Both the position numbers and the translations under genes were made by a program. A stretch of 40,000 bases of DNA, taken from assembly GCF_017873415.1 (NCBI RefSeq), contig NZ_JAGGKD010000001.1, positions 403,973 through 443,972 of the forward strand. The letters are read 5' to 3'. This document shows positions 1-40,000 of this stretch, piece after piece. This stretch comes from Methanolobus bombayensis. Lineage in GTDB: Archaea > Halobacteriota > Methanosarcinia > Methanosarcinales > Methanosarcinaceae. Position 1 is the stretch's first letter; the number at the start of each line of letters is the position of its first letter. The notes under the pieces were generated by a model. The model had not been told where the DNA came from. It did no database searches and saw only the letters and a program-made list of their open reading frames with translations.

Positions 1-426
1 TGTATAAGGGTTGTGTTCCTCATGCTCATCAACATGCTCTTCTTCGGATGTCAGAACTTCATAGCTTATATCAGGAGGAATTTTGTTGCTCATCATTATA
101 GGTACTCCACCTTTACCATCTACTCCATGACAACTTACGCAGCTGCCTCCGTGAACATATAGCCAGTGAGGACCATAATCTATTGGTATTTTTTGTCCGG
201 CTTCATTGTATCCGGTATAGTATATCATTTCTCCGTTGGATGAAAACTCTGTAATAACATTCGAATCCAATGATGAATTATATTGCTCCGGATACATGTA
301 ACCCGGTTCATGCCAGCGATATGCCTGATCTGGCATGTTATAATTATCATTCATAGGATTCACACAGCCAGATACTAATATTGAGAATCCAGCTACAAGG
401 AATAAAATTAGAATTGATTTCTCCAC
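1..426 (-). CDS. c-type cytochrome domain lipoprotein, N-terminal part (gene runs off the window start)
   Basis: Absent from the ORF track (GTG start, open to the window edge). My minus-strand translation from GTG at 426 gives VEKSILILFLVAGFSILVSGC, a signal peptide with a lipobox-like Cys. Downstream is HGGSCVSCHGVDGKGG, which contains a CxxCH haem-c binding motif. The frame stays open for all 142 codons. Confidence 0.45.
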   Translation of the reverse strand, partial: MEKSILILFLVAGFSILVSGCVNPMNDNYNMPDQAYRWHEPGYMYPEQYNSSLDSNVITEFSSNGEMIYYTGYNEAGQKIPIDYGPHWLYVHGGSCVSCHGVDGKGGVPIMMSNKIPPDISYEVLTSEEEHVDEHEEHNPYT

Positions 427-565
427 ATTTAAGCCCCAAATAAGCTTATTATGGGCTTGTTAAAATAGTTAATTGATTGGGGTATTTGCAGTTGTAGATA
501 GTTTGTAGAATCTTGATAATCTAATCAAAGCTATTAAACTTCATATTATGTTTGTAAAAAAATTA

Positions 566-643
566 TGGTGCTCCGATGGGGATTCGAACCCCAGTCGCAG
601 GAGTGAGAGTCCTGCATGATTGGCCGTGCTACACTATCGGAGC
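566..643 (-). tRNA. tRNA-Glu (anticodon CUC), CCA encoded
   Basis: The reverse complement is GCTCCGATAGTGTAGCACGGCCAATCATGCAGGACTCTCACTCCTGCGACTGGGGTTCGAATCCCCATCGGAGCACCA. The acceptor GCTCCGA pairs with TCGGAGC and the anticodon stem CAGGA pairs with TCCTG. The loop is CT-CTC-AC and the T-arm is TGGGG-TTCGAAT-CCCCA. Confidence 0.85.
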
Positions 644-750
644 AATCTGCTTTGCTTATCAGCACCCTTCAAAGTCATTCAAAGCATATTAAGCTTTCGT
701 TTGTCTGAAAATGATGTATGTTTGCGATTTATCACGTTGGAGTAAGAAGC

Positions 751-770
751 CCACCGTTTTCAAACGGTGG
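751..770. repeat. Subterminal hairpin, putative IS left-end structure
   Basis: The sequence is ccaccgttt-tc-aaacggtgg, a perfect 9-bp stem. It overlaps the tnpA stop region. Confidence 0.6.
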
Positions 771-1176
771 ATGAATTACGTCCCTTATTGGAACTACCGT
801 CAATGTATTTCTTAATCGTTTCAGCAGATACTTGACCATGAGTACCAATATAATAGCTTGGTGACCAAAGATGATTTCCCAAAAATTCCTTTTTTCGTAA
901 TTCGGGAAACTTCTGAAAAACCCTCTTAGCAGTAACTCCTTTCATAATCTTAACAATATCAGTCGGTGCTATGAATGGTGGTGCAGATATGAAAAGGTGG
1001 ATGTGTTCAGGCATAACTTCAAGTTCAAGTATTTCCCATTCCTTAGAATCAGCAATTGTTCTTATCTGGTCACCAAGAAACTCCTTCAATTCATCATTCA
1101 TAACCTGTTTCCGGTATTTAGTACACCATACAATATGATAATTAATTTCATATACAGCAGAACTTGAATATGTCAT
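760..1176 (-). CDS. tnpA: IS200/IS605 family transposase TnpA (Y1/HUH)
   Basis: The 138-aa product has NYHIVWCTKYRK, the HUH motif PEHIHLFIS, and the C-terminal SPSYYIGTHG Tyr region. Size is typical for the family. Confidence 0.9.
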   Translation of the reverse strand: MTYSSSAVYEINYHIVWCTKYRKQVMNDELKEFLGDQIRTIADSKEWEILELEVMPEHIHLFISAPPFIAPTDIVKIMKGVTAKRVFQKFPELRKKEFLGNHLWSPSYYIGTHGQVSAETIKKYIDGSSNKGRNSSTV

Positions 1177-1229
1177 ACATTCCTATAGTTACAAAAGGTA
1201 TTTAAACACTGTTAACCTATAGGTTTTTA

Positions 1230-2366
1230 ATGCAGAAATCTTACAAGTTTAGATTGTATCCTACCAAACAACAGGAAGTAACTTTAATCAGGACAATTGA
1301 TGTTTGTAGGCATATCTATAACGAATTTCTTGCAGACCGTAGAAATGCCTATGATAGATGTAATCAAGGATTATCTACTATGGAACAGTTGTATCAGGTT
1401 CAGTATCTTGAATTTGATACAGACGTACATTCTCAGGTAAAACAAGATGTAATCAGGAGATTAGGCAAATCATTTGATGCTTTTTTCAGACGATGTAAGA
1501 ACGGAGAAGCAAAAGTAGGTTATCCTCGGTTCAAAGGCAAGAGACGATATAACAGTTTTACCTATCCCCAATCTGGTTTTAGTATCTCTGGAAAGAAGTT
1601 GAAGCTATCGAAGATTGGAGAGATCAAGATAGTTCAGCATCGAGAGATTGAAGGCAAGATCAAGACCTGTACTATTCGCAAAGATGGGAAACAATGGTAT
1701 GTTACATTCTCTGTAGTCGTTGAGAACAATGTTACACCTGTTGAACCTGTTACCTTTGTAGGTATTGACGTAGGACTCAATTCTCTGGTTACTTTGAGTG
1801 ATGGTACTCAGATAAATCCTCCGAAATATTATCGCAATACGGAAGGCGAATTAAAAAGACAACAACGTAACCTTAGTCGTAAAAAGAAATTCTCTAACAA
1901 TTGGAAGAAACAATGTGATAAGGTAAACACCTTGCATCGTAAAATTCGCAATCAGAGAAACGATTTTAACCATAAACTAAGCAGGGAACTCATTAATGCT
2001 TACGATTACATAGCTTTTGAAGATCTGAATGTAAAGAACATGGTTAAAAATTCAAGACTATCAAAGTCAATACATGATGCATCATGGAGTGATCTAATTC
2101 AGATTACAAAATACAAAGCGGAAGAAGCTGGTAAGTTTGTAGAATTAGTTAATCCATATAACACATCTCAACTATGTAGCAACTGTGGTCAAAAGGTAGA
2201 AAAATCATTAGCGGTAAGGACACACAACTGTCCTCACTGTGGATTAGTTCTTGACCGTGACCATAATGCTGCTATCAATATTCTCAATCGTGCTGTAGGA
2301 ACTACAGTTAAAGCCTGTGGAATTGAGTCGTTGGATTCAATAATGAAGCAGGAAACCACCCTATGA
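1230..2366 (+). CDS. tnpB: TnpB (IS605 OrfB-type RNA-guided nuclease)
   Basis: The 378-aa product starts with KSYKFRLYPTKQQ. It has split RuvC motifs (GIDVGLN, IAFEDLNVKNM, DRDHNAAINIL) and a zinc finger (CSNCG...CPHCG). Confidence 0.9.
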   Translation: MQKSYKFRLYPTKQQEVTLIRTIDVCRHIYNEFLADRRNAYDRCNQGLSTMEQLYQVQYLEFDTDVHSQVKQDVIRRLGKSFDAFFRRCKNGEAKVGYPRFKGKRRYNSFTYPQSGFSISGKKLKLSKIGEIKIVQHREIEGKIKTCTIRKDGKQWYVTFSVVVENNVTPVEPVTFVGIDVGLNSLVTLSDGTQINPPKYYRNTEGELKRQQRNLSRKKKFSNNWKKQCDKVNTLHRKIRNQRNDFNHKLSRELINAYDYIAFEDLNVKNMVKNSRLSKSIHDASWSDLIQITKYKAEEAGKFVELVNPYNTSQLCSNCGQKVEKSLAVRTHNCPHCGLVLDRDHNAAINILNRAVGTTVKACGIESLDSIMKQETTL

Positions 2367-2375
2367 ATAGGGTGG
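2356..2375. repeat. Subterminal hairpin, putative IS right-end / omega-RNA scaffold 3' structure
   Basis: The sequence is ccaccct-atgaat-agggtgg, a perfect 7-bp stem. It spans the tnpB stop codon and ends 5 nt before the pan stop codon on the opposite strand. Confidence 0.6.
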
Positions 2376-2379
2376 TAGT

Positions 2380-3615
2380 TCACACAAACATACTGTGTGG
2401 TGTGCCTTGTTCTTCTTCCTCGGAAACAACCTTTTCATATGCTTCCAGAAGGTCCTGCATTGTTATGCTTTCTCCTCGCCTTCTGAGGACGAACATGCCG
2501 GCTTCCTTTGTGATGACTTTAATGTCGGCACCGCTGAGAGCATTTGTCATTCTTGCGAGTTTATCAAAGTCCACATCATCTGCAAGATTCATCTTACGGG
2601 TGTGGATCTTAAATATCTCATTTCTTCCCTTCTCATCAGGAAGTGGAACTTCGATTACACGGTCAAAACGTCCCGGACGAAGCAAAGCAGGGTCGAGAAG
2701 GTCGATCCTGTTGGTTGCGGCGATGACCTTGACATTCTGTGTTGCGTCAAAACCGTCCATTTCAGCAAGAAGCTGAAGCATTGTACGGTTTACTTCTGCG
2801 GAACCTGTGGTACCGTCATGTGTACGCATACCGCCCACTGCATCGATCTCATCAATGAATAGGATTGATGGGGACTTATCGCGGGCCATCTGGAACACAT
2901 CTTTCACCAGACGTGCACCCTCTCCTACAAACTTCTGAACAAGGTCAGAACCTGACATTCTGATGAATGTGGCGTTTGCCCTTGAGGCAACTGCTTTTGC
3001 GATTAGTGTTTTACCTGTTCCCGGAGCTCCGTACATGAGTACGCCGGTAGGTGGTTCGATGCCTATCTTCTCAAAGAGTTCAGGCTCGAGTAGTGGAAGT
3101 TCCACAGACTCAATAACCTCTTTAAGCACATCATCGAGGCCGCCTATCATATCATAGTCGATTCCTGGGGAATTGATAAGTTCCATTACCTGCGCACGTA
3201 CGTCGGCGGCTCTGGTGATTATAGATATAATAGAAAATGCGGCATTCACGCACACTCTCATTCCTGCCTCAACATTGAGGTTGGCAGGGATCTTTGTCAC
3301 AACTTCCTGATTGTTGCCATGCTGCCTGATAAGTGCCTGTCCATTATCCACTTCCATAACTGTGGCAATGAAGAGTGGTGGAGTTGTGAGCTGCTCTATC
3401 TGTCTTTTGAGCTTGTTTGTTTCTTCAAGGTAATTGTTTGCAAGCATGCTTGATTCAAGCAATTTTGCCCGCATGTTCTCGTTGTTGACTTTAAGTAATT
3501 CTATCTCATGAAGTAATGATTCTACATCTTTTTCGTCAAGACTGTCAGACTCTATCTGTGTCTTGATCTTTGAACTAATGCTGTCAATTGGTGATTCTGC
3601 ACTGCTATTTGACAT
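2380..3615 (-). CDS. pan: Proteasome-activating nucleotidase (AAA+ ATPase)
   Basis: The 411-aa product has an N-terminal coiled coil, Walker A GAPGTGKT and Walker B ILFIDEID. The remainder of the AAA module includes ATNRIDLLDPALLRPGRFDR. The C-terminus is ...HSMFV. Confidence 0.9.
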   Translation of the reverse strand: MSNSSAESPIDSISSKIKTQIESDSLDEKDVESLLHEIELLKVNNENMRAKLLESSMLANNYLEETNKLKRQIEQLTTPPLFIATVMEVDNGQALIRQHGNNQEVVTKIPANLNVEAGMRVCVNAAFSIISIITRAADVRAQVMELINSPGIDYDMIGGLDDVLKEVIESVELPLLEPELFEKIGIEPPTGVLMYGAPGTGKTLIAKAVASRANATFIRMSGSDLVQKFVGEGARLVKDVFQMARDKSPSILFIDEIDAVGGMRTHDGTTGSAEVNRTMLQLLAEMDGFDATQNVKVIAATNRIDLLDPALLRPGRFDRVIEVPLPDEKGRNEIFKIHTRKMNLADDVDFDKLARMTNALSGADIKVITKEAGMFVLRRRGESITMQDLLEAYEKVVSEEEEQGTPHSMFV

Positions 3616-4218
3616 AGGGACTTAGTATGGATATCATCAGATATAAAACCAACTGCATCGTTGAATAGTGCTTTTGCTTGCAGCATCCTTTTTTTGAGTA
3701 ATTTGTTTTTGTAGAATGCGAATATGCTTTTTCAGGCTTATTCACAAAAAACAATTTTTGTGCCATAAAATCTGTTTATTTCATGTAATAATCATTTTTA
3801 ATCCTTTAATTATTAAATAAACTCTTAAATGTCTGTATTCATCTGCCACATACACCTAATCACTAGTTAAATTCGACAAAAAACGAAATATTTATCTATC
3901 ATTATTGCACTTGTTCTAGTGTTGACAAGTTATATGTTTTGTCATGTCTGTGTTTAATACTTTAATAATCAATTAAAGCTCTATTAGGGCTTTGATTTGT
4001 TTCAAAACAAGTGCAGACTATTATTAGAGCAAATATTTATATATTATTAAAACCATGTAAGTAATTGTGAAGCACAGAGAAACAGTGTGTTCCTGATGTA
4101 TTCACAAAATAACGGATCAAGATTAAAAAGAGCAACACCATGAGTCTGAGGGGATAAATGGTTTTGTGAATCCATCAATATCTGAGGGGATGAATGGATC
4201 CGCAAAGAGGCAAAAAGG

Positions 4219-5202
4219 ATGAAGGTTCGGCTTGAGATCATCAATGACGATGGCACTAAAAGAGCAAGCGCCGAGTTTGAGTATGCTGACAGGCATGGCC
4301 TGGAGGCATTCTTGGACATCTATTCAGACGAGACTAGAAATATTACCGAACCTTCATCCAATTCATTTAATACAGTATCGGGCACTCCTAGAACTCCTAA
4401 TTATCCCGCTACTAATCCTGTTTCTACTACTCCGGTGAATGTTGCTGAGCAGAATGCATACCAACCTCAATTTGTTCAGCAGCAAACACCTGTTAATACA
4501 CAGCAACCGGTTCAGCAGGCACATATATCACAGTATCCTTCGCAACAATATGCACAGATGCCTGCGCAGCAAGCTCAAATGCCTGCTCCACCAGTGTTGC
4601 CACAAACACAGCAGCCCGGGCAGGCTTACGTCCAGCCACAACCTTGGCAACCCCCTGTTTCAAATACAAATACAATATCCGATCATCAATTACCACCGCA
4701 GTATAATCAACCCAACCTACCTCCTGTGGGGGTTCAGCAGTATGGGTATGGACAGCCGGTGCAACCAATCTCATCTACGGTCCGCCAAACAATGAATCCT
4801 AACCAACAGATGCAGTCGGCTGTCTCTCCTACTAATCTTCCGGTACAATCTGTACCAGGTCAGGCACCGGCACCACGTAAAGTACCATCACTTCATAACA
4901 GAATGAATGACACTTCACTGACGATAAATGAACGTCTGGAACTCTTCCTGAAATATGAATATCCAAGGATATGGTTCTCTTCGCAGGATATCCAGAAACA
5001 CTACGAGCGCATCTACGGTGAAATAAAACAAAGTACGGTGTCCACATACCTTTCCCGTATGTTCCGCAAGAATATCCTTGCACGCAGAGGGAACAGGACA
5101 CAGCGTGAGTACAGGTATATTGCAGATGAGATTGAACAGGAATCTGATGCAGTCATGGGTCAGATGTCAGAAATGCCTCTGGATCACAGATTCCAGTACT
5201 GA
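4219..5202 (+). CDS. Hypothetical protein with a long Q/P-rich low-complexity centre and a C-terminal winged-helix-like domain
   Basis: The 327-aa product has a structured N-terminus (about 45 aa) and then about 170 aa dominated by Q, P, V and N. The C-terminal segment STVSTYLSRMFRKNILARRGNRTQREYRYI resembles a wHTH recognition helix plus wing. Confidence 0.6.
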   Translation: MKVRLEIINDDGTKRASAEFEYADRHGLEAFLDIYSDETRNITEPSSNSFNTVSGTPRTPNYPATNPVSTTPVNVAEQNAYQPQFVQQQTPVNTQQPVQQAHISQYPSQQYAQMPAQQAQMPAPPVLPQTQQPGQAYVQPQPWQPPVSNTNTISDHQLPPQYNQPNLPPVGVQQYGYGQPVQPISSTVRQTMNPNQQMQSAVSPTNLPVQSVPGQAPAPRKVPSLHNRMNDTSLTINERLELFLKYEYPRIWFSSQDIQKHYERIYGEIKQSTVSTYLSRMFRKNILARRGNRTQREYRYIADEIEQESDAVMGQMSEMPLDHRFQY

Positions 5203-5293
5203 TCTCTTTAATTGCTTATTTTGACTATGTTTTTTATGGTTTTTGAGCAGTTAACTGTCAGGTATTTAATATACTTTTAACATACAGCTTTTC

Positions 5294-5530
5294 ATGCGTT
5301 TACCACAGGACCTTTCACAACTCGGACCAATACTTATATTCGCTGGTTTTTTCCTTGTTTTCGCAGGTGCTATAGTTTCTTCTTTCAACAGTAAGGGCAG
5401 TTTTGGTGGTCTGGTAATGATAGGTCCGATACCAATTGCATTTGGTTCATCACCTGGGATTACTTCATCTATGCTCTGGGCAGGCGTTCTGATAGCTGTG
5501 ATCTATCTGCTGGCAAGGAGGAGGTTTTGA
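5294..5530 (+). CDS. Small membrane protein, DUF131/TIGR00304-like
   Basis: The 78-aa product has two TM segments flanking GGLVMIGPIPIAFGSSP. Its stop overlaps the start of the next gene (TGATG). Confidence 0.55.
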   Translation: MRLPQDLSQLGPILIFAGFFLVFAGAIVSSFNSKGSFGGLVMIGPIPIAFGSSPGITSSMLWAGVLIAVIYLLARRRF

Positions 5531-5850
5531 TGCTGGGGACCATTTTGATATTGTTGGGAATGTTTGTGATCATTGCGGTTTTTATACTGTCTTTTATTTC
5601 AGGTGTAAATAGGATTCAAAATGGAGAAAAAAGGGATGAACACTCTTTAAATTCATATTCAACTTCTAATTACTCTTCATATTCTGATGATGGATATGGG
5701 TCAGTTTCTGATAAAACAGATGTCAAAGGAGGCGGTCTTATCATGTTGGGACCAATTCCTATCATTATCGGGTCAGATAGTAAGAGTGCTCAGACACTTA
5801 TCATACTTGCAATTGTGCTCATGGTGTTGTATTTTCTGATATTCATGTGA
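5527..5850 (+). CDS. Small membrane protein, paralogue of the preceding gene (DUF131-like)
   Basis: The 107-aa product has the same GGLIMLGPIPIIIGSDS motif between TM segments, plus an S/Y-rich insert. Confidence 0.55.
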   Translation: MMLGTILILLGMFVIIAVFILSFISGVNRIQNGEKRDEHSLNSYSTSNYSSYSDDGYGSVSDKTDVKGGGLIMLGPIPIIIGSDSKSAQTLIILAIVLMVLYFLIFM

Positions 5851-5963
5851 ATGGTGTGGTGATGTAGTGATAGTGTTAAGCTGTATGATTCTGCTTTTTT
5901 AAGCGAAATACGTATGCACCCCGTCTGTGAATACGTTTATACGCTTTAGATTCAATACACATA

Positions 5964-7949
5964 TTGATGCGTCCTTTCAAACTGGTTTCGGAGTATAGTC
6001 CAAAGGGTGATCAGCCCAAGGCAATTTCTCAGCTTACAGAGGGTATGCTTGGAAGTAAAAAGCACCAGACATTGCTTGGTGTGACTGGTTCAGGAAAAAC
6101 CTTTACAGTGGCTAATGTCATTCAGAACGTGCAAAAACCAACTCTGGTTATTGCGCATAACAAAACCCTTGCAGCACAGCTCTTTTCGGAGTTCCGTGAG
6201 TTTTTCCCTGACAATGCCGTAGAGTATTTTGTCAGTTATTACGATTACTACCAGCCGGAGGCTTACCTGCCTACGACTGACACTTATATTGAGAAGGATG
6301 CGTCAATTAATGAAGAAATCGACAGACTGAGGCTTTCGGCAACCAAGGCTCTGCTGGAACGTAAAGATGTGATCGTAGTTTCCAGTGTGTCATGTATCTA
6401 CAACCTTGGTTCGCCTGATGAGTGGAGAGCTATGTCTGTTATGCTGACACCCGGCATGGAGATAGACCGTCCGGCTTTCCTTGAATCACTTATCAACATA
6501 CAATATGAAAGGAATGATGTTGATTTTACTCAGGGTACTTTCCGGCTGCGTGGGGATACGATCGAGATTTTCCCTGCTCAGGAGAATGACGGAATAAGGA
6601 TAGAGCTTTTTGGTGATGAGGTCGACAGGATAGCTTATTTTGAGCCACTTACGGGAAAAGTGCTGGAGGAAGTACTGCCCGGAGAGTCTGTTGGTATCTA
6701 TCCTGCAAAACACTTCGTTATGCCGGAAGAGTACATTGACAAAGCTCTTGGCACTATTGAAGCTGAACTTCATGACAGACTGGCTGTGCTGAAATCGGAG
6801 AACCGCTTGCTTGAGGCTCAAAGACTGGAACAGAGGACTAAGTTTGACATGGAGATGATCCGTGAGCTTGGTTATTGCAGTGGTATTGAGAATTATTCCC
6901 GGCACTTTGACGGCCGCCGTCCCGGCGAGCCTCCATCTTCCCTGCTTAATTTCTTCCCTGAAGATTATCTTCTGGTTATTGATGAATCACATGTAACCAT
7001 CCCGCAGATACGTGGAATGCACAACGGTGACAGGGCTAGGAAGCAGTCGCTGGTGGAGTATGGTTTCAGGTTGCCTTCAGCTCTTGACAACAGACCGCTT
7101 CGTTATGATGAGTTCGAAAGAAGACTTGACAATGTAATCTATGTTTCCGCAACTCCTGCGGAGTATGAGGTTGAGAAGAGCAGGGCTGTGGTGGAGCAGA
7201 TCATCCGTCCTACTGGCCTTGTTGACCCGGAAATTTCGGTCAGGCCTGTTGAGAATCAGGTGGATGACCTCATCGGTGAGATTCGCAAGGTTACTGAGAA
7301 GGGATTCAGGACTCTTGTGACGACGCTGACCAAGAGGATGGCTGAGGACCTCACAGAGTATCTGCTGGAAATGGGTATCAGGGTTCGTTACATGCATTCA
7401 GATATTGATACCCTTCAACGTGCGGAGATCGTCAGGGACCTGAGAAAAGGTGAGTTCGATGTGCTTATCGGTATTAACCTGCTGCGTGAGGGTCTTGATA
7501 TCCCTGAGGTTGCTTTTGTTGCGATACTGGATGCGGATAAGGAGGGTTTCCTGCGCTCTGAGCGCTCGCTTATCCAGACAATCGGACGCGCTTCGAGAAA
7601 CTCAGAGGGACGTGTTATCCTCTATGCTGATAACATGACCGGTTCCATGGAGCGAGCTATCAACGAGACAGAAAGGCGGCGCAAGCTCCAGATGGAATTC
7701 AACGAGAAACACGGCATCACACCCACAACTATCCGCAAGGCTCTGCAGAAGGAGCTTGTGGAGGGAGAGAAATACCGGCCCAAGTCCGGTGTCATGGCAA
7801 TCGCCGAGGATGCTTCAACACGCGAGATCGCTGACATTATCATCGACCTCGAAGCTGATATGCACCTCGCCGCCAAGAACCTTGAATTCGAGAGAGCCGC
7901 AGACCTCCGAGACAGGATAAAAGAACTACGGGATGAATATTCCCTGTGA
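5964..7949 (+). CDS. uvrB: Excinuclease ABC subunit B
   Basis: The 661-aa product has [17 protein letters not shown] and Walker [10 protein letters not shown], followed by helicase motifs. The C-terminal UVR domain includes [17 protein letters not shown]. The track start is TTG at 5964, and an ATG follows at 5967. Confidence 0.95.
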
Positions 7950-8039
7950 ATATCCCTCCTTTAAATACAACCCTCTGAAATATTCATTATCAGGCGAAAA
8001 GATTATATTTGAAAAAGCATTGTATTGGTTGTTCACAAT

Positions 8040-8111
8040 GCGCTGATGGTCTAGTGGCTATGACTGAGGCCTTCCAAGCCTTAAACCCGGGTTCGAATCC
8101 CGGTCGGCGCA
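8040..8111 (+). tRNA. tRNA-Gly (anticodon UCC), no encoded CCA
   Basis: The sequence is GCGCTGATGGTCTAGTGGCTATGACTGAGGCCTTCCAAGCCTTAAACCCGGGTTCGAATCCCGGTCGGCGCA. The acceptor GCGCTGA pairs with TCGGCGC and the anticodon stem GAGGC pairs with GCCTT. The loop is CT-TCC-AA and the T-arm is CCGGG-TTCGAAT-CCCGG. Confidence 0.85.
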
Positions 8112-8331
8112 TCTTCTCATTTTTTATTGGAATCAAGATTGTAACTAGACTTTGTTTTCTTTTGATTTTTGAGCAGGAAGTTTACATCAAATAGCTCAGG
8201 GGAGATTCATTAAAGAAAAAGACTTGGGCAAATAATTATCTGGAATTTGACCCGGAACTAGTGAGGAAGGAATATCTGTCTTGTGTTCCGGAATTAGGAA
8301 ACTAGGTATAATTGTTTTATTAACTTCCTGG

Positions 8332-8898
8332 TCATTTTGGATATTGTTTGAAAGCAACGAACCAAAAAACCTCATTCACTATTTCAGTATAATTATAGCT
8401 AGAATTTTGCACTACTAATTCATTAAATGAAGCATTAGTTATGTTAATAAACAACCAAATTCCCAAGAACAGGAAAAGTACTAATAAAAAAATTATTCCA
8501 ATTTTCGATAAATAAAATTCAGATATATAGTCCGTAAAACTGATGCATAATATAACTACAAATGAAAGTGCCCAAATTATAATGGTTAATGTGGGATATG
8601 CTGTAAATGCAGTTCCATAAAAAAACACGAGTATTATGTAGGCAAAAAGTACTGTTGTAAGTCCAAAAAATAAGTCTAAAAAAATACCCGAAACATCTTG
8701 AATGTATGCTGCATATATTATGAATACACCTAGGAAAAAATAAAGTACCAGATTTCCCCATATGTCTAGTACGCCAGGTGATAAACTATTGTATCCTGTA
8801 AAAGTAAATCCAATAATTATTAACAATGTATTAATTAGTTTAATTCTCAAATCTTGAACGTTTTTTTTTATGTACAACTTTTTTTTCTTGTTCTTCAT
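8332..8898 (-). CDS. Hypothetical polytopic membrane protein
   Basis: The 188-aa product is very hydrophobic, with about 5-6 predicted TM segments and a Lys-rich N-terminus. It lies in a visibly AT-rich stretch downstream of tRNA-Gly. I recognise no family. Confidence 0.5.
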   Translation of the reverse strand: MKNKKKKLYIKKNVQDLRIKLINTLLIIIGFTFTGYNSLSPGVLDIWGNLVLYFFLGVFIIYAAYIQDVSGIFLDLFFGLTTVLFAYIILVFFYGTAFTAYPTLTIIIWALSFVVILCISFTDYISEFYLSKIGIIFLLVLFLFLGIWLFINITNASFNELVVQNSSYNYTEIVNEVFWFVAFKQYPK

Positions 8899-9301
8899 TT
8901 TGTTGCATACTATAATAGTATTTCATGAAGTATTAAAATTTGCTATATATACCACAGATATTTTATCCTTTACTCATCAGTAACTCATACGTCGAACAAT
9001 CCTTCGGTATAATGAGCATAGGGAGTCAATTAAACCACCTTTGTTTCCATTAGGCATCGTTTTGCTGGCATATAATCTATATATTTATATATAATAGTTG
9101 ATATTATTTTAAATATTAATGACTATTGGGAAAGGCTAATATGCCGCAGATTACCAGAACCTCATGGTTGATTTAATGGCAGAAGCTACATACCTGGTGT
9201 TAAAATTATAAGGAGTTGATGAAATAACAACATATACTGCATACGGAGGCCTTTACAGGGGCAAGGATGAAAAGAACTTCACATACTCTTCAGGACCGTT
9301 C

Positions 9302-9556
9302 TTGAAATTAAAGGCTGACGAGAACAAGATCACCATAAAAGGAATCCTGACACGAGTGGAGCTCAAAAAGGAGAACGTTGTTGTCATCAGAAGACATAAG
9401 AAGGTCAGGCAGGATGATGGTTCTGTACAGACACATATCGGTTTTTTGATAGAGCACAATAACATGAAGGAGAAACCGTACATTGCATTCATACCGTCAT
9501 TCGGGAAGAAGATCTTCAATAAGCTGAGAGATCTTGGGTACAATGTTGTTGATTAA
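9302..9556 (+). CDS. Hypothetical small basic protein (start uncertain)
   Basis: The track ORF is 84 aa from a TTG start. The same frame is open back to 9212 and reads sensibly (TAYGGLYRGKDEKNFTYSSGPF), but it has no canonical start codon there. Confidence 0.35.
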   Translation: MKLKADENKITIKGILTRVELKKENVVVIRRHKKVRQDDGSVQTHIGFLIEHNNMKEKPYIAFIPSFGKKIFNKLRDLGYNVVD

Positions 9557-9696
9557 GATATGCACATCGAATCCACATTTTACTTTTTAATAATGTTCTT
9601 GATCTAATAAAAGAAGCTCTTTTAATTTCAGTCTCTCTACTACTTAGCCTCTATCAAGACCTTTCTAATTTCAATGATCAGTATTTCGATACTGGA

Positions 9697-10473
9697 TTAC
9701 ACTGGCTTCTGTCTCATCTCATCCCATGAATCATCAATTATAGCTTTTATGATTCCACGCTGTCTTAGAGAAACTCTGATTGTGTGATTTGTGATTGACT
9801 CGGGTAAGTCTTCGCCCGAGCGATTACCATAGCCTTCATGACTGCTGGTGAATGAGTATAATAATGCATGTGTTGAAGGCAGTTCATCCAGACGCATATG
9901 CTCTTCTAATGTCAGGTTAGAGCCATCATAACTGTAAGTTGGCATTGAAATAATCCACTTTTCAACAATTCCCTGTGCTTCCTCAGAAGAAGGCTCCAGT
10001 GCAAGTAACCTCTGGGAATCCATGTAACCTTCAATCTGGTACAAATCTTCAAACAGGTATTCGGGAGAATCCGAATCAATGGTTAAAATGTGAATTTCAC
10101 CATTCTGCAACACAGTAACTTCCAGAGTGCCGGAACCTGGATCATCTGATCTGATCTTCTGTGCTTCTGAAGAAGAACTGATTTCCAGAAACGGTTTTCC
10201 TGTAAGCATGTAAGGTGGCTGTTCCCATTGATACTCTATCATTGGTCTGATGTAATGTGCTTTGAGTTCATTGTCAGAATTGTAAATACTGAGGTCCATG
10301 GAAGTTGAATTAATTATCAACTCCTGTGTATCCATGTTAGTTGGTGAAGTAACAGCATATTTCATGGACATTATAGTTGCATTGTCCGATATCGTAAATT
10401 CTTCTTGTTCTGTGCATCCTGAACTCATCAGAACTAAAACAATACACATTAGCATTATTCTTGTATACTTCAT
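9697..10473 (-). CDS. Hypothetical secreted lipoprotein
   Basis: The 258-aa product begins MKYTRIMLMCIVLVLMSSGC, a signal peptide with a lipobox-like Cys. The mature part is acidic. Confidence 0.6.
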   Translation of the reverse strand: MKYTRIMLMCIVLVLMSSGCTEQEEFTISDNATIMSMKYAVTSPTNMDTQELIINSTSMDLSIYNSDNELKAHYIRPMIEYQWEQPPYMLTGKPFLEISSSSEAQKIRSDDPGSGTLEVTVLQNGEIHILTIDSDSPEYLFEDLYQIEGYMDSQRLLALEPSSEEAQGIVEKWIISMPTYSYDGSNLTLEEHMRLDELPSTHALLYSFTSSHEGYGNRSGEDLPESITNHTIRVSLRQRGIIKAIIDDSWDEMRQKPV

Positions 10474-10578
10474 AAATAAATGATAAACCAGCTGGTATAT
10501 AGGACTTTGCAGATTTTAAAATAATTCAAACTATATTATCATCTTTCTAATATTGTCAAAAATAAATGATTTCCGAAA

Positions 10579-11214
10579 CTAAACCAGTAATTCAGCATTA
10601 AGATAGTTTAACATGATGATCGATGATGTGATTAAGCAAATAAGGCATATCAGGAGATTTGCCAGCCTGAGCTCATACGAGCTAATGATCCTGTAGAACA
10701 TGGGTTCGTTGATCAGGTTGAGCCAGAACATCATCAGAACAGGCAGGGATACAAAATACAGGACTCCGGAAAGGGATAATTTGAATGGTTTTCGCAGGTC
10801 GCTGTGCAGACTCTCTATTAGTTCTTCCATGGTCTTTTTGCAGTATACAAGTGCATTGTATGATGAACTGACAGTTCCTGCATTCGCAGTTCCGTTTTTC
10901 ATAGTAGGGAGAGTTCTGGTGATCAACTGTGGGTTTGTTATAAATGGTTTGATAAGAGGGATCTTTGTTTCAACTGAGAAATAACTCAGGGTTTGTTGTA
11001 CTTCAGAAGCTTTGCTTGTCAGCCATAAGTATAGCAGAGAATCGAAGTTTGTGGAATAAGTTTCCGTGAACTCGCTGTATATTGATGAGTACCTGTTGAG
11101 AAAATCCAACTTCTGGCGTACAATGGCAATTAAAACCAGACGTTTTATGAATCCGGCTGTCACAAAAACCAAAAACACGGCTACCAGCAGAATTGGTTTA
11201 TCCATTTTCAGCAC
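10579..11214 (-). CDS. Hypothetical membrane protein
   Basis: The 211-aa product has an N-terminal TM segment and C-terminal TM segments. I recognise no family. Confidence 0.5.
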   Translation of the reverse strand: MLKMDKPILLVAVFLVFVTAGFIKRLVLIAIVRQKLDFLNRYSSIYSEFTETYSTNFDSLLYLWLTSKASEVQQTLSYFSVETKIPLIKPFITNPQLITRTLPTMKNGTANAGTVSSSYNALVYCKKTMEELIESLHSDLRKPFKLSLSGVLYFVSLPVLMMFWLNLINEPMFYRIISSYELRLANLLICLICLITSSIIMLNYLNAELLV

Positions 11215-11600
11215 TCATTATATTGGTGAGCTATAATTATACTAATAATCTATAAATATACTATTTAAGTTTGTTTACCGGGATCTATGTAGAACTATTT
11301 TGATTTATAGATTAGTGGGCTTGATTGCTTTTTATTATTTATTTTCAGTTTGTTCTATTACATTATGAGTCAGCAACTGATGCGAGAAATGATTACAAAT
11401 CCGATGATTAAAAAATAATTATTCTTTCCCTTATTTCTGCATAAATTTGCCTCACCCCTTCATAATTTTTTATCAATATCTATCGCCCCACATAACTACA
11501 AACCAGTTTGAAGTTTAGACAATTCTTTAATATGTATACGTCATTCTAGAACGTGCAATAAAAGAATATAACCGGTTAACAAATAACCATTTAAGGGGAA

Positions 11601-12353
11601 GTGAAAATGTCACCTGAAAGAAATGATAAATCATATTTAGCAATAATCGCACTATCAGTCGTCCTGGTGGTGATGTCACTAACGATATACGCTATCTCAC
11701 AGGATGGTCCGGAACAGACTACAGCAGACACAATTACAATGGGCGGATATGCAGAACAGAAAGTTGTACCTGACACCGCATCTTTAAGTATAGGTGTCGT
11801 GATCCAGTCCGAGACATCAACGGAAGCATCTGACGAGAATGCTGCCATAATGAGCACTGTAATAGAAGAACTCAAAGCTCTCGGACTGGAGGACAGGGAA
11901 ATCCAGACATCCTATGTTTCCGTGTATCCGGTCTACAACTATGACGGGGAAAGGACCATCACAGGTTACTCCGCATCCAACAGCGTCCAGGTCACAACCA
12001 CAAACCTTGACATCCTGAGCGAGATTATCGATAGGTCCACAGCCGCAGGAGCAAACCAGATCGGAAGCATTTCCTTCACAGTTTCCGATGACATGCAGGA
12101 AGAGCTACGTGCAGATCTCATGGATGAAGCAATAGCTGATGCATCATCAAAAGCCAATGACCTTGCAGACAGCCTTGATCTTAAGATCGCAGGAGTGCAG
12201 ACCGCATCCATAAACGATAATAGTAACCCAAGAATCTATTATGCAATGGAAGAAGCAGCAGTTGAAATGGATGAAGAAAAACCTGCAACTCCAATAGAAC
12301 CTGGAGAATCCACAGTCTCAATGTCAGTTCAGGTCACATACTACATTGAGTAA
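11601..12353 (+). CDS. SIMPL domain (DUF541) protein
   Basis: The 250-aa product has an N-terminal TM or signal segment. The body matches the SIMPL/26-kDa periplasmic immunogenic protein pattern (VVPDTASLSIGV..., GYSASNSVQVTT..., GANQIGSISFTVSD..., A..DA..KA..LA). The track start is GTG at 11601, with an ATG at 11607. Confidence 0.75.
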   Translation: MKMSPERNDKSYLAIIALSVVLVVMSLTIYAISQDGPEQTTADTITMGGYAEQKVVPDTASLSIGVVIQSETSTEASDENAAIMSTVIEELKALGLEDREIQTSYVSVYPVYNYDGERTITGYSASNSVQVTTTNLDILSEIIDRSTAAGANQIGSISFTVSDDMQEELRADLMDEAIADASSKANDLADSLDLKIAGVQTASINDNSNPRIYYAMEEAAVEMDEEKPATPIEPGESTVSMSVQVTYYIE

Positions 12354-12421
12354 GAATTATAGCCAACCAACCAACAATAGCCTATAACCACCGGTTGATT
12401 CCGGTGGTATTTTTTATTCTA

Positions 12422-13681
12422 CTAAACATTCACCTTTTTACCGTGCTTGCTCTGGAGTATATCCAGGATCTTCTTTTTAGCACATTCCTTCTTTCTGGTC
12501 TCTATTTTCTTGAAGTTCTCGGACTTATATTCAAAGCATGTCCATTTGACCAGAACAGAGACATCACCAATTATCTTCCTGTGGACAAGATTCAAACCTG
12601 AATTAGTAAGCTCATAATTTTCCAGTTCAAGATAATTGTTCTTTGCAAGGAGCTTGCAGTGCCTTTCAAAAATATCAGATGATATCTGAAGCCAGTTCTG
12701 GATTTCCTGCTGATTTGTGTATCCAAGATAAAAACTGAATAAAATACGAATCTGTATATCTTCTTCCGGATTCAGACATCCGTAGAGTGCAATAATTACT
12801 GAAAAATCCCTTGATTTTAACACAATAGACGCATCATTTTTTGTCTGTATCATCAGGTCCATAAAACATGTATTTTCAGGAATATCTAATTCGATATCTT
12901 CTATATTCAGGGGGCATATGAATTTATTAATATCCACTGTAGCCACATTCCCACACAATTTTGAATTCCCACACTTCCATATGATCCTGTTCGTTTCATC
13001 ATCACTTGGCGCCATATTGCAGTCAAGGCAATTCCATACAGTCGCCAGATTATCGAAATCTTCCTGAATATCTGAACCAAGCTTTTTCTTGTCGACACCC
13101 CTGACCCTGTCTACAAGATCAATTCCAAGAGGTGTGAGTGCAGCATATTTATCTACAAGACCCTTCGATTTCAAAGAAGCAAAAGTCCTGGAAACCAGCT
13201 CGTCATCACCTTCAAAAATAGGAATCAGCAGATCCAGGCTATTTATCCCGGAAGACAACAGACACAATAATCGAATGTCTTCCGGTTTCATGGTTCCAAT
13301 AATCGGGTCTGCACTGACCCCTAAAAGGCTCATCAGCATATATTTCAGATTTGAAACATCTGACTTCTTTCCCGCAATTATCATGGAAGAAACAACTTCA
13401 CCTATTCCAATGGTTGCTTCTTTCTTATAATCAATAACTATGATCGCACCATGTCTGCTGGCATTCTGTATCTTACTGAGAATAGCATGTGGTAAAGGTC
13501 TGTCGACGATAAGGATGTTTTCCAGACTCAAATGAATGGACCTATAATCAGTACGAATTTCCATCTCTTTATCTGTAAGGATAACTTTCCATGGTTCCCA
13601 TAGAGTGTTGTCTATCCCAAAAATGGTGTTGATCCGGGGAATATCTGCAATCCCTATAAATTCTATGTCGCCATATATCAT
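12422..13681 (-). CDS. Hypothetical protein with a probable internal winged-helix segment
   Basis: This is a long clean ORF of 419 aa. The segment LVSRTFASLKSKGLVDKYAALTPLGIDLV resembles a MarR-type wHTH. I do not recognise the family. Confidence 0.55.
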   Translation of the reverse strand: MIYGDIEFIGIADIPRINTIFGIDNTLWEPWKVILTDKEMEIRTDYRSIHLSLENILIVDRPLPHAILSKIQNASRHGAIIVIDYKKEATIGIGEVVSSMIIAGKKSDVSNLKYMLMSLLGVSADPIIGTMKPEDIRLLCLLSSGINSLDLLIPIFEGDDELVSRTFASLKSKGLVDKYAALTPLGIDLVDRVRGVDKKKLGSDIQEDFDNLATVWNCLDCNMAPSDDETNRIIWKCGNSKLCGNVATVDINKFICPLNIEDIELDIPENTCFMDLMIQTKNDASIVLKSRDFSVIIALYGCLNPEEDIQIRILFSFYLGYTNQQEIQNWLQISSDIFERHCKLLAKNNYLELENYELTNSGLNLVHRKIIGDVSVLVKWTCFEYKSENFKKIETRKKECAKKKILDILQSKHGKKVNV

Positions 13682-13846
13682 TCACATACCGCCAGCCGAA
13701 ATAGAAATATTTACTGTTTTTTCAGGTATCTAATTATAATATCCAAAATCAAGATTATGTTAATTAATATATTAAAATTTTATATAAATAACTTTGTATT
13801 TAATTATTTATAATGTGCGATAGTATGGTTGTAATTTAGAAAGTCT

Positions 13847-14977
13847 CTAATTCCTGACAATTTCTTCAAGCATTTTCCTCACAGCTCCGGGACCGTTCAA
13901 CTGTTCAGCCATTTTCCGCATCTCTGTGAGCTTTTTTGTGTACTTCTCATCATCAATGAGCAATCTGAGATTCTCCAGGATATCTTCAGGAGATGCGGAA
14001 TAGTCAAGTTTTTTTCCAAGACCGTCTTTTTCAATAACAAAAGCATTATTCTGCTGTTCACTATGTTTCTGGTCCGGAACGGTGATCATTGGAACTCCAA
14101 AGCTCAGGGCTTCCATCATGGTACTATGGCCTCCTGGGGCAATAACAACATCTGAAGCTTTCATATATGGGAACTGGTCATCTATGAATTTCAGTATAGT
14201 AACATTCTCTGGAAGTTTTCCAAAACTTTCCGGATTAACACTTGGGCCCGAAAGTAAAGTATAATTTATGGAACTATCCATGCCTGCAGCTTCAATGACC
14301 TTTCGGAAAATAGGTTCACGATATCCAAATCCACCAACGGTGCAGAGCACATGAGGGCGTTCAAGTTCCTTTGAAGTTGTTTCTTCAAAGGTCTTTCCAA
14401 TAAGTGGACCACTGAAGAAGAGTTTTTTCCAGGCTGCTTCCCTGAAATCAAGGTTTTTTCTACACACGGTATGAGGCAGTGGAAAATCAGGAATGATTAT
14501 TCTGTCAGCCATCTTGAACATTCCGATATAGGATTTTTTCACAAGCTCCACCAGTATTTTGCTGGAAGCGCCCTTGCCTTTGAAGAATTCTTCCATATTT
14601 GACTGGTTCACAATCAAATGGCATGGGAGGCTGCGTGATTTGGCACTTATCATTCCCATGAAATAACTGTCTGATATCACCACATCAGGTTTGGTCCTTT
14701 TGAGCAGCTTTCGTATTTTGATCAGACCAAGGAACTGCCCTCTCTTAAAAGTTGCAAGAATTGACCTTTTAAGATTCAGAGAACCGGCCTTACCTACAAG
14801 TGTGATCTCCGAAGGGACAGTATGGGTTTTAAATCCTTTACGTTCAATTAGTTCCCTGGAATATCCATAAGCTCCGAAATGTACATCATGGCCAGCCGAT
14901 ACAAGCTCCCTGCCTATGGATATACATCTGCTGGTATGTCCAAGACCTTCGCCGCAGACAAATATCATTACTCTCAT
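13847..14977 (-). CDS. Glycosyltransferase, MJ1255/TIGR00661-like (GT-B fold, MurG/UDP-glucuronosyltransferase-related)
   Basis: The 376-aa product starts MRVMIFVCGEGLGHTSRCISIG. Its C-terminal half contains GGHSTMMEALSFGVPMITVP...EQQNNA, the nucleotide-sugar binding motif. It is a paralogue of the gene at 16295-17479. Confidence 0.8.
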   Translation of the reverse strand: MRVMIFVCGEGLGHTSRCISIGRELVSAGHDVHFGAYGYSRELIERKGFKTHTVPSEITLVGKAGSLNLKRSILATFKRGQFLGLIKIRKLLKRTKPDVVISDSYFMGMISAKSRSLPCHLIVNQSNMEEFFKGKGASSKILVELVKKSYIGMFKMADRIIIPDFPLPHTVCRKNLDFREAAWKKLFFSGPLIGKTFEETTSKELERPHVLCTVGGFGYREPIFRKVIEAAGMDSSINYTLLSGPSVNPESFGKLPENVTILKFIDDQFPYMKASDVVIAPGGHSTMMEALSFGVPMITVPDQKHSEQQNNAFVIEKDGLGKKLDYSASPEDILENLRLLIDDEKYTKKLTEMRKMAEQLNGPGAVRKMLEEIVRN

Positions 14978-15117
14978 CTTAACACCAAATAATAATCACC
15001 AAAAAATAATCAGATCAAAAAGCTGACCGGTGAATTTACGTTTTTATCTCTTAAAAATACTTTCATCCGGGACAAATCCGTTTGCATGCCTCGTTTTTTA
15101 AAAAGAAAATTTTCTTT

Positions 15118-16119
15118 TCAGAATATCTGGCTGTTCACAACGCGTCCGATCTTTGAAATCTGTGGCTGTTTTGATATCCTGTAAAGCAGAAATGGTAAAC
15201 CGGAAACAAAGAACTGTTGTGTAAGATGCATTGTCATATTATAGATGTGCGGGTGTTTCATCTTATTCTCGCCGCCAACGAGCTTGACAACTTTATCGAA
15301 CACTTCCAATCCGGTAGAGTAATCACCCTCGTGTGGCATGCGTTTTTCCATATTGAAGATAAGTTCTACCCATGCATACAATTCATGGCTTATGTGCTTC
15401 CATATGGGTTCATCGATCATCATATAGGAATTACCTTTTTCAATGTTTTTGAAATAATCCCTGAATGTGTCTCCTTTTGCCAGAGTATGAACTCTTCCTA
15501 TTCTGCCGGTATGGCTATCAGTTGTCACAGCCATTCCTTTCTTAAAACGCTGTGCCAGCACCATTGAGAAAAAGTTCTTCTGCTTCAGGTCCTGCATATT
15601 ATATTCGATCACAGGAAATTGTTTTGCAAGCTCAGGTACGGCCATGATATTTGGTTTTTCTCCCGGCTTGAACCAGAACGGGTGATTGTACATGTGCAGG
15701 ATGTCATTGTCCCGGAAGTAATCAAGAAGCATATAGACATCCTGCTTTCTCTGTACAATTGTCTCCATTTGAGAATATTGTTCTTTATCAAAATCAAAAG
15801 CATTGATATGAACAGTGTGCCCGACGTTTTCCATGTCAGTAATAGATAATTCCACTCCAGTGGTCAGTTTATCTTTATTCCATCCCATGAAATCATAAGC
15901 TTTTACAGTGTCATGGTCTGTAAATGTCACAAAACCAAGGCCATCTGCTAACCCTTTTTTGAACAGTTTTTCCGGTTTTGTGAATTTACTTGCAGGTACA
16001 TCATATGAACAGGAGGTATGCACATGCAGGTCTGCTTTATTCCATCCATTTTCAAGAAGTTCTGTTGCTCTGTCAGATGCAATTATTTTTTGCATTGTTC
16101 TGTCCTGTTTGCGGAACAT
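15118..16119 (-). CDS. PHP-domain metal-dependent phosphoesterase
   Basis: The 333-aa product carries the PHP His/Asp motifs DLHVHTSCSYD, VTFTDHDT, HINAF, and DSHTGRIG. Confidence 0.7.
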   Translation of the reverse strand: MFRKQDRTMQKIIASDRATELLENGWNKADLHVHTSCSYDVPASKFTKPEKLFKKGLADGLGFVTFTDHDTVKAYDFMGWNKDKLTTGVELSITDMENVGHTVHINAFDFDKEQYSQMETIVQRKQDVYMLLDYFRDNDILHMYNHPFWFKPGEKPNIMAVPELAKQFPVIEYNMQDLKQKNFFSMVLAQRFKKGMAVTTDSHTGRIGRVHTLAKGDTFRDYFKNIEKGNSYMMIDEPIWKHISHELYAWVELIFNMEKRMPHEGDYSTGLEVFDKVVKLVGGENKMKHPHIYNMTMHLTQQFFVSGLPFLLYRISKQPQISKIGRVVNSQIF

Positions 16120-16294
16120 CCTGTTACCTCTGTTTAATGCAAAATTTTATGTTTTGTTCAATTTTTTTATTACTTATTGTTCTATGTATGTATATGTTCT
16201 GAAGTAAAAATAAATAGTTAATCTACATAATCTATAGTTATTCCTGTATTCTATATAATAAACATATAAATACTTAACATTCATTTTTATTAAT

Positions 16295-17479
16295 ATGTCA
16301 GAGCATTCGAATCTCTCCGAGAAGCGTATGACTTTTCTGATTTTTGTTTGTGGAGAAGGACTTGGACACACCGGGAGATGCATTTCCCTTGCATCCGAGC
16401 TACAAAATTCCGGTCACAATGTTTTCATTGGAGCTTATGGATATTCCCGGAAGTTAATTGAAGAATCAGGTTACAGTGTCGAGGAAATTCCCCAGGAGCT
16501 CAGACTCAGTGGTAAAAAAGGTTCTCTTGATCTGAAAAGTTCCATAGTTTCAACTGCCAGGACTATTTCAATCAGTAATCTGAGTTCGGTAAGAAAGCTT
16601 GTGGAGAAAACAAAACCTGATTTTGTAATTTCTGATGGATATTATAATGGTATAATTGCTGCACAACACAAAAAAGTTCCTGTATCTATTATAGTGAACC
16701 AGTCAAGTATGCAGGACTTTTTCAAAAACAAGGGTTTTTTAATAGGCATTGCAGGTTCCGTTGTCAGAAAATTCTATACATGGATATACAAAAAAGTGGA
16801 CATTATTTTCGTTCCGGACTTTAAACCTCCATTCACTATATGTGCTTCAAACCTCTCTTTTCCTGAAAATGTGAAGGACAAAATAGAATTCAGTGGTCCG
16901 GTCCTGAGAAAAAAGTATGATGAAGTTGTCCCTATTGATGGATTGAAGCGACCACATGTGCTTTGCAGCATAGGCGGTTTCGGTTATCGTCTTCAGATAT
17001 TTAAAAAGCTGCTGGAAGCAGCAAAAATGGACTCCAATATCAATTATACTCTCATAGGTGGTCCTGATCTGGATTATAGTCTTCTTGAAGATGTTCCTGA
17101 AAATGTGGAAGTTCGCCGTCTGATCCCTGATCCTTTCCCATATTACAGGTCAGTGGATTTAGTGATCTGCACAGGCGGCCATGGTACAATTACGGAATCG
17201 CTCAGTTATGGTCTTCCTGTAATATCTTTCCCGGACCACTCTCATAATGAACAGGAGAACAATGCTCAGTTCATTGAAGATAATGAATATGGCAGACGTT
17301 TGTCTTATTCAGTAACACCTGGGGAACTGTTACAGGTAATTAAAACTCTTATTAATGATGAAAGATACAGATCGAATGCATCAGTATTAAAAGAGCAGGC
17401 AGTGCTGAGCTATGGTCCTGAATACATAAGAAAAAGACTGGTAGCTTATTCGTCCTCAGTTTCCCGCTCAATTTGCTGA
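16295..17479 (+). CDS. Glycosyltransferase, MJ1255/TIGR00661-like (paralogue of 13847-14977)
   Basis: The 394-aa product contains MTFLIFVCGEGLGHTGRCISLA (internal ATG at 16328) and GGHGTITESLSYGLPVISFP...EQENNA. It is collinear with the other glycosyltransferase along its whole length. Confidence 0.8.
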   Translation: MSEHSNLSEKRMTFLIFVCGEGLGHTGRCISLASELQNSGHNVFIGAYGYSRKLIEESGYSVEEIPQELRLSGKKGSLDLKSSIVSTARTISISNLSSVRKLVEKTKPDFVISDGYYNGIIAAQHKKVPVSIIVNQSSMQDFFKNKGFLIGIAGSVVRKFYTWIYKKVDIIFVPDFKPPFTICASNLSFPENVKDKIEFSGPVLRKKYDEVVPIDGLKRPHVLCSIGGFGYRLQIFKKLLEAAKMDSNINYTLIGGPDLDYSLLEDVPENVEVRRLIPDPFPYYRSVDLVICTGGHGTITESLSYGLPVISFPDHSHNEQENNAQFIEDNEYGRRLSYSVTPGELLQVIKTLINDERYRSNASVLKEQAVLSYGPEYIRKRLVAYSSSVSRSIC

Positions 17480-18130
17480 AAGATTTCTCATTAACAATCT
17501 GATGAATCTGAACAATTCTGCGTGATCATGCAGAACTATGTCGGCATGTTCAAGTTCTTTTCTGCTGAGATCAGTAGGCAAACCCACTGTAAATATCCCG
17601 GCATTTTTTGCAGATTCAACACCAAGTATTGCATTTTCCACTACTATGCAATCATTTTTTTCCATTCCAAGCATTTCAACTGCTTTATTATATGGTTCAG
17701 GTTCAGGTTTTCCTTTCTCAGTATCATCACCACTGACTATCGCATCAAATATTCCCGGGAAATATTTCTCCATCATTATATCCACAATCTTTCTGTCGGA
17801 ACCTGAAACAACAGCGAGTCTGAATCTTTCCTTGATCTCTCTGAGGAAACCATCCACATCATCGAACAGAGTGACGCTATCCCTGTCAAATAGCTCATGT
17901 TTTCTTGCAGGAACATCAGATAGCAATTCTTCCATATCAATGGAATTGTTTCCATGGATTTCCACAATTTTTCTCACAATCCCTGCATCATTCTCGCCTT
18001 CAAGGGCAAATATATCTCTTTCGTCGATCTCTATTCCAGTCTCCATAAAAGCATCTTTCCATGCTTTTGCATGCAGGTGCATAGAATCTATCAGCACCCC
18101 GTCCATATCAAATATCAGAGCTTCGATCAC
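17468..18130 (-). CDS. HAD-superfamily hydrolase (beta-phosphoglucomutase/phosphatase-like)
   Basis: The 220-aa product has HAD motif I LIFDMDGVLIDS, motif II VVSGS, and motif III/IV K...VVENAILGVESAKNAG. Its 3' end overlaps the convergent glycosyltransferase gene by 12 nt. Confidence 0.85.
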   Translation of the reverse strand: MIEALIFDMDGVLIDSMHLHAKAWKDAFMETGIEIDERDIFALEGENDAGIVRKIVEIHGNNSIDMEELLSDVPARKHELFDRDSVTLFDDVDGFLREIKERFRLAVVSGSDRKIVDIMMEKYFPGIFDAIVSGDDTEKGKPEPEPYNKAVEMLGMEKNDCIVVENAILGVESAKNAGIFTVGLPTDLSRKELEHADIVLHDHAELFRFIRLLMRNLSAN

Positions 18131-18253
18131 AACTGGAAATCTACATGTGTATATATCTAGTTAATCTAAGGTTCAATCATAGATTATAGAATCTATATAT
18201 TTGTGAAAAATGGAACCACAATACTCTTTAGACTTCCAGAGTAATCTATCTTT

Positions 18254-18838
18254 ATGGATAAGGCAGGAGTGGTTTTTGCTTTATTAACAGTATTTACTGT
18301 CATGCTTGGTTCATGGTTTTTTGCAGGGGTGCATGTTTCAATGACAACGGAAGAGGTTGAATACAGAGTAATGTATGAATTAGAGGAAGATGTTGAGGTC
18401 AGGAAGTATGATGAATTAACTGTTATTTCCACATCAGCAAATAATCAGAACGATGCTTTCTCAGTACTTGCATCTTATATTTTCGGCAATAATGCAGGAA
18501 AGAAGAAAATCGATATGACATCTCCGGTAATCACATCAGAGAGTGATAATGTTGTTAATATGTCGTTTGTGTTACCTGCTGAGTACAATATTGATAATGC
18601 ACCAGATACTGAGAATCCGGAAATATCGATTCAGGCAATTCCTGCAAGAAAAGTGGCTGTGATAAGATTCTCAGGATATGCAAAGGATGAGATCATTGAA
18701 AAAAAGCGTTCAGTTCTCAGTTCACAACTTGCTGATAATGGTATTGTAACTACAGGTGATTTTTTCCTGATGCAGTATAATCCTCCGTGGGTTCCCCCTA
18801 CTCTTATGCGGAACGAAGTGGCTATAGAGGTGGAATAA
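18254..18838 (+). CDS. SOUL haem-binding family protein
   Basis: The 194-aa product has an N-terminal TM segment. It then follows the SOUL pattern: YEVRKYDE, FSVLASYIFGNN, IDMTSPV, MSFVLP, VAVIRFSG, YNPPW..RNEV. Confidence 0.7.
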   Translation: MDKAGVVFALLTVFTVMLGSWFFAGVHVSMTTEEVEYRVMYELEEDVEVRKYDELTVISTSANNQNDAFSVLASYIFGNNAGKKKIDMTSPVITSESDNVVNMSFVLPAEYNIDNAPDTENPEISIQAIPARKVAVIRFSGYAKDEIIEKKRSVLSSQLADNGIVTTGDFFLMQYNPPWVPPTLMRNEVAIEVE

Positions 18839-20217
18839 TGGCAAAAAAATACGGATTATCTTTATTTATATTCAGACGTGATCTCCGGGTGGATGATAAC
18901 ACTGCTTTGAACATTGCAATGGAAAACTCTGATGAGGTAATTCCATGTTTTATATTTGATCCAAGACTTGCAGATGAGAAGCGAAAAAATTTCAATCACA
19001 ATGCTTTCCATTTCCTGCTGGAATGTCTTGATGACCTTAAACTACAGCTGGATTCAAAATACGGCAAACTGTTCTTTTTCTCTGGCCTTCCTGAAAACAT
19101 CATATCAGATTTGAAAAAGAAACATGAAATAGATGCTGTATTTTTCAACAAGGATTATACACCTTTTAGCAAAAAACGAGATTCTACAATCCTGGAATCA
19201 TGTGAGAGTTCAGGAATTGATTTTGTAAGTTACCATGATGCTTTGCTACATGAGCCCGGTAAAGTGCTTACTAATGAAGGAAAAAGCTATTCCGTGTTCT
19301 CTCAGTTCTTCAAAAAAGCTTCAAAAAGAGATATACCTTTGCCTGAGATGCAGGAAGGAGGTAACTTTTATTCCGGAGATCTGGATCTAGCCCTGATTGA
19401 ATTTTCTGATCTTTCAATAGACAGGAATCCTTCTCTTTTCGCAAAAGGTGGCAGAACTAACGCTCTTTCAATTCTTCAGGATATTAATGAGTTCAGAAAT
19501 TATGATAATGAACGTGACTATCCATCAATAAAAAGTACAACGGGACTTTCTGCTCATAATAAATTAGGTACTGTCTCAATAAGAGAGTTCTATCATTATG
19601 TTAGAAATGAACTTGATGAAGGTCACACTCTAATAAATGAACTTCACTGGCGGGATTTCTTCACTCATATTGCTGTTGCACATCCTTATGTTTTCAAGGG
19701 TGCTTTCAAGAGGAAATTCGATTCACTTTCATGGTCAGATGATAAAAAGCTCTTTGATGCATGGTGTAAAGGACAAACCGGCTTTCCGATTGTTGATGCA
19801 GGTATGAGGGAACTGAACACTACTGGATACATGCATAATCGTGTAAGAATGATAGTTGCATCCTTCCTCGTAAAGGACCTTCACATTGACTGGAAATGGG
19901 GTGAGCGTTATTTTGCCAGCAAGCTTGTGGATTATGATCCATGCGTGAACAACGGTAACTGGCAGTGGGCTGCATCAACTGGTGCGGATTCACAACCATA
20001 CTTCCGTATATTCAATCCGTGGCTGCAACAGAAGAAGTTCGATCCTGATTGTGCTTATATTAAAAAGTGGATTCCTGAGCTTTCAGAAGTTGAACCAAAG
20101 GCAATCCATTCTCTTGAAAAAGGTCAGCAGTTGCTTGGGGTTGATTATCCTCAGACAATTATCAGTCATAAGGATGAAAGAGAGAAGGCTTTGACAATGT
20201 TCAAATCAATAAGCTAA
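18838..20217 (+). CDS. phr: Deoxyribodipyrimidine photolyase (class I CPD photolyase/cryptochrome family)
   Basis: The product has LFIFRRDLRVDDNTAL, TGFPIVDAGMRELNTTGYMHNRVRMIVASFL, and NNGNWQWAASTGADSQPYFRIFNP. I place the start at ATG 18838, which overlaps the SOUL stop as TAATG. The track ORF extends to an upstream alternative start at 18787. Confidence 0.9.
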   Translation: MAKKYGLSLFIFRRDLRVDDNTALNIAMENSDEVIPCFIFDPRLADEKRKNFNHNAFHFLLECLDDLKLQLDSKYGKLFFFSGLPENIISDLKKKHEIDAVFFNKDYTPFSKKRDSTILESCESSGIDFVSYHDALLHEPGKVLTNEGKSYSVFSQFFKKASKRDIPLPEMQEGGNFYSGDLDLALIEFSDLSIDRNPSLFAKGGRTNALSILQDINEFRNYDNERDYPSIKSTTGLSAHNKLGTVSIREFYHYVRNELDEGHTLINELHWRDFFTHIAVAHPYVFKGAFKRKFDSLSWSDDKKLFDAWCKGQTGFPIVDAGMRELNTTGYMHNRVRMIVASFLVKDLHIDWKWGERYFASKLVDYDPCVNNGNWQWAASTGADSQPYFRIFNPWLQQKKFDPDCAYIKKWIPELSEVEPKAIHSLEKGQQLLGVDYPQTIISHKDEREKALTMFKSIS

Positions 20218-20284
20218 CTTTTTGCATTCTATCGAGTCCGCAATATTAATAAATAAAGGATATATTTATCCACTACTTCTTTTT

Positions 20285-20327
20285 GCGGGGGTTGCCCAGC
20301 CTGGCCAAAGGCGCAGGGCTTAGGACC
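20285..20327 (+). pseudogene. tRNA-Leu 5' fragment (acceptor 5' strand, D-arm, 5' anticodon stem and loop) with a duplicated upstream region
   Basis: The fragment GCGGGGGTTGCCCAGCCTGGCCAAAGGCGCAGGGCTTAGGACC matches the first 43 nt of the intact tRNA-Leu at 20423 with 3 substitutions. Downstream there is no matching 3' anticodon-stem strand, no T-arm consensus and no acceptor 3' strand. Confidence 0.65.
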
Positions 20328-20422
20328 ATATTCATAGGGCTTCATAGCATTTCTATGAAAAATAGATATCTCATTGCGTAATATTAATATGTGAACAATA
20401 TATTTAATGACTACTCTTTTAT

Positions 20423-20507
20423 GCGGGGGTTGCCCAGCTTGGCCAAAGGCGATGGGCTTAGGACCCATTCTCGTAGGAGTCCGTGAGTTCGAATCTCACC
20501 TCCCGCA
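20423..20507 (+). tRNA. tRNA-Leu (anticodon UAG), long variable arm, no encoded CCA; casposon integration target
   Basis: The sequence is GCGGGGGTTGCCCAGCTTGGCCAAAGGCGATGGGCTTAGGACCCATTCTCGTAGGAGTCCGTGAGTTCGAATCTCACCTCCCGCA. The anticodon stem ATGGG pairs with CCCAT and the loop is CT-TAG-GA. The T-arm is GTGAG-TTCGAAT-CTCAC and the acceptor GCGGGGG pairs with CTCCCGC. Confidence 0.85.
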
Positions 20508-20517
20508 TCATTTACCT
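20504..20517. repeat. Target-site duplication copy 1 (CGCATCATTTACCT)
   Basis: This 14-mer is identical to those at 29500-29513 and 38033-38046. It covers the last 4 nt of tRNA-Leu plus 10 nt downstream. The shared string is 16 nt if the two preceding C residues are counted. Confidence 0.85.
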
Positions 20518-20556
20518 GGGATATATACAAGGCGAAAAAAGTGTACGCTTTTGCAA
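20518..20556. repeat. Casposon 1 left terminal inverted repeat
   Basis: GGGATATATACAAGGCGAAAAAAGTGTACGCTTTTGCAA matches the reverse complement of 29461-29499 (GGGATATATACAAGGCGAAAAAAGTGTACGCTTTTGTAA) with one mismatch. Confidence 0.9.
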
Positions 20557-20730
20557 GCATCCCACATAACTATATTATAGAGTTATCAAAGAAAATATTT
20601 TATTTGCATAAATCAGAAGTACAACTCACAGTTTTCTAATATATTCATCTGCTTCGAAATACAATAATTCCACATATGACAAATACAGAAGGAATAAGTC
20701 TATAAATTTAAATACTTCTCAAGCAATTCT

Positions 20731-21366
20731 TTGATGAATAAAATGTTTAATATCAAAAAGGTTACTTCACATATCTTTAATGCAGTAATTCAGGGTTTAA
20801 TATTTGGACTTACTGGGACAATATTAATTTTTGCAATAATATTCATAGCTATTTCACTGTTTCCTACACTCAAAATGTTTGTGCCCTTTACTACTGAAAA
20901 CATGGAGTTATTAAATGTTTCTCTTACGGTTGTTTTTGTATTTGTAACTAGTATTTACGTTTATTTTACATATCAAATTGTGGAACAGTCTTCTATTGAT
21001 CGAAAGATTTCTTTTACTGAAAAAAAACTTGTAAACTTCTATTACCCATTAGAAGATTTCATGAAATTTTCTGTCAAAGCCGTGGGAGATGAACCAAATG
21101 AAAGAGAATTGAGGCGAGATTCAGGTCTTGACACGGTAGAAAAAAGAAATTCCAATCCTATTTATCGAGATATTGTAAAAAACAAATATCTTGCTGACAA
21201 TGAAACCAGAGCCATTTTAGATTCTTTTTTAGACATTTTATCACAGAACAGCAGGTCAAAAAAACCCGAGCATTTATCTGTTTATGATAATTTAAACGCT
21301 TTAGTAAGTTTGAAAATAAAATCTTCACTTGAAGAACTCAATTCATTACTAAATGAGAAAAAATAA
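20731..21366 (+). CDS. Hypothetical membrane-anchored protein (casposon 1 left-arm cargo)
   Basis: The 211-aa product has two N-terminal TM segments and then a charged helical domain. It has no counterpart in casposon 2. The track start is TTG 20731, with an ATG at 20734. Confidence 0.5.
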   Translation: MMNKMFNIKKVTSHIFNAVIQGLIFGLTGTILIFAIIFIAISLFPTLKMFVPFTTENMELLNVSLTVVFVFVTSIYVYFTYQIVEQSSIDRKISFTEKKLVNFYYPLEDFMKFSVKAVGDEPNERELRRDSGLDTVEKRNSNPIYRDIVKNKYLADNETRAILDSFLDILSQNSRSKKPEHLSVYDNLNALVSLKIKSSLEELNSLLNEKK

Positions 21367-21446
21367 TTTCTACACTTAAAGTTAAAGGGGTAATTAGCTC
21401 ATACTTTATTTGTCAAACAATACTTGCAATTATTTTCAAATTACCT

Positions 21447-22649
21447 TTAATATCCATCCCACATCTCCAATCTTTCCTTAACATGAGCATTCACACTAAA
21501 CGGTTTATCCCCTTTTGCATTCTTCTTCATGTAGTGTAATGTACCCTTAGAGAATCCCATTTTCTTCCATTCGGTATAGCCAATAGCAAGAATCTTCTTT
21601 CTAAGAATATCAGTGTCATCCCTCTTCCCAACATAAGCAGGCTTACTAAAATCAATCATTTTTCTATTACCTGTGAGATGTTGAGCTAATTCTCTACCTT
21701 TCAACAACAGGACACTACCCCAAGTAGTATTCTTTTTCCTGTACTCAACTTTACCATTCATCACAGAATTAAACTCAGCAGTGAGCTTCTTTGCTCCTGA
21801 AGGCTTTAGCCTAAGTGAATAACTCTCTGTCCTGATGAAGTCCTTATCCTCCATTGCTTCTTTTTCAATAAGATTAACAACCGCAAGATCAACAAGGAAT
21901 CTAAAAGGCTCTTGGAAATCATAAGCTAAACTATGCTTGCTTGGATTCATTTCATGCAAAAAACCAACACGTGAATCAAGACCTACTGAATTAATAATTC
22001 GTAAACATTCAGATTCAAGTAAAGAATATCCATAATTGAGCATAACATTGGTTTTATCTCCTGCTCCCATTGGACGCCTGTACTTGTCAATTCTTGCTTT
22101 AAAATCATATTCAATAGGAATGACTTTGTTAAACTCATTCCAATACTTCCAAGCAATACCGCCTTCAATACCCATTAATTCCCTGATGGATTTTACATTT
22201 TTGATTTTTCCTTTATCGGTGGTAAAATCATAATCAACTTCGGAGTATCTTTGTTTAAGATAATCAAGCACAGCTTCAGATTTAGATATTTTAGCTTCAA
22301 TGAATTTCTTAGCTATCTTTAATCTAGTTTCCTCATTCTCAAAAGCGTGATATTGAGCAAACTTAATCTTTACATTTGCACTTTCAGGTGGAAGCATTGT
22401 TGTCAATAATTTGCCATCCCAATTAAGTATGGTAACCTGTACATTGTGTTTAACAAGCCATCTAATAGCCTCAATACTGATGTTGCCACTTTTACCATAA
22501 ATTACAATGCTGTCAATATCCATTCTTTTGGGTGAGAATGTGTATTTTTCAGGCTCTTCATTTGCGGAAAATCTGCCATCCTTGACATGTAGTTTAGCAT
22601 TGCTGACACGCATGTCTATTCCATGACCATTTAGTAAGAGCATCTTCAT
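21447..22649 (-). CDS. cas1: Cas1-family integrase (casposase)
   Basis: The 400-aa product starts MKMLLLNGHGIDMRV. Its Cas1 catalytic-region motifs are MGIEGG and VGFLHEMNPSKHSLAYDFQEPFRFLVD, and it has a C-terminal HTH (GFSKGTLHYMKKNA). No cas2 or cas4 lies adjacent. The start overlaps the stop of the upstream wHTH gene (TAATG). Confidence 0.9.
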   Translation of the reverse strand: MKMLLLNGHGIDMRVSNAKLHVKDGRFSANEEPEKYTFSPKRMDIDSIVIYGKSGNISIEAIRWLVKHNVQVTILNWDGKLLTTMLPPESANVKIKFAQYHAFENEETRLKIAKKFIEAKISKSEAVLDYLKQRYSEVDYDFTTDKGKIKNVKSIRELMGIEGGIAWKYWNEFNKVIPIEYDFKARIDKYRRPMGAGDKTNVMLNYGYSLLESECLRIINSVGLDSRVGFLHEMNPSKHSLAYDFQEPFRFLVDLAVVNLIEKEAMEDKDFIRTESYSLRLKPSGAKKLTAEFNSVMNGKVEYRKKNTTWGSVLLLKGRELAQHLTGNRKMIDFSKPAYVGKRDDTDILRKKILAIGYTEWKKMGFSKGTLHYMKKNAKGDKPFSVNAHVKERLEMWDGY

Positions 22650-23521
22650 TAGAATTTCTCCACAGCATCCTTATTCTCTTTAAAATGATCGTCATGCATT
22701 CCAAGATGAGTCATAGCTATGACTCTTACTTGAGCAATGAACTGAGCAGGCTCTTCTTTGCCCTCTAATCTTAACTTTTCCTCAAAATCATAGAGTTCTT
22801 CCCTGTGATCCTCTATTACAAAGGCTGTATAGTTAGAATTATAATCAAGAAGGTCATGAAGGTTGTCTAACTCTTCAGCATCCTTTTTTAGTCTGTCAAT
22901 AATAGCACTATCGTTATAGTATCCTAGTAAAAAGATAAAATGAGTTCTAAGGTTCTTGTGTCCATGTGGTAATGGCTTAGGGTACTTATTCAATAGGCTT
23001 CTAAGCATCTTAATAGCTTCTTGTCTGTTATAGGGTTCTATATCCTTTTTATCTATGTATGTATAGACTATTCTTAGGATATTGTCTATAAGGTCTATGT
23101 CTTCTGTGTCTAATTGGGCTATAAGTATGTCTAATTGGAGAGGATTGAGTAGACAGTGTTTCTCATATCTTTCCAGTTCTTTAAGTGCCATTTTTTGTAT
23201 TATAGGATTATTAGTGGATATTTTACCTATAATCGTATCTATATGTCTTCTTATTTCTTCTGTTTTTTTAAGAGTAAAAAAGCTAGCTCTACCATCCTCT
23301 ACTCTTATTCCTGCTTTTTTAAGAGTATCGCCTTTAAGCTTAGATACTATACCTCTATCCACCATACTGTCAAGCTTTCGATTGATACTCTTGTCACTAT
23401 ATCCACTATCCCCTCTATGCTTATTTTTGAGGGTTTGTATGAGTTGCGACCTTCTAACATAGCCTTGATTGGATAATATTCGTCTGACTTCTTGGTCAAA
23501 GTCTAACCCTTTTTTATACAT
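22649..23521 (-). CDS. Winged-helix DNA-binding protein with a helical-repeat C-terminal domain (casposon core gene)
   Basis: The 290-aa product has an N-terminal wHTH-like region (VRRSQLIQTL...SINRKLDSMVDRGIVSKL). It is collinear with the gene at 31762-32634 in casposon 2 and translationally coupled to cas1. Confidence 0.7.
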   Translation of the reverse strand: MYKKGLDFDQEVRRILSNQGYVRRSQLIQTLKNKHRGDSGYSDKSINRKLDSMVDRGIVSKLKGDTLKKAGIRVEDGRASFFTLKKTEEIRRHIDTIIGKISTNNPIIQKMALKELERYEKHCLLNPLQLDILIAQLDTEDIDLIDNILRIVYTYIDKKDIEPYNRQEAIKMLRSLLNKYPKPLPHGHKNLRTHFIFLLGYYNDSAIIDRLKKDAEELDNLHDLLDYNSNYTAFVIEDHREELYDFEEKLRLEGKEEPAQFIAQVRVIAMTHLGMHDDHFKENKDAVEKF

Positions 23522-23627
23522 ACTTATACCCTAGTTGATATAAGAACTATATCATATTTATACCTAATCTTATACTCACTTTCTGTACAGATATGATGAG
23601 GTACATAGTGTTTTATTGTGACTTATT
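23522..23627. promoter_or_regulatory. Divergent control region of the casposon 1 core (between the wHTH-cas1 operon and the RHH-polB operon)
   Basis: This 106-bp AT-rich intergenic region has TATA-like elements (tatatcatatttatacc). About 93% of its first ~88 nt are identical to the equivalent region of casposon 2 (32635-32723), a higher identity than I see in the flanking coding sequence. Confidence 0.5.
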
Positions 23628-23768
23628 ATGTCCGGTAAAGCAAGAATGATAGTTAGCCTTTCTTCTTACCTTAAGGAGAAAGTGGAATCGTACTCTGAGA
23701 AATATGGCTGTTCTCAAGCTGAAGTGGTGAGAATGGCTCTTATAAGGTATCTGGAGGATGAAGAATGA
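23628..23768 (+). CDS. Ribbon-helix-helix (CopG/MetJ-like) small DNA-binding protein
   Basis: Absent from the track (46 aa). My translation is MSGKARMIVSLSSYLKEKVESYSEKYGCSQAEVVRMALIRYLEDEE, which has the beta-strand, helix, helix pattern of RHH proteins. Its stop overlaps the next start (ATGA). Confidence 0.7.
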   Translation: MSGKARMIVSLSSYLKEKVESYSEKYGCSQAEVVRMALIRYLEDEE

Positions 23769-24409
23769 GCAGACCTGAATTTACCAGAGAATACAGGACT
23801 TATGGAGAATGGCTCAAAGCAATGCCAAGAGATACGAGGTATGCAAAGGAGATCATCAGGAAACACCAGATGTTTCCAGATAAGAGCCTGAATCAATTGA
23901 GAAAATTGAAACTATCTGATGCATCTCTTGCATCTAGGTCATTTGATGCATTATCACCCGTACAGCGAGATATGAGAAAAAGAGCTGTTCTTGCAGTAAA
24001 TGACATGAGAAAGGGTAAATCCCTTACCACAGCGGCAAAAGAGCAGGGAATCAGTGTACAGGACGCTCTCAAGCATCTTGGAAATGCAGTGTATAAGAAA
24101 AATGGACGTTGGGTTGCTACAAAGAGCGATGCCATTGAAAGAGGCAGATGGTTCTATTCTAACGGTAAAAGAGTTAGTGTTGTTGTCAAAAATTCAAAGG
24201 ATGCATCACTTGTCAGTAAGTATCTGAATGCTGTCAGGACTGCATTAAGGACAGGAGATGAAGCAGCACTCAAGCCATTCAAGAATGTTACAATAGAGGG
24301 TGCTGATGGGAAGGATTACCCACTTGAGACAGACCTTGAGAAGCTGTATGAGGCAAATGAACAAATCGAGGACTCTGAGTTCTTGCCAATATACGATGAT
24401 AGGAACTAA
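23765..24409 (+). CDS. Conserved casposon protein of unknown function (possible HTH)
   Basis: The 214-aa product is collinear with the gene at 32874-33512. Both start MSRP.F.REYRTYGEW.KA and end ETDL.KLYE..E.IE..EF. It contains an HTH-like segment, SLTTAAKEQGISVQDALKHLG. Confidence 0.6.
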   Translation: MSRPEFTREYRTYGEWLKAMPRDTRYAKEIIRKHQMFPDKSLNQLRKLKLSDASLASRSFDALSPVQRDMRKRAVLAVNDMRKGKSLTTAAKEQGISVQDALKHLGNAVYKKNGRWVATKSDAIERGRWFYSNGKRVSVVVKNSKDASLVSKYLNAVRTALRTGDEAALKPFKNVTIEGADGKDYPLETDLEKLYEANEQIEDSEFLPIYDDRN

Positions 24410-24437
24410 ACAACCTTAATTCAAGCAGGGGATAGGT

Positions 24438-24794
24438 TTGTCCAACGAAGATTTTATTTTGCAGATAAAACAGCAAGCTAAGAGCGAACAGCTTGTTAAA
24501 AATGGTATCTGCGAAATTTGTGGAGAGACTAATCCCTATGCTTTGAAAATCTACGAGAATCATCACATTTCCACAAGAGGCTTTTCGGATGAAACAAGAG
24601 TGCTTTGTCTGAACTGTCATGCTGCTGTAACTCATTTTCAAAATGAACTCCCTCCTAAGTTTAGATCAAGCCAATTACCGCTAGAGGAGAGACTTGACTA
24701 TGTTCTGCTTACACATGCGGCACTCAGGAAAAGAATGGATGAGATTGAGATTGATTTGTTAAGAAAGAGATATGAGGGAATTAAAAATGAATAA
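24438..24794 (+). CDS. HNH endonuclease
   Basis: The 118-aa product has CEICGE...YENHHIS...LCLNCHAAVT, the HNH/zinc-finger pattern. It uses a TTG start. A homologue sits at the same position in casposon 2. Confidence 0.75.
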   Translation: MSNEDFILQIKQQAKSEQLVKNGICEICGETNPYALKIYENHHISTRGFSDETRVLCLNCHAAVTHFQNELPPKFRSSQLPLEERLDYVLLTHAALRKRMDEIEIDLLRKRYEGIKNE

Positions 24795-27483
24795 TGTTGC
24801 ATTGAGGACATTCTCAACAAAAGAGGAAGAGATGAAGAAACAATTTCCTTACACGTATAAACAAGAGATACCTGATTTTTCCAGAGTCTTGACATTCGAT
24901 ACTGAAACAACAGCAGATGAGTTCCTTAACCTGAAGTTTGGCTCGTTCATGGTACATGAGAATGACGTGTATCAATATGCAGGCTTGTTCTGGGATGACA
25001 GACATGTATCAAAAAAAGAGTATAAAGTGCTGAAAGCGTATGCAGAGAAGTACAACATACGCTTATTCTCTCTTGAAGAGTTTATCAAGATATTTTATTT
25101 GGAAATCTACGAAAGAAAAACGCTCTGTATTGGTTATAACATCAACTTCGACCTGTCACGGATAATTTTAGATTATGGGCATGGCAGGTATTCAGGCAAG
25201 GATGGATTCTCCTTCAAACTAACTGAAGATACAACCTATCCACGTCTTCGCATCAAGCACCTGACAGGCAGATCATACAACGTTGAGTTTACAAGAGCAA
25301 AGGGTAAGTACAGGAAAGAGAGGACGTTCAAAGGTCATTTTCTGGATGTAGCCAATCTTGCATGTACATTGACCGACAATAAATCTCTCACACTTGAGAA
25401 GGCTTGTGAGATATTTGATACTCCAATAAAGAAGAAATCAATAAGCAAACATGGAGTAATAACTCCAAACTATATTGATTACAACATTACAGACGTAAGA
25501 TCAACTTATGAGCTATTCAAAAAAGTAAGCCAGGAGTATGAAAGGTATCAGTTGGCGATTCCAATGACTGATATTTACTCTGCTGCTTCTCTTGGAAAGC
25601 AGGCACTTAATCAGTTCAACATTGCACCTTTTATGCAGCATAATAATGATTTTCCTCCTGAACTTATCGGTAATCAGATGAGTGGATACTATGGAGGAAG
25701 ATGTGAGTGCAAGATAAGGAGAACACCTACTAAGGTTACAGTTCTGGATTTCTTCAGTATGTACCCAACTGTAACCCTCCTTCTTGGTCTTTGGGATTTT
25801 GTGATTGCAGATAAAATCCATCATGTTGATGACACAGAGAACGTCAGGCAATTTATTGAAGAATTTACGTTTGAGGATGCTCTTAACCGTGATATTTGGG
25901 AGAAGCTAAACGTTCTTGTTGAAATAGAGCCTGATGATGATATTCTACCTGTTAGAACAAAGTATGCAGGAGAGGATGGAACGTTAAACATCGGTATTAA
26001 TCACATAACAATGAATGAATCGTTGTATTACTTCTTGCCTGACATTCTTGCCTCAAAGCTGCTTACAGGTAAAACTCCCAAGATAAAGAGAGCTATCAGG
26101 TTTATTCCTGAAGGCATACAGGAAAGTCTCACAGAATCAGAAGTCTATGGAGTTCATGTGAATCCAAAAGAGGATAATCTCATCAAAGTTCTCGTTGAAC
26201 GTAGGCAGGAGATTAAGAATGAGATGAAGAAGGTATCAAAGGACTCTCATGACTATGATGTTCTGGATGCACAACAGAGAGCCTTGAAGATTCTTAATAA
26301 TTCCACAACATACGGGATTTATATTGAGATGCATCCAAAGGAAGAGGAAAAACTGAGAGTATTTAGCAACGTTGAGTTTGATTCTAAAGGAAAATATGAA
26401 CAGCCTGGGAAATACTTCAATGCCATCATAGGAGCAAATATTACAGCAGGAGCAAGGCTATTGCTTGCTATTGCAGAGAAGTTTGTGATGGATAAAGGTG
26501 AGGTTCATGCATACATGGATACAGATTCTATTTTTGTTCCTCCGCATCTTGCAGACGAATTGAGTCATCTTTTTGATTCTCTGAATCCTTATGATTTTGA
26601 TAAGCCAATCCTTGAGATTGAGGACGGAATGGAAGACATTTGGTTCTATGGTATCAGTTCCAAGAGATATTGTTTGTTCAGGGAAGAAGGAAATAAGATC
26701 ATCATTCCTGAAGGAAAGAAGCTGTTCTATAAACTGCATGGATTAGGACACATAACAAATCCATTCAAAAGGGAATTGGAGGAAGGAGACCAATGGCACA
26801 AGAAGTTATGGGAGGATATTCTCAGAGTCCATTTTCATCCTGAAGAGCTTCCTGATGTGTTGGAGAAATATGAGAACTATGCTGTAATTTCTAAACTTGC
26901 AGTTTCAACAGGAACAATATTGAGACGATTTGAGAGAATGAACGAAGGGAAGCCATTTGATAAACAAATCAAGCCTTTCAACTTCATGCTTGTTGGGAGT
27001 GGTGCAACAATCAATGAGGATGGGGAGAAGGTCAAGCCTGTTGCTCCTTACAACAATAATCCACAAGTTGCTATTGAGAATGAGTTCATAGACTACAATA
27101 CAGGAGATACGCTTCAAGGAAGGGAATACTGGAAGCCATTAAGTGATGTATTCCTTGATTACATAAATCATCCTGAAGCTAAATTTGAAGGAGATATAGG
27201 AGTACTGCAAAGGAGACATCTTACTCCTACTGGGTGCGTGTATATTGGTAAGGAAGCAAATAAGGTTGAAATGCAGGAATTAGAGAGCAATGAAGTTGAG
27301 ATATACCACGATATAGAGAAGATAAGGGAATTTGTTCTAGGTTTAAAGCCTGATAAAGCTAAAGAGATTGGAATTGAGCATAGGAGCGCATTAAAGCAAT
27401 TGAAGGATAGGGTAAGAGAAGGAGACTTTAATATGAATACTAAATTGATGAGGATGGTAATAGGAAAAATTTATAGTAGATAA
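24772..27483 (+). CDS. polB: Family B DNA polymerase (casposon PolB)
   Basis: The exonuclease motifs are ExoI FDTETT, ExoII YNINFDLSRI and ExoIII YNITDV. The polymerase motifs are A LDFFSMYPT, B KILNNSTTYG, C YMDTDSIF and KxY SSKRY. By homology with the casposon 2 copy, the likely true start is ATG 24787 (MNNVALR...). Confidence 0.9.
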   Translation: MRELKMNNVALRTFSTKEEEMKKQFPYTYKQEIPDFSRVLTFDTETTADEFLNLKFGSFMVHENDVYQYAGLFWDDRHVSKKEYKVLKAYAEKYNIRLFSLEEFIKIFYLEIYERKTLCIGYNINFDLSRIILDYGHGRYSGKDGFSFKLTEDTTYPRLRIKHLTGRSYNVEFTRAKGKYRKERTFKGHFLDVANLACTLTDNKSLTLEKACEIFDTPIKKKSISKHGVITPNYIDYNITDVRSTYELFKKVSQEYERYQLAIPMTDIYSAASLGKQALNQFNIAPFMQHNNDFPPELIGNQMSGYYGGRCECKIRRTPTKVTVLDFFSMYPTVTLLLGLWDFVIADKIHHVDDTENVRQFIEEFTFEDALNRDIWEKLNVLVEIEPDDDILPVRTKYAGEDGTLNIGINHITMNESLYYFLPDILASKLLTGKTPKIKRAIRFIPEGIQESLTESEVYGVHVNPKEDNLIKVLVERRQEIKNEMKKVSKDSHDYDVLDAQQRALKILNNSTTYGIYIEMHPKEEEKLRVFSNVEFDSKGKYEQPGKYFNAIIGANITAGARLLLAIAEKFVMDKGEVHAYMDTDSIFVPPHLADELSHLFDSLNPYDFDKPILEIEDGMEDIWFYGISSKRYCLFREEGNKIIIPEGKKLFYKLHGLGHITNPFKRELEEGDQWHKKLWEDILRVHFHPEELPDVLEKYENYAVISKLAVSTGTILRRFERMNEGKPFDKQIKPFNFMLVGSGATINEDGEKVKPVAPYNNNPQVAIENEFIDYNTGDTLQGREYWKPLSDVFLDYINHPEAKFEGDIGVLQRRHLTPTGCVYIGKEANKVEMQELESNEVEIYHDIEKIREFVLGLKPDKAKEIGIEHRSALKQLKDRVREGDFNMNTKLMRMVIGKIYSR

Positions 27484-27500
27484 AATCTTTAAAAAGAGTT

Positions 27501-28388
27501 GTGACTGGTAAATCTATCAAGGAAATAATTGAAGATCATAAAAAAATCATGTCTTCTCTAAACATCAATAAAACTCTAAATAACTTAAGTAGTTCATTTA
27601 TTCTACCTTCTTCTTTCAATAATGGTAGGCAAAAGTCTTTAAAAAAAGTAATAACCGAGATAAATGAATATGAAAAAGCTGGTAACAACTATTCTGACGA
27701 AATTTGCCACACATGTAATAAAAAAATAAATAGTCATCTATTTTACTCTTTAAGAAAATATGAAGAGGTACAATTAGATGATGATTTGGAATATAGAGTA
27801 GAGGATCAATTAGAAGACAAACTAATTGAATGTAATGATTTTTGTTCAGGCTCTTGCCTTGAAGCATTTTCTGACAAACATGAAGAGACAATTGAGGAAT
27901 ATGAACTATATGAGGTCAGAAGATGTTCTTGTTATTATGACTGTCTTGATCTTGAAAACATAAGAGGGATTTGTGAAAGAGAAGAACGTTTAGATTATGA
28001 ATCTAACCTTTTCCCATCACTTCCATTACATAATTTTTGTGAACCAGCTGACGCAGGCATAATCAAAGCATCAATAAATATTAAAAAGCAATTAGACGAA
28101 GGATCAAAGCAAAATTCAGATCATTTTAAGATAACAGCAGTAATGACTATATTAGTAATATTGTTAACTATCGCCAATATTTTCCTTGTAATTGATACAA
28201 ATTATGAACATCAGCTAGATAGTATAGATGCAAAACTTGGTGCGATTAACAACAGTCTCTCATCTCTTAATAATCAAGCCAATGACATTAATTCTGAACT
28301 AGATCCAAGCACTCTTTTAGTCAGTAGTAATTTAGAAAACTCTCTAGATAATACCAATAAGACAGTTGAATTCTCAAATAAAAGTTGA
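27501..28388 (+). CDS. Hypothetical Cys-rich protein with a C-terminal TM segment (casposon 1 right-arm cargo)
   Basis: The 295-aa product uses a GTG start. It has several Cys clusters (CHTCNKK, CNDFCSGSC, CSCYYDC), one TM segment (ITAVMTILVILLTIANIFLVI) and an N/S-rich tail. It has no counterpart in casposon 2. Confidence 0.5.
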   Translation: MTGKSIKEIIEDHKKIMSSLNINKTLNNLSSSFILPSSFNNGRQKSLKKVITEINEYEKAGNNYSDEICHTCNKKINSHLFYSLRKYEEVQLDDDLEYRVEDQLEDKLIECNDFCSGSCLEAFSDKHEETIEEYELYEVRRCSCYYDCLDLENIRGICEREERLDYESNLFPSLPLHNFCEPADAGIIKASINIKKQLDEGSKQNSDHFKITAVMTILVILLTIANIFLVIDTNYEHQLDSIDAKLGAINNSLSSLNNQANDINSELDPSTLLVSSNLENSLDNTNKTVEFSNKS

Positions 28389-28399
28389 AATATTCAAAT

Positions 28400-28504
28400 A
28401 TGGAAAAAATAATAACATTTATTGTATGCATGATTATATTAGGCATTGCACTCATTGGAGTTTTGCTGTTTTTAGCCTGGTTTGATCCTACTTTATCTAC
28501 GTGA
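28400..28504 (+). CDS. Possible 34-aa hydrophobic peptide
   Basis: Absent from the track. My translation is MEKIITFIVCMIILGIALIGVLLFLAWFDPTLST, a single TM segment. The only evidence is the ORF and its hydrophobicity. Confidence 0.3.
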   Translation: MEKIITFIVCMIILGIALIGVLLFLAWFDPTLST

Positions 28505-28522
28505 GCATAGTGGTTTAGGTGA

Positions 28523-28918
28523 TTATGTCTTTTTAGGAAGCATAAGAAATGGTAGAAAAACTGCTAGGATAATAAGAAGAATGTAAAGTAAAAAGATATA
28601 CATTTTTGTGTAGGATTGTGTTATTTGTATCGAATCTGATGTAAAGATATAATACGAAGAAAAGATTCCAAATAGAACATATAAACCAATTGTTTCAAAA
28701 TAAACTTTGAAAGGAAGACTCTTTTTAGATGCTTTAATATAACTGTTTTTTTGATTTAAGGCTTGAGAAGCTTGGTTACTAGCATATTGGATTTTTGCCA
28801 CAGAATCATAATATTCTTCTATATTTGTTTTGAACGTAAAAAATTTATCGTTATCTGTGTAGCTCAAATTATCAATATCTTCTTGACTCAAATTTGTTAT
28901 TTGATTATTTTCAAGCAT
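28523..28918 (-). CDS. Small protein with a soluble N-terminal helix region and a C-terminal 2-TM hairpin (casposon 1 cargo)
   Basis: The 131-aa product is a paralogue of the adjacent gene. Shared pattern: ...SNQASQALNQKNSYIKASKKSLPF versus ...ESQASSFKQEKEKISYERADKKYIPF. Both then have two TM segments and end in LPKK. Confidence 0.55.
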   Translation of the reverse strand: MLENNQITNLSQEDIDNLSYTDNDKFFTFKTNIEEYYDSVAKIQYASNQASQALNQKNSYIKASKKSLPFKVYFETIGLYVLFGIFSSYYIFTSDSIQITQSYTKMYIFLLYILLIILAVFLPFLMLPKKT

Positions 28919-28929
28919 ATATTATCCCT

Positions 28930-29340
28930 CTATTTTTTAGGGAGAATACGTAAAGGTGTGAGCAACGCAACAACAAAAATTAACGTTATAAAAGAAGCAA
29001 TTAAAGCATAATACTTTAAATTTGTCTCCTCAATTAAAGGTAGCCTAAATATGATAGCAAATAAAAAAACACTTCCACTTATTGCTGTTGCTGCTACTCT
29101 CCAACAATATGACAAGAAAGGTATATATTTTTTATCAGCTCTCTCGTATGATATTTTTTCTTTTTCCTGTTTAAAAGAAGAAGCCTGACTCTCAAATACT
29201 CTTGACAATGACTGGTTATATGATATTTGTTTTTGGATAAAATCGTCAAAATTTCGCCTTTCATCAGCTTTCAATTTCATATAATCTTCAGCTTTGTAAT
29301 TAGTTGCCAACTCTACCGTTAATTGAGTCATATAATCCAC
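28930..29340 (-). CDS. Small protein with a soluble N-terminal helix region and a C-terminal 2-TM hairpin (casposon 1 cargo, paralogue)
   Basis: The 136-aa product has the same architecture as 28523-28918 and lies in tandem with it, 11 nt apart. Confidence 0.55.
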   Translation of the reverse strand: MDYMTQLTVELATNYKAEDYMKLKADERRNFDDFIQKQISYNQSLSRVFESQASSFKQEKEKISYERADKKYIPFLSYCWRVAATAISGSVFLFAIIFRLPLIEETNLKYYALIASFITLIFVVALLTPLRILPKK

Positions 29341-29460
29341 TCCTACTATTATATTATACCAAGAATTTATTATAAAAAGATGCCTATTTTGTTTTGAATG
29401 ACTAATAAAAATATAAAAGTCGGTATTACAAAGTTATGAATATCTGATTTTGTATGAACA

Positions 29461-29499
29461 TTACAAAAGCGTACACTTTTTTCGCCTTGTATATATCCC
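29461..29499. repeat. Casposon 1 right terminal inverted repeat
   Basis: ttacaaaagcgtacacttttttcgccttgtatatatccc is the reverse complement of the left TIR with one mismatch. Confidence 0.9.
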
Positions 29500-29513
29500 C
29501 GCATCATTTACCT
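29500..29513. repeat. Target-site duplication copy 2 (CGCATCATTTACCT), shared junction between the two casposons
   Basis: This copy is identical to the other two. It lies exactly between the right TIR of casposon 1 and the left TIR of casposon 2. Confidence 0.85.
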
Positions 29514-29543
29514 GGGTAATAGGTAACGCCAAAAAACCGAACT
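29514..29543. repeat. Casposon 2 left terminal inverted repeat
   Basis: GGGTAATAGGTAACGCCAAAAAACCGAACT matches the reverse complement of 38003-38032 (GGGTAATAGGTAAGCCCAAAAAACCGAACT) with two adjacent mismatches (CG/GC). Confidence 0.85.
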
Positions 29544-29669
29544 ATGTATGAATATTTCAAACAGTAGCTTTTTTCAAACTACAAAAAAAGAATCAAAAAT
29601 AATCTTTGTTTGTTAGACAATTTTTAATCCCACTAAAGATATAAAGGATAACTTATAAGTAAATCTTAC

Positions 29670-30551
29670 ATGGTTAATGACAATCCTAATATTTTTTACA
29701 AATATCGAAGTGTTAATGAAAATACAATTAAAATGCTAGAAAACCAGGAATTGTATTTTAGTGGTGCTTCAGATTTCAATGATCCTTTTGATTCAAAAGC
29801 TGACTTGATTTGGAGGGGCAATAAAGATGATTGGATGAGCTTTTTATATAGAATGGGTATTAAGAACCATGCACAACGCGAACAATCCATCAAAGAAAAC
29901 CTTAAAAATGGGTCTTTAAGAAATAGAAAAGGAGAATATTTATTAGACCCAAATAGAACTGCTTTTAAGGTACTTAAAGGGAATATTCAACTTAATAATA
30001 AACCTGATTTTCCGAGAGCTTGTTGTTTTAGCGAAGACAACGATAGTATCTTAATGTGGAGTCACTATGCAGATGAGCATAAAGGAATATGCTTATGCTT
30101 TAAATCTAAAATAATAGAGACGGGAGATTTTTTATATTTAGATTCTAATCCTGATCCCTACCTACTTTTTCCAATAACATATCAAGAAGACATGCCTGAA
30201 CAAGTAAACATGTTGAGCAGTTATGAACCTGAAGAATTGGTATCTTTTTTATGCACCAAACATTTTGATTGGAAGTATGAAAAAGAGCGTCGTTTGATAA
30301 TGTGGCCTATTGATTTCAATACTCATGGGCAATATACTAAAAAATTTAGAAAAGAAGATTTAGAAGGAATTATTTTTGGGTTGAATACCCCTACTGACCA
30401 TATAAAAATGATTAAGACGATTATAGACGAACAATACCTTAAAGAAGGTTTTAAAGTTAATTTCTATAAGGCTCAGGAATTGCAAAAAAAATATGGTATT
30501 TATATTAAGCCAATAGACGATTTAGATAAGCACATAGAAAAATACTGTTAG
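29670..30551 (+). CDS. DUF2971-family protein (casposon 2 left-arm cargo)
   Basis: The 293-aa product has IFYKYRSVNENTIKMLENQELYFSGASDFNDPFDS and CFSEDNDSILMWSHYADEHKGICLCF. Both match the DUF2971 signature as I remember it. Confidence 0.65.
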   Translation: MVNDNPNIFYKYRSVNENTIKMLENQELYFSGASDFNDPFDSKADLIWRGNKDDWMSFLYRMGIKNHAQREQSIKENLKNGSLRNRKGEYLLDPNRTAFKVLKGNIQLNNKPDFPRACCFSEDNDSILMWSHYADEHKGICLCFKSKIIETGDFLYLDSNPDPYLLFPITYQEDMPEQVNMLSSYEPEELVSFLCTKHFDWKYEKERRLIMWPIDFNTHGQYTKKFRKEDLEGIIFGLNTPTDHIKMIKTIIDEQYLKEGFKVNFYKAQELQKKYGIYIKPIDDLDKHIEKYC

Positions 30552-30559
30552 AAAACACA

Positions 30560-31762
30560 TCAATAATTGTCCCATATCTCCAATCTTTCCCTTACATGAG
30601 AGTTTAGAGTAAATGGCTTATCAGCCTCAGCATTCTTCTTCATGTAATGGAGAGTACCTTTTGAGAAACCCATTTTCTTCCAGTCAGAATATGATATGCT
30701 CAATATCTTTTGCCTAATATCATCTGAATCCTGTCTTTCAACACTATAAGCAGGCTTACTGAAATCAAGTGTTTTCCTTTTCCCAACAAGATACTGAGCA
30801 AGCTCCCTAGTTTTCAACAATAAGGCATAACTCCACATAACAGACTGCTTCTTGTATGGAACTTTTTTGTTCATCCAGTTATTGAACTCTTCAGTCACCT
30901 TCTTAGCTCCTGAAGGTTTAAGCCTAAGTGAATAGCTCTCAGTCCTGATAAAGTCTGTATTATCCATCTTCTTGGACTCAATAAGACTGATTACAGCCAT
31001 ATCAACAAGGAATCTGAAAGGCTCTTGAAGATCATAAGCTAGACTGTTCTTACTTGGATTCATCTCATGTAAAAAACCTACATGAGCATCAAGACCTGCT
31101 GTATTAATTGCTCTTAGGCATTCAGCTTCAAGCAAAGCATATCCATAATTAAGCATGACATTAACTTTGTCTCCTGCTCCTGTTGCTCTCCTGTATTGGT
31201 CTATCCTTGAACAGAAATCATATTCTTCTGGAATAGCTTTGTTAAACTCGTTCCAGTATTTCCAAGCAACTCCGCCTTCAATCCCCATTATTTCCCTAAT
31301 GTTTTTAGCAGATTTTAGTTTTTCAATATCCTCTGAGAAATCATAATCTATTGCAGGATACCTTTGCTTCAGATAATCCATAACTACAATGGATTTATCA
31401 AACTTTGCTTCAATGAACTTCCTTGCTATCTTGATTCTGCTTTCTTCATCCTCAAAAGCATGATACTGAACAAACTTAGTCTTAACATTGGTAGTTTCAG
31501 GAGGTTGTAAGGTACTTAGAATTTTACCGTTCCAATCAAGGAAAGTAACCTGAACATTGTGTTTAATCAACCATCTGACAGCATCAAGAGTCAGATTTCC
31601 ATTCCTGCCATAAACAATGATGTGGTCTATATCCATCCGCTTTGGAGAGTAAACATACTCTTCAGGTTCTTCAGTAGATGAAGTTCTGCCATTCTTGATA
31701 TGCAGTTTAGCACCACTAACACGCATATCTATTCCATGACCATTGAGAAGAAGCATTTTCAT
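30560..31762 (-). CDS. cas1: Cas1-family integrase (casposase)
   Basis: The 400-aa product is collinear with, and clearly homologous to, the gene at 21447-22649. It carries the same motifs (MGIEGG, VGFLHEMNPSKNSLAYDLQEPFRFLVD, C-terminal GFSKGTLHYMKKNA). Confidence 0.9.
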   Translation of the reverse strand: MKMLLLNGHGIDMRVSGAKLHIKNGRTSSTEEPEEYVYSPKRMDIDHIIVYGRNGNLTLDAVRWLIKHNVQVTFLDWNGKILSTLQPPETTNVKTKFVQYHAFEDEESRIKIARKFIEAKFDKSIVVMDYLKQRYPAIDYDFSEDIEKLKSAKNIREIMGIEGGVAWKYWNEFNKAIPEEYDFCSRIDQYRRATGAGDKVNVMLNYGYALLEAECLRAINTAGLDAHVGFLHEMNPSKNSLAYDLQEPFRFLVDMAVISLIESKKMDNTDFIRTESYSLRLKPSGAKKVTEEFNNWMNKKVPYKKQSVMWSYALLLKTRELAQYLVGKRKTLDFSKPAYSVERQDSDDIRQKILSISYSDWKKMGFSKGTLHYMKKNAEADKPFTLNSHVRERLEIWDNY

Positions 31763-32634
31763 TAAAATCCCTCCACATCAGCATTATTCTGAACAAAAGG
31801 ATCATCATACATTCCAAGATGAATCATGGCTCTAACTCTTACCTGAGAAATGAACTGAGCAGACTCTTCTTTTCCCTCTAGTCTTAATTTTTCCTCAAAT
31901 TCATAGAGGTCTTCCCTATGTTCCTCTATTACATGTGCTGTATAGTTAGAGTCATAATCTTCCATTTCATGAAGGTTATCTAATTCCTCTGAATCCTTTT
32001 TTAGCCAATCAATAACAGCACTATCATTGTAGTGTCCTAGTAAATAGATAAAATGAGTTCTAAGGTTCTTATGTCTATGAGGTAATGGCTTAGGATATTT
32101 AGACAATAAACCTCTAAGCATCTTAATAGCTTCTGGTTTGTTATAGGGTTCTATATTCTTTATGTCTATATAGGTATAGACTATTCTTAGGATATGGTCT
32201 ATAAGGTCTATATCCTCTGTGTCTAGTTGGGCTATAAGTATGTCTAATTGACTAGGGTTAAGAGTATATCGTTTCTTATATTTTTCAAGCTCTTTAAGAG
32301 CCATTTTTTGTATAATAGGATTATTCGAGGCTATTTTTCCTATAATCGTATCTATATGTCTCTTTATTTCCTCTGTTTTTTTAAGAGTAAAAAAGCTAGC
32401 TCTACCATCCTCTACTCTTATCCCTGCTTTTTTAAGAGCATCCCCTTTAAGTTTAATCACTATGCCCCTTTTTACCATACTGTCTAACTTTCGATTGATA
32501 CTCTTCTCACTATAACCACTATCTTTTTTGTGTCTGTTTTTTAGAGTTAGTATGAGTTGTGCTCTTCTAACATACCCTTGTTTTGATAATATGTCTTTAA
32601 CCTCTAGGTCAAAATTTAACCCTTTTTTATACAT
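31762..32634 (-). CDS. Winged-helix DNA-binding protein with a helical-repeat C-terminal domain (casposon core gene)
   Basis: The 290-aa product is a homologue of the gene at 22649-23521. Its stop overlaps the cas1 start. Confidence 0.7.
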   Translation of the reverse strand: MYKKGLNFDLEVKDILSKQGYVRRAQLILTLKNRHKKDSGYSEKSINRKLDSMVKRGIVIKLKGDALKKAGIRVEDGRASFFTLKKTEEIKRHIDTIIGKIASNNPIIQKMALKELEKYKKRYTLNPSQLDILIAQLDTEDIDLIDHILRIVYTYIDIKNIEPYNKPEAIKMLRGLLSKYPKPLPHRHKNLRTHFIYLLGHYNDSAVIDWLKKDSEELDNLHEMEDYDSNYTAHVIEEHREDLYEFEEKLRLEGKEESAQFISQVRVRAMIHLGMYDDPFVQNNADVEGF

Positions 32635-32736
32635 AATTATACCCTACTTGATATAAGAAATATATCATATTTATACCTAATCTTATACTCAGTTTCTGTA
32701 CAGGTATGATGAGTTACATAGTGTATTTTGACTAAC
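32635..32736. promoter_or_regulatory. Divergent control region of the casposon 2 core
   Basis: This is the counterpart of 23522-23627 and is nearly identical in sequence, including the TATA-like tatatcatatttatacc. Confidence 0.5.
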
Positions 32737-32877
32737 ATGACTCACAAAGAAAGACTTGTAATAAGCCTTTCTTCTTACCTTAAGGAGAAAGTGGAATCGT
32801 ACTCTGAGAAATATGGCTGTTCTCAAGCTGAAGTAGTGAGAATTGCTCTCATACGGTATCTGGAGGATGCAGCATGA
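32737..32877 (+). CDS. Ribbon-helix-helix small DNA-binding protein
   Basis: Absent from the track (46 aa). My translation is MTHKERLVISLSSYLKEKVESYSEKYGCSQAEVVRIALIRYLEDAA. Its stop overlaps the next start. Confidence 0.7.
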   Translation: MTHKERLVISLSSYLKEKVESYSEKYGCSQAEVVRIALIRYLEDAA

Positions 32878-33512
32878 GCAGACCTCAATTTTCCAGAGAA
32901 TACAGAACTTATGGGGAATGGTTCAAAGCTCAACCCAGGAACACAAAGTATGCAAAAGAGATCATCAGGAAACATAAACTATTTCCAGATAAGAGCCTGA
33001 GCCAACTAAGAAACCTTAGAATAAGTGACTATGACCTGAGCCAAACAGCATGGAAAACTCTCACATCTCAACAGAAGAGAGATAGAAACCTAGCTCTTGA
33101 GGTTTTAAGATCTATTAGAAAGGGCGAATCACTAACTCAGGCTTTGAAGAAAAGAGGACTCAGAAAGGATTTCGTACTCAAAAATCTTGGTAATCAACTT
33201 CAGAAGTCAAAAGGAAAATGGGTTGCAACTAAGACAGACAGCTTAGAAGTTGAAATGTTGGTTTATACAAAAGATGGAGTAAGAACCGTTGTAGCCACAT
33301 CTTCTAAAGACAGGAGCAGGATTGCAAAATACTTCAATGATGTACAGAAGGCATTGAAGAATAATGATTCCTCAATACTTGCCAAATACAAGAGAATGAA
33401 GCTCATTGATGCTGAAGGAAATGAACATCATTTTGAAACAGACCTTGACAAACTGTATGAGATACAGGAAACAATAGAAGAGCCTGAATTTTTGGAGATT
33501 TATCAGAACTGA
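32874..33512 (+). CDS. Conserved casposon protein of unknown function
   Basis: The 212-aa product is a homologue of the gene at 23765-24409. Confidence 0.6.
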   Translation: MSRPQFSREYRTYGEWFKAQPRNTKYAKEIIRKHKLFPDKSLSQLRNLRISDYDLSQTAWKTLTSQQKRDRNLALEVLRSIRKGESLTQALKKRGLRKDFVLKNLGNQLQKSKGKWVATKTDSLEVEMLVYTKDGVRTVVATSSKDRSRIAKYFNDVQKALKNNDSSILAKYKRMKLIDAEGNEHHFETDLDKLYEIQETIEEPEFLEIYQN

Positions 33513-33515
33513 GGA

Positions 33516-33857
33516 GTGGATACTATGAGTAAAGAAACCTATGCAAATACCGTAAAGAGAAGTAAAAAAGGAGAGATACCACACCTTGCATGTGTTGTAT
33601 GTGGGGAAGATGATCCCGATTTGATAGAGATGCATCATGTTGATGGAAGGAATAATTCAGAGTGGAAAAAACCTCTCTGTAAGAATCATCATTTCAAGGT
33701 AACAATGAAGCAAAATAAAGTAAGCCCAAAAGCAAGGTCAAAAGACACTTCTTTGCAGAACCTTAGAGCTTTTAATATAATCTCTATTGGGGCTTTAGTT
33801 GTTGAACTTGGAAACCGCTTGATAAAAGTTGGATATGAGATGGTTGAAAATGTCTGA
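33516..33857 (+). CDS. HNH endonuclease
   Basis: The 113-aa product has CVVCGE...EMHHVDG...LCKNHHFKVT. The track start is GTG 33516, and an ATG at 33525 follows a GGAG. Confidence 0.75.
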   Translation: MDTMSKETYANTVKRSKKGEIPHLACVVCGEDDPDLIEMHHVDGRNNSEWKKPLCKNHHFKVTMKQNKVSPKARSKDTSLQNLRAFNIISIGALVVELGNRLIKVGYEMVENV

Positions 33858-36510
33858 TAAGCTAGCACTTAGGGTTTATACACAGAAGGCAGGTAAGAAA
33901 AAAACCACGCCTTCTACTTTTAAAGAAGACCTCATCCTTCATCATAGAAGGGTATTAGTCTTTGATACTGAAACTACAACAGATCAATACCAAAACATGA
34001 AGATAGGTTTCTTTCAAATCTATCAGGATGGAGGAATACAGCATGAAGGGTTATTTTATGATCCTTCTATGCTTGATGAAGAGGAAACTGAGGTCTTTAA
34101 GGAATATTCTCTCAAGAATGACATTTCTCTTTACACTCTTGAAGAGTTTGTTGATGATGTATTTTATCCAGAGGTCTTGGGTTTCAAAGCTCTTTGTGTA
34201 GGATTCAATTTACCATTTGACATAAGCAGGATAGCTAAAAAGGTTGGGGATTCAAGAGGATATAATAAAGGAGGTTTTACTTTTACTCTCTCCGATAAAG
34301 AAGAGAATCCTCAAATTGTCATTAAAAAACTTGGCTCAGCATACAGTTTCAAGTTGAATGGAACAAAGGAGAATCAGGGCAAAAACAGGCATAATGGTTA
34401 TTTTATCGATGCTCAGACGCTTGCTGAGGTTTTACTTCAAAAAAAGCATATTTCCCTTGAAAAAGCCTGCAAGTTCCTCAAAACAAAAACTCAGAAAATA
34501 GAAGGCGTAGAACATGGAAAAGTAACTGACGAGTATATTGATTATCTTATCACGGATGTTCGCGCAACTTGGGAAGTATATGAGAAACTTATAGATGAAT
34601 TAAGGATTTATCAAATCAATATCCCACCTACGAAAATATACAGTAATGCTTCAGTTGGTAAATATGCATTAAAGCAGTTAGGAGTAAAACCTTTCCTTGA
34701 ATTGAATCCTGATTTCTCTCCTGTATTGCTTGGAAACATCATGTCTTCTTATTATGGAGGGAGATGCGAATGCAAGATAAGAAAAGTACCTACTAAGGTT
34801 ACAGTCCTTGATTTTACAAGCATGTATCCAACGGTTACAATGCTTCTTGATCTCTGGAAGTTCATTATTGCTGAAAGTATTGAAACAAAGGATGTAACAG
34901 AGAAAATTAAAGAGTTACTTTCAAACATAAACCTTGAGTTCTTTCAAAATAAGGATAATTGGAAGGACTTTGTTGTAATGGTTAAGTTACATCCAGATGA
35001 GGACATTTTGCCTGTAAGGAAGAATTACAAGGGAGATGGAAGTGCGTATAATGTGGGTGTCAATAATCTGACATCTGACTTTGAACTATGGTATGCTTTA
35101 CCTGATGTTATAAGCTCAGTTCTTTTAACTGGAAAAGTACCTGAGATTGTGGAAGCTGTTAAATTTATTCCAGTAGGCATTCAGGAAGGTTTGAAGGAAA
35201 CAGAGATTCTTGGAATTAAGATTAATCCTAGAAAGGAGAACTTAGTTCAGGTTCTTGTTGAGGAAAGACAAAAGATAAAACAGGAATTAGAGACTTTAAA
35301 TAAAGAGCACCCTGATTATCAGCACCTTAAGAGCAGGGCACAGGCTATTAAGATTCTAGTTAACTCAATGAGTTATGGAATCTTTATTGAACTGAATCCA
35401 GAGGATAAGAAAAGCACTATTGAAGTACATGGGTTAGATAGTTTTGAAACAACAGATAACAAGTATGAGAAAGAAGGAAAATATTTCCATCCTCTGCTTG
35501 CTTCAATGATTACGTCGGGTTCAAGATTATTCTTAGCTATGGCTGAAGCTAAAGTAAAGGAACTTGGTTCTGTTCATGCTTACATGGATACTGATAGTAT
35601 TTTTGTCATTCCAGAACATGCTCAGGAAGTTGTTGATTATTTCAACAAGCTAAATCCTTACAATCCTGAACTTGATATTCCTCTTTTAAAGAAAGAAGAC
35701 GGGAAAGAAGATGTGTGGTTCTATGGTATCTCTTCAAAGCGTTATGTTCTTTACAGGATTATTGATGGGAAGTTTGAGCTAGTAGATTACAAGTTGCATG
35801 GTCTTGGTCATTTAACAAACCCATTTTCAAATAAAGATGATTGGCAACAGGAAATATGGTTAGATATTCTTATGGTACGTTATGGAATTGTAAAACCTGA
35901 AGACATTGAGCTTAAGTATTCTACTATGTATGCAATTTCTAGGCTTACTGTCAGTACTCCTAATGTTCTGCATAGGTTTGATAAGTTAAATGAAGGAAAG
36001 GAGTGGAAAGAGATGATAAAACCTTTTAATTTCTTCCTTGTTGGCTTCCAGACAAAAGAAGAGAACAATAAAGCTGTCAAGCCTTTAGCTCCTTTTACAA
36101 AGGACTATCAGAGGATAGTCTATGAGTATTTCATAGATTATGAAACAGGAGAGAGGAAAAAAGGAGTACATTATTTTAAGCCATTGAGTAGGACAATATC
36201 TCAGTATGCAGAGCATCCAGAACATAAATTTGAAGGAGGCATAGGAGTATTGGAAAGAAAACACGTTCATGCTAAGGATACTATTGAGATAGGAAAGGAA
36301 GCTAACAGCATAGATGAGCAGTCTCTTGGAGTCAAGAAAGCACAGGAATTCAGGAATAAGGAGAAGATCATGCAGAAAATACTCAATATTTCTGTATCTG
36401 AAGCTAAGGAATTAGGAGTTCCTAAGACTACATTATGGGATATGCAGAAAAGGATAAGGGAAACAGGAAAATTGAATTTGGGTACTCCTGCTGTGAGGAA
36501 GATGATATGA
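33829..36510 (+). CDS. polB: Family B DNA polymerase (casposon PolB)
   Basis: The exonuclease motifs are ExoI FDTETT, ExoII FNLPFDISRI and ExoIII YLITDV. The polymerase motifs are A LDFTSMYPT, B KILVNSMSYG, C YMDTDSIF and KxY SSKRY. The likely true start is ATG 33850 (MSDKLALR...). Confidence 0.9.
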   Translation: MDMRWLKMSDKLALRVYTQKAGKKKTTPSTFKEDLILHHRRVLVFDTETTTDQYQNMKIGFFQIYQDGGIQHEGLFYDPSMLDEEETEVFKEYSLKNDISLYTLEEFVDDVFYPEVLGFKALCVGFNLPFDISRIAKKVGDSRGYNKGGFTFTLSDKEENPQIVIKKLGSAYSFKLNGTKENQGKNRHNGYFIDAQTLAEVLLQKKHISLEKACKFLKTKTQKIEGVEHGKVTDEYIDYLITDVRATWEVYEKLIDELRIYQINIPPTKIYSNASVGKYALKQLGVKPFLELNPDFSPVLLGNIMSSYYGGRCECKIRKVPTKVTVLDFTSMYPTVTMLLDLWKFIIAESIETKDVTEKIKELLSNINLEFFQNKDNWKDFVVMVKLHPDEDILPVRKNYKGDGSAYNVGVNNLTSDFELWYALPDVISSVLLTGKVPEIVEAVKFIPVGIQEGLKETEILGIKINPRKENLVQVLVEERQKIKQELETLNKEHPDYQHLKSRAQAIKILVNSMSYGIFIELNPEDKKSTIEVHGLDSFETTDNKYEKEGKYFHPLLASMITSGSRLFLAMAEAKVKELGSVHAYMDTDSIFVIPEHAQEVVDYFNKLNPYNPELDIPLLKKEDGKEDVWFYGISSKRYVLYRIIDGKFELVDYKLHGLGHLTNPFSNKDDWQQEIWLDILMVRYGIVKPEDIELKYSTMYAISRLTVSTPNVLHRFDKLNEGKEWKEMIKPFNFFLVGFQTKEENNKAVKPLAPFTKDYQRIVYEYFIDYETGERKKGVHYFKPLSRTISQYAEHPEHKFEGGIGVLERKHVHAKDTIEIGKEANSIDEQSLGVKKAQEFRNKEKIMQKILNISVSEAKELGVPKTTLWDMQKRIRETGKLNLGTPAVRKMI

Positions 36511-36522
36511 GTTGTTTTGTTG

Positions 36523-37833
36523 CTAAATAATAACTCTGGATTTTAGTAAATATGTTCGGGCTCCATTTGAAACAGCTTGTTCTCTGCTTACTAATTTTTT
36601 GTCAACCAAAGATATTACAATTCTTGAACATTTACGTGAGTCAACCTCAAGCTTCTTCCAAAGTTGATTTTGATAAATATCATCTTCTGCGATGATTATT
36701 TCTAACGCAACCCTCTCTAATTGTGTTAAACCTTTTTTATCAGATGGTGTTAAAATAGGTTTTACAGGAATGTTTCCCACTTTGACTAGAAGATTAGCAT
36801 ATAAGTCAATTAATTCCTGACAAAAGTTATAACTTATGGGAAGAACACCTACCATTTCACCCTTCTTTGCGTCATTCCAAGCAAAACCCTCAATTCCAAT
36901 ATTAAAATTTAAACCTGCAACTAGCTGTTCATCTGAGTTTTTTATACTAATCTGTTGGTTATCATGTAAGTCTTCGGTTGCAAGTGCAATAATACAGTCA
37001 TCAAATTGAGATAAGATTTGTTCAGCTGTTTCTTTAAAAAATATATATTCATCCTTGATTTCTTTTTCTTTACTTAAAAAAGCAGACTTTTCTTCAAATA
37101 ATTTTGAATTATAATTAACCAACTGATAAAAATTTTTTAATATTCTTTTTCTACTTGCAAATAATAATTTAATATTTCGAATTTGTTCTTTTTCTTTTTT
37201 TGATTCTTGGAACAGACCATGATATAAACATTTATCTCCTTTCGATAAACAAGATTTTTCAAAATATCTTGCAACAAACCTTTCTGCACTCTCTTTTGAT
37301 TGTCCTGTTAGTTGAACAAGAGCATTAATTCCACCTTCTTTATATACTGCATACCTTTCTGCTTCTAGTCTTTCTTGTTCTTGTATTTCCTTTCCTACAT
37401 TCTCTTTTAAAATCTTGATGTGCTCTTTTCTTTCTTTTTCTTCCCAACTAAGTTTTTCAATATTTGTGTATGTATTATTTAAGTAATTATGAACAAAATA
37501 TTGAAGACTAGCTGTGTTTTTTCCTGTTAATTTAGTAAGAGCCTGAATACCCCACATTTCATAAATTCTAATTTTTTCATAATTATAAAAAAGGATATTT
37601 CCGTTTACAAAACGTGACATAAAATTTACATCTGATTTACATGCTTTACAAAACCATTTATTCCTTTCTCCCAAAAATTCCACAGATGGTTTAAAGCAAT
37701 ACGGACAAACAATTGATGTTTTCTTAACAAGTGATTCGGTTTCATCAATTTTAAAAACTTCATGTCTAAATTGATTAATTTCCTTTATTGTATATTTTGT
37801 ATCATTTTCGGTTTTTTCCATCAGCTCACCCAA
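36523..37833 (-). CDS. Hypothetical protein with an N-terminal zinc ribbon, an internal duplicated motif and a C-terminal wHTH (casposon 2 right-arm cargo)
   Basis: The 436-aa product has CPYCF...CKACKS. An internal motif is duplicated (GIQALTKLTGKNTASLQYFVHNY and GINALVQLTGQSKESAERFVARYF). The C-terminus has a MarR-like wHTH (NQLWKKLEVDSRKCSRIVISLVDKKLVSRE). It has no counterpart in casposon 1. Confidence 0.55.
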   Translation of the reverse strand: MGELMEKTENDTKYTIKEINQFRHEVFKIDETESLVKKTSIVCPYCFKPSVEFLGERNKWFCKACKSDVNFMSRFVNGNILFYNYEKIRIYEMWGIQALTKLTGKNTASLQYFVHNYLNNTYTNIEKLSWEEKERKEHIKILKENVGKEIQEQERLEAERYAVYKEGGINALVQLTGQSKESAERFVARYFEKSCLSKGDKCLYHGLFQESKKEKEQIRNIKLLFASRKRILKNFYQLVNYNSKLFEEKSAFLSKEKEIKDEYIFFKETAEQILSQFDDCIIALATEDLHDNQQISIKNSDEQLVAGLNFNIGIEGFAWNDAKKGEMVGVLPISYNFCQELIDLYANLLVKVGNIPVKPILTPSDKKGLTQLERVALEIIIAEDDIYQNQLWKKLEVDSRKCSRIVISLVDKKLVSREQAVSNGARTYLLKSRVII

Positions 37834-38002
37834 AAACCATAATCTTGCAATAACAAAACTTCATTATAACATAAATATTACGGAATAAAAAAGAAAACAT
37901 TTTTGAATTTTATTTTAATACTCGTATTATATATGTCATAATATTATTATTAGGAGTTCCGTTTTTCTCAAATTGACAGGAAAAATTAGAGTTTTTTATG
38001 GA

Positions 38003-38032
38003 AGTTCGGTTTTTTGGGCTTACCTATTACCC
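38003..38032. repeat. Casposon 2 right terminal inverted repeat
   Basis: agttcggttttttgggcttacctattaccc is the reverse complement of the left TIR with 2 mismatches. Confidence 0.85.
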
Positions 38033-38046
38033 CGCATCATTTACCT
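38033..38046. repeat. Target-site duplication copy 3 (CGCATCATTTACCT)
   Basis: This copy is identical to copies 1 and 2. It is followed by the presumed original tRNA-Leu downstream flank (ttcaagttccc...). Confidence 0.85.
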
Positions 38047-38186
38047 TTCAAGTTCCCTGAATGTAAGTTACTGAATGTATGCAGATACCATTTTTTGTTT
38101 ACACCTTGGACACATTGGTCTTGTCATAATGTCACCTGGAAAAGTGCAACGCAAAAGGCTTTTATGGCTCAAAAATAATCTACTAA

Positions 38187-38213
38187 TTAGAAAAAGGACT
38201 GCCATAATGGCAG
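38187..38213 (-). terminator. Possible terminator hairpin plus T-run on the minus strand, beyond the CRISPR trailer end
   Basis: On the minus strand a CTGCCAT-T-ATGGCAG stem-loop is followed by TCCTTTTTCT. The position and orientation fit termination of a right-to-left pre-crRNA. The evidence is sequence only. Confidence 0.3.
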
Positions 38214-38288
38214 CCACGATTTCCGCGAGGGTGATTTCTAGCTCGAACTTAAAATCACCCTTGCATATTAGCAAACTTATTTTCTCAC

Positions 38289-40000
38289 CTCCTCTTGCGT
38301 TGGTATATTACAATTTGATTTTGAATACATTCTCTGCCGATTCTTACGCCACGAGATTAGTGTTTCAATCCTTGTTTTAGTGGATCTTGATTTTGAATGA
38401 TGGAGTTCTTCAGGAATGGTGTGATTGTACCTTTGTTTCAATCCTTGTTTTAGTGGATCTTGATTTTGAATCCGTCAATTATTACAATTTTGTATCCCAA
38501 TTCAACAGCTTTTAGTTTCAATCCTTGTTTTAGTGGATCTTGATTTTGAATTATTTTACAGTAATGAGCCTTAACTCATTACTTTTAGTTTCAATCCTTG
38601 TTTTAGTGGATCTTGATTTTGAATATCAGAGGTATTTGCAGCCGGTGAAACAGTTACATGTTTCAATCCTTGTTTTAGTGGATCTTGATTTTGAATAATA
38701 TGCTTTTCCTCGTTGAGAACCAGCATAATTGTTTCAATCCTTGTTTTAGTGGATCTTGATTTTGAATCTCCATTTCATTAATTGCTGTATTAGGCTGATA
38801 TCGTTTCAATCCTTGTTTTAGTGGATCTTGATTTTGAATTTGTTAATGTATTCCATTTTAATAGTACCATTCTTTTGTTTCAATCCTTGTTTTAGTGGAT
38901 CTTGATTTTGAATGATACGAGAATAACATAGCAATAGCAGCTATGATAAGTTTCAATCCTTGTTTTAGTGGATCTTGATTTTGAATTATTCCATTGGTGT
39001 TGAATATGATATACCTCCATTGTTTCAATCCTTGTTTTAGTGGATCTTGATTTTGAATTTATCAATTATCTTGACCGCAACCATATGAGATAATCCAGTT
39101 TCAATCCTTGTTTTAGTGGATCTTGATTTTGAATTGATTCTATCTTCTTTAATCTTCTCTGTTCCTTAAGTTTCAATCCTTGTTTTAGTGGATCTTGATT
39201 TTGAATGATAAATTGTGAACATTTTCAGTAAGTTTAGACATGATAGTTTCAATCCTTGTTTTAGTGGATCTTGATTTTGAATAAAATGAGTTATATTAAT
39301 ATCGTTTCTAGTATCAAGTTTCAATCCTTGTTTTAGTGGATCTTGATTTTGAATTCTTTCATCGGTATATACACATTTAACATTGAGGTTTCAATCCTTG
39401 TTTTAGTGGATCTTGATTTTGAATGCTTGTAAACGGTGGCATGTGATAAGTTTTCTTATAGTTTCAATCCTTGTTTTAGTGGATCTTGATTTTGAATCAG
39501 TTAAGAACAATTGGGGCAGTGATAATGTATATGGTTTCAATCCTTGTTTTAGTGGATCTTGATTTTGAATAAATGGCTCATTGCATATTTCAATATCGTA
39601 ACCATTGTTTCAATCCTTGTTTTAGTGGATCTTGATTTTGAATTGCTATCCATCAGGTACTTTCATCTTCATTATTGAGTTTCAATCCTTGTTTTAGTGG
39701 ATCTTGATTTTGAATCTAACCATAATTCGTATAGAAAAATCATCATGATATGTTTCAATCCTTGTTTTAGTGGATCTTGATTTTGAATTAGAAAATATTT
39801 TAGATGATAGATTTATCGTTTATAAGTTTCAATCCTTGTTTTAGTGGATCTTGATTTTGAATCTGCTGTCATTGGTTATTATATTGTTTTTATGGGAGTT
39901 TCAATCCTTGTTTTAGTGGATCTTGATTTTGAATAAAATTTTTGCTTCACTAGCTGCAAGCTCTTCACAGTTTCAATCCTTGTTTTAGTGGATCTTGATT
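38289..40000 (-). CRISPR. CRISPR array of 37-nt repeats; continues past the window end
   Basis: There are 22 identical repeats GTTTCAATCCTTGTTTTAGTGGATCTTGATTTTGAAT, the first at 38362-38398. One more repeat is truncated at 39970-40000. A degenerate copy at 38289-38325 matches 23/37, including the last 12 nt. The 23 spacers are unique and 33-43 nt long. The minus-strand repeat ends in ATTGAAAC, which is why I assign the minus strand. Confidence 0.95.

Follow-up and report, generated by a model that had tools for sequence, protein, structure and literature searches.

The window analysed here, a stretch of 40,000 nucleotides from Methanolobus bombayensis, contains two adjacent segments, E1 and E2, lying between a tRNA-Leu gene and a CRISPR array. 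Three copies of one 14-bp sequence, the target site duplication (TSD), flank and separate them as follows.

20423–20507, plus strand: tRNA-Leu(UAG), the integration target (Rfam RF00005, 46.3 bits; ARAGORN 20422–20509)
20504–20517, plus strand: TSD copy 1, tRNA-proximal, CGCATCATTTACCT (sequence match)
29500–29513, plus strand: TSD copy 2, common to E1 and E2, CGCATCATTTACCT (sequence match)
38033–38046, plus strand: TSD copy 3, distal, CGCATCATTTACCT (sequence match)
38047–38361: native host flank (94.8% identical to the empty-site flank in L016)

The last four nucleotides of tRNA-Leu(UAG) (CGC and the discriminator A) are also the first four of the TSD. CGCATCATTTACCT occurs exactly three times, with starts at 20504, 29500 and 38033 and all copies identical, and three or more matches were found in none of 100 shuffled sequences, even with two mismatches allowed. 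ARAGORN, Rfam and sequence matching bear out the first-pass annotation, which had described a tRNA-Leu(UAG) and three identical flanking repeats, the first overlapping the tRNA by 4 nt. It had also predicted an empty site, consisting of tRNA-Leu, a single CGCATCATTTACCT and then TTCAAGTTCCCTGAATG, and exactly this arrangement is present in L016, a related metagenome scaffold reached via protein look-ups. The L016 and M. bombayensis flanks are identical at 60 of 60 bases to the left of the TSD and 100 of 100 to the right. Given this exact empty site, the 17,529-bp block is an insertion arising from two integrations into one target. Further single-copy targets were found in L013 and L014 (exact) and in M. 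vulcani (L012, one mismatch); two scans of JGI metagenome contigs, one using the tRNA 3′ end plus the TSD and the other the tRNA 3′ portion alone, returned no match.

Each segment has its own terminal inverted repeats (TIRs) and gene set. The features of E1 are:

20518–29499: casposon E1, 8982 bp, E1-type lineage (TIRs and flanking TSDs)
20731–21366, plus strand: cargo ORF, 211 aa, hydrophobic N-terminus (without family match)
21447–22649, minus strand: casposase (Cas1 with C-terminal HTH), 400 aa (profile, structure alignment, residues)
22649–23521, minus strand: HTH-HEAT protein, 290 aa, family-2 core gene (weak HEAT_2 match; 81% identical to the E2 copy)
23628–23768, plus strand: ribbon-helix-helix (RHH) protein, 46 aa (weak DUF6290/RHH matches)
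23765–24409, plus strand: conserved protein, 214 aa, in all related casposons (sequence comparison)
24438–24794, plus strand: HNH-type nuclease, 118 aa (invariant columns; weak HNH-domain profile matches)
24772–27483, plus strand: family B DNA polymerase (PolB), 903 aa (Exo I–III and Pol A/B/C motifs intact)
27501–29340: cargo, a 295-aa ORF (plus strand) and membrane-type ORFs of 131 aa and 136 aa (minus strand), without family match

Those of E2 are:

29514–38032: casposon E2, 8519 bp, E2-type lineage, mosaic (TIRs and flanking TSDs)
29670–30551, plus strand: cargo DUF2971 protein, 293 aa (Pfam E=3e-6; PADLOC PDC-S31 E=2e-52)
30560–31762, minus strand: casposase, 400 aa, catalytic residues intact (profile, residues)
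31762–32877: HTH-HEAT gene (minus strand) and RHH gene (plus strand) (sequence comparison)
32874–33857, plus strand: conserved protein (212 aa) and HNH nuclease (113 aa) (sequence comparison, invariant columns)
33829–36510, plus strand: family B DNA polymerase, 893 aa (all motifs intact)
36523–37833, minus strand: cargo protein, 436 aa, weak C-terminal MarR-like wHTH (profile match)

The segment lengths and the identical order and orientation of genes in both segments agree with what had been reported, and an inverted-repeat search returned the same TIRs (39 bp at 38/39 and 30 bp at 28/30). Those of E1 lie at 20518–20556 and 29461–29499, within a longer inverted repeat (20518–20569/29448–29499) of 52 nt at 87% identity, while those of E2 lie at 29514–29543 and 38003–38032, with both mismatches in the right TIR. 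No inverted repeats in the region are longer than these two, and both abut TSDs, such that three exact TSD copies adjoin two independent TIR pairs. For both elements the TSD is 14 bp long, starts with CGCA and sits at the tRNA-Leu 3′ end, the pattern described for Methanosarcinaceae casposons (14 bp, 5′-CGCA, tRNA 3′ end; PMC4779613, PMC6977970). A tyrosine-recombinase integrative element at a tRNA, pipolins included, would have a tyrosine integrase and att direct repeats but lack TIRs; no ORF in E1 or E2 matched an integrase family, and the elements possess TIRs and a short TSD.

Both Cas1 ORFs match PF01867 (E about 1e-69) and contain the motif first quoted for them. Residues 1–398 of the E1 protein align with the M. 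mazei casposase structure 6OPM at 614 bits, compared with 130 bits for the best CRISPR Cas1 in the PDB, and the alignment is ungapped to residue 398, hence it covers the C-terminal HTH, which in casposases is the region beyond residue 341 (PMC6977970). Over their full length both proteins are ~70–75% identical to the M. mazei enzyme, and both keep E162/H232/E247 and R191/R192 at identical positions (assigned in the M. mazei casposase in PMC6977970). In NCBIfam, both pass the generic cas1 model and fail every subtype model (for I-B cas1, 150 bits against a cutoff of 304), and E1 Cas1 shares only 28% identity with its I-B counterpart at the orthologous locus of M. vulcani. These comparisons support a casposase-type rather than a CRISPR-subtype Cas1 in each element; their assignment to family 2 draws on pairwise and profile similarity to the M. 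mazei enzyme and to CRISPR Cas1 sequences and models.

Both polymerases match Pfam PF00136 and PF03175 and have complete Exo I/II/III and Pol A/B/C motifs, in line with the full motif set initially noted for each element. The HNH proteins share the invariant residues C25, C28, H42, H43, C57, N59 and H61, with weak PDB profile matches (E about 0.1), and the HTH-HEAT proteins show weak HEAT_2 matches below the Pfam cutoff. The positions of both genes agree with published maps, where the HTH-HEAT gene carries the name HTH-h (PMC4779613). A PDB profile search with the 214-aa conserved protein of E1 gave nothing meaningful, and no Cas2 or Cas4 family matches were detected among the E1 and E2 ORFs. 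Among the cargo genes of both elements, PADLOC matched only the E2 DUF2971 protein, to the candidate defence family PDC-S31. With casposase-type Cas1, PolB, a putative HNH, TIRs, a 14-bp TSD and an empty site all found, the family-2 casposon reading made from the first-pass annotation holds, as does its statement that the element class was already described (PMC4779613, PMC10359463).

As gene order and orientation are identical and the TSD is common to both copies, one resident casposon could have given rise to the pair through tandem duplication or unequal recombination. We give this next to no credence, and the divergence between the copies effectively refutes it. Identity between E1 and E2 is 70% for Cas1, 45% for PolB and 30% for HNH, too low for a duplication; the TIRs are identical at 19/30 positions and differ at 11/30, and similarity in DNA is restricted to ~2.4 kb. 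Each copy is also closer to elements in other genomes than to its neighbour: E2 Cas1 is 92–93% identical to E2-type casposases (L003-proximal and L006) and 70% identical to that of E1. On sequence comparison, E1 and E2 are different lineages, and the segment of E2 holding the HTH-HEAT and RHH genes is a recombinant module of E1-type origin.

Both lineages recur at other sites. In L003, a Methanolobus MAG, they are piled up at tRNA-Leu(UAA) with the TSD CGCACTTTGTTTTC, in reverse order relative to M. bombayensis and together with a third remnant, whereas each is found singly in L004 (E1-type, in reverse orientation) and L006 (E2-type, at a non-tRNA site). This distribution bears on whether E1 and E2 travel together as a 17.5-kb composite element via their outer TIRs. 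Composite transposons are common in other transposon classes, and the outer ends here both have a terminal GGG and an A-rich core, with 19/30 positions identical. The internal TSD copy is, however, the exact prediction of two separate integrations, and the reversed order in L003 and the single elements in L004 and L006 likewise make movement of the block as a unit very improbable.

We therefore conclude with high confidence that the region comprises two distinct family-2 casposons (self-synthesizing DNA transposons), arranged head to tail and integrated successively into the same chromosomal target in M. bombayensis. What the data show directly is how the elements are built, that their Cas1 proteins are casposases with the catalytic residues preserved, that an exact empty site exists, and that both lineages recur elsewhere.

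The integration mechanism and order of arrival we infer from M. mazei, in which target rules and tandem formation have been established experimentally (PMC6977970, PMC10359463, PMC4779613). By analogy with the M. mazei enzyme, a casposase tetramer would bind the 3′ ends of the TIRs and recognise the CGCA motif together with ~30 bp from the 3′ region of tRNA-Leu. It would join the two element ends to opposite strands with a 14-bp offset, and repair of the resulting gaps would duplicate the 14 bp of CGCATCATTTACCT. PolB, encoded by each element, presumably replicates it, and the HNH, HTH-HEAT and RHH genes are conserved, with putative accessory or regulatory roles. Once one element had integrated, the upstream tRNA determinant would remain joined only to the TSD copy next to the tRNA. 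That copy is the most likely entry point of the second element, so that E1, which lies beside the tRNA, would be the later arrival and E2 would have come first.

The two elements may still be mobile. The impression that both copies look intact was upheld, as the core ORFs are all full length, the catalytic residues are kept and the TIRs match at 38/39 and 28/30. It is nevertheless possible, though in our view somewhat doubtful, that E1 and E2 are genuine casposons that have lost their mobility and persist as fossils fixed in the species. Exact-protein look-ups with the casposases either gave no match or led to a read-set assembly of this same genome, the sole other data set with E1/E2 genes. 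The nearest relatives in other genomes are ~84–89% identical in DNA (11–16% diverged), and the right TIR of E2 carries two mismatches. Set against this are the full-length core ORFs with intact catalytic residues, the three TSD copies that remain identical, the near-perfect E1 TIRs, and the decayed casposon copies in other genomes, with a truncated cas1 and a solo TIR, which look quite unlike E1 and E2.

Family-2 casposons of M. mazei in tRNA-Leu (e.g. MetMaz1FA1A3-C2, 6OPM) have the same set of genes (Cas1 and PolB, with HTH-HEAT and HNH genes that have putative counterparts in E1 and E2), and a casposase with the same C-terminal HTH and the same catalytic and target-binding residues as those of E1 and E2. 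At tLEU1 of M. mazei the site reads CGCATCAAATTTCT and is very similar to CGCATCATTTACCT, both with a 14-bp TSD, CGCA and a 4-nt overlap with tRNA-Leu. The elements described here differ in host genus (Methanolobus), TIR sequences and cargo (the DUF2971/PDC-S31 protein, the 436-aa wHTH protein and small membrane proteins). Natural tandem insertions were reported for no M. mazei strain (PMC4779613). In 2023, a mini-casposon was shown to integrate in vivo at the left TSD of the resident MetMaz-C1 to give a head-to-tail array (PMC10359463); that was an engineered mini-element, whereas the array here is natural and made up of two autonomous elements. Krupovic et al. 2016 described tandem casposons in Methanosarcina sp. 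2.H.T.1A.3/6/8/15 at the tRNA-Leu 3′ end, and in 2.H.A.1B.4 at an intergenic site (PMC4779613), and a review mentions two adjacent casposons in a Methanolobus genome (PMC9939771). In the 2.H.T.1A.* tRNA-Leu tandems the copies are closely related and one is dead (PolB with stop codons), while E1 and E2 belong to clearly different lineages, both seem intact and their site borders a CRISPR array. E1 and E2 are clean new examples of a known element type, since tandem casposons at tRNA-Leu are already described; the current picture of casposons is unchanged and well-defined examples are added to it. The module exchange between lineages and the recurrent pile-ups extend what Methanosarcina showed.

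The CRISPR adaptation module is proposed to descend from casposons, few of which, to our knowledge, have been characterised in culturable hosts. This locus brings together two intact casposases, 70% identical, with different TIRs and an identical 14-bp target, in one culturable methanogen for which the empty site is known. It offers a test bed for the co-evolution of casposase and TIR specificity, for cross-mobilisation of each other's ends by the E1 and E2 casposases, and for whether re-use is limited to the tRNA-proximal TSD copy.

The block is followed, beyond the native flank, by the last feature of the window:

38362–40000, minus strand: CRISPR array, 22 perfect 37-nt repeats and a truncated 23rd at the window end (Rfam CRISPR-DR7)

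The array has at least 23 repeats and lies outside the casposons, starting 316 bp from the right TSD with its trailer end facing them (Rfam orientation minus; degenerate terminal repeat at 38290–38326, which together with the oldest spacer falls in the 38047–38361 flank). The initial statement that no cas2, cas4 or effector genes lie nearby is right for the genes in the window but overlooked this array, so the claim of a stand-alone Cas1 must rest, and does rest, on the protein and element evidence. The orthologous array in M. vulcani belongs to a type I-B locus with the leader next to cas4, in the order cas4-cas2-cas1-cas6b-cas3. Its adaptation module (Cas1-Cas2-Cas4) shares with the casposases the Cas1 superfamily and integration chemistry, and at this site the two are physical neighbours; its Cas1, however, has 322 aa and no C-terminal HTH, compared with 400 aa for the casposase, and its repeat is 37 bp against a TSD of 14 bp.

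An array so close, and a Cas1 of the CRISPR integrase family, raise the prospect that the two Cas1 proteins serve the array as adaptation enzymes, or moonlight as such, and that the block is an unusual CRISPR-Cas adaptation module. Among the 120 top-ranking homologues of I-B Cas1 from M. vulcani, none was recognised as belonging to M. bombayensis, and the array may be an orphan. We consider this prospect highly unlikely, because the window is without cas2 and cas4, both Cas1 are of casposase type over their full length including the HTH with all CRISPR subtype models failed, and each lies inside a TIR- and TSD-bounded mobile element missing from the otherwise identical L016 locus. The casposons also sit at the trailer end, opposite to the usual side of spacer addition, and related casposons in L003 and L006 have no nearby array. 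The adjacency instead looks like inherited synteny with the tRNA gene and not a functional partnership.

Local alignment of the CRISPR repeat with the TIRs and TSD showed no resemblance (scores 4–7), and no spacer targets E1 or E2 among the 23 from M. bombayensis, 72 from M. vulcani and 29 from L016. The best spacer match, to E2 polB, covers 17/18 core positions but only 20/35 overall, with an apparent in-frame stop, and was therefore treated as chance. A non-accidental juxtaposition, with an interaction here between the type I-B locus and the casposons, is improbable. It may take the form of minus-strand pre-crRNA read-through into E2, of cross-use between casposase and CRISPR integration, or of an exchangeable island made up of the tRNA-Leu 3′ half and the array and carrying the casposon landing pad. 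Were it true, M. bombayensis would be a natural, culturable system with two active casposases beside a CRISPR array, and the DNA flanking the array, perfectly matched by an M. vulcani spacer, would bear the mark of a conflict or of DNA exchange at this locus.

That spacer matches the flank at 38213–38249 over 37/37 positions, and raised the suspicion of a mobile-element remnant in the 316 bp separating the array from E2. The stretch had no match in viral contigs, phage records or plasmid records, and the suspicion was rejected because the same sequence is the native flank in L016 and a 68-aa ORF within it is conserved in relatives. The degenerate terminal repeat of the M. vulcani array directly adjoins the target, of which only the last ~3 nt (CCT) look repeat-derived.

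Two casposons, E1 (tRNA-proximal) and E2 (distal), lie head-to-tail at tRNA-Leu(UAG). Exactly three copies of the 14-mer CGCATCATTTACCT were found, starting at 20504, 29500 and 38033, with the last four bases of the tRNA overlapping the first copy, and none of 100 shuffles contained three or more matches, even with two mismatches allowed. The limits of both elements are defined by terminal inverted repeats (TIRs), the two longest inverted repeats of the region, which abut the CGCATCATTTACCT copies. Recomputing the positions of the TIRs and target site duplications (TSDs) reproduced the two-element layout proposed in the first-pass annotation, 8982 bp plus 8519 bp.

Features of the casposon region
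20423-20507, tRNA-Leu(UAG), detected by ARAGORN and Rfam
20518-29499, E1, 8982 bp
20518-20569 with 29448-29499, TIR pair of E1, first 39 nt matching at 38/39
29514-38032, E2, 8519 bp
29514-29543 with 38003-38032, TIR pair of E2, matching at 28/30
29670-30551, E2 cargo gene, DUF2971 protein, PADLOC candidate defence family PDC-S31 (E=2e-52)

The empty site forecast from the sequence, tRNA-Leu(UAG) followed by a single CGCATCATTTACCT and then TTCAAGTTCCCTGAATG, was found exactly in L016, an ENA metagenome scaffold. Its flanks are identical to the outer junctions of the pair (left 60/60, right 100/100 bases), with 94.8% identity over 368 bp reaching into a CRISPR array, and the insert measures 17,529 bp (8982 + 14 + 8519 + 14). 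Two JGI contigs likewise show one exact target copy after the tRNA; in M. vulcani B1d the single copy there has one mismatch. The photolyase flanking the tRNA side is 100% identical to a Methanolobus bombayensis protein. L016 and M. bombayensis are 95–100% identical at 20447-20507 (the final 60 nt of the tRNA) and 38047-38400 (the array flank), yet their photolyases share only 77% identity, and 7.3 kb of cohesin-domain genes separate photolyase from tRNA in L016; the block of tRNA 3' half and CRISPR may have been exchanged horizontally. Upstream of the tRNA, an 89 bp stretch (20239-20327) is 83% identical to 20377-20465, the tRNA-Leu promoter region and 5' half of the tRNA. This partial copy, conserved as well in the JGI contigs, M. 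vulcani and M. sediminis, may be what an old integration at the tRNA left behind.

The 400-aa ORFs of both elements matched the Cas1 family PF01867 (E about 1e-69 each). E1 Cas1 aligned gap-free over residues 1-398 to the M. mazei casposase (casposon Cas1 integrase) structure 6OPM at 614 bits, compared with 130 bits for the top CRISPR Cas1 structure. Its identity to the type I-B Cas1 encoded at the orthologous locus in M. vulcani is 28%. Both proteins passed the generic NCBIfam cas1 model and fell far below every NCBIfam cas1 subtype cutoff. The casposase active site residues E162, H232 and E247, and R191/R192, which contact the target (PMC6977970), are kept at identical positions in both, and the E1 alignment takes in the C-terminal HTH, which is essential in the casposase (PMC6977970). 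Both PolB proteins gave Pfam PolB matches and contain the Exo I–III and Pol A/B/C motifs. The small HNH protein gave weak profile matches to HNH domains, its CxxC...HH...CxNxH columns being invariant across seven casposons, while HTH-HEAT and RHH assignments are based on sub-threshold matches and gene position. A PDB profile search with the conserved 214-aa protein returned no meaningful match. The DUF2971 gene of E2 is possibly a casposon-borne defence gene.

Judged from sequence, E1 and E2 are two lineages and not one duplicated element. Their amino-acid identity is 70% in Cas1, 45% in PolB and 30% in HNH, and their TIRs match at 19/30 positions. Scanning reference genomes for relatives, we met both lineages elsewhere in Methanolobus. 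At tRNA-Leu(UAA), locus L003 (490-19845) holds a triple pile-up, one E2-type and one E1-type element plus a ~3.4-kb E2-type remnant with truncated cas1, set apart by copies of CGCACTTTGTTTTC and in a lineage order opposite to that at tRNA-Leu(UAG); an E1-type element in reversed orientation also sits at tRNA-Leu(UAA) in locus L004. A second casposon site in the same MAG as L003, L006, carries an intact E2-type element at a non-tRNA site, then an E1-like TIR and PolB fragment (13254-15600). E2 itself is a recombinant, its HTH-HEAT and RHH module being of E1-type origin. Its cas1 and p212-HNH-polB block (p212, conserved 212-aa protein) show 84–89% DNA identity to E2-type elements, whereas the HTH-HEAT and RHH segment (31766-32874) is 79–82% identical to E1-type elements, and identity of the encoded RHH protein is 96% with the E1-type copy versus 50–51% with E2-type copies. 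This segment is missing from the other E2-type casposons (L003-proximal and L006), which therefore lack one listed family-2 core gene.

Methanosarcina family-2 casposons characteristically have a TSD of 14 bp, beginning with CGCA, at a tRNA-Leu end (PMC4779613, PMC6977970), and M. mazei tLEU1 CGCATCAAATTTCT and tLEU2 CGCACTTATTTTTT (PMC10359463) are like the two Methanolobus targets. As the M. mazei casposase requires about 30 bp of the tRNA upstream (PMC6977970) and a mini-casposon inserted in vivo at the left TSD of an element already in place (PMC10359463), the second integration would have used the tRNA-proximal TSD copy, and we infer E1 to be the later arrival. Tandem casposons at tRNA-Leu are described in Methanosarcina, with one copy dead (PMC4779613), the formation of a tandem in vivo was demonstrated in 2023 (PMC10359463), and a review mentions two adjacent casposons in Methanolobus psychrophilus (PMC9939771). 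The pair is thus well supported as a new instance of an already described kind. What makes it useful is that two divergent elements, both intact, share one target, that an empty site matches exactly, that lineages have exchanged a module and that there is a CRISPR neighbour.

This neighbour, an array missed in the first-pass annotation, has its trailer end 316 bp from E2.

CRISPR features
38290-38326, degenerate repeat, 23/37
38362-40000, minus strand, array of 22 perfect 37-nt repeats and a 23rd cut off at the window end, Rfam CRISPR-DR7

In M. vulcani B1d, a 73-repeat array with the same repeat runs from tRNA-Leu to a leader adjoining cas4-cas2-cas1-cas6b-cas3 (type I-B), hence the casposons lie at the trailer end of an array that is type I-B in a sister species. 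Array and casposons appear to be neighbours by inherited synteny, because L016 has the array and lacks casposons, no array was found near related casposons at the other loci examined, the repeat bears no resemblance to the TIRs or TSD, and no spacer of three arrays (M. bombayensis, M. vulcani, L016) targets a casposon. The match of spacer 39135-39169 to E2 polB 34890-34924 (17/18 core, 20/35 overall; equalled in 0/20 shuffles) was judged chance, since the alignment includes a stop codon in frame and pairing this weak would not support interference.

At 43 nt, the array spacer at 38472-38514 is unusually long. A leader-proximal 37-nt spacer of M. vulcani B1d (locus L012, 15876-15912) matches 38213-38249 in the M. 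bombayensis array flank at 37/37 over its full length, and the L016 version at 32/37; this stretch is absent in M. vulcani, where tRNA and degenerate repeat directly adjoin. The match might go back to self-targeting in the past that a deletion resolved, or to DNA taken up from a related strain. Elsewhere in the window, a 378-aa TnpB (1230-2366, plus strand; OrfB_IS605, Cas12f1-like TNB domain and HTH) is part of an IS200/IS605-type element about 600 bp from tRNA-Glu.

Follow-up and report, generated by a model that had tools for sequence, protein, structure and literature searches.

Tandem family-2 casposons at a Methanolobus tRNA-Leu gene and a position map of their end repeat

Described family-2 casposons and the new locus

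Casposons have been put forward as the elements from which the CRISPR adaptation machinery arose. For the family-2 elements, tandem insertion in tRNA-Leu genes, the CGCA target motif and the end repeat of MetMaz-C1, GGGATATAGGTAACTCAAAAAAACGCAACGC, are already published; that repeat and its duplication are reported in PMC10359463, and we found an exact copy of the repeat in the element L088. The window studied here, a 40,000-nucleotide stretch of the genome of Methanolobus bombayensis (NZ_JAGGKD010000001.1, positions 403,973 to 443,972), holds two elements, casposons 1 and 2. They have the gene set of MetMaz-C1 and the M. mazei family-2 casposons (PMC4779613, PMC6977970, PMC10359463), a Cas1 that ends in an HTH domain and a 14-bp duplication that opens with CGCA, and like them they lie at the 3′ end of tRNA-Leu, overlapping it by 4 bp. 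The MetMaz-C1 repeat and both window repeats further have G1-3, A6-8, A12, the A-tract and A28-C29 in common. The host, however, is different: the nearest relatives of the window elements are found in Methanolobus MAGs (Cas1 85-93% identical), and the window Cas1 proteins share ~65% identity with the Cas1 of MetMaz-C1 type on L088. Moreover, the inner blocks read GTGT and CCGA in the window and CGCA in MetMaz-C1, casposon 1 has TAC in place of GGT at positions 9-11, and its PolB belongs to a lineage 42-46% identical to the one common in Methanosarcinaceae.

Tandem casposons like those of the window were described as Met2HT1A3-C1/C2, which lie in tRNA-Leu, and Met2HA1B4-C1/C2 (Krupovic 2016, PMC4779613). 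In the 2.H.T strains one PolB is inactivated and the copies are closely related, whereas the window copies have intact frames and belong to divergent lineages (PolB 45% identical). Re-use of the target by a mini-casposon, giving rise to a tandem, has been seen in vivo (PMC10359463). AciBoo-C1 of Aciduliprofundum boonei (PMC6614799, PMC5137440) is likewise a family-2 element that inserts at the 3′ end of a tRNA gene, duplicates 14-15 bp there and has a repeat whose 3′ end is a run of C (TCCCC). It differs in targeting tRNA-Pro and in its 37 bp repeat; the relation is distant, and within the repeat the comparison was confined to this C-run. For integration in vitro, which is the step that the published in vitro data cover, only the last ~5 nt of the end matter (PMC6614799). 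Beyond the casposons, site-specific transposons also pile up in tandem at one site in the Tn7 arrays at attTn7, an analogy drawn by Krupovic 2014 (PMC4046053) and 2016 (PMC4779613), although the transposition machineries, TnsABCD and the casposon Cas1, are unrelated.

Anatomy of the tandem pair

The two casposons of the window are intact and arranged head-to-tail at a single tRNA-Leu target site. [quoted passage not shown] Three copies of this duplication (20504-20517, 29500-29513 and 38033-38046, all on the forward strand) are identical at 14/14 positions, the middle one being common to both elements. Casposon 1 (20518-29499; 8,982 bp; PolB-A lineage) and casposon 2 (29514-38032; 8,519 bp; PolB-B lineage) were each delimited by inverted repeat, 14/14 duplication and gene content. 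The inverted repeat of casposon 1 covers 52 nt at 87% identity, with its left arm at 20518-20569 (forward) and its right arm at 29448-29499 (reverse). From the tip it runs ungapped and without mismatch for 36 nt, the informative part being positions 1-32 (GGGATATATACAAGGCGAAAAAAGTGTACGCT), and the 30-mer GGGATATATACAAGGCGAAAAAAGTGTACG is found at 20518-20547 (forward) and 29470-29499 (reverse) with 0 mismatches. That of casposon 2 is 30 nt long and 93% identical; its left arm, GGGTAATAGGTAACGCCAAAAAACCGAACT, lies at 29514-29543 (forward), and its right arm, at 38003-38032 (reverse), departs from the left one at 2 positions, 14 and 15, which are at the edge of and inside the free spacer described below.

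The intact genes, the perfect duplications and the related elements found elsewhere (L002, L011 and L015) would be indirect signs of mobility. The three identical duplications carry no signal of insertion order; were insertion leader-proximal, casposon 1, which adjoins the tRNA, would be the newer of the two. The 21 spacers of an adjoining CRISPR array gave only chance matches of 13-19 nt when compared with the window and all the loci. Outside the window, an exact-sequence search recovered the Cas1 of casposon 1 on a single 2.8-kb Logan contig, and had no result for the Cas1 of casposon 2 or for the photolyase.

Each element codes for a 400-aa casposase (Cas1) on the reverse strand (21447-22649 and 30560-31762; Pfam Cas_Cas1, E=1.5e-69 and E=1.4e-69, respectively). 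The casposase of casposon 1 aligns without gaps to the M. mazei casposase 6OPM (E=1.4e-183), against which the residue numbering of both window proteins was checked. Both possess the catalytic E-H-E triad (E162, H232 and E247) and R191 and R192, which in the M. mazei casposase read the CGCA of the duplication (PMC6977970). A ~60-residue HTH extension with the core GFSKGTLHYMK (residues 342-398) can be aligned to the C-terminal end of that enzyme. The residues that hold the 3′-CCC in the M. mazei structure (K238, Y243/M194 and Y206/R280; PMC6977970) are present in both proteins, bar an M194T in casposon 2, and the published end- and target-contact residues are identical in the two except at M194 and N239. 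The first-pass annotation, made from the sequence before the present comparison, had called the two Cas1 proteins clearly diverged with shared motifs; the motifs are shared, and the divergence is a moderate one, with 70% identity and 87% similarity over 400 aa and 0 gaps, and it is even along the protein, the N-terminal part being 68%, the catalytic part 71% and the HTH part 69% identical.

Next to cas1, where family-2 casposons have their HTH-HEAT core gene, each casposon encodes on the reverse strand a 290-aa protein (22649-23521 and 31762-32634; 81% identical to each other), which is assigned by synteny and has as its single match HEAT_2 in Pfam (E=0.0096, below threshold), with none in NCBIfam. 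The forward strand codes for the conserved core protein p214 (214 aa, 23765-24409; the casposon 2 counterpart, of 212 aa at 32874-33512, is 48% identical), with homologues in 36 of 46 related elements at a query coverage of at least 70%. It also codes for a protein at the HNH gene position upstream of polB with a CxxC...HH motif visible in the translation (118 aa, 24438-24794; 113 aa, 33516-33857; 30% identical) and a family B DNA polymerase (903 aa, 24772-27483, Pfam DNA_pol_B; 893 aa, 33829-36510, DNA_pol_B_2 at E=4e-11 and DNA_pol_B), whose Pfam hits exceed the cut-off. Profile searches against Pfam and NCBIfam returned no significant family for the HNH-position, p214 and HTH-HEAT-position proteins.

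A position map of the family-2 end repeat

The left repeats of the two casposons had been aligned in the first-pass annotation from their outer ends, with positions 1-3, 12-13, 16 and 18-23 shared and the rest said to differ. Both 30-mers were recovered at the element ends and all the listed positions match; the remainder is not wholly different, in that positions 6, 7, 8, 15, 26, 28 and 29 match too, so that the ungapped identities number 19 of 30, 12 of which had been listed. Chance likeness of two AT-rich sequences, for which the AT-richness of the region and nothing more would speak, has a negligible probability: at least 19/30 identities were reached in 6e-5 of 200,000 shuffles (p = 6e-5), and the same register and invariant columns recur in 46 arms of elements with Cas1 proteins down to 50% identity, which together refute it. 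On sequence grounds, the window ends are two variants of a single known ~30-bp end design.

The comparison took in 25 elements, which were detected solely through an inverted repeat and a duplication; the 46 arms of 23 elements align without a gap in a fixed register. Among these arms, G1-3, A12 and C29 are invariant and A6, T7, A8 and A28 are conserved in at least 90%. Poorly conserved are A13 (52%), G15 (20%) and C16 (41%), and the A-tract (positions 18-23) is 59-83% A, with a T-tract in its stead in some elements. Of the fixed-position skeleton proposed earlier, the GGG, A12 and the common register thus stand; A13 and C16 fall away, the A-tract is replaceable, and the broader alignment brings in A6-T7-A8 and A28-C29, which the skeleton had lacked. 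The companion idea that the shared positions are casposase contacts agrees, for the invariant GGG tip, with the M. mazei structure (PMC6977970).

Positions 4-5, 9-11, 13 and 24-27 are element-specific yet arm-symmetric, and positions 15-17 are free, within a spacer at ~14-17. At the former (4, 5, 9-11, 13 and 24-27), the difference between elements is 0.36-0.75 and the left/right mismatch just 0-0.08, as against a left/right mismatch of 0.36-0.44 at positions 15-17 (spacer versus inner block, Fisher test, p=2e-9), the left/right agreement being inflated over the outer 13 positions by the detection of the elements as inverted repeats. Among arm-to-arm pairs, changes are present on both sides in 27/32, and paired cells amount to 92%, compared with 29-48% when the partner is slid. 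Because the variable blocks change from element to element and nevertheless agree between the arms, they look functional. The inner blocks fall into few, discrete classes (TGTACGC, GCAACGC, [CG]GAACT and GATACTCA), which recur from DPANN-type to Methanosarcina elements. Unlike arms are seen in L014, L086, L096 and L122, with an A-tract on one and a partly or fully T-rich tract on the other, and in L118/L119, where the outer blocks differ.

What might read the variable blocks

It had been suggested that each casposase reads the variable positions of the element that encodes it, such that co-resident casposons would not cross-mobilize, and that the repeats would covary with Cas1. Such a reading is in keeping with blocks that are the same on both arms and different between elements, and with the casposon-specific repeats remarked upon even inside one host by Krupovic 2016 (PMC4779613). 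Some Cas1 clades also keep a single inner block: C[CG]GAACT in the C2 clade, bar one Cas1-distal arm of L082 (TACCACT), and [AG]GATAC[TG] in the L014/L085/L086 clade. In Mantel tests on 46 sequences, which ignore kinship and are limited in power, the whole repeat correlates with Cas1 (r 0.51) no better than with PolB, HTH-HEAT or p214, and the inner block with the Cas1 HTH domain and the whole Cas1 at r 0.13-0.19; a partial correlation of inner block and Cas1 given PolB, weak and significant (r=0.21, p=0.004), speaks for recognition by the own casposase. Against it stand casposases that are nearly alike with unlike ends, and the reverse. Between L020 and L088/L090 (Cas1 94% and PolB 89% identical, ~24 residue differences between the casposases), the repeats are equal at 1-23 and have GTGT versus CGCA at 24-27. 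L089 and L041 (Cas1 95% identical) differ in their inner blocks, and L081, L084 and L007 (89%) have three. C1-type repeats equal at 30/32 positions accompany Cas1 proteins that are 59-68% identical (L015, L019 and L025), and the tips GGGTA and GGGAT are both found on elements whose Cas1 proteins are 92% identical. Across clades, no column of the Cas1 alignment separates the repeat classes: E379 marks the C2 clade and not a repeat class, and columns 152 and 309, loosely associated with the repeat, have the same residues in L020 and L088. A specificity code in the HTH domain was likewise rejected, as its core is nearly invariant over all repeat classes, and the domain correlates with the repeat no better than the remaining Cas1. 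Finally, integration by the A. boonei enzyme in vitro needs only ~5 terminal nucleotides (PMC6614799). The predicted covariation is hence weak, the comparison does not support one-to-one matching of casposase and repeat, and we consider private recognition by each casposase unlikely. Arm-symmetric variable blocks are the expected look of a transposase-specific recognition code, and a few-residue specificity switch would be compatible with the ~24 differences between the 94%-identical casposases.

Alternatively, the blocks might be held by pairing between the arms when the DNA is single-stranded, in the form of a stem or panhandle, where any matched sequence would work and each tandem unit would find its own partner end. 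The compensatory changes in 27/32 arm-to-arm pairs, the lack of an element protein that tracks the inner block well and a published excision model (Krupovic 2014, PMC4046053) favor this idea. It remains doubtful, however: the few discrete, deeply conserved inner classes suggest sequence-specific reading and not free drift, the A-tract and T-rich arms of L014, L086, L096 and L122 could not pair, and L118/L119 have arms with unlike outer blocks. Somewhat less probable still is that the repeat, or at least its outer block, is a recognition or origin site of the PolB/HNH/p214 replication module, co-inherited with it. As judged from the alignments, the outer block does follow the PolB/HNH lineage, its best Mantel correlations being those with PolB (r=0.63) and HNH (r=0.68), with a partial r of 0.46 once Cas1 is taken into account, and all 7/7 PolB-A elements, in any Cas1 clade and including the hybrid L040, have TA[C/T]A at 9-12 and GTGTACG on the PolB-side arm. 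Nevertheless, the same pattern would arise in the absence of any functional link if repeat and PolB descended together and recombination replaced Cas1. Family-2 PolBs are held to start from RNA primers and not from the ends, and L020 combines GTGTACG with a PolB-B.

We saw no sign that tandem neighbors are chosen to differ. At 23 non-redundant junctions (repeat, 14 bp, repeat), we found no avoidance of like ends, with 2/23 joining the same inner class versus 3.2 expected under random pairing (p=0.35) and a mean of 11.7 mismatches versus 11.4 expected. Hybrid elements were considered as proof of cross-mobilization and rejected: L040 combines a C1-type arm with an AGATACT-type arm and L006 is mixed too, and, as both lie in tandem arrays, deletion between neighbors explains them. 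L122, with mildly discordant arms and a unique duplication, was set aside for its nested extra repeat.

A model for the tandem pair

The explanation that we favor, at a probability of roughly 0.65 for the whole, combines successive insertion, diverged homologous ends of one design, and the sharing of these ends by both casposases. Two intact family-2 casposons would have entered, in turn, one CGCA-type target of 14 bp where tRNA-Leu(TAG) has its 3′ end, and such successive insertion at one target would leave three identical duplication copies. Their ends are diverged homologues of the ~30-bp repeat design of Methanosarcinales-type family-2 casposons, including the experimentally mobile MetMaz-C1. 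From the tip inward, the design comprises the invariant GGG, variable 4-5, A6-T7-A8, variable 9-11, invariant A12, the free spacer at ~14-17, an A- or T-tract at 18-23, variable 24-27 and invariant A28-C29; the complement of the GGG tip (3′-CCC) is placed in the active-site channel of the casposase. The window repeats would differ because casposons 1 and 2 belong to two old lineages (PolB 45%, HNH 30% and p214 48% identical), which appear to coexist and to exchange the Cas1/HTH-HEAT module (70% and 81%). Since the contact residues are the same (bar M194 and N239), and so is the target, we infer that both casposases could use both end types at strand transfer; the variable blocks may then serve a step that engages both ends of one element, namely excision, synapsis or end pairing.

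A more speculative extension, to which we give little credence, is that positions 4-5, 9-11, 13 and 24-27 form an element-specific, arm-symmetric 'address' that is not set by the casposase. Either the pairing of the two arms or a partner passed on together with the replication module would read it, letting each tandem unit excise singly. If so, the discrete inner-block classes would be alleles of long standing that can replace one another and are reshuffled between casposon backbones.

Implications

The window adds one further tandem pair of family-2 casposons to those described, and the comparison that it occasioned charts the family-2 end repeat position by position, setting apart constant contacts, variable blocks that are arm-symmetric, and a free spacer. 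The comparison also brings out natural 'swap' pairs, such as the MetMaz-C1-type and L020-type ends, which differ only at 24-27 and belong to casposases that are 94% identical; such pairs open the question of specificity to a direct test in the M. mazei systems that exist in vitro and in vivo.

Two casposons in tandem at a tRNA-Leu gene

The window holds two intact family-2 casposons, transposons driven by a Cas1 casposase, in tandem at one target site. The tRNA-Leu(TAG) gene is called at 20422-20509 by ARAGORN, with Rfam placing its 3′ end at 20507; by the latter call its last four bases, CGCA, are also the start of a 14-bp sequence, CGCATCATTTACCT, present in three copies (20504-20517, 29500-29513 and 38033-38046). 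These bound element 1 (20518-29499), with end repeats (arms) of 52 nt at 87% identity whose outermost 36 nt match without gap or mismatch, and element 2 (29514-38032), with 30-nt arms carrying two mismatches. Family-2 casposons in Methanosarcina tRNA-Leu genes, tandem pairs with only a shared duplication between them, the 14-bp duplication with an invariant CGCA and end repeats conserved among the M. mazei elements were all described by Krupovic et al. 2016 (PMC4779613), who also remarked that the repeats are casposon-specific even inside one host. Likewise, a mini-casposon inserted beside MetMaz-C1, the experimentally mobile element with the repeat GGGATATAGGTAACTCAAAAAAACGCAACGC, forming a tandem (PMC10359463). 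Tandem family-2 casposons are already known, and the present pair is a further example of the kind.

Both elements share a common core in identical order: a minus-strand Cas1 of 400 aa, a 290-aa protein where family-2 casposons have their HTH-HEAT gene, a protein of ~213 aa (p214), a small CxxC...HH protein at the HNH position and a family B polymerase (PolB) of ~900 aa. Identity between them ranges from 81% for the HTH-HEAT-position protein and 70% for Cas1 to 48% for p214, 45% for PolB and 30% for the HNH-position protein. The cargo at both ends differs, with none common to the two: that of element 1 consists mainly of small predicted membrane proteins, and element 2 (29670-30551, 36523-37833) carries a DUF2971 protein and, adjoining its right repeat, a protein of 436 aa with a weak MarR-like winged helix at its C-terminus. 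Their most similar stretch (23637-23919 versus 32746-33028; 84% nucleotide identity) is the intergenic region from which the HTH-HEAT and p214 genes diverge, where each element has two copies of a 17-nt repeat, CTGTTTTTTTAAGAGTA; this is likely a regulatory region and possibly a recombination hotspot.

In the surroundings, a CRISPR array (38362-40000) begins 315 bp past the last duplication copy and continues beyond the window; its 37-nt repeat, GTTTCAATCCTTGTTTTAGTGGATCTTGATTTTGAAT, occurs at least 23 times, with spacers of 33-43 nt. None of 21 spacers matched the casposons or any fetched locus, and the larger ORFs scanned in 1-20400 included no cas genes. A second, 83% identical copy of the tRNA-Leu upstream region and the tRNA 5′ half, up to the anticodon loop (20239-20327), sits upstream of the real gene at a distance of 138 bp and gives way to unrelated sequence; neither ARAGORN nor Rfam calls a tRNA in it, and an earlier rearrangement at this integration hotspot may have left it behind. 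The host flank also includes an IS605-type OrfB/TnpB gene (1230-2366; Pfam OrfB_IS605 and a Cas12f1-like TNB domain), at 18 kb from the casposons.

A position map of the terminal repeats

The first-pass annotation had aligned the left repeats of the two elements from their outer ends and proposed a shared skeleton (GGG, AA at 12-13, C at 16, A6 at 18-23) with the rest differing. The two 30-mers lie where it placed them and every listed position matches; the remainder is less divergent than claimed, with agreement at 19/30 ungapped positions, including 6-8, 15, 26, 28 and 29, a level reached or exceeded by only 6e-5 of shuffles. For a wider comparison, we built a Cas1 alignment and fetched 159 loci (L-numbers hereafter) among ~1,100 Cas1 matches from two scans of genomes and metagenomes, and searched them for an inverted repeat with a 14-bp duplication only, with no assumption on sequence. 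This recovered both window elements and at least 24 further non-redundant ones, with Cas1 proteins 38% to 93% identical to those of the window. Leaving out L132, with a Cas1 at 38% and a repeat offset by one G, gave 25 elements including the two in the window, and in all of them the repeat starts with GGG.

Forty-six arms, from 23 elements, align without gaps. G1, G2, G3, A12 and C29 are invariant among them, and A6, T7, A8 and A28 are kept in at least 90%. A fixed design therefore stands in principle, but not the proposed position list: outside the window, A13 is found in 52% of arms and C16 in 41%, G15, which the two left repeats also share, in 20%, and the tract at 18-23 is A in 59-83%, with a T-tract as the alternative. 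Casposons on DPANN-type contigs (Nanoarchaeota, Woesearchaeota, Iainarchaeum, Forterrea; L025, L026, L027, L029, L032, L034), with Cas1 proteins 50-59% identical, have the same end design, GGG..ATA/TAT..A12..AC, and their duplications frequently end in GCC/GCGCC instead of CGCA.

The variable blocks and the casposase

The conserved positions had been suggested to be casposase contacts, and for the tip this holds: the published structure of the M. mazei casposase shows K238, Y243/M194 and Y206/R280 holding the last three Cs of the transferred strand, and this enzyme cannot do without its HTH domain (PMC6977970). Since the element 1 casposase aligns with that crystallised protein (6OPM) without gaps (E=1.4e-183), and the two window Cas1 proteins align ungapped over 400 aa, the published numbering applies to both. 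Each has the catalytic E162/H232/E247, the CGCA-reading R191/R192 and the end-binding W77, Y206, K238, Y243 and R280; M194 is replaced by T in element 2.

The further proposal, that the variable positions make each casposase specific for its own ends, is not supported by Cas1 covariation across these sequences. The variable blocks track Cas1 no more closely than the other genes: whole-repeat distance gives Mantel correlations of 0.51 with Cas1, 0.51 with PolB, 0.56 with HTH-HEAT, 0.53 with p214 and 0.40 with the HTH domain of Cas1. For the outer block (4-13), the strongest correlations are with HNH (0.68) and PolB (0.63), with a partial r of 0.46 given Cas1, and the inner block (24-32) tracks no protein well (0.13-0.33), with a small residual against Cas1 given PolB (0.21, p=0.004). 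No Cas1 alignment columns separating the repeat classes across clades were found, and the HTH core GFSKGTLHYMK.NA..DKPF is almost invariant over all of them.

Individual pairs and groups run counter to such covariation, and some amount to natural swaps. L020 and the MetMaz-C1-type L088/L090, 94%, 89% and 94% identical in Cas1, PolB and HTH-HEAT, have the same repeat positions 1-23, but read GTGT (L020, both arms) versus CGCA at 24-27. L089 and L041 share 95% Cas1 identity, yet differ in tract and inner block; L081, L084 and L007, at 89%, have three distinct inner blocks; and in the element 2 clade the tips GGGTA or GGGAT occur with Cas1 proteins 92% identical. The element 1 repeat is nearly unchanged in L015, L019 and L025 despite Cas1 identities of 68%, 66% and 59%, with 30/32 positions common to L025. 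All seven elements of the polymerase lineage of element 1 (PolB-A) have TA[C/T]A...GTGTACG on the PolB-side arm, irrespective of Cas1 clade.

Agreement between the arms of one element

Positions 4, 5, 9-11, 13 and 24-27 differ in 36-75% of comparisons between elements and in only 0-8% between the arms of one element, an agreement artificially raised at the outer 13 positions by finding elements as inverted repeats. At the spacer (15-17), the arms of one element differ in 36-44%, and the contrast between spacer and inner block is significant (Fisher test, p=2e-9). Viewed as a pseudo-stem, 27 of the 32 arm-to-arm pairs have changes on both sides, and 92% of cells are paired versus 29-48% when the partner is slid. 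Discordant tracts or blocks are seen in few elements (L014, L086, L096, L118/L119, L122).

The spacer asymmetry is inherited: window element 2 and L011 occupy different sites, yet at positions 12-17 each has one arm with AACGCC and a second arm that starts with AAG there (AAGCCC and AAGCTC). Hence, the arms are not homogenised at each transposition, and their agreement at the variable blocks reflects selection.

Tandem arrays and mixed-arm elements

Tandem arrays are common, with 23 distinct junctions among the fetched loci, and the repeats of neighbours across these are no more different than those of random pairs. In a Methanolobus MAG (L002, 3915-19926), three tandem casposons adjoin tRNA-Leu(TAA). 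Two of them are complete (Cas1 85% and 92%) and more closely related to the window elements than any other among the loci listed; counted from the tRNA, they carry the window's two repeat types in reverse order. L040 (2330-18631) and L006 (9697-12916), within tandem arrays, have arms of two repeat classes with identical flanking duplications, and in L040 a PolB-A module and an arm of the element 1 type are joined to a Cas1 of the AGATACT clade. These mixed-arm elements are best explained by deletion between tandem neighbours and show how casposon modules reassort. An M. mazei-like contig (L088, 4039-4085) carries a solo repeat that matches the element 1 repeat at 29/32 positions and has no casposon genes behind it; it stands 14 bp beyond a MetMaz-C1-type right end, whose duplication is the published ATAATCTTAATGCG.

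Implications for end recognition

We propose that two old backbones, both present in Methanosarcinaceae, exchange a Cas1/HTH-HEAT module; the window repeats would differ because their elements belong to these two backbones. Each window casposase is likely able to use both end types at integration, since the enzymes have a common target and differ in hardly any of the published end-contact residues, and since integration in vitro needs little beyond the tip: the A. boonei casposase requires only five terminal nucleotides, and the remainder of its repeat must, per its authors, serve another step (PMC6614799). The variable blocks are probably under selection for a step in which the two ends of an element take part together. 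They could be read by the casposase via a small number of residues, by another protein or through pairing of the arms; that the inner blocks fall into few deeply conserved classes argues for a sequence-specific reader, and the missing covariation with the proteins speaks against a simple lock set by the casposase. The value of these observations lies mainly in the repeat position map and the natural swap pairs, with which the question of end specificity becomes testable.

Follow-up and report, generated by a model that had tools for sequence, protein, structure and literature searches.

Two casposons that lie in tandem in the window (the whole analysed stretch of 40,000 nucleotides) share a patch of nearly identical DNA. 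This patch is probably the regulatory core of a family-2 casposon lineage from Methanolobus and Methanococcoides, kept by constraint and by a history of recombination between elements. Its two parts would be a divergent promoter/operator region, AT-rich and compact at about 106 bp, and a small CopG-like RHH gene. Leftward transcription from it would produce the HTH-HEAT-cas1 operon, and rightward transcription the operon of RHH, a 214-aa gene, a 118-aa gene and polB. The two casposons would be distinct mosaic elements that share one regulatory type (type I for the wHTH and intergenic region, type A for RHH), and their near-identity in the patch would be at the level typical for any two elements of this type. 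Purifying selection on the cis-regulatory DNA and on the tiny DNA-binding protein would keep the patch alike. A regulatory core is the kind of feature expected of a mobile element and is no surprise here.

Two tandem casposons at a tRNA-Leu gene

Casposons are transposons thought to be ancestral to the CRISPR adaptation machinery. The first-pass annotation had proposed two of them in tandem, and this is borne out by two TIR pairs and by three copies of the TSD CCCGCATCATTTACCT (20502-20517, 29498-29513 and 38031-38046) at the 3' end of tRNA-Leu(tag). The first and second copies flank casposon 1 (c1), the second and third flank casposon 2 (c2). The main features are as follows.

20422-20509, plus strand: tRNA-Leu(tag), the integration target (ARAGORN, repeat families); its 3' end lies in the first TSD copy
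20518-29499, no strand assigned: casposon 1, with TIRs at 20518-20569 and 29448-29499 (52 nt, 87% complementary)
21447-22649, minus strand: casposase gene cas1 of c1, 400 aa (Pfam Cas_Cas1, E=1.5e-69)
22649-23521, minus strand: HTH-HEAT gene of c1, 290 aa; c2 copy at 31762-32634, 84-85% nucleotide identity
23628-23768, plus strand: RHH gene of c1, CopG-like, 46 aa; c2 copy at 32737-32877
23765-24409, plus strand: 214-aa gene of c1; c2 counterpart at 32874-33512, 212 aa
24772-27483, plus strand: PolB gene of c1, 903 aa (Pfam DNA_pol_B, E=9e-9)
29514-38032, no strand assigned: casposon 2, with TIRs at 29514-29543 and 38003-38032 (30 nt, 93% complementary)

The elements have four hallmarks of family-2 casposons: a Cas1-family casposase, a family B DNA polymerase, TIRs with a TSD, and an HTH-HEAT protein adjoining cas1. 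The c2 cas1 gene occupies 30560-31762, and the c2 PolB gene occupies 33829-36510 (Pfam DNA_pol_B_2, E=4e-11). The end of the HTH-HEAT gene and the start of cas1 share one base (22649), which is consistent with an operon. The HTH-HEAT protein has an N-terminal winged helix (residues about 1-84) followed by a helical-repeat domain in the AF2 model (pLDDT 83.6). Foldseek matched this model to HEAT/ARM-like repeats and to the RTP winged helix; the Pfam HEAT_2 match is weak (E=0.0096).

On the right-hand side, the RHH and 214-aa genes overlap by their stop and start codons (ATGA), and the RHH 3' end contains a GGAGG Shine-Dalgarno sequence. For an HNH endonuclease gene, a further family-2 hallmark, the signal is weak: the next open reading frame, of 118 aa (24438-24794), has a McrA (HNH) match of E=0.14 and is without a Pfam match; neither the 214-aa nor the 118-aa protein gave a significant match in PDB or Pfam searches. 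Spacers of the adjacent CRISPR array gave only chance-level matches of 12-18 nt against the casposons and all loci.

The 46-aa RHH protein matches its profiles below the gathering scores (RHH_1 best E=0.0067, RHH_3 0.018, DUF6290 0.0014), and its top PDB sequence match is CopG (E=0.25). The AF2 monomer (pLDDT 93) contains two helices; the N-terminus is modelled as a helix, and the N-terminal strand is not formed. The top Foldseek matches of this model are all RHH proteins (CopG TM 0.70, rmsd 0.7 A), but with E>1. Homologues are annotated at source as CopG/Arc/MetJ regulators. The predicted fold is thus consistent across sequence search, Foldseek and homologue annotation, with scores below the curated thresholds.

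Identity profile of the two elements and the origin of the shared patch

Change-point analysis divided the c1/c2 comparison into three segments, with 73% identity at 21447-22686, 85% at 22687-23896 and 53% at 23897-27483. The middle block of 1.2 kb comprises the HTH-HEAT gene, the intergenic region, the RHH gene and the start of the 214-aa gene. The following smaller features lie in it.

23199-23317, minus strand: c2-lineage conversion tract in the wHTH wing coding region of c1; c2 counterpart at about 32312-32430
23522-23610, no strand assigned: divergent intergenic core; c2 copy at 32635-32723, 83-98% identity among 9 type-I elements
23611-23654, plus strand: variable spacer (5' UTR end and RHH codons 1-9)
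23658-23682, plus strand: 25-nt palindrome/hairpin CTTTCTTCTTACCTTAAGGAGAAAG inside the RHH coding sequence; c2 copy at 32767-32791

The intergenic core differs between the two elements at 6 of 89 positions, and the 71-nt exact run (23655-23725, equal to 32764-32834) turned out to be maximal; here the first-pass annotation was right. An exact run of 71 nt or longer has a chance expectation of 2.8e-5 if the background is the 79% of the homologous block, and of 1.8e-3 if it is 85%. The near-identity of the patch is real, but the patch does not stand alone: the whole HTH-HEAT gene is about equally similar and belongs to the same 85% block. Identity peaks within that gene, reaching 95% at 23224-23324, where 50 nt are exactly identical (23259-23308). 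Nor is the flagged span of 23522 to 23790 near-identical throughout: in the variable spacer, which has an indel, identity falls to about 50-56% (pS 0.64). This spacer occurs as discrete haplotypes that are shuffled between elements. High identity does continue into the next gene, as claimed, but to about 23896 rather than 23790. The first ~38 codons of the 214-aa gene are kept family-wide, and identity then drops sharply at ~23896, a module boundary. The estimate of about three quarters identity for both cas1 and polB fits cas1 (73% nucleotide, 70% amino acid identity) but not polB (about 53-55% and 45%). Synonymous divergence (pS) is 0.66 in cas1, 0.72 in polB, 0.39 in the HTH-HEAT gene and 0.12 in the RHH body, and identity is 93% in the intergenic core and 95% in the RHH body.

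Segment identities were tabulated for 17 elements, several of them closely related, from Methanolobus genomes and metagenomes. A scan of viral contigs found no relatives, and a scan of metagenomes found only one extra locus. Between different assemblies, elements of the same type are 83-98% identical in the intergenic core and 86-100% in the RHH body. In the intergenic core c1 is nearest to L008 (98%), and in the RHH body to L010 (97%); c2 is nearest to L019X in the intergenic core (96%), and to L013 (99%) and L019X (100%) in the RHH body.

These data bear on the first-pass suggestion that recent gene conversion between tandem c1 and c2 homogenised the intergenic region and the RHH gene. Such an origin has some grounds: recombination is common in the family, tandem homologous copies have the opportunity for it, and pS in the RHH body is low. 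Moreover, c1 carries what its site pattern identifies as a real c2-lineage conversion tract of ~120 nt (23199-23317), which lies outside the patch and contains the 50-nt exact run. Informative sites are distributed 19:4 in the tract vs 2:42 in its flanks (Fisher p=6.5e-11), and c2 is the best donor by a small margin (11 differences vs 13). For the patch itself, we regard recent conversion as very improbable. Since c1 and c2 each have a closer relative elsewhere, recent mutual conversion is unsupported there; concerted evolution would make the two most alike, yet the 93-95% between them is below the values for c1 with L008 and L010 and for c2 with L019X. In the 3' part of RHH, c2 has all six of its differences from c1 in common with L013 and L019X, and these are therefore older than the present genome. 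At the lineage-diagnostic sites of 23611-23900, c1 carries alleles of its own lineage (20:3). The diverged 44-nt spacer splits the patch, and the other tandem, co-resident pairs, L001A/L001B and L019X/L019Y, are not homogenised (39% in the intergenic region, 61% in RHH).

Judged by the segment comparisons, the casposon family shows heavy mosaicism, and breakpoints occur at the patch. Domain swaps are seen in L003 (wHTH 32% vs HEAT 77% amino acid identity) and L013 (45% vs 77%). L006 combines a type-I intergenic region with a type-B RHH gene, and L013 another intergenic region with a type-A RHH gene. In L001A the parent switches inside the 71-nt run, and L010 counts 6:0 in the patch vs 7:29 in the flanks (p=3e-4). 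Breakpoints lie both at the borders of conserved stretches and within them, namely at the cas1/HTH-HEAT junction, at the junction of the wHTH and HEAT domains, in the 23655-23725 run and at ~23896.

Probable constraint on the intergenic core and on the 5' part of the RHH body

The intergenic core is AT-rich and has TATA-like boxes facing both ways; the promoter and operator assignments come from the sequence, and the approximate TATA and TSS positions were set by visual comparison with the host tRNA-Leu promoter. It contains the palindrome GATATA-N5-TATATC (23537-23553), and TTATAC repeats are present at 23514, 23524, 23558 and 23570. The 6 differences in 89 positions contrast with 25.5 differences in 61 synonymous sites of the wHTH (pS 0.42, p=3e-7). 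The non-coding core thus appears about six-fold less diverged than the neighbouring synonymous sites, which supports constraint. The variable columns recur at the same few positions; the palindrome spacer, for example, has all four bases. A multiple-hit dispersion test on the intergenic substitutions, meant to tell constraint from recency, was not significant (p=0.2-0.36).

Across elements, identity of the intergenic core is closely correlated with identity of the wHTH (Spearman 0.89, Mantel p<=0.0005). Correlations are far lower for the HEAT domain encoded by the same gene (0.46), for the RHH body (0.52) and for cas1 and polB (~0.1). As the alignments indicate, the intergenic sequence type goes with the wHTH domain of HTH-HEAT rather than with the RHH type. 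The DNA-binding domain co-varies with the adjoining non-coding DNA independently of the flanking modules, as in a regulator-operator cassette. Tight physical linkage of the adjoining segments could be a partial cause of this correlation.

The 71-nt run has two parts. Its first 33 nt (23655-23687), which include the 25-nt palindrome, are near-invariant in all type-A elements analysed. Synonymous sites of this segment are nearly frozen family-wide (mean pS 0.07 vs 0.44 in the remaining gene), and 3 of its 11 third positions vary, vs 21 of 25 (p=0.002). The remaining 38 nt (23688-23725) are, on the same comparison, normally evolving codons that are by chance identical within a tight subgroup. Because their family-wide pS is normal (0.44), the low c1/c2 divergence at 23688-23725 is better explained by recent shared ancestry via recombination than by constraint.

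Codon choice in the frozen segment favours the hairpin stem (codon-resampling p=0.006). Covariation for two predicted hairpins in 16 distinct sequences was not significant: one of 24 pairs was compensatory, and shuffled alignments reached the score in 154 of 500 cases. The RHH mRNA segment had no match in Rfam, and its overall fold z-score was -1.5. An RNA structure was not adopted as the explanation of the frozen sequence, although the frozen synonymous sites over the hairpin and the codon choice would fit one.

It is also possible, although we consider it unlikely, that the similarity is mainly a matter of recency: one intergenic/RHH allele would have swept horizontally among casposons by homologous recombination, and the patch would be younger than the remainder. 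The RHH-214aa segments of c2 and L013 are 98-99% identical and their flanks 64-86%, as such a sweep would leave them. Breakpoints in and beside the RHH body, the normal pS of the RHH 3' part, the lack of covariation support for an RNA structure and the non-significant multiple-hit test point the same way. In the close pair L014/L015, pS of RHH is not reduced (0.34 vs 0.20-0.32 in neighbouring segments). However, intergenic identity follows wHTH identity so closely that the two segments were apparently co-inherited and are of similar age, and despite this the intergenic core is more conserved than the wHTH DNA in most type-I pairs. The 33-nt RHH segment remains near-invariant even between elements that differ at 9 of 16 synonymous sites in the 3' part, and the recurrence of variable intergenic columns at the same few positions also argues against recency. 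Constraint on a shared regulatory core, the other explanation of the first-pass annotation, has comparative support, by conservation between genomes, by the 6 of 89 differences set against a pS of 0.42 and by co-variation with the wHTH.

Candidate regulators and comparison with known systems

In the proposed regulatory core, the intergenic DNA would be recognised by the wHTH domain of the HTH-HEAT protein, and the RHH protein may be an autorepressor acting on the TTATAC repeats. The predicted base-contacting residues of RHH (R-x-[IVL]-x-[ST]) are common to all types. Since the sites and the recognition helices (GYSDKSINRKLDSMV vs GYSEKSINRKLDSMV) of c1 and c2 are near-identical, the regulators should work on both copies in trans. 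From these sequences we infer binding by RHH and wHTH and cross-regulation between c1 and c2. A more far-reaching reading is tentative: the wHTH domain with its cognate divergent promoter/operator might be an exchangeable cassette that sets cross-regulation groups, comparable to phage immunity or plasmid incompatibility groups. Then c1 and c2 would form one group despite their diverged replication modules and would be co-repressed and co-induced, and the 25-nt palindrome might be an extra cis site (operator or mRNA hairpin) and a preferred crossover point.

Host factors may instead read the intergenic core, namely TBP/TFB on the back-to-back TATA boxes and a host regulator like the CARF-wHTH protein that activates cas1-solo in M. 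mazei; the element RHH and wHTH might then have a role in integration or target choice. In the core, the central invariant block TATATCATATTTATAC is similar to the box ATATATTTA that precedes the host tRNA-Leu. MM_0565, a host protein of M. mazei, binds to the promoter of MM_3250-cas1-solo, with 36-fold induction (PMC7465815), and conserved HTH proteins were proposed to act in target recognition and integration (Krupovic et al., PMC4046053). We consider host control rather improbable as the explanation, because sites read by host factors are not expected to change type along with the element wHTH within one host genus, and elements of the same genome (L019X/L019Y, L001A/L001B) have unrelated intergenic regions.

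On the preferred reading, that of a regulatory core, the candidate control region is narrowed to ~250 bp and two candidate element-encoded regulators are named. To our knowledge, the control of casposase and polymerase expression in casposons is almost unexplored. The natural swap variants (type-I vs L003/L018-type cassettes) can be used as specificity controls, which makes the question of regulation directly testable. Modular recombination with breakpoints at conserved junctions matters for the classification of casposons by single genes (Cas1 or PolB trees).

Family-2 casposons of Methanosarcinales include tandem arrays at tRNA-Leu (Krupovic et al. 2014, PMC4046053; 2016, PMC4779613), and the HTH-HEAT protein is one of their core genes. 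In the Methanosarcina arrays of those studies one tandem copy is degraded, whereas here both appear intact. Those studies report no conserved divergent promoter/operator region and no RHH gene at such a position, and neither exchange of a wHTH and intergenic cassette nor mosaicism within the family at the present resolution. In M. mazei, the cas1-solo of MetMaz-C1 shares a transcript with the upstream MM_3250; their promoter is AT-rich, contains a TATA box and is bound by a wHTH regulator (Ulbricht et al. 2020, PMC7465815). The arrangement here is similar in the gene next to cas1, the AT-rich TATA promoter and the winged-helix binder, with promoter and binder both predicted in our case. The regulator of M. 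mazei, MM_0565, is host-encoded and CRISPR-associated, unlike the element-encoded candidates proposed here.

The core also resembles the immunity modules of phages and plasmids, in which a DNA-binding domain co-varies with the adjoining non-coding DNA, the flanks are reassorted and crossovers fall in conserved stretches. Unlike in those modules, strict superinfection immunity is unlikely, since two elements of the same type lie in tandem. We know of no lysogeny-type switch in casposons.

Among the CopG/Arc/MetJ repressors, the 46-aa RHH protein aligns end to end with CopG of plasmid pMV158 (PDB 1b01/1ea4/2cpg), with R-L-T-I-T-L-S... vs R-M-I-V-S-L-S... and with the G-x-S loop motif present in RHH. 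The RHH gene lies directly downstream of its presumed target promoter, as expected for an autorepressor. The protein differs from CopG in that its sequence scores below the family thresholds and that its gene stands first in a replication operon of an archaeal transposon.

Layout of the tandem casposons

The 3' end of a tRNA-Leu gene carries a tandem insertion of two casposons, c1 and c2. Their gene order is identical: a leftward operon, a divergent intergenic region (IGR) of ~106 bp, and a rightward operon with a 46-aa ribbon-helix-helix (RHH) gene, a 214-aa gene (212 aa in c2), a 118-aa gene (113 aa in c2) and polB.

20422-20509: tRNA-Leu(tag), called by ARAGORN
20518-29499: c1, TIRs at 20518-20569 and 29448-29499
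29514-38032: c2, TIRs at 29514-29543 and 38003-38032
20502, 29498 and 38031: three copies of the TSD CCCGCATCATTTACCT
22649-23521 (c2, 31762-32634), leftward: HTH-HEAT gene
21447-22649 (c2, 30560-31762), leftward: cas1
23628-23768 (c2, 32737-32877), rightward: RHH gene
23765-24409 (c2, 32874-33512), rightward: 214/212-aa gene

An 89-nt direct repeat (20239-20327 and 20377-20465, 83% identical) spans the tRNA-Leu promoter and 5' half. ARAGORN calls a tRNA in the second copy only; the other copy could represent a further tRNA gene that the program overlooked, or what remains of another integrative element. A CRISPR array (38362-40000) begins ~316 nt past the last casposon TSD and continues beyond the window end. 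Its 37-nt repeat, GTTTCAATCCTTGTTTTAGTGGATCTTGATTTTGAAT, occurs in at least 22 exact copies, and the spacers, 33-43 nt long, gave no match beyond chance to the casposons or to any fetched locus.

Identity between c1 and c2

The first-pass annotation described 23522-23790 as a near-identical patch shared by two otherwise diverged casposons, with cas1 and polB at roughly three quarters identity. Its figures for the patch are correct: the IGR cores differ at 6 of 89 positions, and the 71-nt identical run is a maximal exact run of a kind expected by chance at 3e-5 to 2e-3. Using a full alignment with change-point analysis, we obtained three segments: cas1 (21447-22686) at 73% identity, 22687-23896 at 85%, and everything rightward, including polB, at 53%. 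Therefore, the patch is not isolated and sits in a 1.2-kb block that includes the entire HTH-HEAT gene; the estimate of three quarters fits cas1 and was not borne out for polB. The observation is real, and its scope was misjudged. Within the flagged span, 23611-23654 (the 5' UTR end and RHH codons 1-9) is only ~50-56% identical, with an indel. Synonymous divergence (pS) falls into the same tiers: 0.66 in cas1, 0.72 in polB, 0.67 in the C-terminal part of the 214-aa gene, 0.39 in HTH-HEAT, 0.64 in RHH codons 1-9 and 0.12 in the RHH body (from 23655 onward).

In the HTH-HEAT gene identity peaks at 95%, with a 50-nt exact run at 23259-23308. This is explained by a conversion tract: c1 has a backbone of the L008/L006 type (casposons from elsewhere) and carries a c2-lineage tract at ~23199-23317 (c2, ~32312-32430) in the region coding for the wing of the winged-helix domain (wHTH). 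Informative sites are 19:4 inside the tract and 2:42 in its flanks (p=6.5e-11). The tract lies outside the flagged coordinates, 200-300 nt left of the patch. It is real; c2 itself is only marginally the best donor (11 differences against 13 for L019X, L001A and L010) and cannot be singled out as the source. Because of this marginal donor and the 5-8% divergence of the tract, the event is neither clearly local nor very recent.

The intergenic core and its candidate regulators

With the HTH-HEAT protein as bait, we collected 15 further distinct elements from genomes and metagenomes; among the loci recovered, all those with a named source organism are from Methanolobus or Methanococcoides. It turned out that the IGR core and RHH body are as conserved across relatives as between c1 and c2. 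The c1 IGR is 98% identical to that of L008, 92-93% to L001A, L006, L010 and L012, and 93% to c2; the c2 IGR is 96% identical to L001A, L008 and L019X. For the RHH body, c1 matches L010 at 97% and c2 at 95%, while c2 matches L013 at 99% and L019X at 100%. Some relatives are damaged. In L007/L008/L009 (6873-8074) and L011 (6001-8085) cas1 is either truncated or divided between two ORFs (215 + 185 aa), and polB is also broken in L007; their IGR cores are still 93-98% identical to c1, also in L008 and L011, two copies that seem to be decaying. In L004 (Methanolobus sp. ZRKC3, 5800-10700) a rearrangement has left the segment from RHH to polB in the opposite orientation to the HTH-HEAT and cas1 fragments, and stop codons interrupt the HTH-HEAT frame. 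In the L012/L005 element (L012 2061-2200 / L005 1809-1950, minus strand), codon 4 of the RHH gene is an in-frame TAA (ATG ACT AGT TAA), although the body keeps 93% identity to c1. Either the gene became a pseudogene recently or it starts at a downstream TTG, which would remove the conserved beta-strand Arg.

One explanation offered for the patch, a constrained shared regulatory hub, is supported by this comparison. Between c1 and c2 the 6/89 changes in the IGR core stand against 25.5/61 at neighbouring synonymous sites (p=3e-7), and the core exceeds adjacent coding DNA in conservation in most pairs of the nine elements with the IGR/wHTH class of c1 and c2 (type I). Variable IGR columns are few and recurrent, and the palindrome spacer centre takes all four bases; a formal dispersion test on these columns was not significant. 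Within the window, the core motifs occur solely in the two intergenic regions:

23537-23553: palindrome GATATA-N5-TATATC
23514, 23524, 23558 and 23570: TTATAC repeats
central IGR: invariant block TATATCATATTTATAC, resembling the TATA box of the host tRNA-Leu promoter

The block TATATCATATTTATAC could act as a TATA box for both directions. A putative assignment of the IGR as a promoter region is supported by analogy with M. mazei, where cas1-solo and the gene upstream of it share a transcript whose promoter is AT-rich, contains TATA and is bound by a winged-helix regulator (PMC7465815). From sequence we infer that regulators may bind the IGR and cross-regulate c1 and c2.

IGR identity follows wHTH identity (Spearman 0.89, Mantel p<=0.0005) far more closely than that of the HEAT domain (0.46), RHH body (0.52), or cas1 and polB (~0.1). 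L003 and c1 share 32% of wHTH and 77% of HEAT amino acids; their IGRs are unalignable and the recognition helix reads GYSIENIQKKL in L003 versus GYSEKSINRKL in c1. For L013 the values are 45% and 77%. L006 pairs a type-I IGR with a type-B RHH, and L013 a non-type-I IGR with a type-A RHH, the class of c1 and c2. This correlation and these swaps indicate that the wHTH domain and IGR core move as one unit, with the RHH exchangeable. The predicted base-contacting RHH positions R-x-[IVL]-x-[ST] (aligned to CopG R4/T6/T8) are common to all types. In the AF2 model of HTH-HEAT, helices H4-19, H24-34 and H43-55 together with wing strands 59-62 and 81-84 make up a winged helix, and helical repeats come after it. 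For the 46-aa protein, the best PDB sequence match is CopG, the top Foldseek matches are all RHH proteins, and one source annotates its homologues as CopG/Arc/MetJ; these results agree on an RHH assignment, with scores that stay below threshold.

Exchange among elements and the origin of the patch

The casposon family is strongly mosaic. L001A resembles c2 over the stretch from the HEAT domain to 23654 and resembles c1 once the RHH body begins; the switch lies within the 71-nt run. Both flanks of L010 are c2-like, yet 6/6 of its RHH 3' sites are c1-like (p=3e-4). Between c2 and L013, the RHH-214aa stretch is 98-99% identical and the flanks 64-86%. In the 214-aa gene the first ~38 codons are conserved in all elements (62-98% nt); past ~codon 38 there are at least two types, mutually only ~50% identical, and the break at ~23896 is a recurrent recombination boundary. 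No family was detected for this protein.

The RHH body is heterogeneous. Across 55 type-A pairs, mean pS is 0.07 at 23655-23687 versus 0.44 at 23688-23762, the latter comparable to neighbouring genes, and variable third positions number 3/11 versus 21/25 (p=0.002). The frozen segment contains a 25-nt palindrome/hairpin CTTTCTTCTTACCTTAAGGAGAAAG at 23658-23682 (c2, 32767-32791). With the peptide and casposon codon usage fixed, a stem of equal length arose in 0.6% of resamplings, so the codons are biased towards the stem (p=0.006); covariation was insufficient for a structured-RNA call, and Rfam gave no match. The palindrome CTTTCTTCTTACCTTAAGGAGAAAG may serve as an operator or as an mRNA hairpin, or it may only reflect conservation of the LSxYLKEK peptide. 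Over the other 38 nt of the run, identity is confined to a tight subgroup (c1, c2, L010, L013 and L019X), which is best explained by recent common ancestry via inter-element exchange.

The other explanation offered, recent gene conversion between c1 and c2, finds no support in the flagged patch, which has closer relatives elsewhere. Of the six positions in the RHH 3' part where c1 and c2 differ, L019X shares the c2 state at 6/6 and L013 at five or more; therefore, these differences are older than this genome. At 20/23 of the sites in 23611-23900 that separate L008/L006 from the c2/L019X lineage, the c1 allele is that of its own lineage. Tandem pairs also occur in two other Methanolobus genomes (L001A/B and L019X/Y), and in both arrays the co-resident members differ in regulatory type. 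L019X and L019Y are 39% identical in the IGR core and 61% in the RHH body, their regulatory regions being unrelated; L001B (L001 13160-20700) is without the HTH-HEAT gene, and its cas1 is oriented divergently, directly beside a type-B RHH. The L001 array adjoins tRNA-Leu-like sequence, and L019 element Y lies at 1-3307. Co-residence does not homogenise casposon regulatory regions; thus recent c1-c2 conversion is not the explanation of the patch.

The patch would be a new example of a familiar kind of feature, in which a modular mobile element carries a conserved promoter/operator and small regulators, and is of value mainly as a way into casposon regulation. The c1/c2 layout agrees with the family-2 casposon core, and their arrangement with the tandem casposon arrays described at tRNA-Leu in Methanosarcina (PMC4046053, PMC4779613).

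Follow-up and report, generated by a model that had tools for sequence, protein, structure and literature searches.

Casposon research has dealt almost solely with the Cas1 integrase and with its link to the origin of CRISPR adaptation. The element considered here raises a different question: what are the genes which lie between its DNA polymerase gene and its right terminal inverted repeat (TIR), and what might they do for the casposon or for its host? The element, casposon 1, lies next to a second one, casposon 2, in the window, the whole stretch of 40,000 nucleotides of a Methanolobus bombayensis contig that was analysed. An earlier note, made from the letters alone, had read these genes as accessory cargo and had suggested that two small membrane proteins among them might be membrane-disrupting effectors.

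The host element and its right-arm cargo slot

Casposon 1 has the features of a family-2 casposon: a Cas1 casposase with a C-terminal HTH (Pfam Cas_Cas1, E 1.5e-69), a family-B polymerase, 52-nt TIRs (87% complementary) and a target-site duplication (TSD). The latter, CCCGCATCATTTACCT, is found at the tRNA-Leu end, between both elements and again after casposon 2 (Table 1). The same genome harbours a third casposon. Casposon PolB is present in 64 of the 284 genomes of the order examined, and homologues of the casposon 1 enzyme at 76–89% identity occur in about ten genomes.

Positions 27484–29447, from polB to the right TIR, form a hypervariable cargo slot of this family-2 casposon inserted at tRNA-Leu. 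All four open reading frames (ORFs) previously placed between the end of polB (27483) and the right TIR were recovered with the same coordinates. That this cargo is missing from casposon 2 was also borne out: A, B and the 295-aa gene each turned up just once in profile searches of the whole 3.1-Mb genome. The content of the slot differs among nine sister casposons (PolB 76–89% identical, TIR conserved), where it includes ApeA/PDC-S58 (E 2e-65), a RES toxin (G139), a serpin (lipoprotein), a FilR1-like regulator and DUF427 as well as other unannotated membrane or secreted proteins. Slots at other casposon ends carry DUF2971/PDC-S31 (E 2e-52) and an ABC-3C system. Methanolobus-type casposons therefore have a cargo hot-spot at each end, and the cassettes are swapped between casposon lineages.

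Several of these end cassettes (ApeA, the RES toxin, ABC-3C and DUF2971/PDC-S31) are recognisable conflict genes. Guilt by association is a weak argument here, since the slot also hosts clearly non-conflict genes (serpin, regulator, DUF427). The A/B pair and the Cys-rich gene behave as casposon cargo: they occupy a variable location between a core gene and a TIR and are missing from most related elements. They are also rare, A/B giving 2 strong and 3 weak matches among the 284 genomes of the order and the Cys-rich gene being found in 2 of the 284, in keeping with the earlier view of them as accessory genes of a mobile element.

Table 1. Coordinates of the casposon 1 features discussed in the text (positions in the window)
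Feature	Position	Strand	Remarks
Left TIR of casposon 1	20518-20569	.	abuts tRNA-Leu(tag) 20422-20509
Family-B DNA polymerase (polB) of casposon 1	24772-27483	+	Pfam DNA_pol_B; its stop bounds the right-arm cargo slot on the inner side
295-aa Cys-rich membrane-anchored protein (predicted)	27501-28388	+	ORF; start codon uncertain (GTG at 27501)
34-aa hydrophobic mini-ORF	28400-28504	+	ATG 28400; 39 aa from TTG 28385; convergent with B
B, 131 aa	28523-28918	-	N-terminal helical domain of ~68 aa and TM hairpin ending LPKKT (predicted)
A, 133 aa	28930-29331	-	first gene of the A→B operon; 136 aa from GTG 29340
Right TIR of casposon 1	29448-29499	.	inverted repeat of 20518-20569, conserved in sister casposons
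TSD common to casposons 1 and 2	29499-29514	.	direct repeats, tRNA-Leu 3′ end

The 34-aa ORF, earlier listed as a possible TM peptide, is probably not a gene to judge from its lack of conservation. No conserved counterpart adjoins the B and 295-aa homologues, an ORF in a comparable position at another A/B locus (L029) resembles it no more than expected by chance (the score is equalled by 1119 of 5000 shuffles), and no family was assigned to it by Pfam, PADLOC (E≤1) or PHROGs. The slot houses two independent accessory units, the 295-aa gene and the A→B operon.

A Cys-rich membrane-anchored protein next to polB

The product of the 295-aa ORF is, as described earlier, a Cys-rich protein with one TM segment: it has 10 Cys and a single strong hydrophobic segment at about residues 206–235. 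This segment is preceded by an N-terminal Cys region and a conserved amphipathic stretch and is followed by an N/S-rich helical C-tail. There are six homologues, at 42–75% identity, and eight Cys of the N-terminal region are invariant in the family: a CxxC, then FCSxSC, then four more. Members of the family match DUF7576 (PF24461; 6 of 7 members, best E 1.2e-4) and zf-FCS (PF06467; 3 of 7, best E 3.4e-3), in both cases below the gathering score, and the best zinc-ribbon profile scores are 18–22 bits against a cut-off of 27. No significant family was found for the ORF in Pfam or PHROGs and no defence-model match in PADLOC-DB 2.0 at E≤1, while a PDB sequence-profile search with the family returned weak coiled-coil noise in the C-tail and nothing else. 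With a pLDDT of 51, the AF2 model is of too low a quality for fold matching, and a Foldseek search with it against the PDB gave nothing at E≤0.001. The product is predicted to be a type-II-like membrane protein with a sub-threshold FCS/TRASH-like zinc-ribbon signature.

In this casposon lineage the gene always follows polB, or a fragment of it, immediately on the 3′ side (L012-L015, G166) and has a dN/dS of 0.29–0.39. It is not a lineage-core gene, since it occurs in 2 of the ~10 genomes with a casposon-1-type PolB. Homology to the 461-aa Cys-rich TM protein which follows the A/B pair in a Methanolobus MAG (E 0.08), and to the 436-aa protein of casposon 2, was considered and rejected.

A and B are paralogous two-TM proteins

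Gene A begins about 110 bp inside the right TIR and reads inward. Translation more probably starts at ATG 29331, which has an AGGAG motif in front of it, than at the upstream GTG, giving the 133 aa of the called gene P0001. B follows 11 nt past the A stop and has a GAGGGA ribosome-binding motif 7 nt upstream.

The earlier proposal that A and B are paralogues was confirmed in three ways. Alignment of the A profile with the B profile by hhalign gave a probability of 98.2% (E 4e-14, 120 columns). The Smith-Waterman score of A against B is 97, compared with 33±6 for shuffled sequences, and was reached by 0 of 2000 shuffles and by 0 of 2000 windowed shuffles. Finally, tblastn without composition correction matched A with B across subfamilies at E 1e-8 to 1e-9. 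BLASTP found no match between the two proteins; as evidence of non-paralogy this null result is overruled by the three other methods. Judged by their sequences, A and B are true paralogues.

Proteins of the A/B family are 128–149 aa long, with an N-terminal domain of 65–70 residues, and end 4–6 residues past TM2. Of the motif outlined in the earlier note, K.S[YF]..A.K..[IL]P[FLI] before TM1 and the C-terminal LPKK are family-wide; the "QAS" part is peculiar to the two copies of the window. The AF2 model of A (pLDDT 72) includes a helix at residues 22–65 and TM helices at 69–99 and 102–129, and the charge pattern points to an N-in/C-in arrangement for A and B. Each protein is predicted to be composed of a cytoplasmic helical domain of about 65–70 residues and a C-terminal N-in/C-in TM hairpin. 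There is no systematic charge complementarity between the N-terminal domains of A and B. A is more conserved than B (mean column identity 71% versus 58%), with a dN/dS of 0.24–0.35 for A and of about 0.35 for B. The A→B operon is under purifying selection and is kept in fixed order.

Neither protein has a significant family in Pfam or PHROGs or a defence-model match in PADLOC-DB 2.0 at E≤1, and the model of A found nothing by Foldseek in the PDB and BFVD at E≤0.001. DUF2207_C was rejected as a family assignment: its matches, seen in 10 of 19 members and scoring no more than 19 bits (cut-off 33), span the TM hairpin and the preceding helix, and we attribute them to similar composition and topology rather than to membership. 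Neither protein is homologous to housekeeping membrane proteins, so the first objection which the earlier note had foreseen to an effector function does not arise.

Distribution and genomic contexts of the pair

A and B form an orphan family restricted to Methanolobus and its close relatives. The family gave 8 matches in 1.84 billion (1.84e9) representatives and none in viral contigs (IMG/VR); within the genus 2 of 36 genomes have it, and among 185,579 species one other genome does.

Related loci were searched with an A-only alignment as the query. The order A→B is conserved in every context found (L001, L005, L007-11, L027, L028, L029-31), with a spacing of 11–65 nt or an overlap. Wherever the flanks are readable (the window, L001, L005, L007-11, L029-31), the pair is always 100–400 bp inside a casposon-type TIR and reads inward, with tRNA 3′ ends beside the TIR; L027 and L028 have no TIR within their short contigs. 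There are five independent TIR-linked contexts, three of which are decayed remnants: in L001, L007 and L029 the pair is intact and the cas1/polB core is lost or broken. The pair sits just inward of the TIR in two casposon lineages, its end being that of polB in the window and that of cas1 in other loci. To the question put earlier, whether it travels with other casposons, the answer is yes, with both casposons and their remnants. It is the clearest dedicated cassette tied to casposon ends, has no known relatives and outlives the element.

L001 was also considered as a non-autonomous mini-casposon. No partner TIR was found downstream of the pair and we therefore read this locus as a solo-TIR remnant. 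G162 retains part of B, adjacent to a 3′ fragment of cas1. Distant relatives also occur as single copies without a partner (G135, P0019, P0023); that of G135 is in a small islet between housekeeping genes and adjoins a phrog_38135 protein. Across contexts the pair is flanked by casposon genes, TIRs, tRNA, an IS4 transposase, a DUF234 ATPase or unannotated proteins, and none of those found has a gene for a sensor, nuclease or regulator alongside it. Only in the window does the pair occur together with the Cys-rich gene.

Possible roles of the pair

A role in membrane-level conflict or maintenance is plausible, with a chance that we would place slightly below even. A and B would be produced in step from one tightly spaced transcript and would assemble into a heteromeric membrane complex of four helices or more, with their cytoplasmic helices paired; this heteromer is suggested solely by the paralogy and the co-occurrence of the two proteins. 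The complex could block entry by competing elements or viruses or could have an abortive or addictive activity, one paralogue tempering the other. In its full form, the proposal would be that A and B are a new two-component membrane module of archaeal methanogens, a paralogous heterodimer at a casposon terminus which excludes competing elements or viruses or makes loss of the element costly. We offer this full form tentatively, as something that may well fail. If true, casposons would have their first membrane-level conflict system, and A and B would be a new family of effectors with no relation to SLATT, holins or known Abi proteins. Should the pair prove to act in exclusion or addiction, casposons would gain a phenotype of host interaction that is testable in a methanogen, and archaea a new family of small-membrane-protein effectors; without such a phenotype, the pair would be an orphan accessory membrane protein.

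The proteins may instead be hitch-hikers, accessory membrane proteins that serve the physiology of the cell (in the envelope, in stress or as a transport adaptor) and take no part in genetic conflict, carried in a slot which accepts any gene. The serpin lipoprotein, the FilR1-like regulator, DUF427 and the unannotated membrane and secreted proteins of sister slots are in line with this, as are the lack of defence-model matches and the moderate purifying selection. The extreme rarity and patchiness of A/B, their exclusive location at casposon termini wherever flanks are visible, and the lack of a homologue in any housekeeping operon argue against it, and we regard this explanation as doubtful.

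A rival reading is an addiction module, which would work as antiholin–holin pairs do: one paralogue would be a membrane-damaging toxin and the other an antidote heterodimerising with it in the membrane, and together they would stabilise the casposon end. The fixed and tightly coupled two-gene operon, its survival intact in the three decayed elements, the unequal evolutionary rates of A and B and the RES toxin cassette in the same slot of G139 are all consistent with such a module. Against this, the two proteins share one architecture and have similar dN/dS values, neither resembles known membrane toxins or holins, G162 retains a B fragment alone with no sign that the loss was lethal, and the single-copy relatives have no partner. 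Addiction in this strict sense appears unlikely.

Phage phi29 uses p16.7 and p1 for membrane tethering in protein-primed replication. By analogy, the pair, perhaps with the zinc-finger membrane protein, might serve propagation of the element by tethering casposon DNA or a replication or transposition complex to the membrane. The pair is always beside a TIR and reads inward and, in the window, it adjoins a membrane-anchored, putative nucleic-acid-binding zinc-ribbon protein linked to polB. Most casposons nevertheless do without it, including casposon 2, the third casposon of the genome and ~10 sister elements (PolB 76–89%); it is joined by the Cys-rich gene in the window only and is kept where the core is gone. 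We consider a propagation role very improbable.

That A and B are divergent SLATT/DUF4231-type two-TM effectors is scarcely credible, since the likeness is loose (small proteins of a mobile element with two TM helices and a helical region) and the assignment is refuted at the level of both sequence and architecture, as set out below.

Comparison with known systems

Like A and B, the proteins of the SLATT/DUF4231 group (PF14015, PF18181 and relatives) are small, have two TM helices and a helical soluble part and occur in mobile or conflict loci. The resemblance noted earlier goes no further. DUF4231 proteins have the TM hairpin ahead of a conserved C-terminal helical region, whereas in A and B the soluble helix comes first and the hairpin after, and the W..YR..E motif of SLATT/DUF4231 is missing. 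SLATT and DUF4231 models matched neither A nor B at E≤1, nor any of the 19 family members at E≤10. When hhalign was run with the profiles of A, B and A+B against eight genuine DUF4231 proteins of the same phylum (a mis-called ORF, L033, being left out of the alignment), the probabilities were 0.3–1.9%, compared with 98.2% for the A versus B control. A DUF4231 search of the whole genome of the window returned nothing, while genuine members are found in 2 of 11 congeners, and no SMODS, SLOG, TIR-domain or other nucleotide-signalling or sensor gene lies beside A/B in any context.

Holin/antiholin pairs and superinfection-exclusion membrane proteins, such as lambda S105/S107 and T4 Imm, are a second point of comparison. 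They share with A and B a small N-in/C-in two-TM form, an association with mobile elements and a related second protein which could modulate the first. Holins have short N-termini and charged C-tails, in contrast to A and B with their 65–70-residue cytoplasmic N-terminal domain and almost no C-tail. Class II holins in particular are proteins of 65–95 aa with two TM helices, a short N-terminus, a charged C-tail and an adjacent lysis enzyme; near A and B there is no lysin gene, and neither protein shows similarity in PHROGs or BFVD. We know of no casposon that lyses its host cell.

The 295-aa protein resembles the TRASH/MYM-type FCS zinc ribbons in the motif and spacing CxxC ... FCSxxC...F and, in its low-confidence model, in a β-hairpin and helix around the motif. 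It differs from FCS families in that a long stretch of variable sequence separates the two Cys pairs, and in having a second cluster of four Cys as well as a predicted TM anchor and a predicted extracellular tail resembling a coiled coil.

The host element itself is of the same kind as the family-2 casposons of the Methanosarcinales, such as MetMaz-C1, MetPsy-C1 and the tandem tRNA-Leu arrays (PMC4046053, PMC4779613). In the searchable text of these two papers the gene repertoires emphasise DNA-manipulating cargo, the word "membrane" is absent from PMC4779613 and "transmembrane" occurs in PMC4046053 solely within a cited title; this text holds no description of the A/B pair, of the 295-aa protein or of hypervariable end slots. 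Known family-2 casposons and the host element have in common a Cas1 with a C-terminal HTH, a PolB3-like polymerase and HNH and HTH genes. They also share TIRs, a TSD of 14–16 bp, the tRNA-Leu 3′ end as target, tandem insertion with one TSD in common, and solo-TIR remnants.

The A/B gene pair of casposon 1

The right arm of casposon 1 carries a tightly spaced and conserved operon, A followed by B, encoding paralogous hairpin proteins of N-in/C-in topology; it is rare, associated with casposon ends and kept after element decay. The pair belongs to a set of four ORFs which the earlier note had placed between polB and the right TIR. All four were confirmed where it had placed them. Their reported absence from casposon 2 agrees with whole-genome profile searches, in which A, B and the gene of the 295-aa Cys-rich protein are each single-copy. 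A more probably starts at an ATG with AGGAG upstream (see table), giving 133 aa, equal to the called gene. B (131 aa, minus strand) lies 11 nt behind it and has its own GAGGGA motif.

The proposed paralogy of A and B also stands. BLASTP of one against the other gave no match, which is a filter or composition effect; tblastn without composition correction connects B and A-type genes at E 1e-8 to 1e-9. The Smith-Waterman score is 97 against 33±6 in shuffles, none of 2000 being as high, and again 0/2000 when residues were permuted within 15-residue windows. Alignment of the A and B profiles (8 members each) with hhalign gives 98.2% probability and E 4e-14 over 120 columns. Conserved family-wide are K.S[YF]..A.K..[IL]P before TM1, a Tyr after that motif, a loop Gln and a terminal P...LPKK. 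In an AF2 model of A (pLDDT 72), two TM helices come after a long helix (residues 22-65). Family members carry net positive charge in the segment ahead of TM1 and in the tail, and net negative charge in the 11-residue loop; it is this charge pattern that indicates the topology. The pair is under purifying selection, with dN/dS values in the least saturated comparisons of 0.24-0.35 for A and 0.35 for B.

The fourth ORF, read earlier as a possible 34-aa TM peptide, is unsupported as a gene: it has no family match and no conserved counterpart beside any homologue of B or of the 295-aa gene, and its similarity to a similarly placed ORF at locus L029 is no better than chance.

Distribution and genomic context

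The A/B family is tiny: a search of 1.84 billion representatives yields eight proteins at E<=1e-3. Strong matches occur in 2 of the 36 genomes of the genus, with three further weak or fragmentary ones in 284 genomes of the order; among 185,579 species one other genome carries the family, one additional metagenome contig was found, and 2.9 million viral contigs contained none. The only named relative sharing the window's cargo is a Methanolobus MAG.

B follows A in every contig (L001, L005/6, L007-11, L027, L028 and L029-31). As to whether the genes travel with other casposons, a question raised earlier, the pair does occur at other casposon ends: in every case with a readable upstream flank, A is preceded by a casposon-type TIR at a distance of 100-400 bp and the operon points inward, as it does from the right TIR of casposon 1. 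In the MAG (L001), tRNA-Leu(cag) is followed by a divergent casposon-1-type TIR and then A and B; neither casposon core nor partner TIR was found there. L007-11 have a tRNA 3' end, a casposon-2-type TIR, the pair, and then a convergent cas1 3' fragment with an IS4 transposase, while in L029-31 tRNA 3' end, TIR and pair are followed by a DUF234 ATPase. In genome G162 a B fragment adjoins a cas1 3' fragment. These contexts put the pair in two cargo slots, at the polB end in one casposon lineage and at the cas1 end in a second. It is intact in three decayed elements. Upstream of the pair in L005 lie two nested or successive relics resembling tRNA 3' ends with TIRs, suggesting repeated casposon insertion and decay at a single site.

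Downstream of the pair in L001 come a Cys-rich single-TM protein of 461 aa, with no detectable relationship to the 295-aa protein, and then a 58-aa ORF. The first part of this ORF and the 67 nt before it duplicate, at 76% identity, the beginning of the 461-aa gene. A distant relative in genome G135, single-copy and 118 aa long, has an extra W-rich C-terminal amphipathic tail, also present in proteins P0019 and P0023. It adjoins a 333-aa protein matching viral phrog_38135 (E 1.6e-44), the two forming a small islet flanked by housekeeping genes.

Coordinates of features in the window and at related loci
Feature	Position	Remarks
tRNA-Leu partial copy	20239-20327	promoter region and 5' half; 83% identical; 138 bp upstream of intact gene
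tRNA-Leu(tag)	20422-20509	both casposons come after it, in tandem
Casposon 1 TIRs (52 nt)	20518-20569, 29448-29499	87% complementary
Casposon 1 left-arm cargo	20731-21366	211 aa; N-terminal TM hairpin, then C-terminal helical region
34-aa ORF, start	28400	ATG
A, probable start	29331	ATG
Casposon 2 TIRs (30 nt)	29514-29543, 38003-38032
Casposon 2 left-arm cargo	29670-30551	DUF2971/PDC-S31, E 2e-52
CRISPR array	38355-40000	37-nt repeats; begins ~300 bp past casposon 2 right end, reaches window edge
A/B flank, MAG	L001:11100-12741	461-aa protein, 58-aa ORF
Relics upstream of A/B	L005:1300-1620
A/B relative, G135	L023:1444-2894
Slot cargo, G139	L049:2343-4267	RES-domain toxin (Pfam RES, E 1e-11), adjacent 279-aa gene
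Slot cargo, own genome (G000)	contig 2, 180700-188000 (L050)	ApeA-type defence protein with HEPN domain; PDC-S58 E 2e-65; Pfam ApeA_NTD1, HEPN_Apea
Gutted casposon	L014:1-5760	metagenome contig; complete ABC-3C conflict system (AAA_23 ATPase, MC2, CTD6) between cas1 and polB 3' fragments

The 295-aa Cys-rich protein

This protein has 10 Cys and a single strong hydrophobic segment. Its six homologues (42-75% identity) share with it eight invariant Cys, arranged as CxxC, FCSxSC and four others, together with a highly conserved amphipathic stretch, one TM segment and an N/S-rich helical tail. The gene lies directly 3' of polB in a sister casposon (L012/13 and genome G166) and after a polB 3' fragment in L014 and L015; downstream is a casposon-1-type TIR, with intervening cargo variable or absent. 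It was found in 2 of 284 genomes against 64 of 284 for casposon PolB, PolBs 76-89% identical to that of casposon 1 being present in about ten genomes. Since it is so rare relative to PolB carriers, we regard it as fixed-position cargo, not as part of the lineage core. Its dN/dS is 0.29-0.39. A fold search with a poor model (pLDDT 51) and PDB searches were empty. The Cys motif and sub-threshold Pfam matches to DUF7576 (6 of 7 members) and zf-FCS (3 of 7) suggest a putative zinc ribbon.

A hypervariable cargo slot

In nine sister casposons the slot between polB and the right TIR measures 0.9-2.4 kb; its gene content differs in almost all, and the TIR is conserved. Besides the tabulated cases, cargo includes a serpin with a lipoprotein-like signal, a 316-aa secreted protein, a DUF427 protein, a FilR1-like regulator and a 274-aa TM protein. 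The G139 genes may be a RES-type toxin-antitoxin pair. L050 is a third casposon of the window's own genome, on a separate contig, with a PolB 76% identical to that of casposon 1. The DUF2971 gene of casposon 2, whose PDC-S31 match is to a candidate defence family, occupies the same TIR-to-cas1 slot as the A/B pair in L007-L011. Beyond the polB fragment of L014 lie the 295-aa-family gene, a casposon-1-type TIR and tRNA-Leu(taa).

Possible roles of the A/B pair

A and B would be co-expressed and form a heteromeric assembly in the membrane, and this putative complex would serve in conflict or maintenance, through exclusion, abortive activity or addiction. Taken as a whole class, such a role is plausible, and we propose it tentatively. 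Conflict-type genes make up 4 of the 7 annotatable cargo units, which is suggestive but not decisive. That the two are benign accessory proteins seems rather unlikely, and that they act in casposon propagation very improbable. Membership of SLATT/DUF4231, to which the earlier note had loosely likened them, is rejected and hardly credible: all 19 family members lack a Pfam match to it at E<=10, hhalign of the A, B and combined profiles against eight congener DUF4231 genes gives 0.3-1.9% probability, the domains stand in reverse order, and nucleotide-signalling partners are missing from all contexts. Genuine DUF4231 genes are present in 2 of 11 sampled congeners and absent from the window's genome. 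The hairpin-first order of SLATT is like that of the 211-aa left-arm protein and unlike that of A and B; searches of Pfam, PADLOC and PHROG with the 211-aa protein gave nothing significant, and it shows no similarity to A or B.

Comparison with known elements

The Methanolobus bombayensis genome comprises 3.1 Mb in 35 contigs. Both casposons have genes for a Cas1 of 400 aa (Pfam Cas_Cas1, E 1.5e-69) and for a family-B polymerase of about 900 aa, and the target-site duplication CCCGCATCATTTACCT, identical to the tRNA 3'-end sequence, is present at all three junctions. The partial tRNA-Leu copy, without the 3' half and not called by ARAGORN, may have been left by a previous rearrangement at the integration hot-spot. 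The elements fit the family-2 casposon layout, including tandem insertion at tRNA-Leu, known from Methanosarcinales (PMC4046053, PMC4779613). Membrane-protein cargo, the A/B pair and hypervariable end slots are not described in the searchable text of the casposon papers. Both the host element and the tandem arrangement are already known, and the A/B pair is a new family within a known role category, mobile-element cargo.

Follow-up and report, generated by a model that had tools for sequence, protein, structure and literature searches.

The CRISPR adaptation machinery is proposed to descend from casposons, and in these elements a domain common to the integrase and the polymerase is one of the few clues to a physical coupling of the two activities. 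The closest described systems to the locus analyzed here are the family-2 casposons, including MetMaz-C1 of Methanosarcina mazei and AciBoo-C1. These elements share a core in which cas1 and polB face outward and a HEAT-repeat protein, a ~212-aa protein and an HNH-like protein are encoded between them, and they are likewise bounded by TIRs and a 14-bp TSD beginning CGCA, with the tRNA-Leu 3′ end as insertion site. Family 2 always encodes two additional small conserved proteins (PMC4046053; PMC4779613). Both the casposase and the PolB of these elements carry a C-terminal HTH, and the two fusions are features of family 2 (PMC4046053), whereas family 1 casposases are without an HTH (PMC6614799). 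In family 2 the casposase HTH extension comprises approximately 60–70 residues beyond CRISPR Cas1. CRISPR-associated Cas1 has the same catalytic fold (Pfam Cas_Cas1) but is reported to be without a C-terminal HTH (PMC6614799). The presence of a similar HTH at the C-termini of family-2 casposon PolBs was stated by Krupovic et al. in 2014 (PMC4046053) and repeated in a 2023 review (PMC9939771). The HTH shared by PolB and casposase is already known and has been in print since 2014, so the present analysis adds no new object; it adds quantitative support for the homology and reveals very different constraint on the two HTH copies, which narrows their plausible functions.

Functional information concerns the casposase copy. 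A casposase without residues 342–406 is inactive, and deletion of the HTH abolishes integration (Hickman et al. 2020, PMC6977970). The isolated HTH of the M. mazei casposase showed no detectable DNA interaction, the domain was disordered in the crystal of the DNA complex, and it was suggested to read sequence upstream of the target (Hickman et al. 2020, PMC6977970); its role was said to “remain to be investigated” (Beguin 2019, PMC6614799). A preliminary description of the present locus had taken a contribution of the casposase HTH to DNA binding as established, which overstates the case: deletion abolishes integration, but the purified HTH has no detectable interaction with DNA. For the polymerase, our literature search found no biochemical study on a family-2 casposon PolB or on its tail.

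The window, a 40,000-nt stretch of Methanolobus bombayensis DNA (GCF_017873415.1 NZ_JAGGKD010000001.1:403973-443972), carries a pair of family-2 casposons in tandem, with the 3′ end of a tRNA-Leu gene as their insertion site. The assignment follows from the TIRs, the three TSD copies and the overlap with the tRNA, which together form the known signature of tandem insertion at this target as described for Methanosarcina (PMC4779613; PMC6977970). The features of the two elements are as follows.

20422..20509, + strand: tRNA-Leu(TAG), the integration target (ARAGORN); its 3′ end overlaps the first TSD copy
20504-20517, 29500-29513 and 38033-38046: three copies of the 14-bp TSD CGCATCATTTACCT
20518..29499: casposon 1; 52-nt TIRs at 20518-20569 and 29448-29499, 87% complementary
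21447..22649, − strand: casposase (Cas1) of casposon 1; Pfam Cas_Cas1 1.5e-69
21468..21620, − strand: C-terminal HTH module of the casposon 1 casposase, residues 344-394 of 400; Cas1-tail HMM 130 bits, PolB-tail HMM E 1.8e-6
24772..27483, + strand: family B DNA polymerase of casposon 1 (PolB1); Pfam DNA_pol_B 9e-9; 45% identical to PolB2
27307..27459, + strand: C-terminal HTH module of PolB1, residues 846-896 of 903; aligns with the PolB2 tail, PolB-tail HMM 79.7 bits
29514..38032: casposon 2; 30-nt TIRs at 29514-29543 and 38003-38032, 93% complementary
30560..31762, − strand: casposase (Cas1) of casposon 2, 400 aa; Pfam Cas_Cas1 1.4e-69
30581..30733, − strand: C-terminal HTH module of the casposon 2 casposase, residues 344-394 of 400; aligned partner of the PolB module and colinear with the 6OPM tail
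33829..36510, + strand: family B DNA polymerase of casposon 2 (PolB2), 893 aa; Pfam DNA_pol_B_2 4e-11, DNA_pol_B 7e-6
36352..36504, + strand: C-terminal HTH module of PolB2, residues 842-892 of 893 (hhalign block, AF2)

The two elements are adjacent and identical in gene layout, as judged from the ORF listing and Pfam searches of the window; the first two TSD copies flank casposon 1 and the last two flank casposon 2. Each element encodes a 290-aa protein with a weak HEAT-repeat signal upstream of cas1 and, divergent from cas1, a ~212-aa protein, a ~115-aa HNH-like protein and a ~900-aa family B polymerase. The core expected of family 2 comprises an HNH endonuclease and two conserved HTH proteins, one of them with HEAT repeats; candidate genes have the expected sizes and order in both elements, with sub-threshold Pfam matches for HEAT_2 (0.0015) and the HNH-type RecA_dep_nuc (0.0024). 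Both PolBs score above the Pfam threshold for family B, and as family-2 casposon polymerases they may be of the RNA/DNA-primed type. The casposase of casposon 2 matches the M. mazei casposase 6OPM with an E-value of 4e-195 over residues 1–398, whereas its matches to solved CRISPR Cas1 chains end by query residue 332. The TIRs of casposons 1 and 2 have a common core of 22 invariant columns out of 60, nearly all in the first ~30 nt; exact matches to the TIR core motif, sought internally as possible extra binding sites, occur at the four TIR arms only. A Cas1-type integrase, a casposase HTH extension, a similar HTH on PolB, and TIRs with a TSD of ~14 bp at a tRNA 3′ end were all confirmed in the window. 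Nothing essential differs from known family-2 casposons: the window elements are new copies, arranged in tandem and carrying their own cargo genes, and their closest genomic relatives are Methanolobus casposons at 86–93% identity.

The segment 36358-36510 encodes KEKIMQKILNISVSEAKELGVPKTTLWDMQKRIRETGKLNLGTPAVRKMI*, the terminus of the 893-aa PolB ORF at 33829-36510, and the Cas1 tail IRQKILSIS... begins at residue 349 of the 400-aa ORF at 30560-31762 (−). The coordinates and peptides quoted for both tails in the preliminary description were correct on re-checking, as was its count for casposon 2, in which PolB2 residues 847–876 and Cas1 residues 349–378 align without gaps with 15 identities over 30 residues. 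When the full-length PolB2 and Cas1 proteins of casposon 2 were compared by BLASTP, the tail pair was the top HSP (30.8 bits, E 1e-4). The local score of these tails, 67, was reached by none of 20000 composition-preserving shuffles (22.7 ± 4.2; z 10.5). The match had also been said to continue at L..VR; this requires a one-residue shift in the casposon 2 pair, but the profile alignment is ungapped there. A BLASTP HSP had suggested an extension of the homology into the upstream linkers (IGKEAN..IDEQ versus FSKPAY.VERQ), which hhalign did not support (E 0.56).

For casposon 1, the likeness that the preliminary description called weaker is better described as undetectable in the pairwise comparison. 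Pairwise, its two tails score 27, a value reached by 4117 of 20000 shuffles and thus not above chance, and BLASTP of its PolB against its Cas1 gave no HSP; but an HMM of the PolB tails matches the Cas1 tail of casposon 1 with an E-value of 1.8e-6. PolB1 and PolB2 are 45% identical from end to end, tail included, and judged by this alignment the PolB1 tail is clearly the same module as the PolB2 tail. Pairwise likeness to Cas1 varies with the PolB tail subtype, being close for the PolB2 subtype (...VP-KTTLWDMQKRIRE...) and lower for the more divergent PolB1 subtype. The tails of L080 and L081, two distant elements, are likewise not significantly similar in pairwise comparison, so that the homology in casposon 1 and in these two elements rests on profiles.

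Profile comparisons were made with 79 loci encoding casposase relatives, one genome per species, which yielded 28 distinct PolB tails and 49 distinct Cas1 tails. Alignment of the two sets with hhalign gave a probability of 97.8% and an E-value of 8e-13 over 51 ungapped columns, and an HMM of the PolB tails scored all 49 Cas1 tails, at 21–43 bits. Moreover, when alignments of PolB tails (A2) and of Cas1 tails (A3) were assembled independently out of database fragments, they matched each other in hhalign with a probability of 90% (E 1.6e-6). The signal is specific: run on the window's 369 ORFs, the HMM of PolB tails picked out the PolB and the Cas1 of each casposon and no others, the next best match having an E-value of 0.08, and other candidate HTH proteins of the casposons were not matched. 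Among all PDB sequences, the sole significant match of the PolB-tail profile was the M. mazei casposase 6OPM, at residues 361–411 (E 5.7e-4). A search of 1.84 billion representative proteins with the same profile returned 199 matches at E ≤ 1e-3, among them full-length casposon PolBs matched at their C-termini and, at E-values around 1e-5, C-terminal pieces of Cas1. Pfam Cas_Cas1 was recognized in two of the Cas1 matches, P0367 and P0359; the first of these shares only 37% identity with the window casposase and yet is colinear with it through the tail. Several distant Cas1 tails read ...ILNMTPEQRKELGI.KSTLWYI.KN... and contain the ‘LTP’ motif typical of PolB tails; because of this motif, they bridge the PolB-tail and Cas1-tail families. 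Word-indexed protein searches with the short tails returned short fragments only, which could not reveal cross-retrieval; this took the exhaustive HMM search.

The two tails also agree in predicted fold. The AF2 model of the PolB tail (residues 841–893; pLDDT 92) has helices at model residues 2–13, 16–21, 26–39 and 47–52, and that of the 60-aa Cas1 tail (pLDDT 87) has helices at 7–15, 18–23, 28–39 and 48–58. The two patterns coincide after a shift of two residues, which is the offset of the sequence alignment. In both models a three-helix bundle is predicted, helices 2 and 3 being joined by a tight turn that contains a near-invariant glycine. By our reading, three positions are near-invariant in both families: a helix 1 leucine (PolB L12, Cas1 L14), the glycine of the turn (G23, G25) and the leucine that opens helix 3 (L29, L31); they look like structural positions of the core and the turn. 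In each element PolB ends in this ~51-residue module, with the predicted form of a three-helix HTH followed by a fourth helix and probably linked flexibly to the polymerase. No curated HTH family in Pfam matched above threshold, the best being HTH_23 (4.8e-4, in 4 of 38 tails) and HTH_psq (0.02), and a Foldseek search of both tail models against the PDB returned nothing significant, so the HTH label derives from the predicted topology and from published work. The transposase-type or homeodomain-like families HTH_23, HTH_28, HTH_29 and HTH_psq resemble the tails in being three-helix HTHs of about 45 residues, and their weak matches span helix 2, the turn and helix 3; all of these matches lie below the Pfam gathering scores and concern few members, and the casposon tails differ in adding a fourth helix. 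A PIP-box-like reading of QKILSISY / QKILNISV was discarded on inspection, the aromatic pair being missing and the Q not conserved in PolB tails.

Agreement among hhalign (E 8e-13), the database profile searches, the coincident AF2 helices and the other casposons bears out the central claim of the preliminary description, that the PolB tail is related to the C-terminal HTH of the casposase. Tails of both kinds occur in 17 elements, including two metagenomic casposons whose Cas1 is 48–57% identical to that of the window, and across these elements the relation holds by profiles. We consider it almost certain that the PolB-tail module is a true homologue of the casposase C-terminal HTH, that one gene was the donor to the other, that the event dates at least to the common ancestor of the sampled family-2 elements, and that the module has been kept in both genes since.

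DNA-level comparison gives no sign of a recent event. Over the 30 aligned codons of the casposon 2 tails, nucleotide identity is 52%, third positions match at 8 of 30, and the same codon is used at 4 of the 15 identical residues; recent gene conversion in casposon 2 is rejected on this identity and on the unrelated synonymous sites. A DNA-level duplication or an extended TIR is similarly rejected, as the tails lie 1–1.5 kb inside the TIRs and share only this 52% identity, and no inverted DNA repeat joining both tails was present among the 25 longest pairs. Across the 17 elements, a PolB tail resembles the Cas1 tail of its own element no more than that of another element (permutation p 0.12), and on this result recent gene conversion or co-evolution within an element is rejected. 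On this sequence evidence, the similarity of the tails is ancient domain sharing, and neither recent gene conversion nor a TIR artefact.

The two copies differ strongly in constraint. In mean pairwise identity over 18 elements, the PolB body (58%) exceeds its HTH (37%), whereas the Cas1 body (67%) is slightly below its HTH (70.5%); the HTH is thus the fastest-evolving part of the polymerase, and that of the casposase is almost frozen in sequence. The putative recognition helix is almost invariant in Cas1 (SKGTLHYMKKNA) and varies widely in PolB (KTTLWDMQKRIRE, HRSALKQLKDRVRE, RSTFQGIKKRIRE). Within the window, the Cas1 segment from helix 2 through the turn to helix 3 (WKKMGFSKGTLHYMKKNA) is identical in both casposons, though their TIRs differ outside the common core; helix 3 of PolB is markedly different between casposons 1 and 2. 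All 18 full-length PolBs that were compared nonetheless retain the module at their C-terminus, as do the four full-length representatives of PolB clusters. The PolB tail carries a net charge of +7 over 53 residues, and the Cas1 tail +1 over 60, as calculated from sequence.

Taken as a whole, the locus is very probably best explained as tandem family-2 casposons with homologous HTH modules in PolB and casposase. On function our confidence is lower, somewhat below even: the PolB copy may tether the polymerase to casposon DNA or to the casposase–DNA assembly. In this mechanism, the most likely one in our view, the module would hold the polymerase on casposon DNA or on the casposase–DNA complex, and element synthesis or gap filling at the 14-bp target duplication would then happen where the integrase acts. 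The idea draws on the strongly basic character of the PolB tail, and the divergent constraint on the two tails relative to their protein bodies and the loss of integration upon deletion of the casposase HTH (PMC6977970) also point this way. Against it stands the isolated casposase HTH, for which DNA binding was not observed (PMC6977970). Because the casposase HTH is almost frozen and the PolB HTH is the fastest-evolving part of its protein, the PolB HTH probably does not have the same sequence specificity as its casposase counterpart.

The nearest competitor to such a tether would have the PolB tail act as a generic, sequence-independent DNA-binding appendage that contributes affinity or processivity and is linked to the casposase by ancestry only. 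Its charge, its fast evolution and its lack of co-variation with the partner Cas1 are all compatible with such a role. Retention of the module in every full-length PolB examined argues that it is not dispensable, however, and the fact that it is found together with the casposase HTH in family 2 (PMC4046053) hints at a link; we regard this explanation as possible, and rather unlikely.

The preliminary description had instead proposed that the shared module could direct polymerase and integrase to the same terminal sequences and couple replication with integration, a reading under which both HTH copies would recognize the same DNA, either the TIRs or the tRNA-Leu leader by the target. Such recognition would suit the homology of the two domains, the reported presence of both fusions as features of family 2 (PMC4046053), the HTH-less family 1 casposases (PMC6614799), the TIR core common to both window casposons, and the suggestion by Hickman et al. 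(2020, PMC6977970) that an upstream sequence is read by the casposase HTH. Other findings speak against it. The recognition helix that is near-invariant in Cas1 varies in PolB, the positions that the two families do share look like core and turn residues, conservation of the tails differs (37% in PolB versus 70.5% in Cas1), there is no excess similarity within elements, and the isolated casposase HTH does not detectably bind DNA (PMC6977970). Because the recognition helices differ, the constraint differs and co-variation is missing, we judge recognition of one site by both copies to be improbable; overall, the data count slightly against identical specificity of the two tails. Equally improbable in our estimate is a related version, in which the shared HTH would be a common address tag that docks the polymerase on the same casposase–DNA assembly, at the TIR ends or at the tRNA-Leu leader and TSD, such that a single complex would integrate the element and also synthesize DNA there, either to close the 14-bp gaps or to replicate the element from its termini. 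If true, this would for the first time tie the two halves of a ‘self-synthesizing’ transposon together physically.

A somewhat poorer candidate is that both tails are protein-docking modules for a common partner from the casposon or the host, for example the conserved HEAT-repeat protein. The casposase HTH is essential and yet does not bind DNA in isolation and is disordered in the DNA complex (PMC6977970), and every family-2 casposon encodes two additional small conserved proteins, both of which would fit a docking function; the two tails have diverged at their surfaces, which speaks against a single partner surface common to both, and we consider this account quite unlikely. Finally, HTH domains are short and compositionally alike, and the outward-pointing cas1 and polB place their 3′ ends in inverted orientation like the TIRs, but chance, convergence of generic HTHs or a recent local event (gene conversion, or an extended TIR reaching into both genes) is effectively refuted, and highly improbable in our estimate, given the shuffles, the specificity of the profile searches for Cas1 tails, the relation across 17 elements and distant Cas1 sequences, the unrelated synonymous sites, the distance of the tails from the TIRs, and the lack of an inverted repeat joining them among the 25 longest pairs.

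As a separate observation on the casposase module, solitary copies of the Cas1 tail, considered as candidate functional stand-alone genes, show low pN/pS in a biased sample, and the conserved turn glycine has been lost in 4 of 12 of them.

The HTH (helix-turn-helix) domain at the C-terminus of the casposase Cas1, comprising residues ~330–400, also occurs alone, dispersed through the genomes of Methanolobus, Methanococcoides, Methanohalophilus and Methanoregula. Such solitary tails were found at 17 of the genomic loci encoding casposase relatives (L044, L048–L050, L052, L056–L059, L061, L064, L070, L071, L073, L075, L076 and L079), with the match at ~10001–10260 in most of them. No other casposon proteins were present within 10 kb of the solitary tails, and tRNA-Leu was absent at 15/17 of the loci. 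The DNA homology shared by the copies is confined to a coding piece of ~120–210 bp and mostly ends near the stop codon. Comparison of the solitary tails gave a pS of 0.69 vs a pN of 0.17, values that come from a biased sample, and the conserved glycine in the turn between helices 2 and 3 of the predicted HTH has been lost in 4 of 12 tails. Given the bias of the pN/pS sample and the loss of this glycine, the solitary Cas1 tails are probably decaying remnants.

A counterpart to these tails is seen on the polymerase side. More than 100 short predicted proteins of 41–105 aa in the protein database (among P0001–P0120, the matches of the word-indexed search with the PolB tail) consist of the C-terminal piece of the casposon PolB only; examples are P0003, P0005, P0040 and P0094. 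They often start near an IGKEAN motif or exactly at the HTH. Four long proteins matched by the PolB-tail profile (P0253, P0310, P0312 and P0363; 1046–2521 aa) each contain 7–13 short matches, which probably reflect repetitive lysine/glutamate-rich sequence and not true HTH arrays.

Within the window, the two casposons and their surroundings contain the following features.

Features of the window outside the core casposon genes, with the most conserved casposon stretch
760–2366, IS200/IS605-like pair at the start of the window, adjoining tRNA-Glu
20239–20327 and 20377–20465, direct repeat of 89 nt, 83% identical
20731–21366 (plus strand) and 27501–29340, cargo regions of casposon 1, between core genes and TIRs
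23637–23919 (casposon 1) and 32746–33028 (casposon 2), most conserved stretch, 283 nt, 84% identical
29670–30551 (plus strand) and 36523–37833 (minus strand), cargo regions of casposon 2, between core genes and TIRs
38362–40000, CRISPR array (at least 23 repeats), running past the window end

Repeated coding stretches of casposons 1 and 2 are 72–80% identical. The HEAT-protein gene and the 212/214-aa gene are divergent, and the 283-nt stretch takes in part of the intergenic region that separates them, together with the start of the 212/214-aa gene; it may represent a common promoter or regulatory region. The cargo genes of the two elements are wholly unlike: casposon 2 encodes a DUF2971 protein, whose Pfam match (3e-06) is above threshold, as well as a protein of 436 aa whose C-terminus has a sub-threshold match to a MarR-type winged helix, and casposon 1 carries several small proteins that are predicted membrane proteins or of unknown type.

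Through the 89-nt direct repeat, the region upstream of tRNA-Leu and ~44 nt from the 5′ end of the gene are present a second time, directly before the intact gene; ARAGORN called no tRNA in this partial copy. The duplication is possibly a relic of an earlier rearrangement at the integration hot spot. On the other side, the two casposons are directly adjoined by a CRISPR locus, whose array starts ~315 bp beyond casposon 2's right-hand TSD. The repeat of this array is 37 nt long (GTTTCAATCCTTGTTTTAGTGGATCTTGATTTTGAAT), with a spacing of ~70–80 nt. The IS200/IS605-like pair comprises a putative TnpA-like ORF (138 aa, minus strand) and a putative TnpB-like ORF (378 aa, plus strand), both named from their translations alone.

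Follow-up and report, generated by a model that had tools for sequence, protein, structure and literature searches.

Casposons are thought to be ancestral to the CRISPR adaptation module, and a casposon pair lying beside a CRISPR array invites ideas of interplay between the two. Such a pair is found in the stretch of Methanolobus DNA considered here (the window, 40,000 nt, corresponding to G000:C1:403973-443972 in genome G000, which comprises 3.12 Mb in 35 contigs), where two tandem casposons, self-replicating transposons of the Cas1 type, end within about 240 bp of a type I-B array. Why are these elements neighbours, and does either system act on the other? Related genomes, which were retrieved by a casposase search and belong to Methanolobus, give a plain explanation for the neighbourhood, namely that the target tRNA was there first.

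The casposon pair and the type I-B array

The tRNA gene, the two elements and the start of the array occupy the following positions in the window:

20422-20509, plus strand: tRNA-Leu(TAG), the casposon target gene (ARAGORN; Rfam tRNA match at 20423-20507)
20504-20517, plus strand: TSD copy 1, CGCATCATTTACCT (from sequence)
20518-29499, no strand assigned: casposon A, family 2 (TIRs of 52 nt, 87% identical)
21447-22649, minus strand: casposase of casposon A (PF01867)
24772-27483, plus strand: PolB of casposon A (PF00136 / PF03175)
29500-29513, plus strand: TSD copy 2, common to casposons A and B (from sequence)
29514-38032, no strand assigned: casposon B, family 2 (TIRs of 30 nt, 93% identical)
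30560-31762, minus strand: casposase of casposon B (PF01867; 70% identical to casposase A)
33829-36510, plus strand: PolB of casposon B (PF00136 / PF03175)
38033-38046, plus strand: TSD copy 3 (from sequence)
38290-38326, minus strand: degenerate terminal (trailer) repeat (23/37 vs consensus)
38362-40000, minus strand: type I-B CRISPR array, truncated at the end of the window (Rfam CRISPR-DR7; full array at G000:C1:442334-447350)

The three copies of the 14-nt TSD are identical, and its first 4 bp are the final 4 bp of tRNA-Leu(TAG), CGCA (20504-20507). Each casposon encodes a Cas1 of 400 amino acids (PF01867, E about 1e-69) and an uninterrupted PolB ORF of 903 (A) or 893 (B) amino acids with matches to family B DNA polymerase (PF00136 / PF03175), and the TIRs of both elements open with GGG and close with CCC. 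Residues 1-398 of casposase A, including the C-terminal 60-70 residues, align with the structurally solved M. mazei casposase 6OPM (E 1.4e-183). The arginines R191 and R192, which read the CGCA motif in the M. mazei enzyme (PMC6977970), are kept in both casposases as YRR at 190-192, where 6OPM has FRR. Casposases A and B are 70% identical to each other and each 28% identical to the array's own Cas1, and the pair therefore consists of two different elements and is not a duplication. Both members combine a Cas1 carrying an extra C-terminal (HTH) region with PolB, TIRs, a CGCA-led 14-bp TSD at tRNA-Leu and the CGCA-reading arginines, which is the family-2 composition. Judged by sequence, A and B are ordinary family-2 casposons in their normal target, with frames that are apparently intact and an activity that is predicted.

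The same architecture, a CGCA-led 14-bp TSD overlapping the last 4 bp of tRNA-Leu, is found in M. mazei (PMC6977970; PMC10359463), in which the site tLEU1 used for TSD comparison is CGCATCAAATTTCT (PMC10359463), and tandem casposons sharing one TSD at tRNA-Leu have been described in Methanosarcina (PMC4779613). The pair resembles the Methanosarcina family-2 casposons (MetMaz1FA1A3-C2 at tRNA-Leu and the tandem Met2HT1A3-C1/C2; PMC4779613; PMC6977970) in its Cas1 with C-terminal HTH, its PolB and its TIRs ending in CCC, as well as in the placement of the TSD over the tRNA end and in tandem insertion with one TSD in common. Unlike those elements, it resides in a Methanolobus host, its target tRNA happens to adjoin a CRISPR array, and the casposases of its two members share only 70% identity. 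In the Methanosarcina sp. 2.H.T.1A strains one copy is inactivated, whereas both members here keep uninterrupted casposase and PolB frames. Casposons are common in the genus, casposon-related DNA being present in 35 of 36 Methanolobus genomes. A second tandem pair occurs in G000 itself, on contig C2 at tRNA-Leu(TAA) with the TSD CGCACCTGCGCATT, and consists of an element at 183458-198680 with perfect 34-nt TIRs followed by a decayed B-type partner; no CRISPR array was found near this pair.

The full I-B array contains 69 perfect 37-nt repeats and a degenerate one, with 69 unique spacers of 33-43 nt, and its repeats are matched on the minus strand by Rfam CRISPR-DR7 (51.6 bits). Beyond the last perfect repeat lie a leader of ~110 bp and then the minus-strand genes cas4-cas2-cas1-cas6b-cas3-cas5-cas7-cas8b; the assignment to type I-B follows from cas8b, cas7, cas5, cas3 and cas6b together with cas1, cas2 and cas4 (NCBIfam and Pfam matches, L001:3491-11666). 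The 120 nt adjoining the last repeat are conserved in relatives. Since the leader and the cas operon are at the far end, 5.3 kb away, the casposons adjoin the trailer and not the leader. The locus has the same cas gene set, 37-nt CRISPR-DR7 repeat and degenerate trailer repeat as other methanogen type I-B systems, for example that of M. mazei Go1, and differs from them in that its trailer repeat either adjoins directly the 3' end of a tRNA-Leu serving as a casposon target or is separated from it by no more than about 240 bp. A second array in G000, on contig C12, contains 37 repeats of 29 nt and 36 spacers, with a divergent Cas1 alongside; its repeat, which gave no match in Rfam, presumably resembles type I-E.

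Much of this agrees with a preliminary description of the window, which had the last TSD copy ending at 38046 (the third copy does end there), reported elements with two Cas1-family integrases beside a CRISPR array (confirmed by TSD and TIR anatomy and by PF01867 matches in both), placed the array's own Cas1 outside the window (it is at G000:C1:448376-449344, 4.4 kb beyond the window end) and counted 23 visible spacers, correctly as far as the window extends, the full array having three times that number. Its gap of 242 bp, with the degenerate repeat starting at 38289, was correct as to closeness and off by a trivial one-base shift in its exact figures. Perfect repeats begin at 38362, and the degenerate repeat matches the consensus at 23 of 37 positions when placed at 38290-38326 and at 12 of 37 when placed at 38289-38325, so that its best start is 38290 and the gap measures 243 bp (38047-38289).

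The tRNA-Leu gene at the array trailer

In three related Methanolobus genomes (G032, G033, and G034) the I-B array trailer is likewise bordered by this tRNA-Leu, and no casposon separates the two. G033 matches positions 38031-38361 at 89%, and its tRNA-Leu is followed immediately by this sequence and then by the array. G032 and G034 share the array repeat and have an almost identical leader, and in both of them nothing intervenes between the end of tRNA-Leu and the degenerate terminal repeat. The terminal repeat of G034 (27/37 vs consensus) begins 1 nt before the last tRNA base, and this overlap puts 10-11 of the 14 target bp inside the repeat; similarly, 10-11 bp of the casposon target are inside the terminal repeat in G032. 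Because relatives free of casposons have the tRNA-Leu at the array, the adjacency of tRNA and array is ancestral and older than the casposons.

The events at this locus may then be reconstructed as follows. At the 3' end of tRNA-Leu(TAG), which is their normal target, two different family-2 casposons would have inserted in succession. To judge from the M. mazei enzyme, the casposase would read about 30 bp of the tRNA plus CGCA, cut with a 14-bp stagger and join the casposon ends. Such an integration would restore a usable site beside the tRNA, open to a second insertion in tandem, and since the tRNA gene already stood at the trailer (oldest) end of the I-B array, the casposons would have come to lie beside the array by position alone.

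Spacer content and casposase sites

If the host CRISPR system treated the casposons as invaders, spacers matching them should exist. A total of 306 spacers was compared, 105 from G000 (69 from the I-B array and 36 from the second array) and 201 from six relatives whose arrays carry the G000 I-B repeat (G006, G014, G020, G032, G033, and G034), so that the search covered the arrays with this repeat in seven genomes and the second array of G000. The target DNA amounted to about 347 kb of casposon-bearing loci from G000, other Methanolobus and Methanosarcinaceae, with 20 loci for the relatives' spacers. In ungapped full-length comparison the best score against casposons A and B was 70%, within the shuffled range of 65-76%, and against the ~347 kb of casposon loci the maximum and mean were 0.758 and 0.647, compared with 0.730 and 0.642 for shuffled spacers. 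No self-target was found in the whole G000 genome with arrays masked, where the best match, of 24 nt with one mismatch, is at C1:2531, outside the casposons. The spacers of the six relatives, compared with G000 and the 20 casposon-bearing loci, gave a sole match, that of a G034 spacer to the insert in the gap described below. Searching the whole array against the 36 genus genomes returned other arrays and orphan repeats only, with no protospacers, and a PAM is consequently not derivable; no spacer was common to two of the genomes compared.

On these data the casposons, which have no spacer match, do not belong among CRISPR-targeted elements. Targeting of the casposons through matching spacers is largely refuted for the arrays examined and is barely conceivable: the 306 spacers score the same as shuffled ones on the casposons, the masked genome and the casposon loci, the best partial matches are of 15-20 nt in the number expected by chance for that much sequence, and G000, with four casposon copies, would target itself if it carried matching spacers. 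The preliminary description had raised such targeting and proposed a spacer search of viruses and plasmids; the former is not supported, with no matches among the 69 I-B, 36 second-array and 201 relatives' spacers, and the latter, run with the whole array on GenBank phages and PLSDB plasmids, gave nothing relevant. Its more cautious remark, that the adjacency may be coincidental because the tRNA-Leu target lies next to the array, is borne out by the three relatives that keep the tRNA-Leu at the I-B trailer without a casposon. Taken as a whole, the earlier interpretation is partly supported.

A second form of interplay would be enzymatic, the adjacency reflecting or enabling cross-talk in which the leader-repeat junction or the repeat would be a substrate for the casposase, or the casposon ends a substrate for Cas1-Cas2. 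Some features are consistent with it. The leader opens, 2 nt past the first repeat, with a 14-mer made up of CGCA and AT-rich sequence (CGCAAATATTTCCT), and five of six related leaders have kept it; both casposases retain the arginines that would read the CGCA; and in G032 and G034 the casposon target extends into the terminal repeat by the 10-11 bp noted above. In addition, a published regulatory link between I-B CRISPR and a casposon exists in M. mazei, where the CRISPR-associated CARF protein MM_0565 affects, and induces, cas1-solo (PMC7465815). That link is transcriptional and independent of adjacency, unlike the positional neighbourhood in the window. CGCA followed by six A/T has a frequency of 5e-5 per position, and the leader-repeat junction as a putative minimal casposase site is a weak hint, a post hoc lead and not evidence.

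The remaining observations make cross-talk very unlikely. The casposons adjoin the trailer, and new spacers are inserted at the leader, 5.3 kb away. The leader site has no counterpart of the 30-bp upstream determinant on which the M. mazei enzyme depends (PMC6977970); it agrees with the casposase target at only 19 of 44 positions with CGCA in register (hand count), and in G034, the exception among the six leaders, CACA stands in the position of CGCA. The 44-nt casposase target (30 bp from the tRNA followed by the TSD) finds at best 25/44 in the CRISPR-cas locus, which is background; in a scan of the whole genome the top sites are other tRNA-Leu genes (33-39/44), and 204 sites reach at least 24. 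The TIRs are unlike the repeat, no similarity between the two being found, and sequence comparison gave no resemblance of the casposase target or the casposon ends to the repeat or the leader. The array has no casposon-sized or TIR-bearing insert, and the second casposon pair, on C2, is not near any array. There is only a slender chance that the tRNA-Leu/terminal-repeat junction and the CGCA-led 14-mer at the leader-repeat junction make the I-B locus a natural site where casposase and Cas1-Cas2 act on overlapping DNA; if they did, the locus would offer a present-day counterpart of the transition proposed to have turned a casposon target site into a CRISPR repeat.

An insert in the gap and its structured element

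The gap between the last TSD copy and the array contains the following features:

38047-38282, no strand assigned: 236-bp insert, from the tRNA-Leu end to the array trailer (comparison of G000, G032, G033, and G034)
38190-38275, plus strand: 86-nt two-hairpin element (folding; changes to G.U only favour the plus strand)
38197-38215, minus strand: terminator-like hairpin with T5 tail (reverse complement of hairpin 1; downstream in the array's direction of transcription)
38213-38249, no strand assigned: sequence of spacer 57 of 71 of the G034 I-B array (37/37 identity)
38283-38292, plus strand: second copy of TCTCACCTCC, the 10 nt preceding CGCA in tRNA-Leu (from sequence)

The insert is present in G000 and G033 (89% identical) and absent in G032 and G034. 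At its right edge stands the 10-nt sequence TCTCACCTCC, which is found at 20494 and again at 38283 and has six copies in 3.1 Mb, three of them tRNA-Leu 3' ends. From 38283 to the end of the degenerate repeat the sequence shows homology with the tRNA/repeat junction of G034, at a score reached by none of 500 shuffles, and the copy at 38283 would mark the ancestral junction of tRNA end and terminal repeat in a displaced position. The sequence just past TSD copy 3 was considered as another decayed repeat and rejected, since 106 of 500 shuffles reach its score.

The 10-nt repeat, the context and the patchy distribution suggest a mobile origin, and the insert is probably the remnant of a mobile element once integrated in the same tRNA-Leu. 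It would represent an older, separate integration, which would have displaced the old junction before the casposons arrived. Like archaeal provirus or plasmid remnants that are integrated in tRNA genes and flanked by att repeats, it lies directly 3' of the tRNA, repeats the tRNA 3' end at its far border, is patchily distributed and has a matching spacer in a related strain. Unlike them it measures 236 bp only, has a repeat of only 10 nt and retains no integrase, other element gene or longer att site, and for these reasons its assignment as a mobile remnant is one that we infer. An ORF of 101 amino acids (38075-38380), which extends into the array, has no family match.

Alternatively, the insert could be ancestral to all four genomes and have been lost from G032 and G034, possibly after the G034 lineage gained a self-targeting spacer. 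Self-targeting selects for deletion of the target, and G034 has a perfect spacer against the insert yet lacks the insert. G032, however, lacks the insert and also lacks such a spacer. An insertion accounts better for the directly repeated tRNA end and for the junction of ancestral type at the right edge, and other copies of the 86-nt element are in unrelated contexts of mobile-element type. Loss is a fairly unlikely account.

Within this putative integration remnant, positions 38190-38275 form two hairpins when folded (z -5.2 for the plus and -6.1 for the minus strand). A comparison of four copies revealed three compensatory pairs and five one-sided changes, all five of which give G.U on the plus strand and would give C.A on the minus strand; a fifth copy, on contig C4, adds one more plus-strand G.U change by reading of the alignment. 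A covariance model run on the 151 family genomes detected only five copies, which belong to three of these genomes, namely the two trailer copies (G000 and G033), G000:C2:13163-13252, G000:C4:270425-270517, and G028:C2:3134502-3134587. The G028 copy is among genes for terminase large subunit, dUTPase, Tad6 and ParA, and the C4 copy is inside an island of McrBC, JAB and UvrD-nuclease genes. A TTTTA box ~35 nt upstream is invariant in all five copies. No family was found for the element in Rfam, no copy in pattern scans of IMG/VR and JGI metagenome contigs, and no match in a PHROGs search of the neighbours of its other copies. From its structure and contexts, the element may be a small RNA gene of mobile origin. 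It is also targeted, as judged by the spacer match of 37/37, by the CRISPR array of the related strain G034, the flank of the protospacer at 38213-38249 on the crRNA-sense strand being TTA.

Read on the minus strand, hairpin 1 resembles a terminator that would serve the convergent pre-crRNA, and the two hairpins together could be merely a bidirectional terminator between convergent tRNA-Leu and pre-crRNA transcripts, given the T5 tail of the minus-strand hairpin and the T-run that follows hairpin 2 on the plus strand. In the C2 and C4 copies, however, conservation does not extend to the T tails, and the wobble changes (five, with one more in the C4 copy) pair on the plus strand only. Recurrence of the 86-nt unit in three other contexts with three compensatory pairs, and the TTTTA box upstream of every copy, also speak against a terminator and nothing else, which is an improbable reading of the element.

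Overall, it is very probable that these are ordinary casposons in coincidental adjacency to the array, with no CRISPR targeting and no sequence sign of substrate exchange, and that the gap records an older, separate insertion. Only two points are unusual, the small structured element and the overlap of casposon target and terminal repeat in some relatives. The former, a small structured element of putatively mobile origin that is CRISPR-targeted in a related strain, may be of use to others, and junctions of the latter kind would be ready-made substrates for assays of cross-reactivity. The pair itself is a usable resource, a natural and apparently intact pair of casposases in one host that are 70% identical and have a common target and different TIRs. 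The clean negative result for the spacers supports a picture of casposons as tolerated residents.

Casposons in the genome and the genus

DNA related to the window casposons, the tandem family-2 pair A and B at tRNA-Leu(TAG), was found in 35 of the 36 Methanolobus genomes searched, often as multiple copies and fragments. At tRNA-Leu(TAA), the source genome carries another two casposons in tandem (G000:C2:183458-198680 and on to ~206400), an A-type element followed by a B-type element, and this order is identical to that of the window pair. The first C2 casposon has the target duplication (TSD) CGCACCTGCGCATT and perfect terminal inverted repeats of 34 nt, and the second has a B-type end at its start (GGGTAATAGG) and a truncated casposase inside. 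More casposase fragments lie on contigs C11, C3, C4, and C2 of this genome.

At the window target, the intact gene is preceded, ~95 bp upstream, by a truncated tRNA-Leu whose tRNA-like portion spans ~20284-20327, and the segment at 20239-20327, comprising this 5' tRNA-Leu fragment and its upstream region, is 83% identical to 20377-20465. The truncated copy appears to be present also in the related genome G032, and G033 has only one copy of the tRNA-Leu 5'/upstream segment that the source genome has twice.

CRISPR arrays of the source genome

Spacers 48-50 of the type I-B array repeat spacers 17-19 exactly and are a three-spacer block duplication internal to this array. The first bases of its leader (G000:C1:447351-447366; L001:3379-3394) are AG followed by CGCAAATATTTCCT, a 14-mer of casposon-TSD type, with CGCA and then AT-rich sequence, which is kept in the relatives G006, G020, G032, and G033, with CACA in G034. 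The cargo gene of the casposon B right arm (window 36523-37833, minus strand, 436 aa) is co-directional with pre-crRNA transcription, and read-through from the array would reach it unless the terminator-like hairpin at 38215-38197 stops transcription. The second array is accompanied by a divergent Cas1 (C12:10197-10535), and one of its spacers nearly matches C1:2531-2554 over 24 nt.

Window 39571-39751 and window-equivalent 41845-42025 (L002): duplicated spacer block, I-B array
G000:C12:7378-9601: second CRISPR array, 37 repeats, 29-nt repeat, 33-nt spacers

Array ends in related genomes

The G033:C11 array consists of seven repeats, then ~2.4 kb of other DNA, and then a single repeat adjoining the leader, which suggests interruption by an insertion.

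G033:C11, 20607-23034 (reverse-complement coordinates, first 40 kb): array with a possible insertion

In G032 (C1 ~806750-806830) and G034 (C16 ~23800-24000), the degenerate terminal CRISPR repeat shares its first base with the 3' end of tRNA-Leu, and most of the 14-bp casposon target therefore lies inside the CRISPR repeat.
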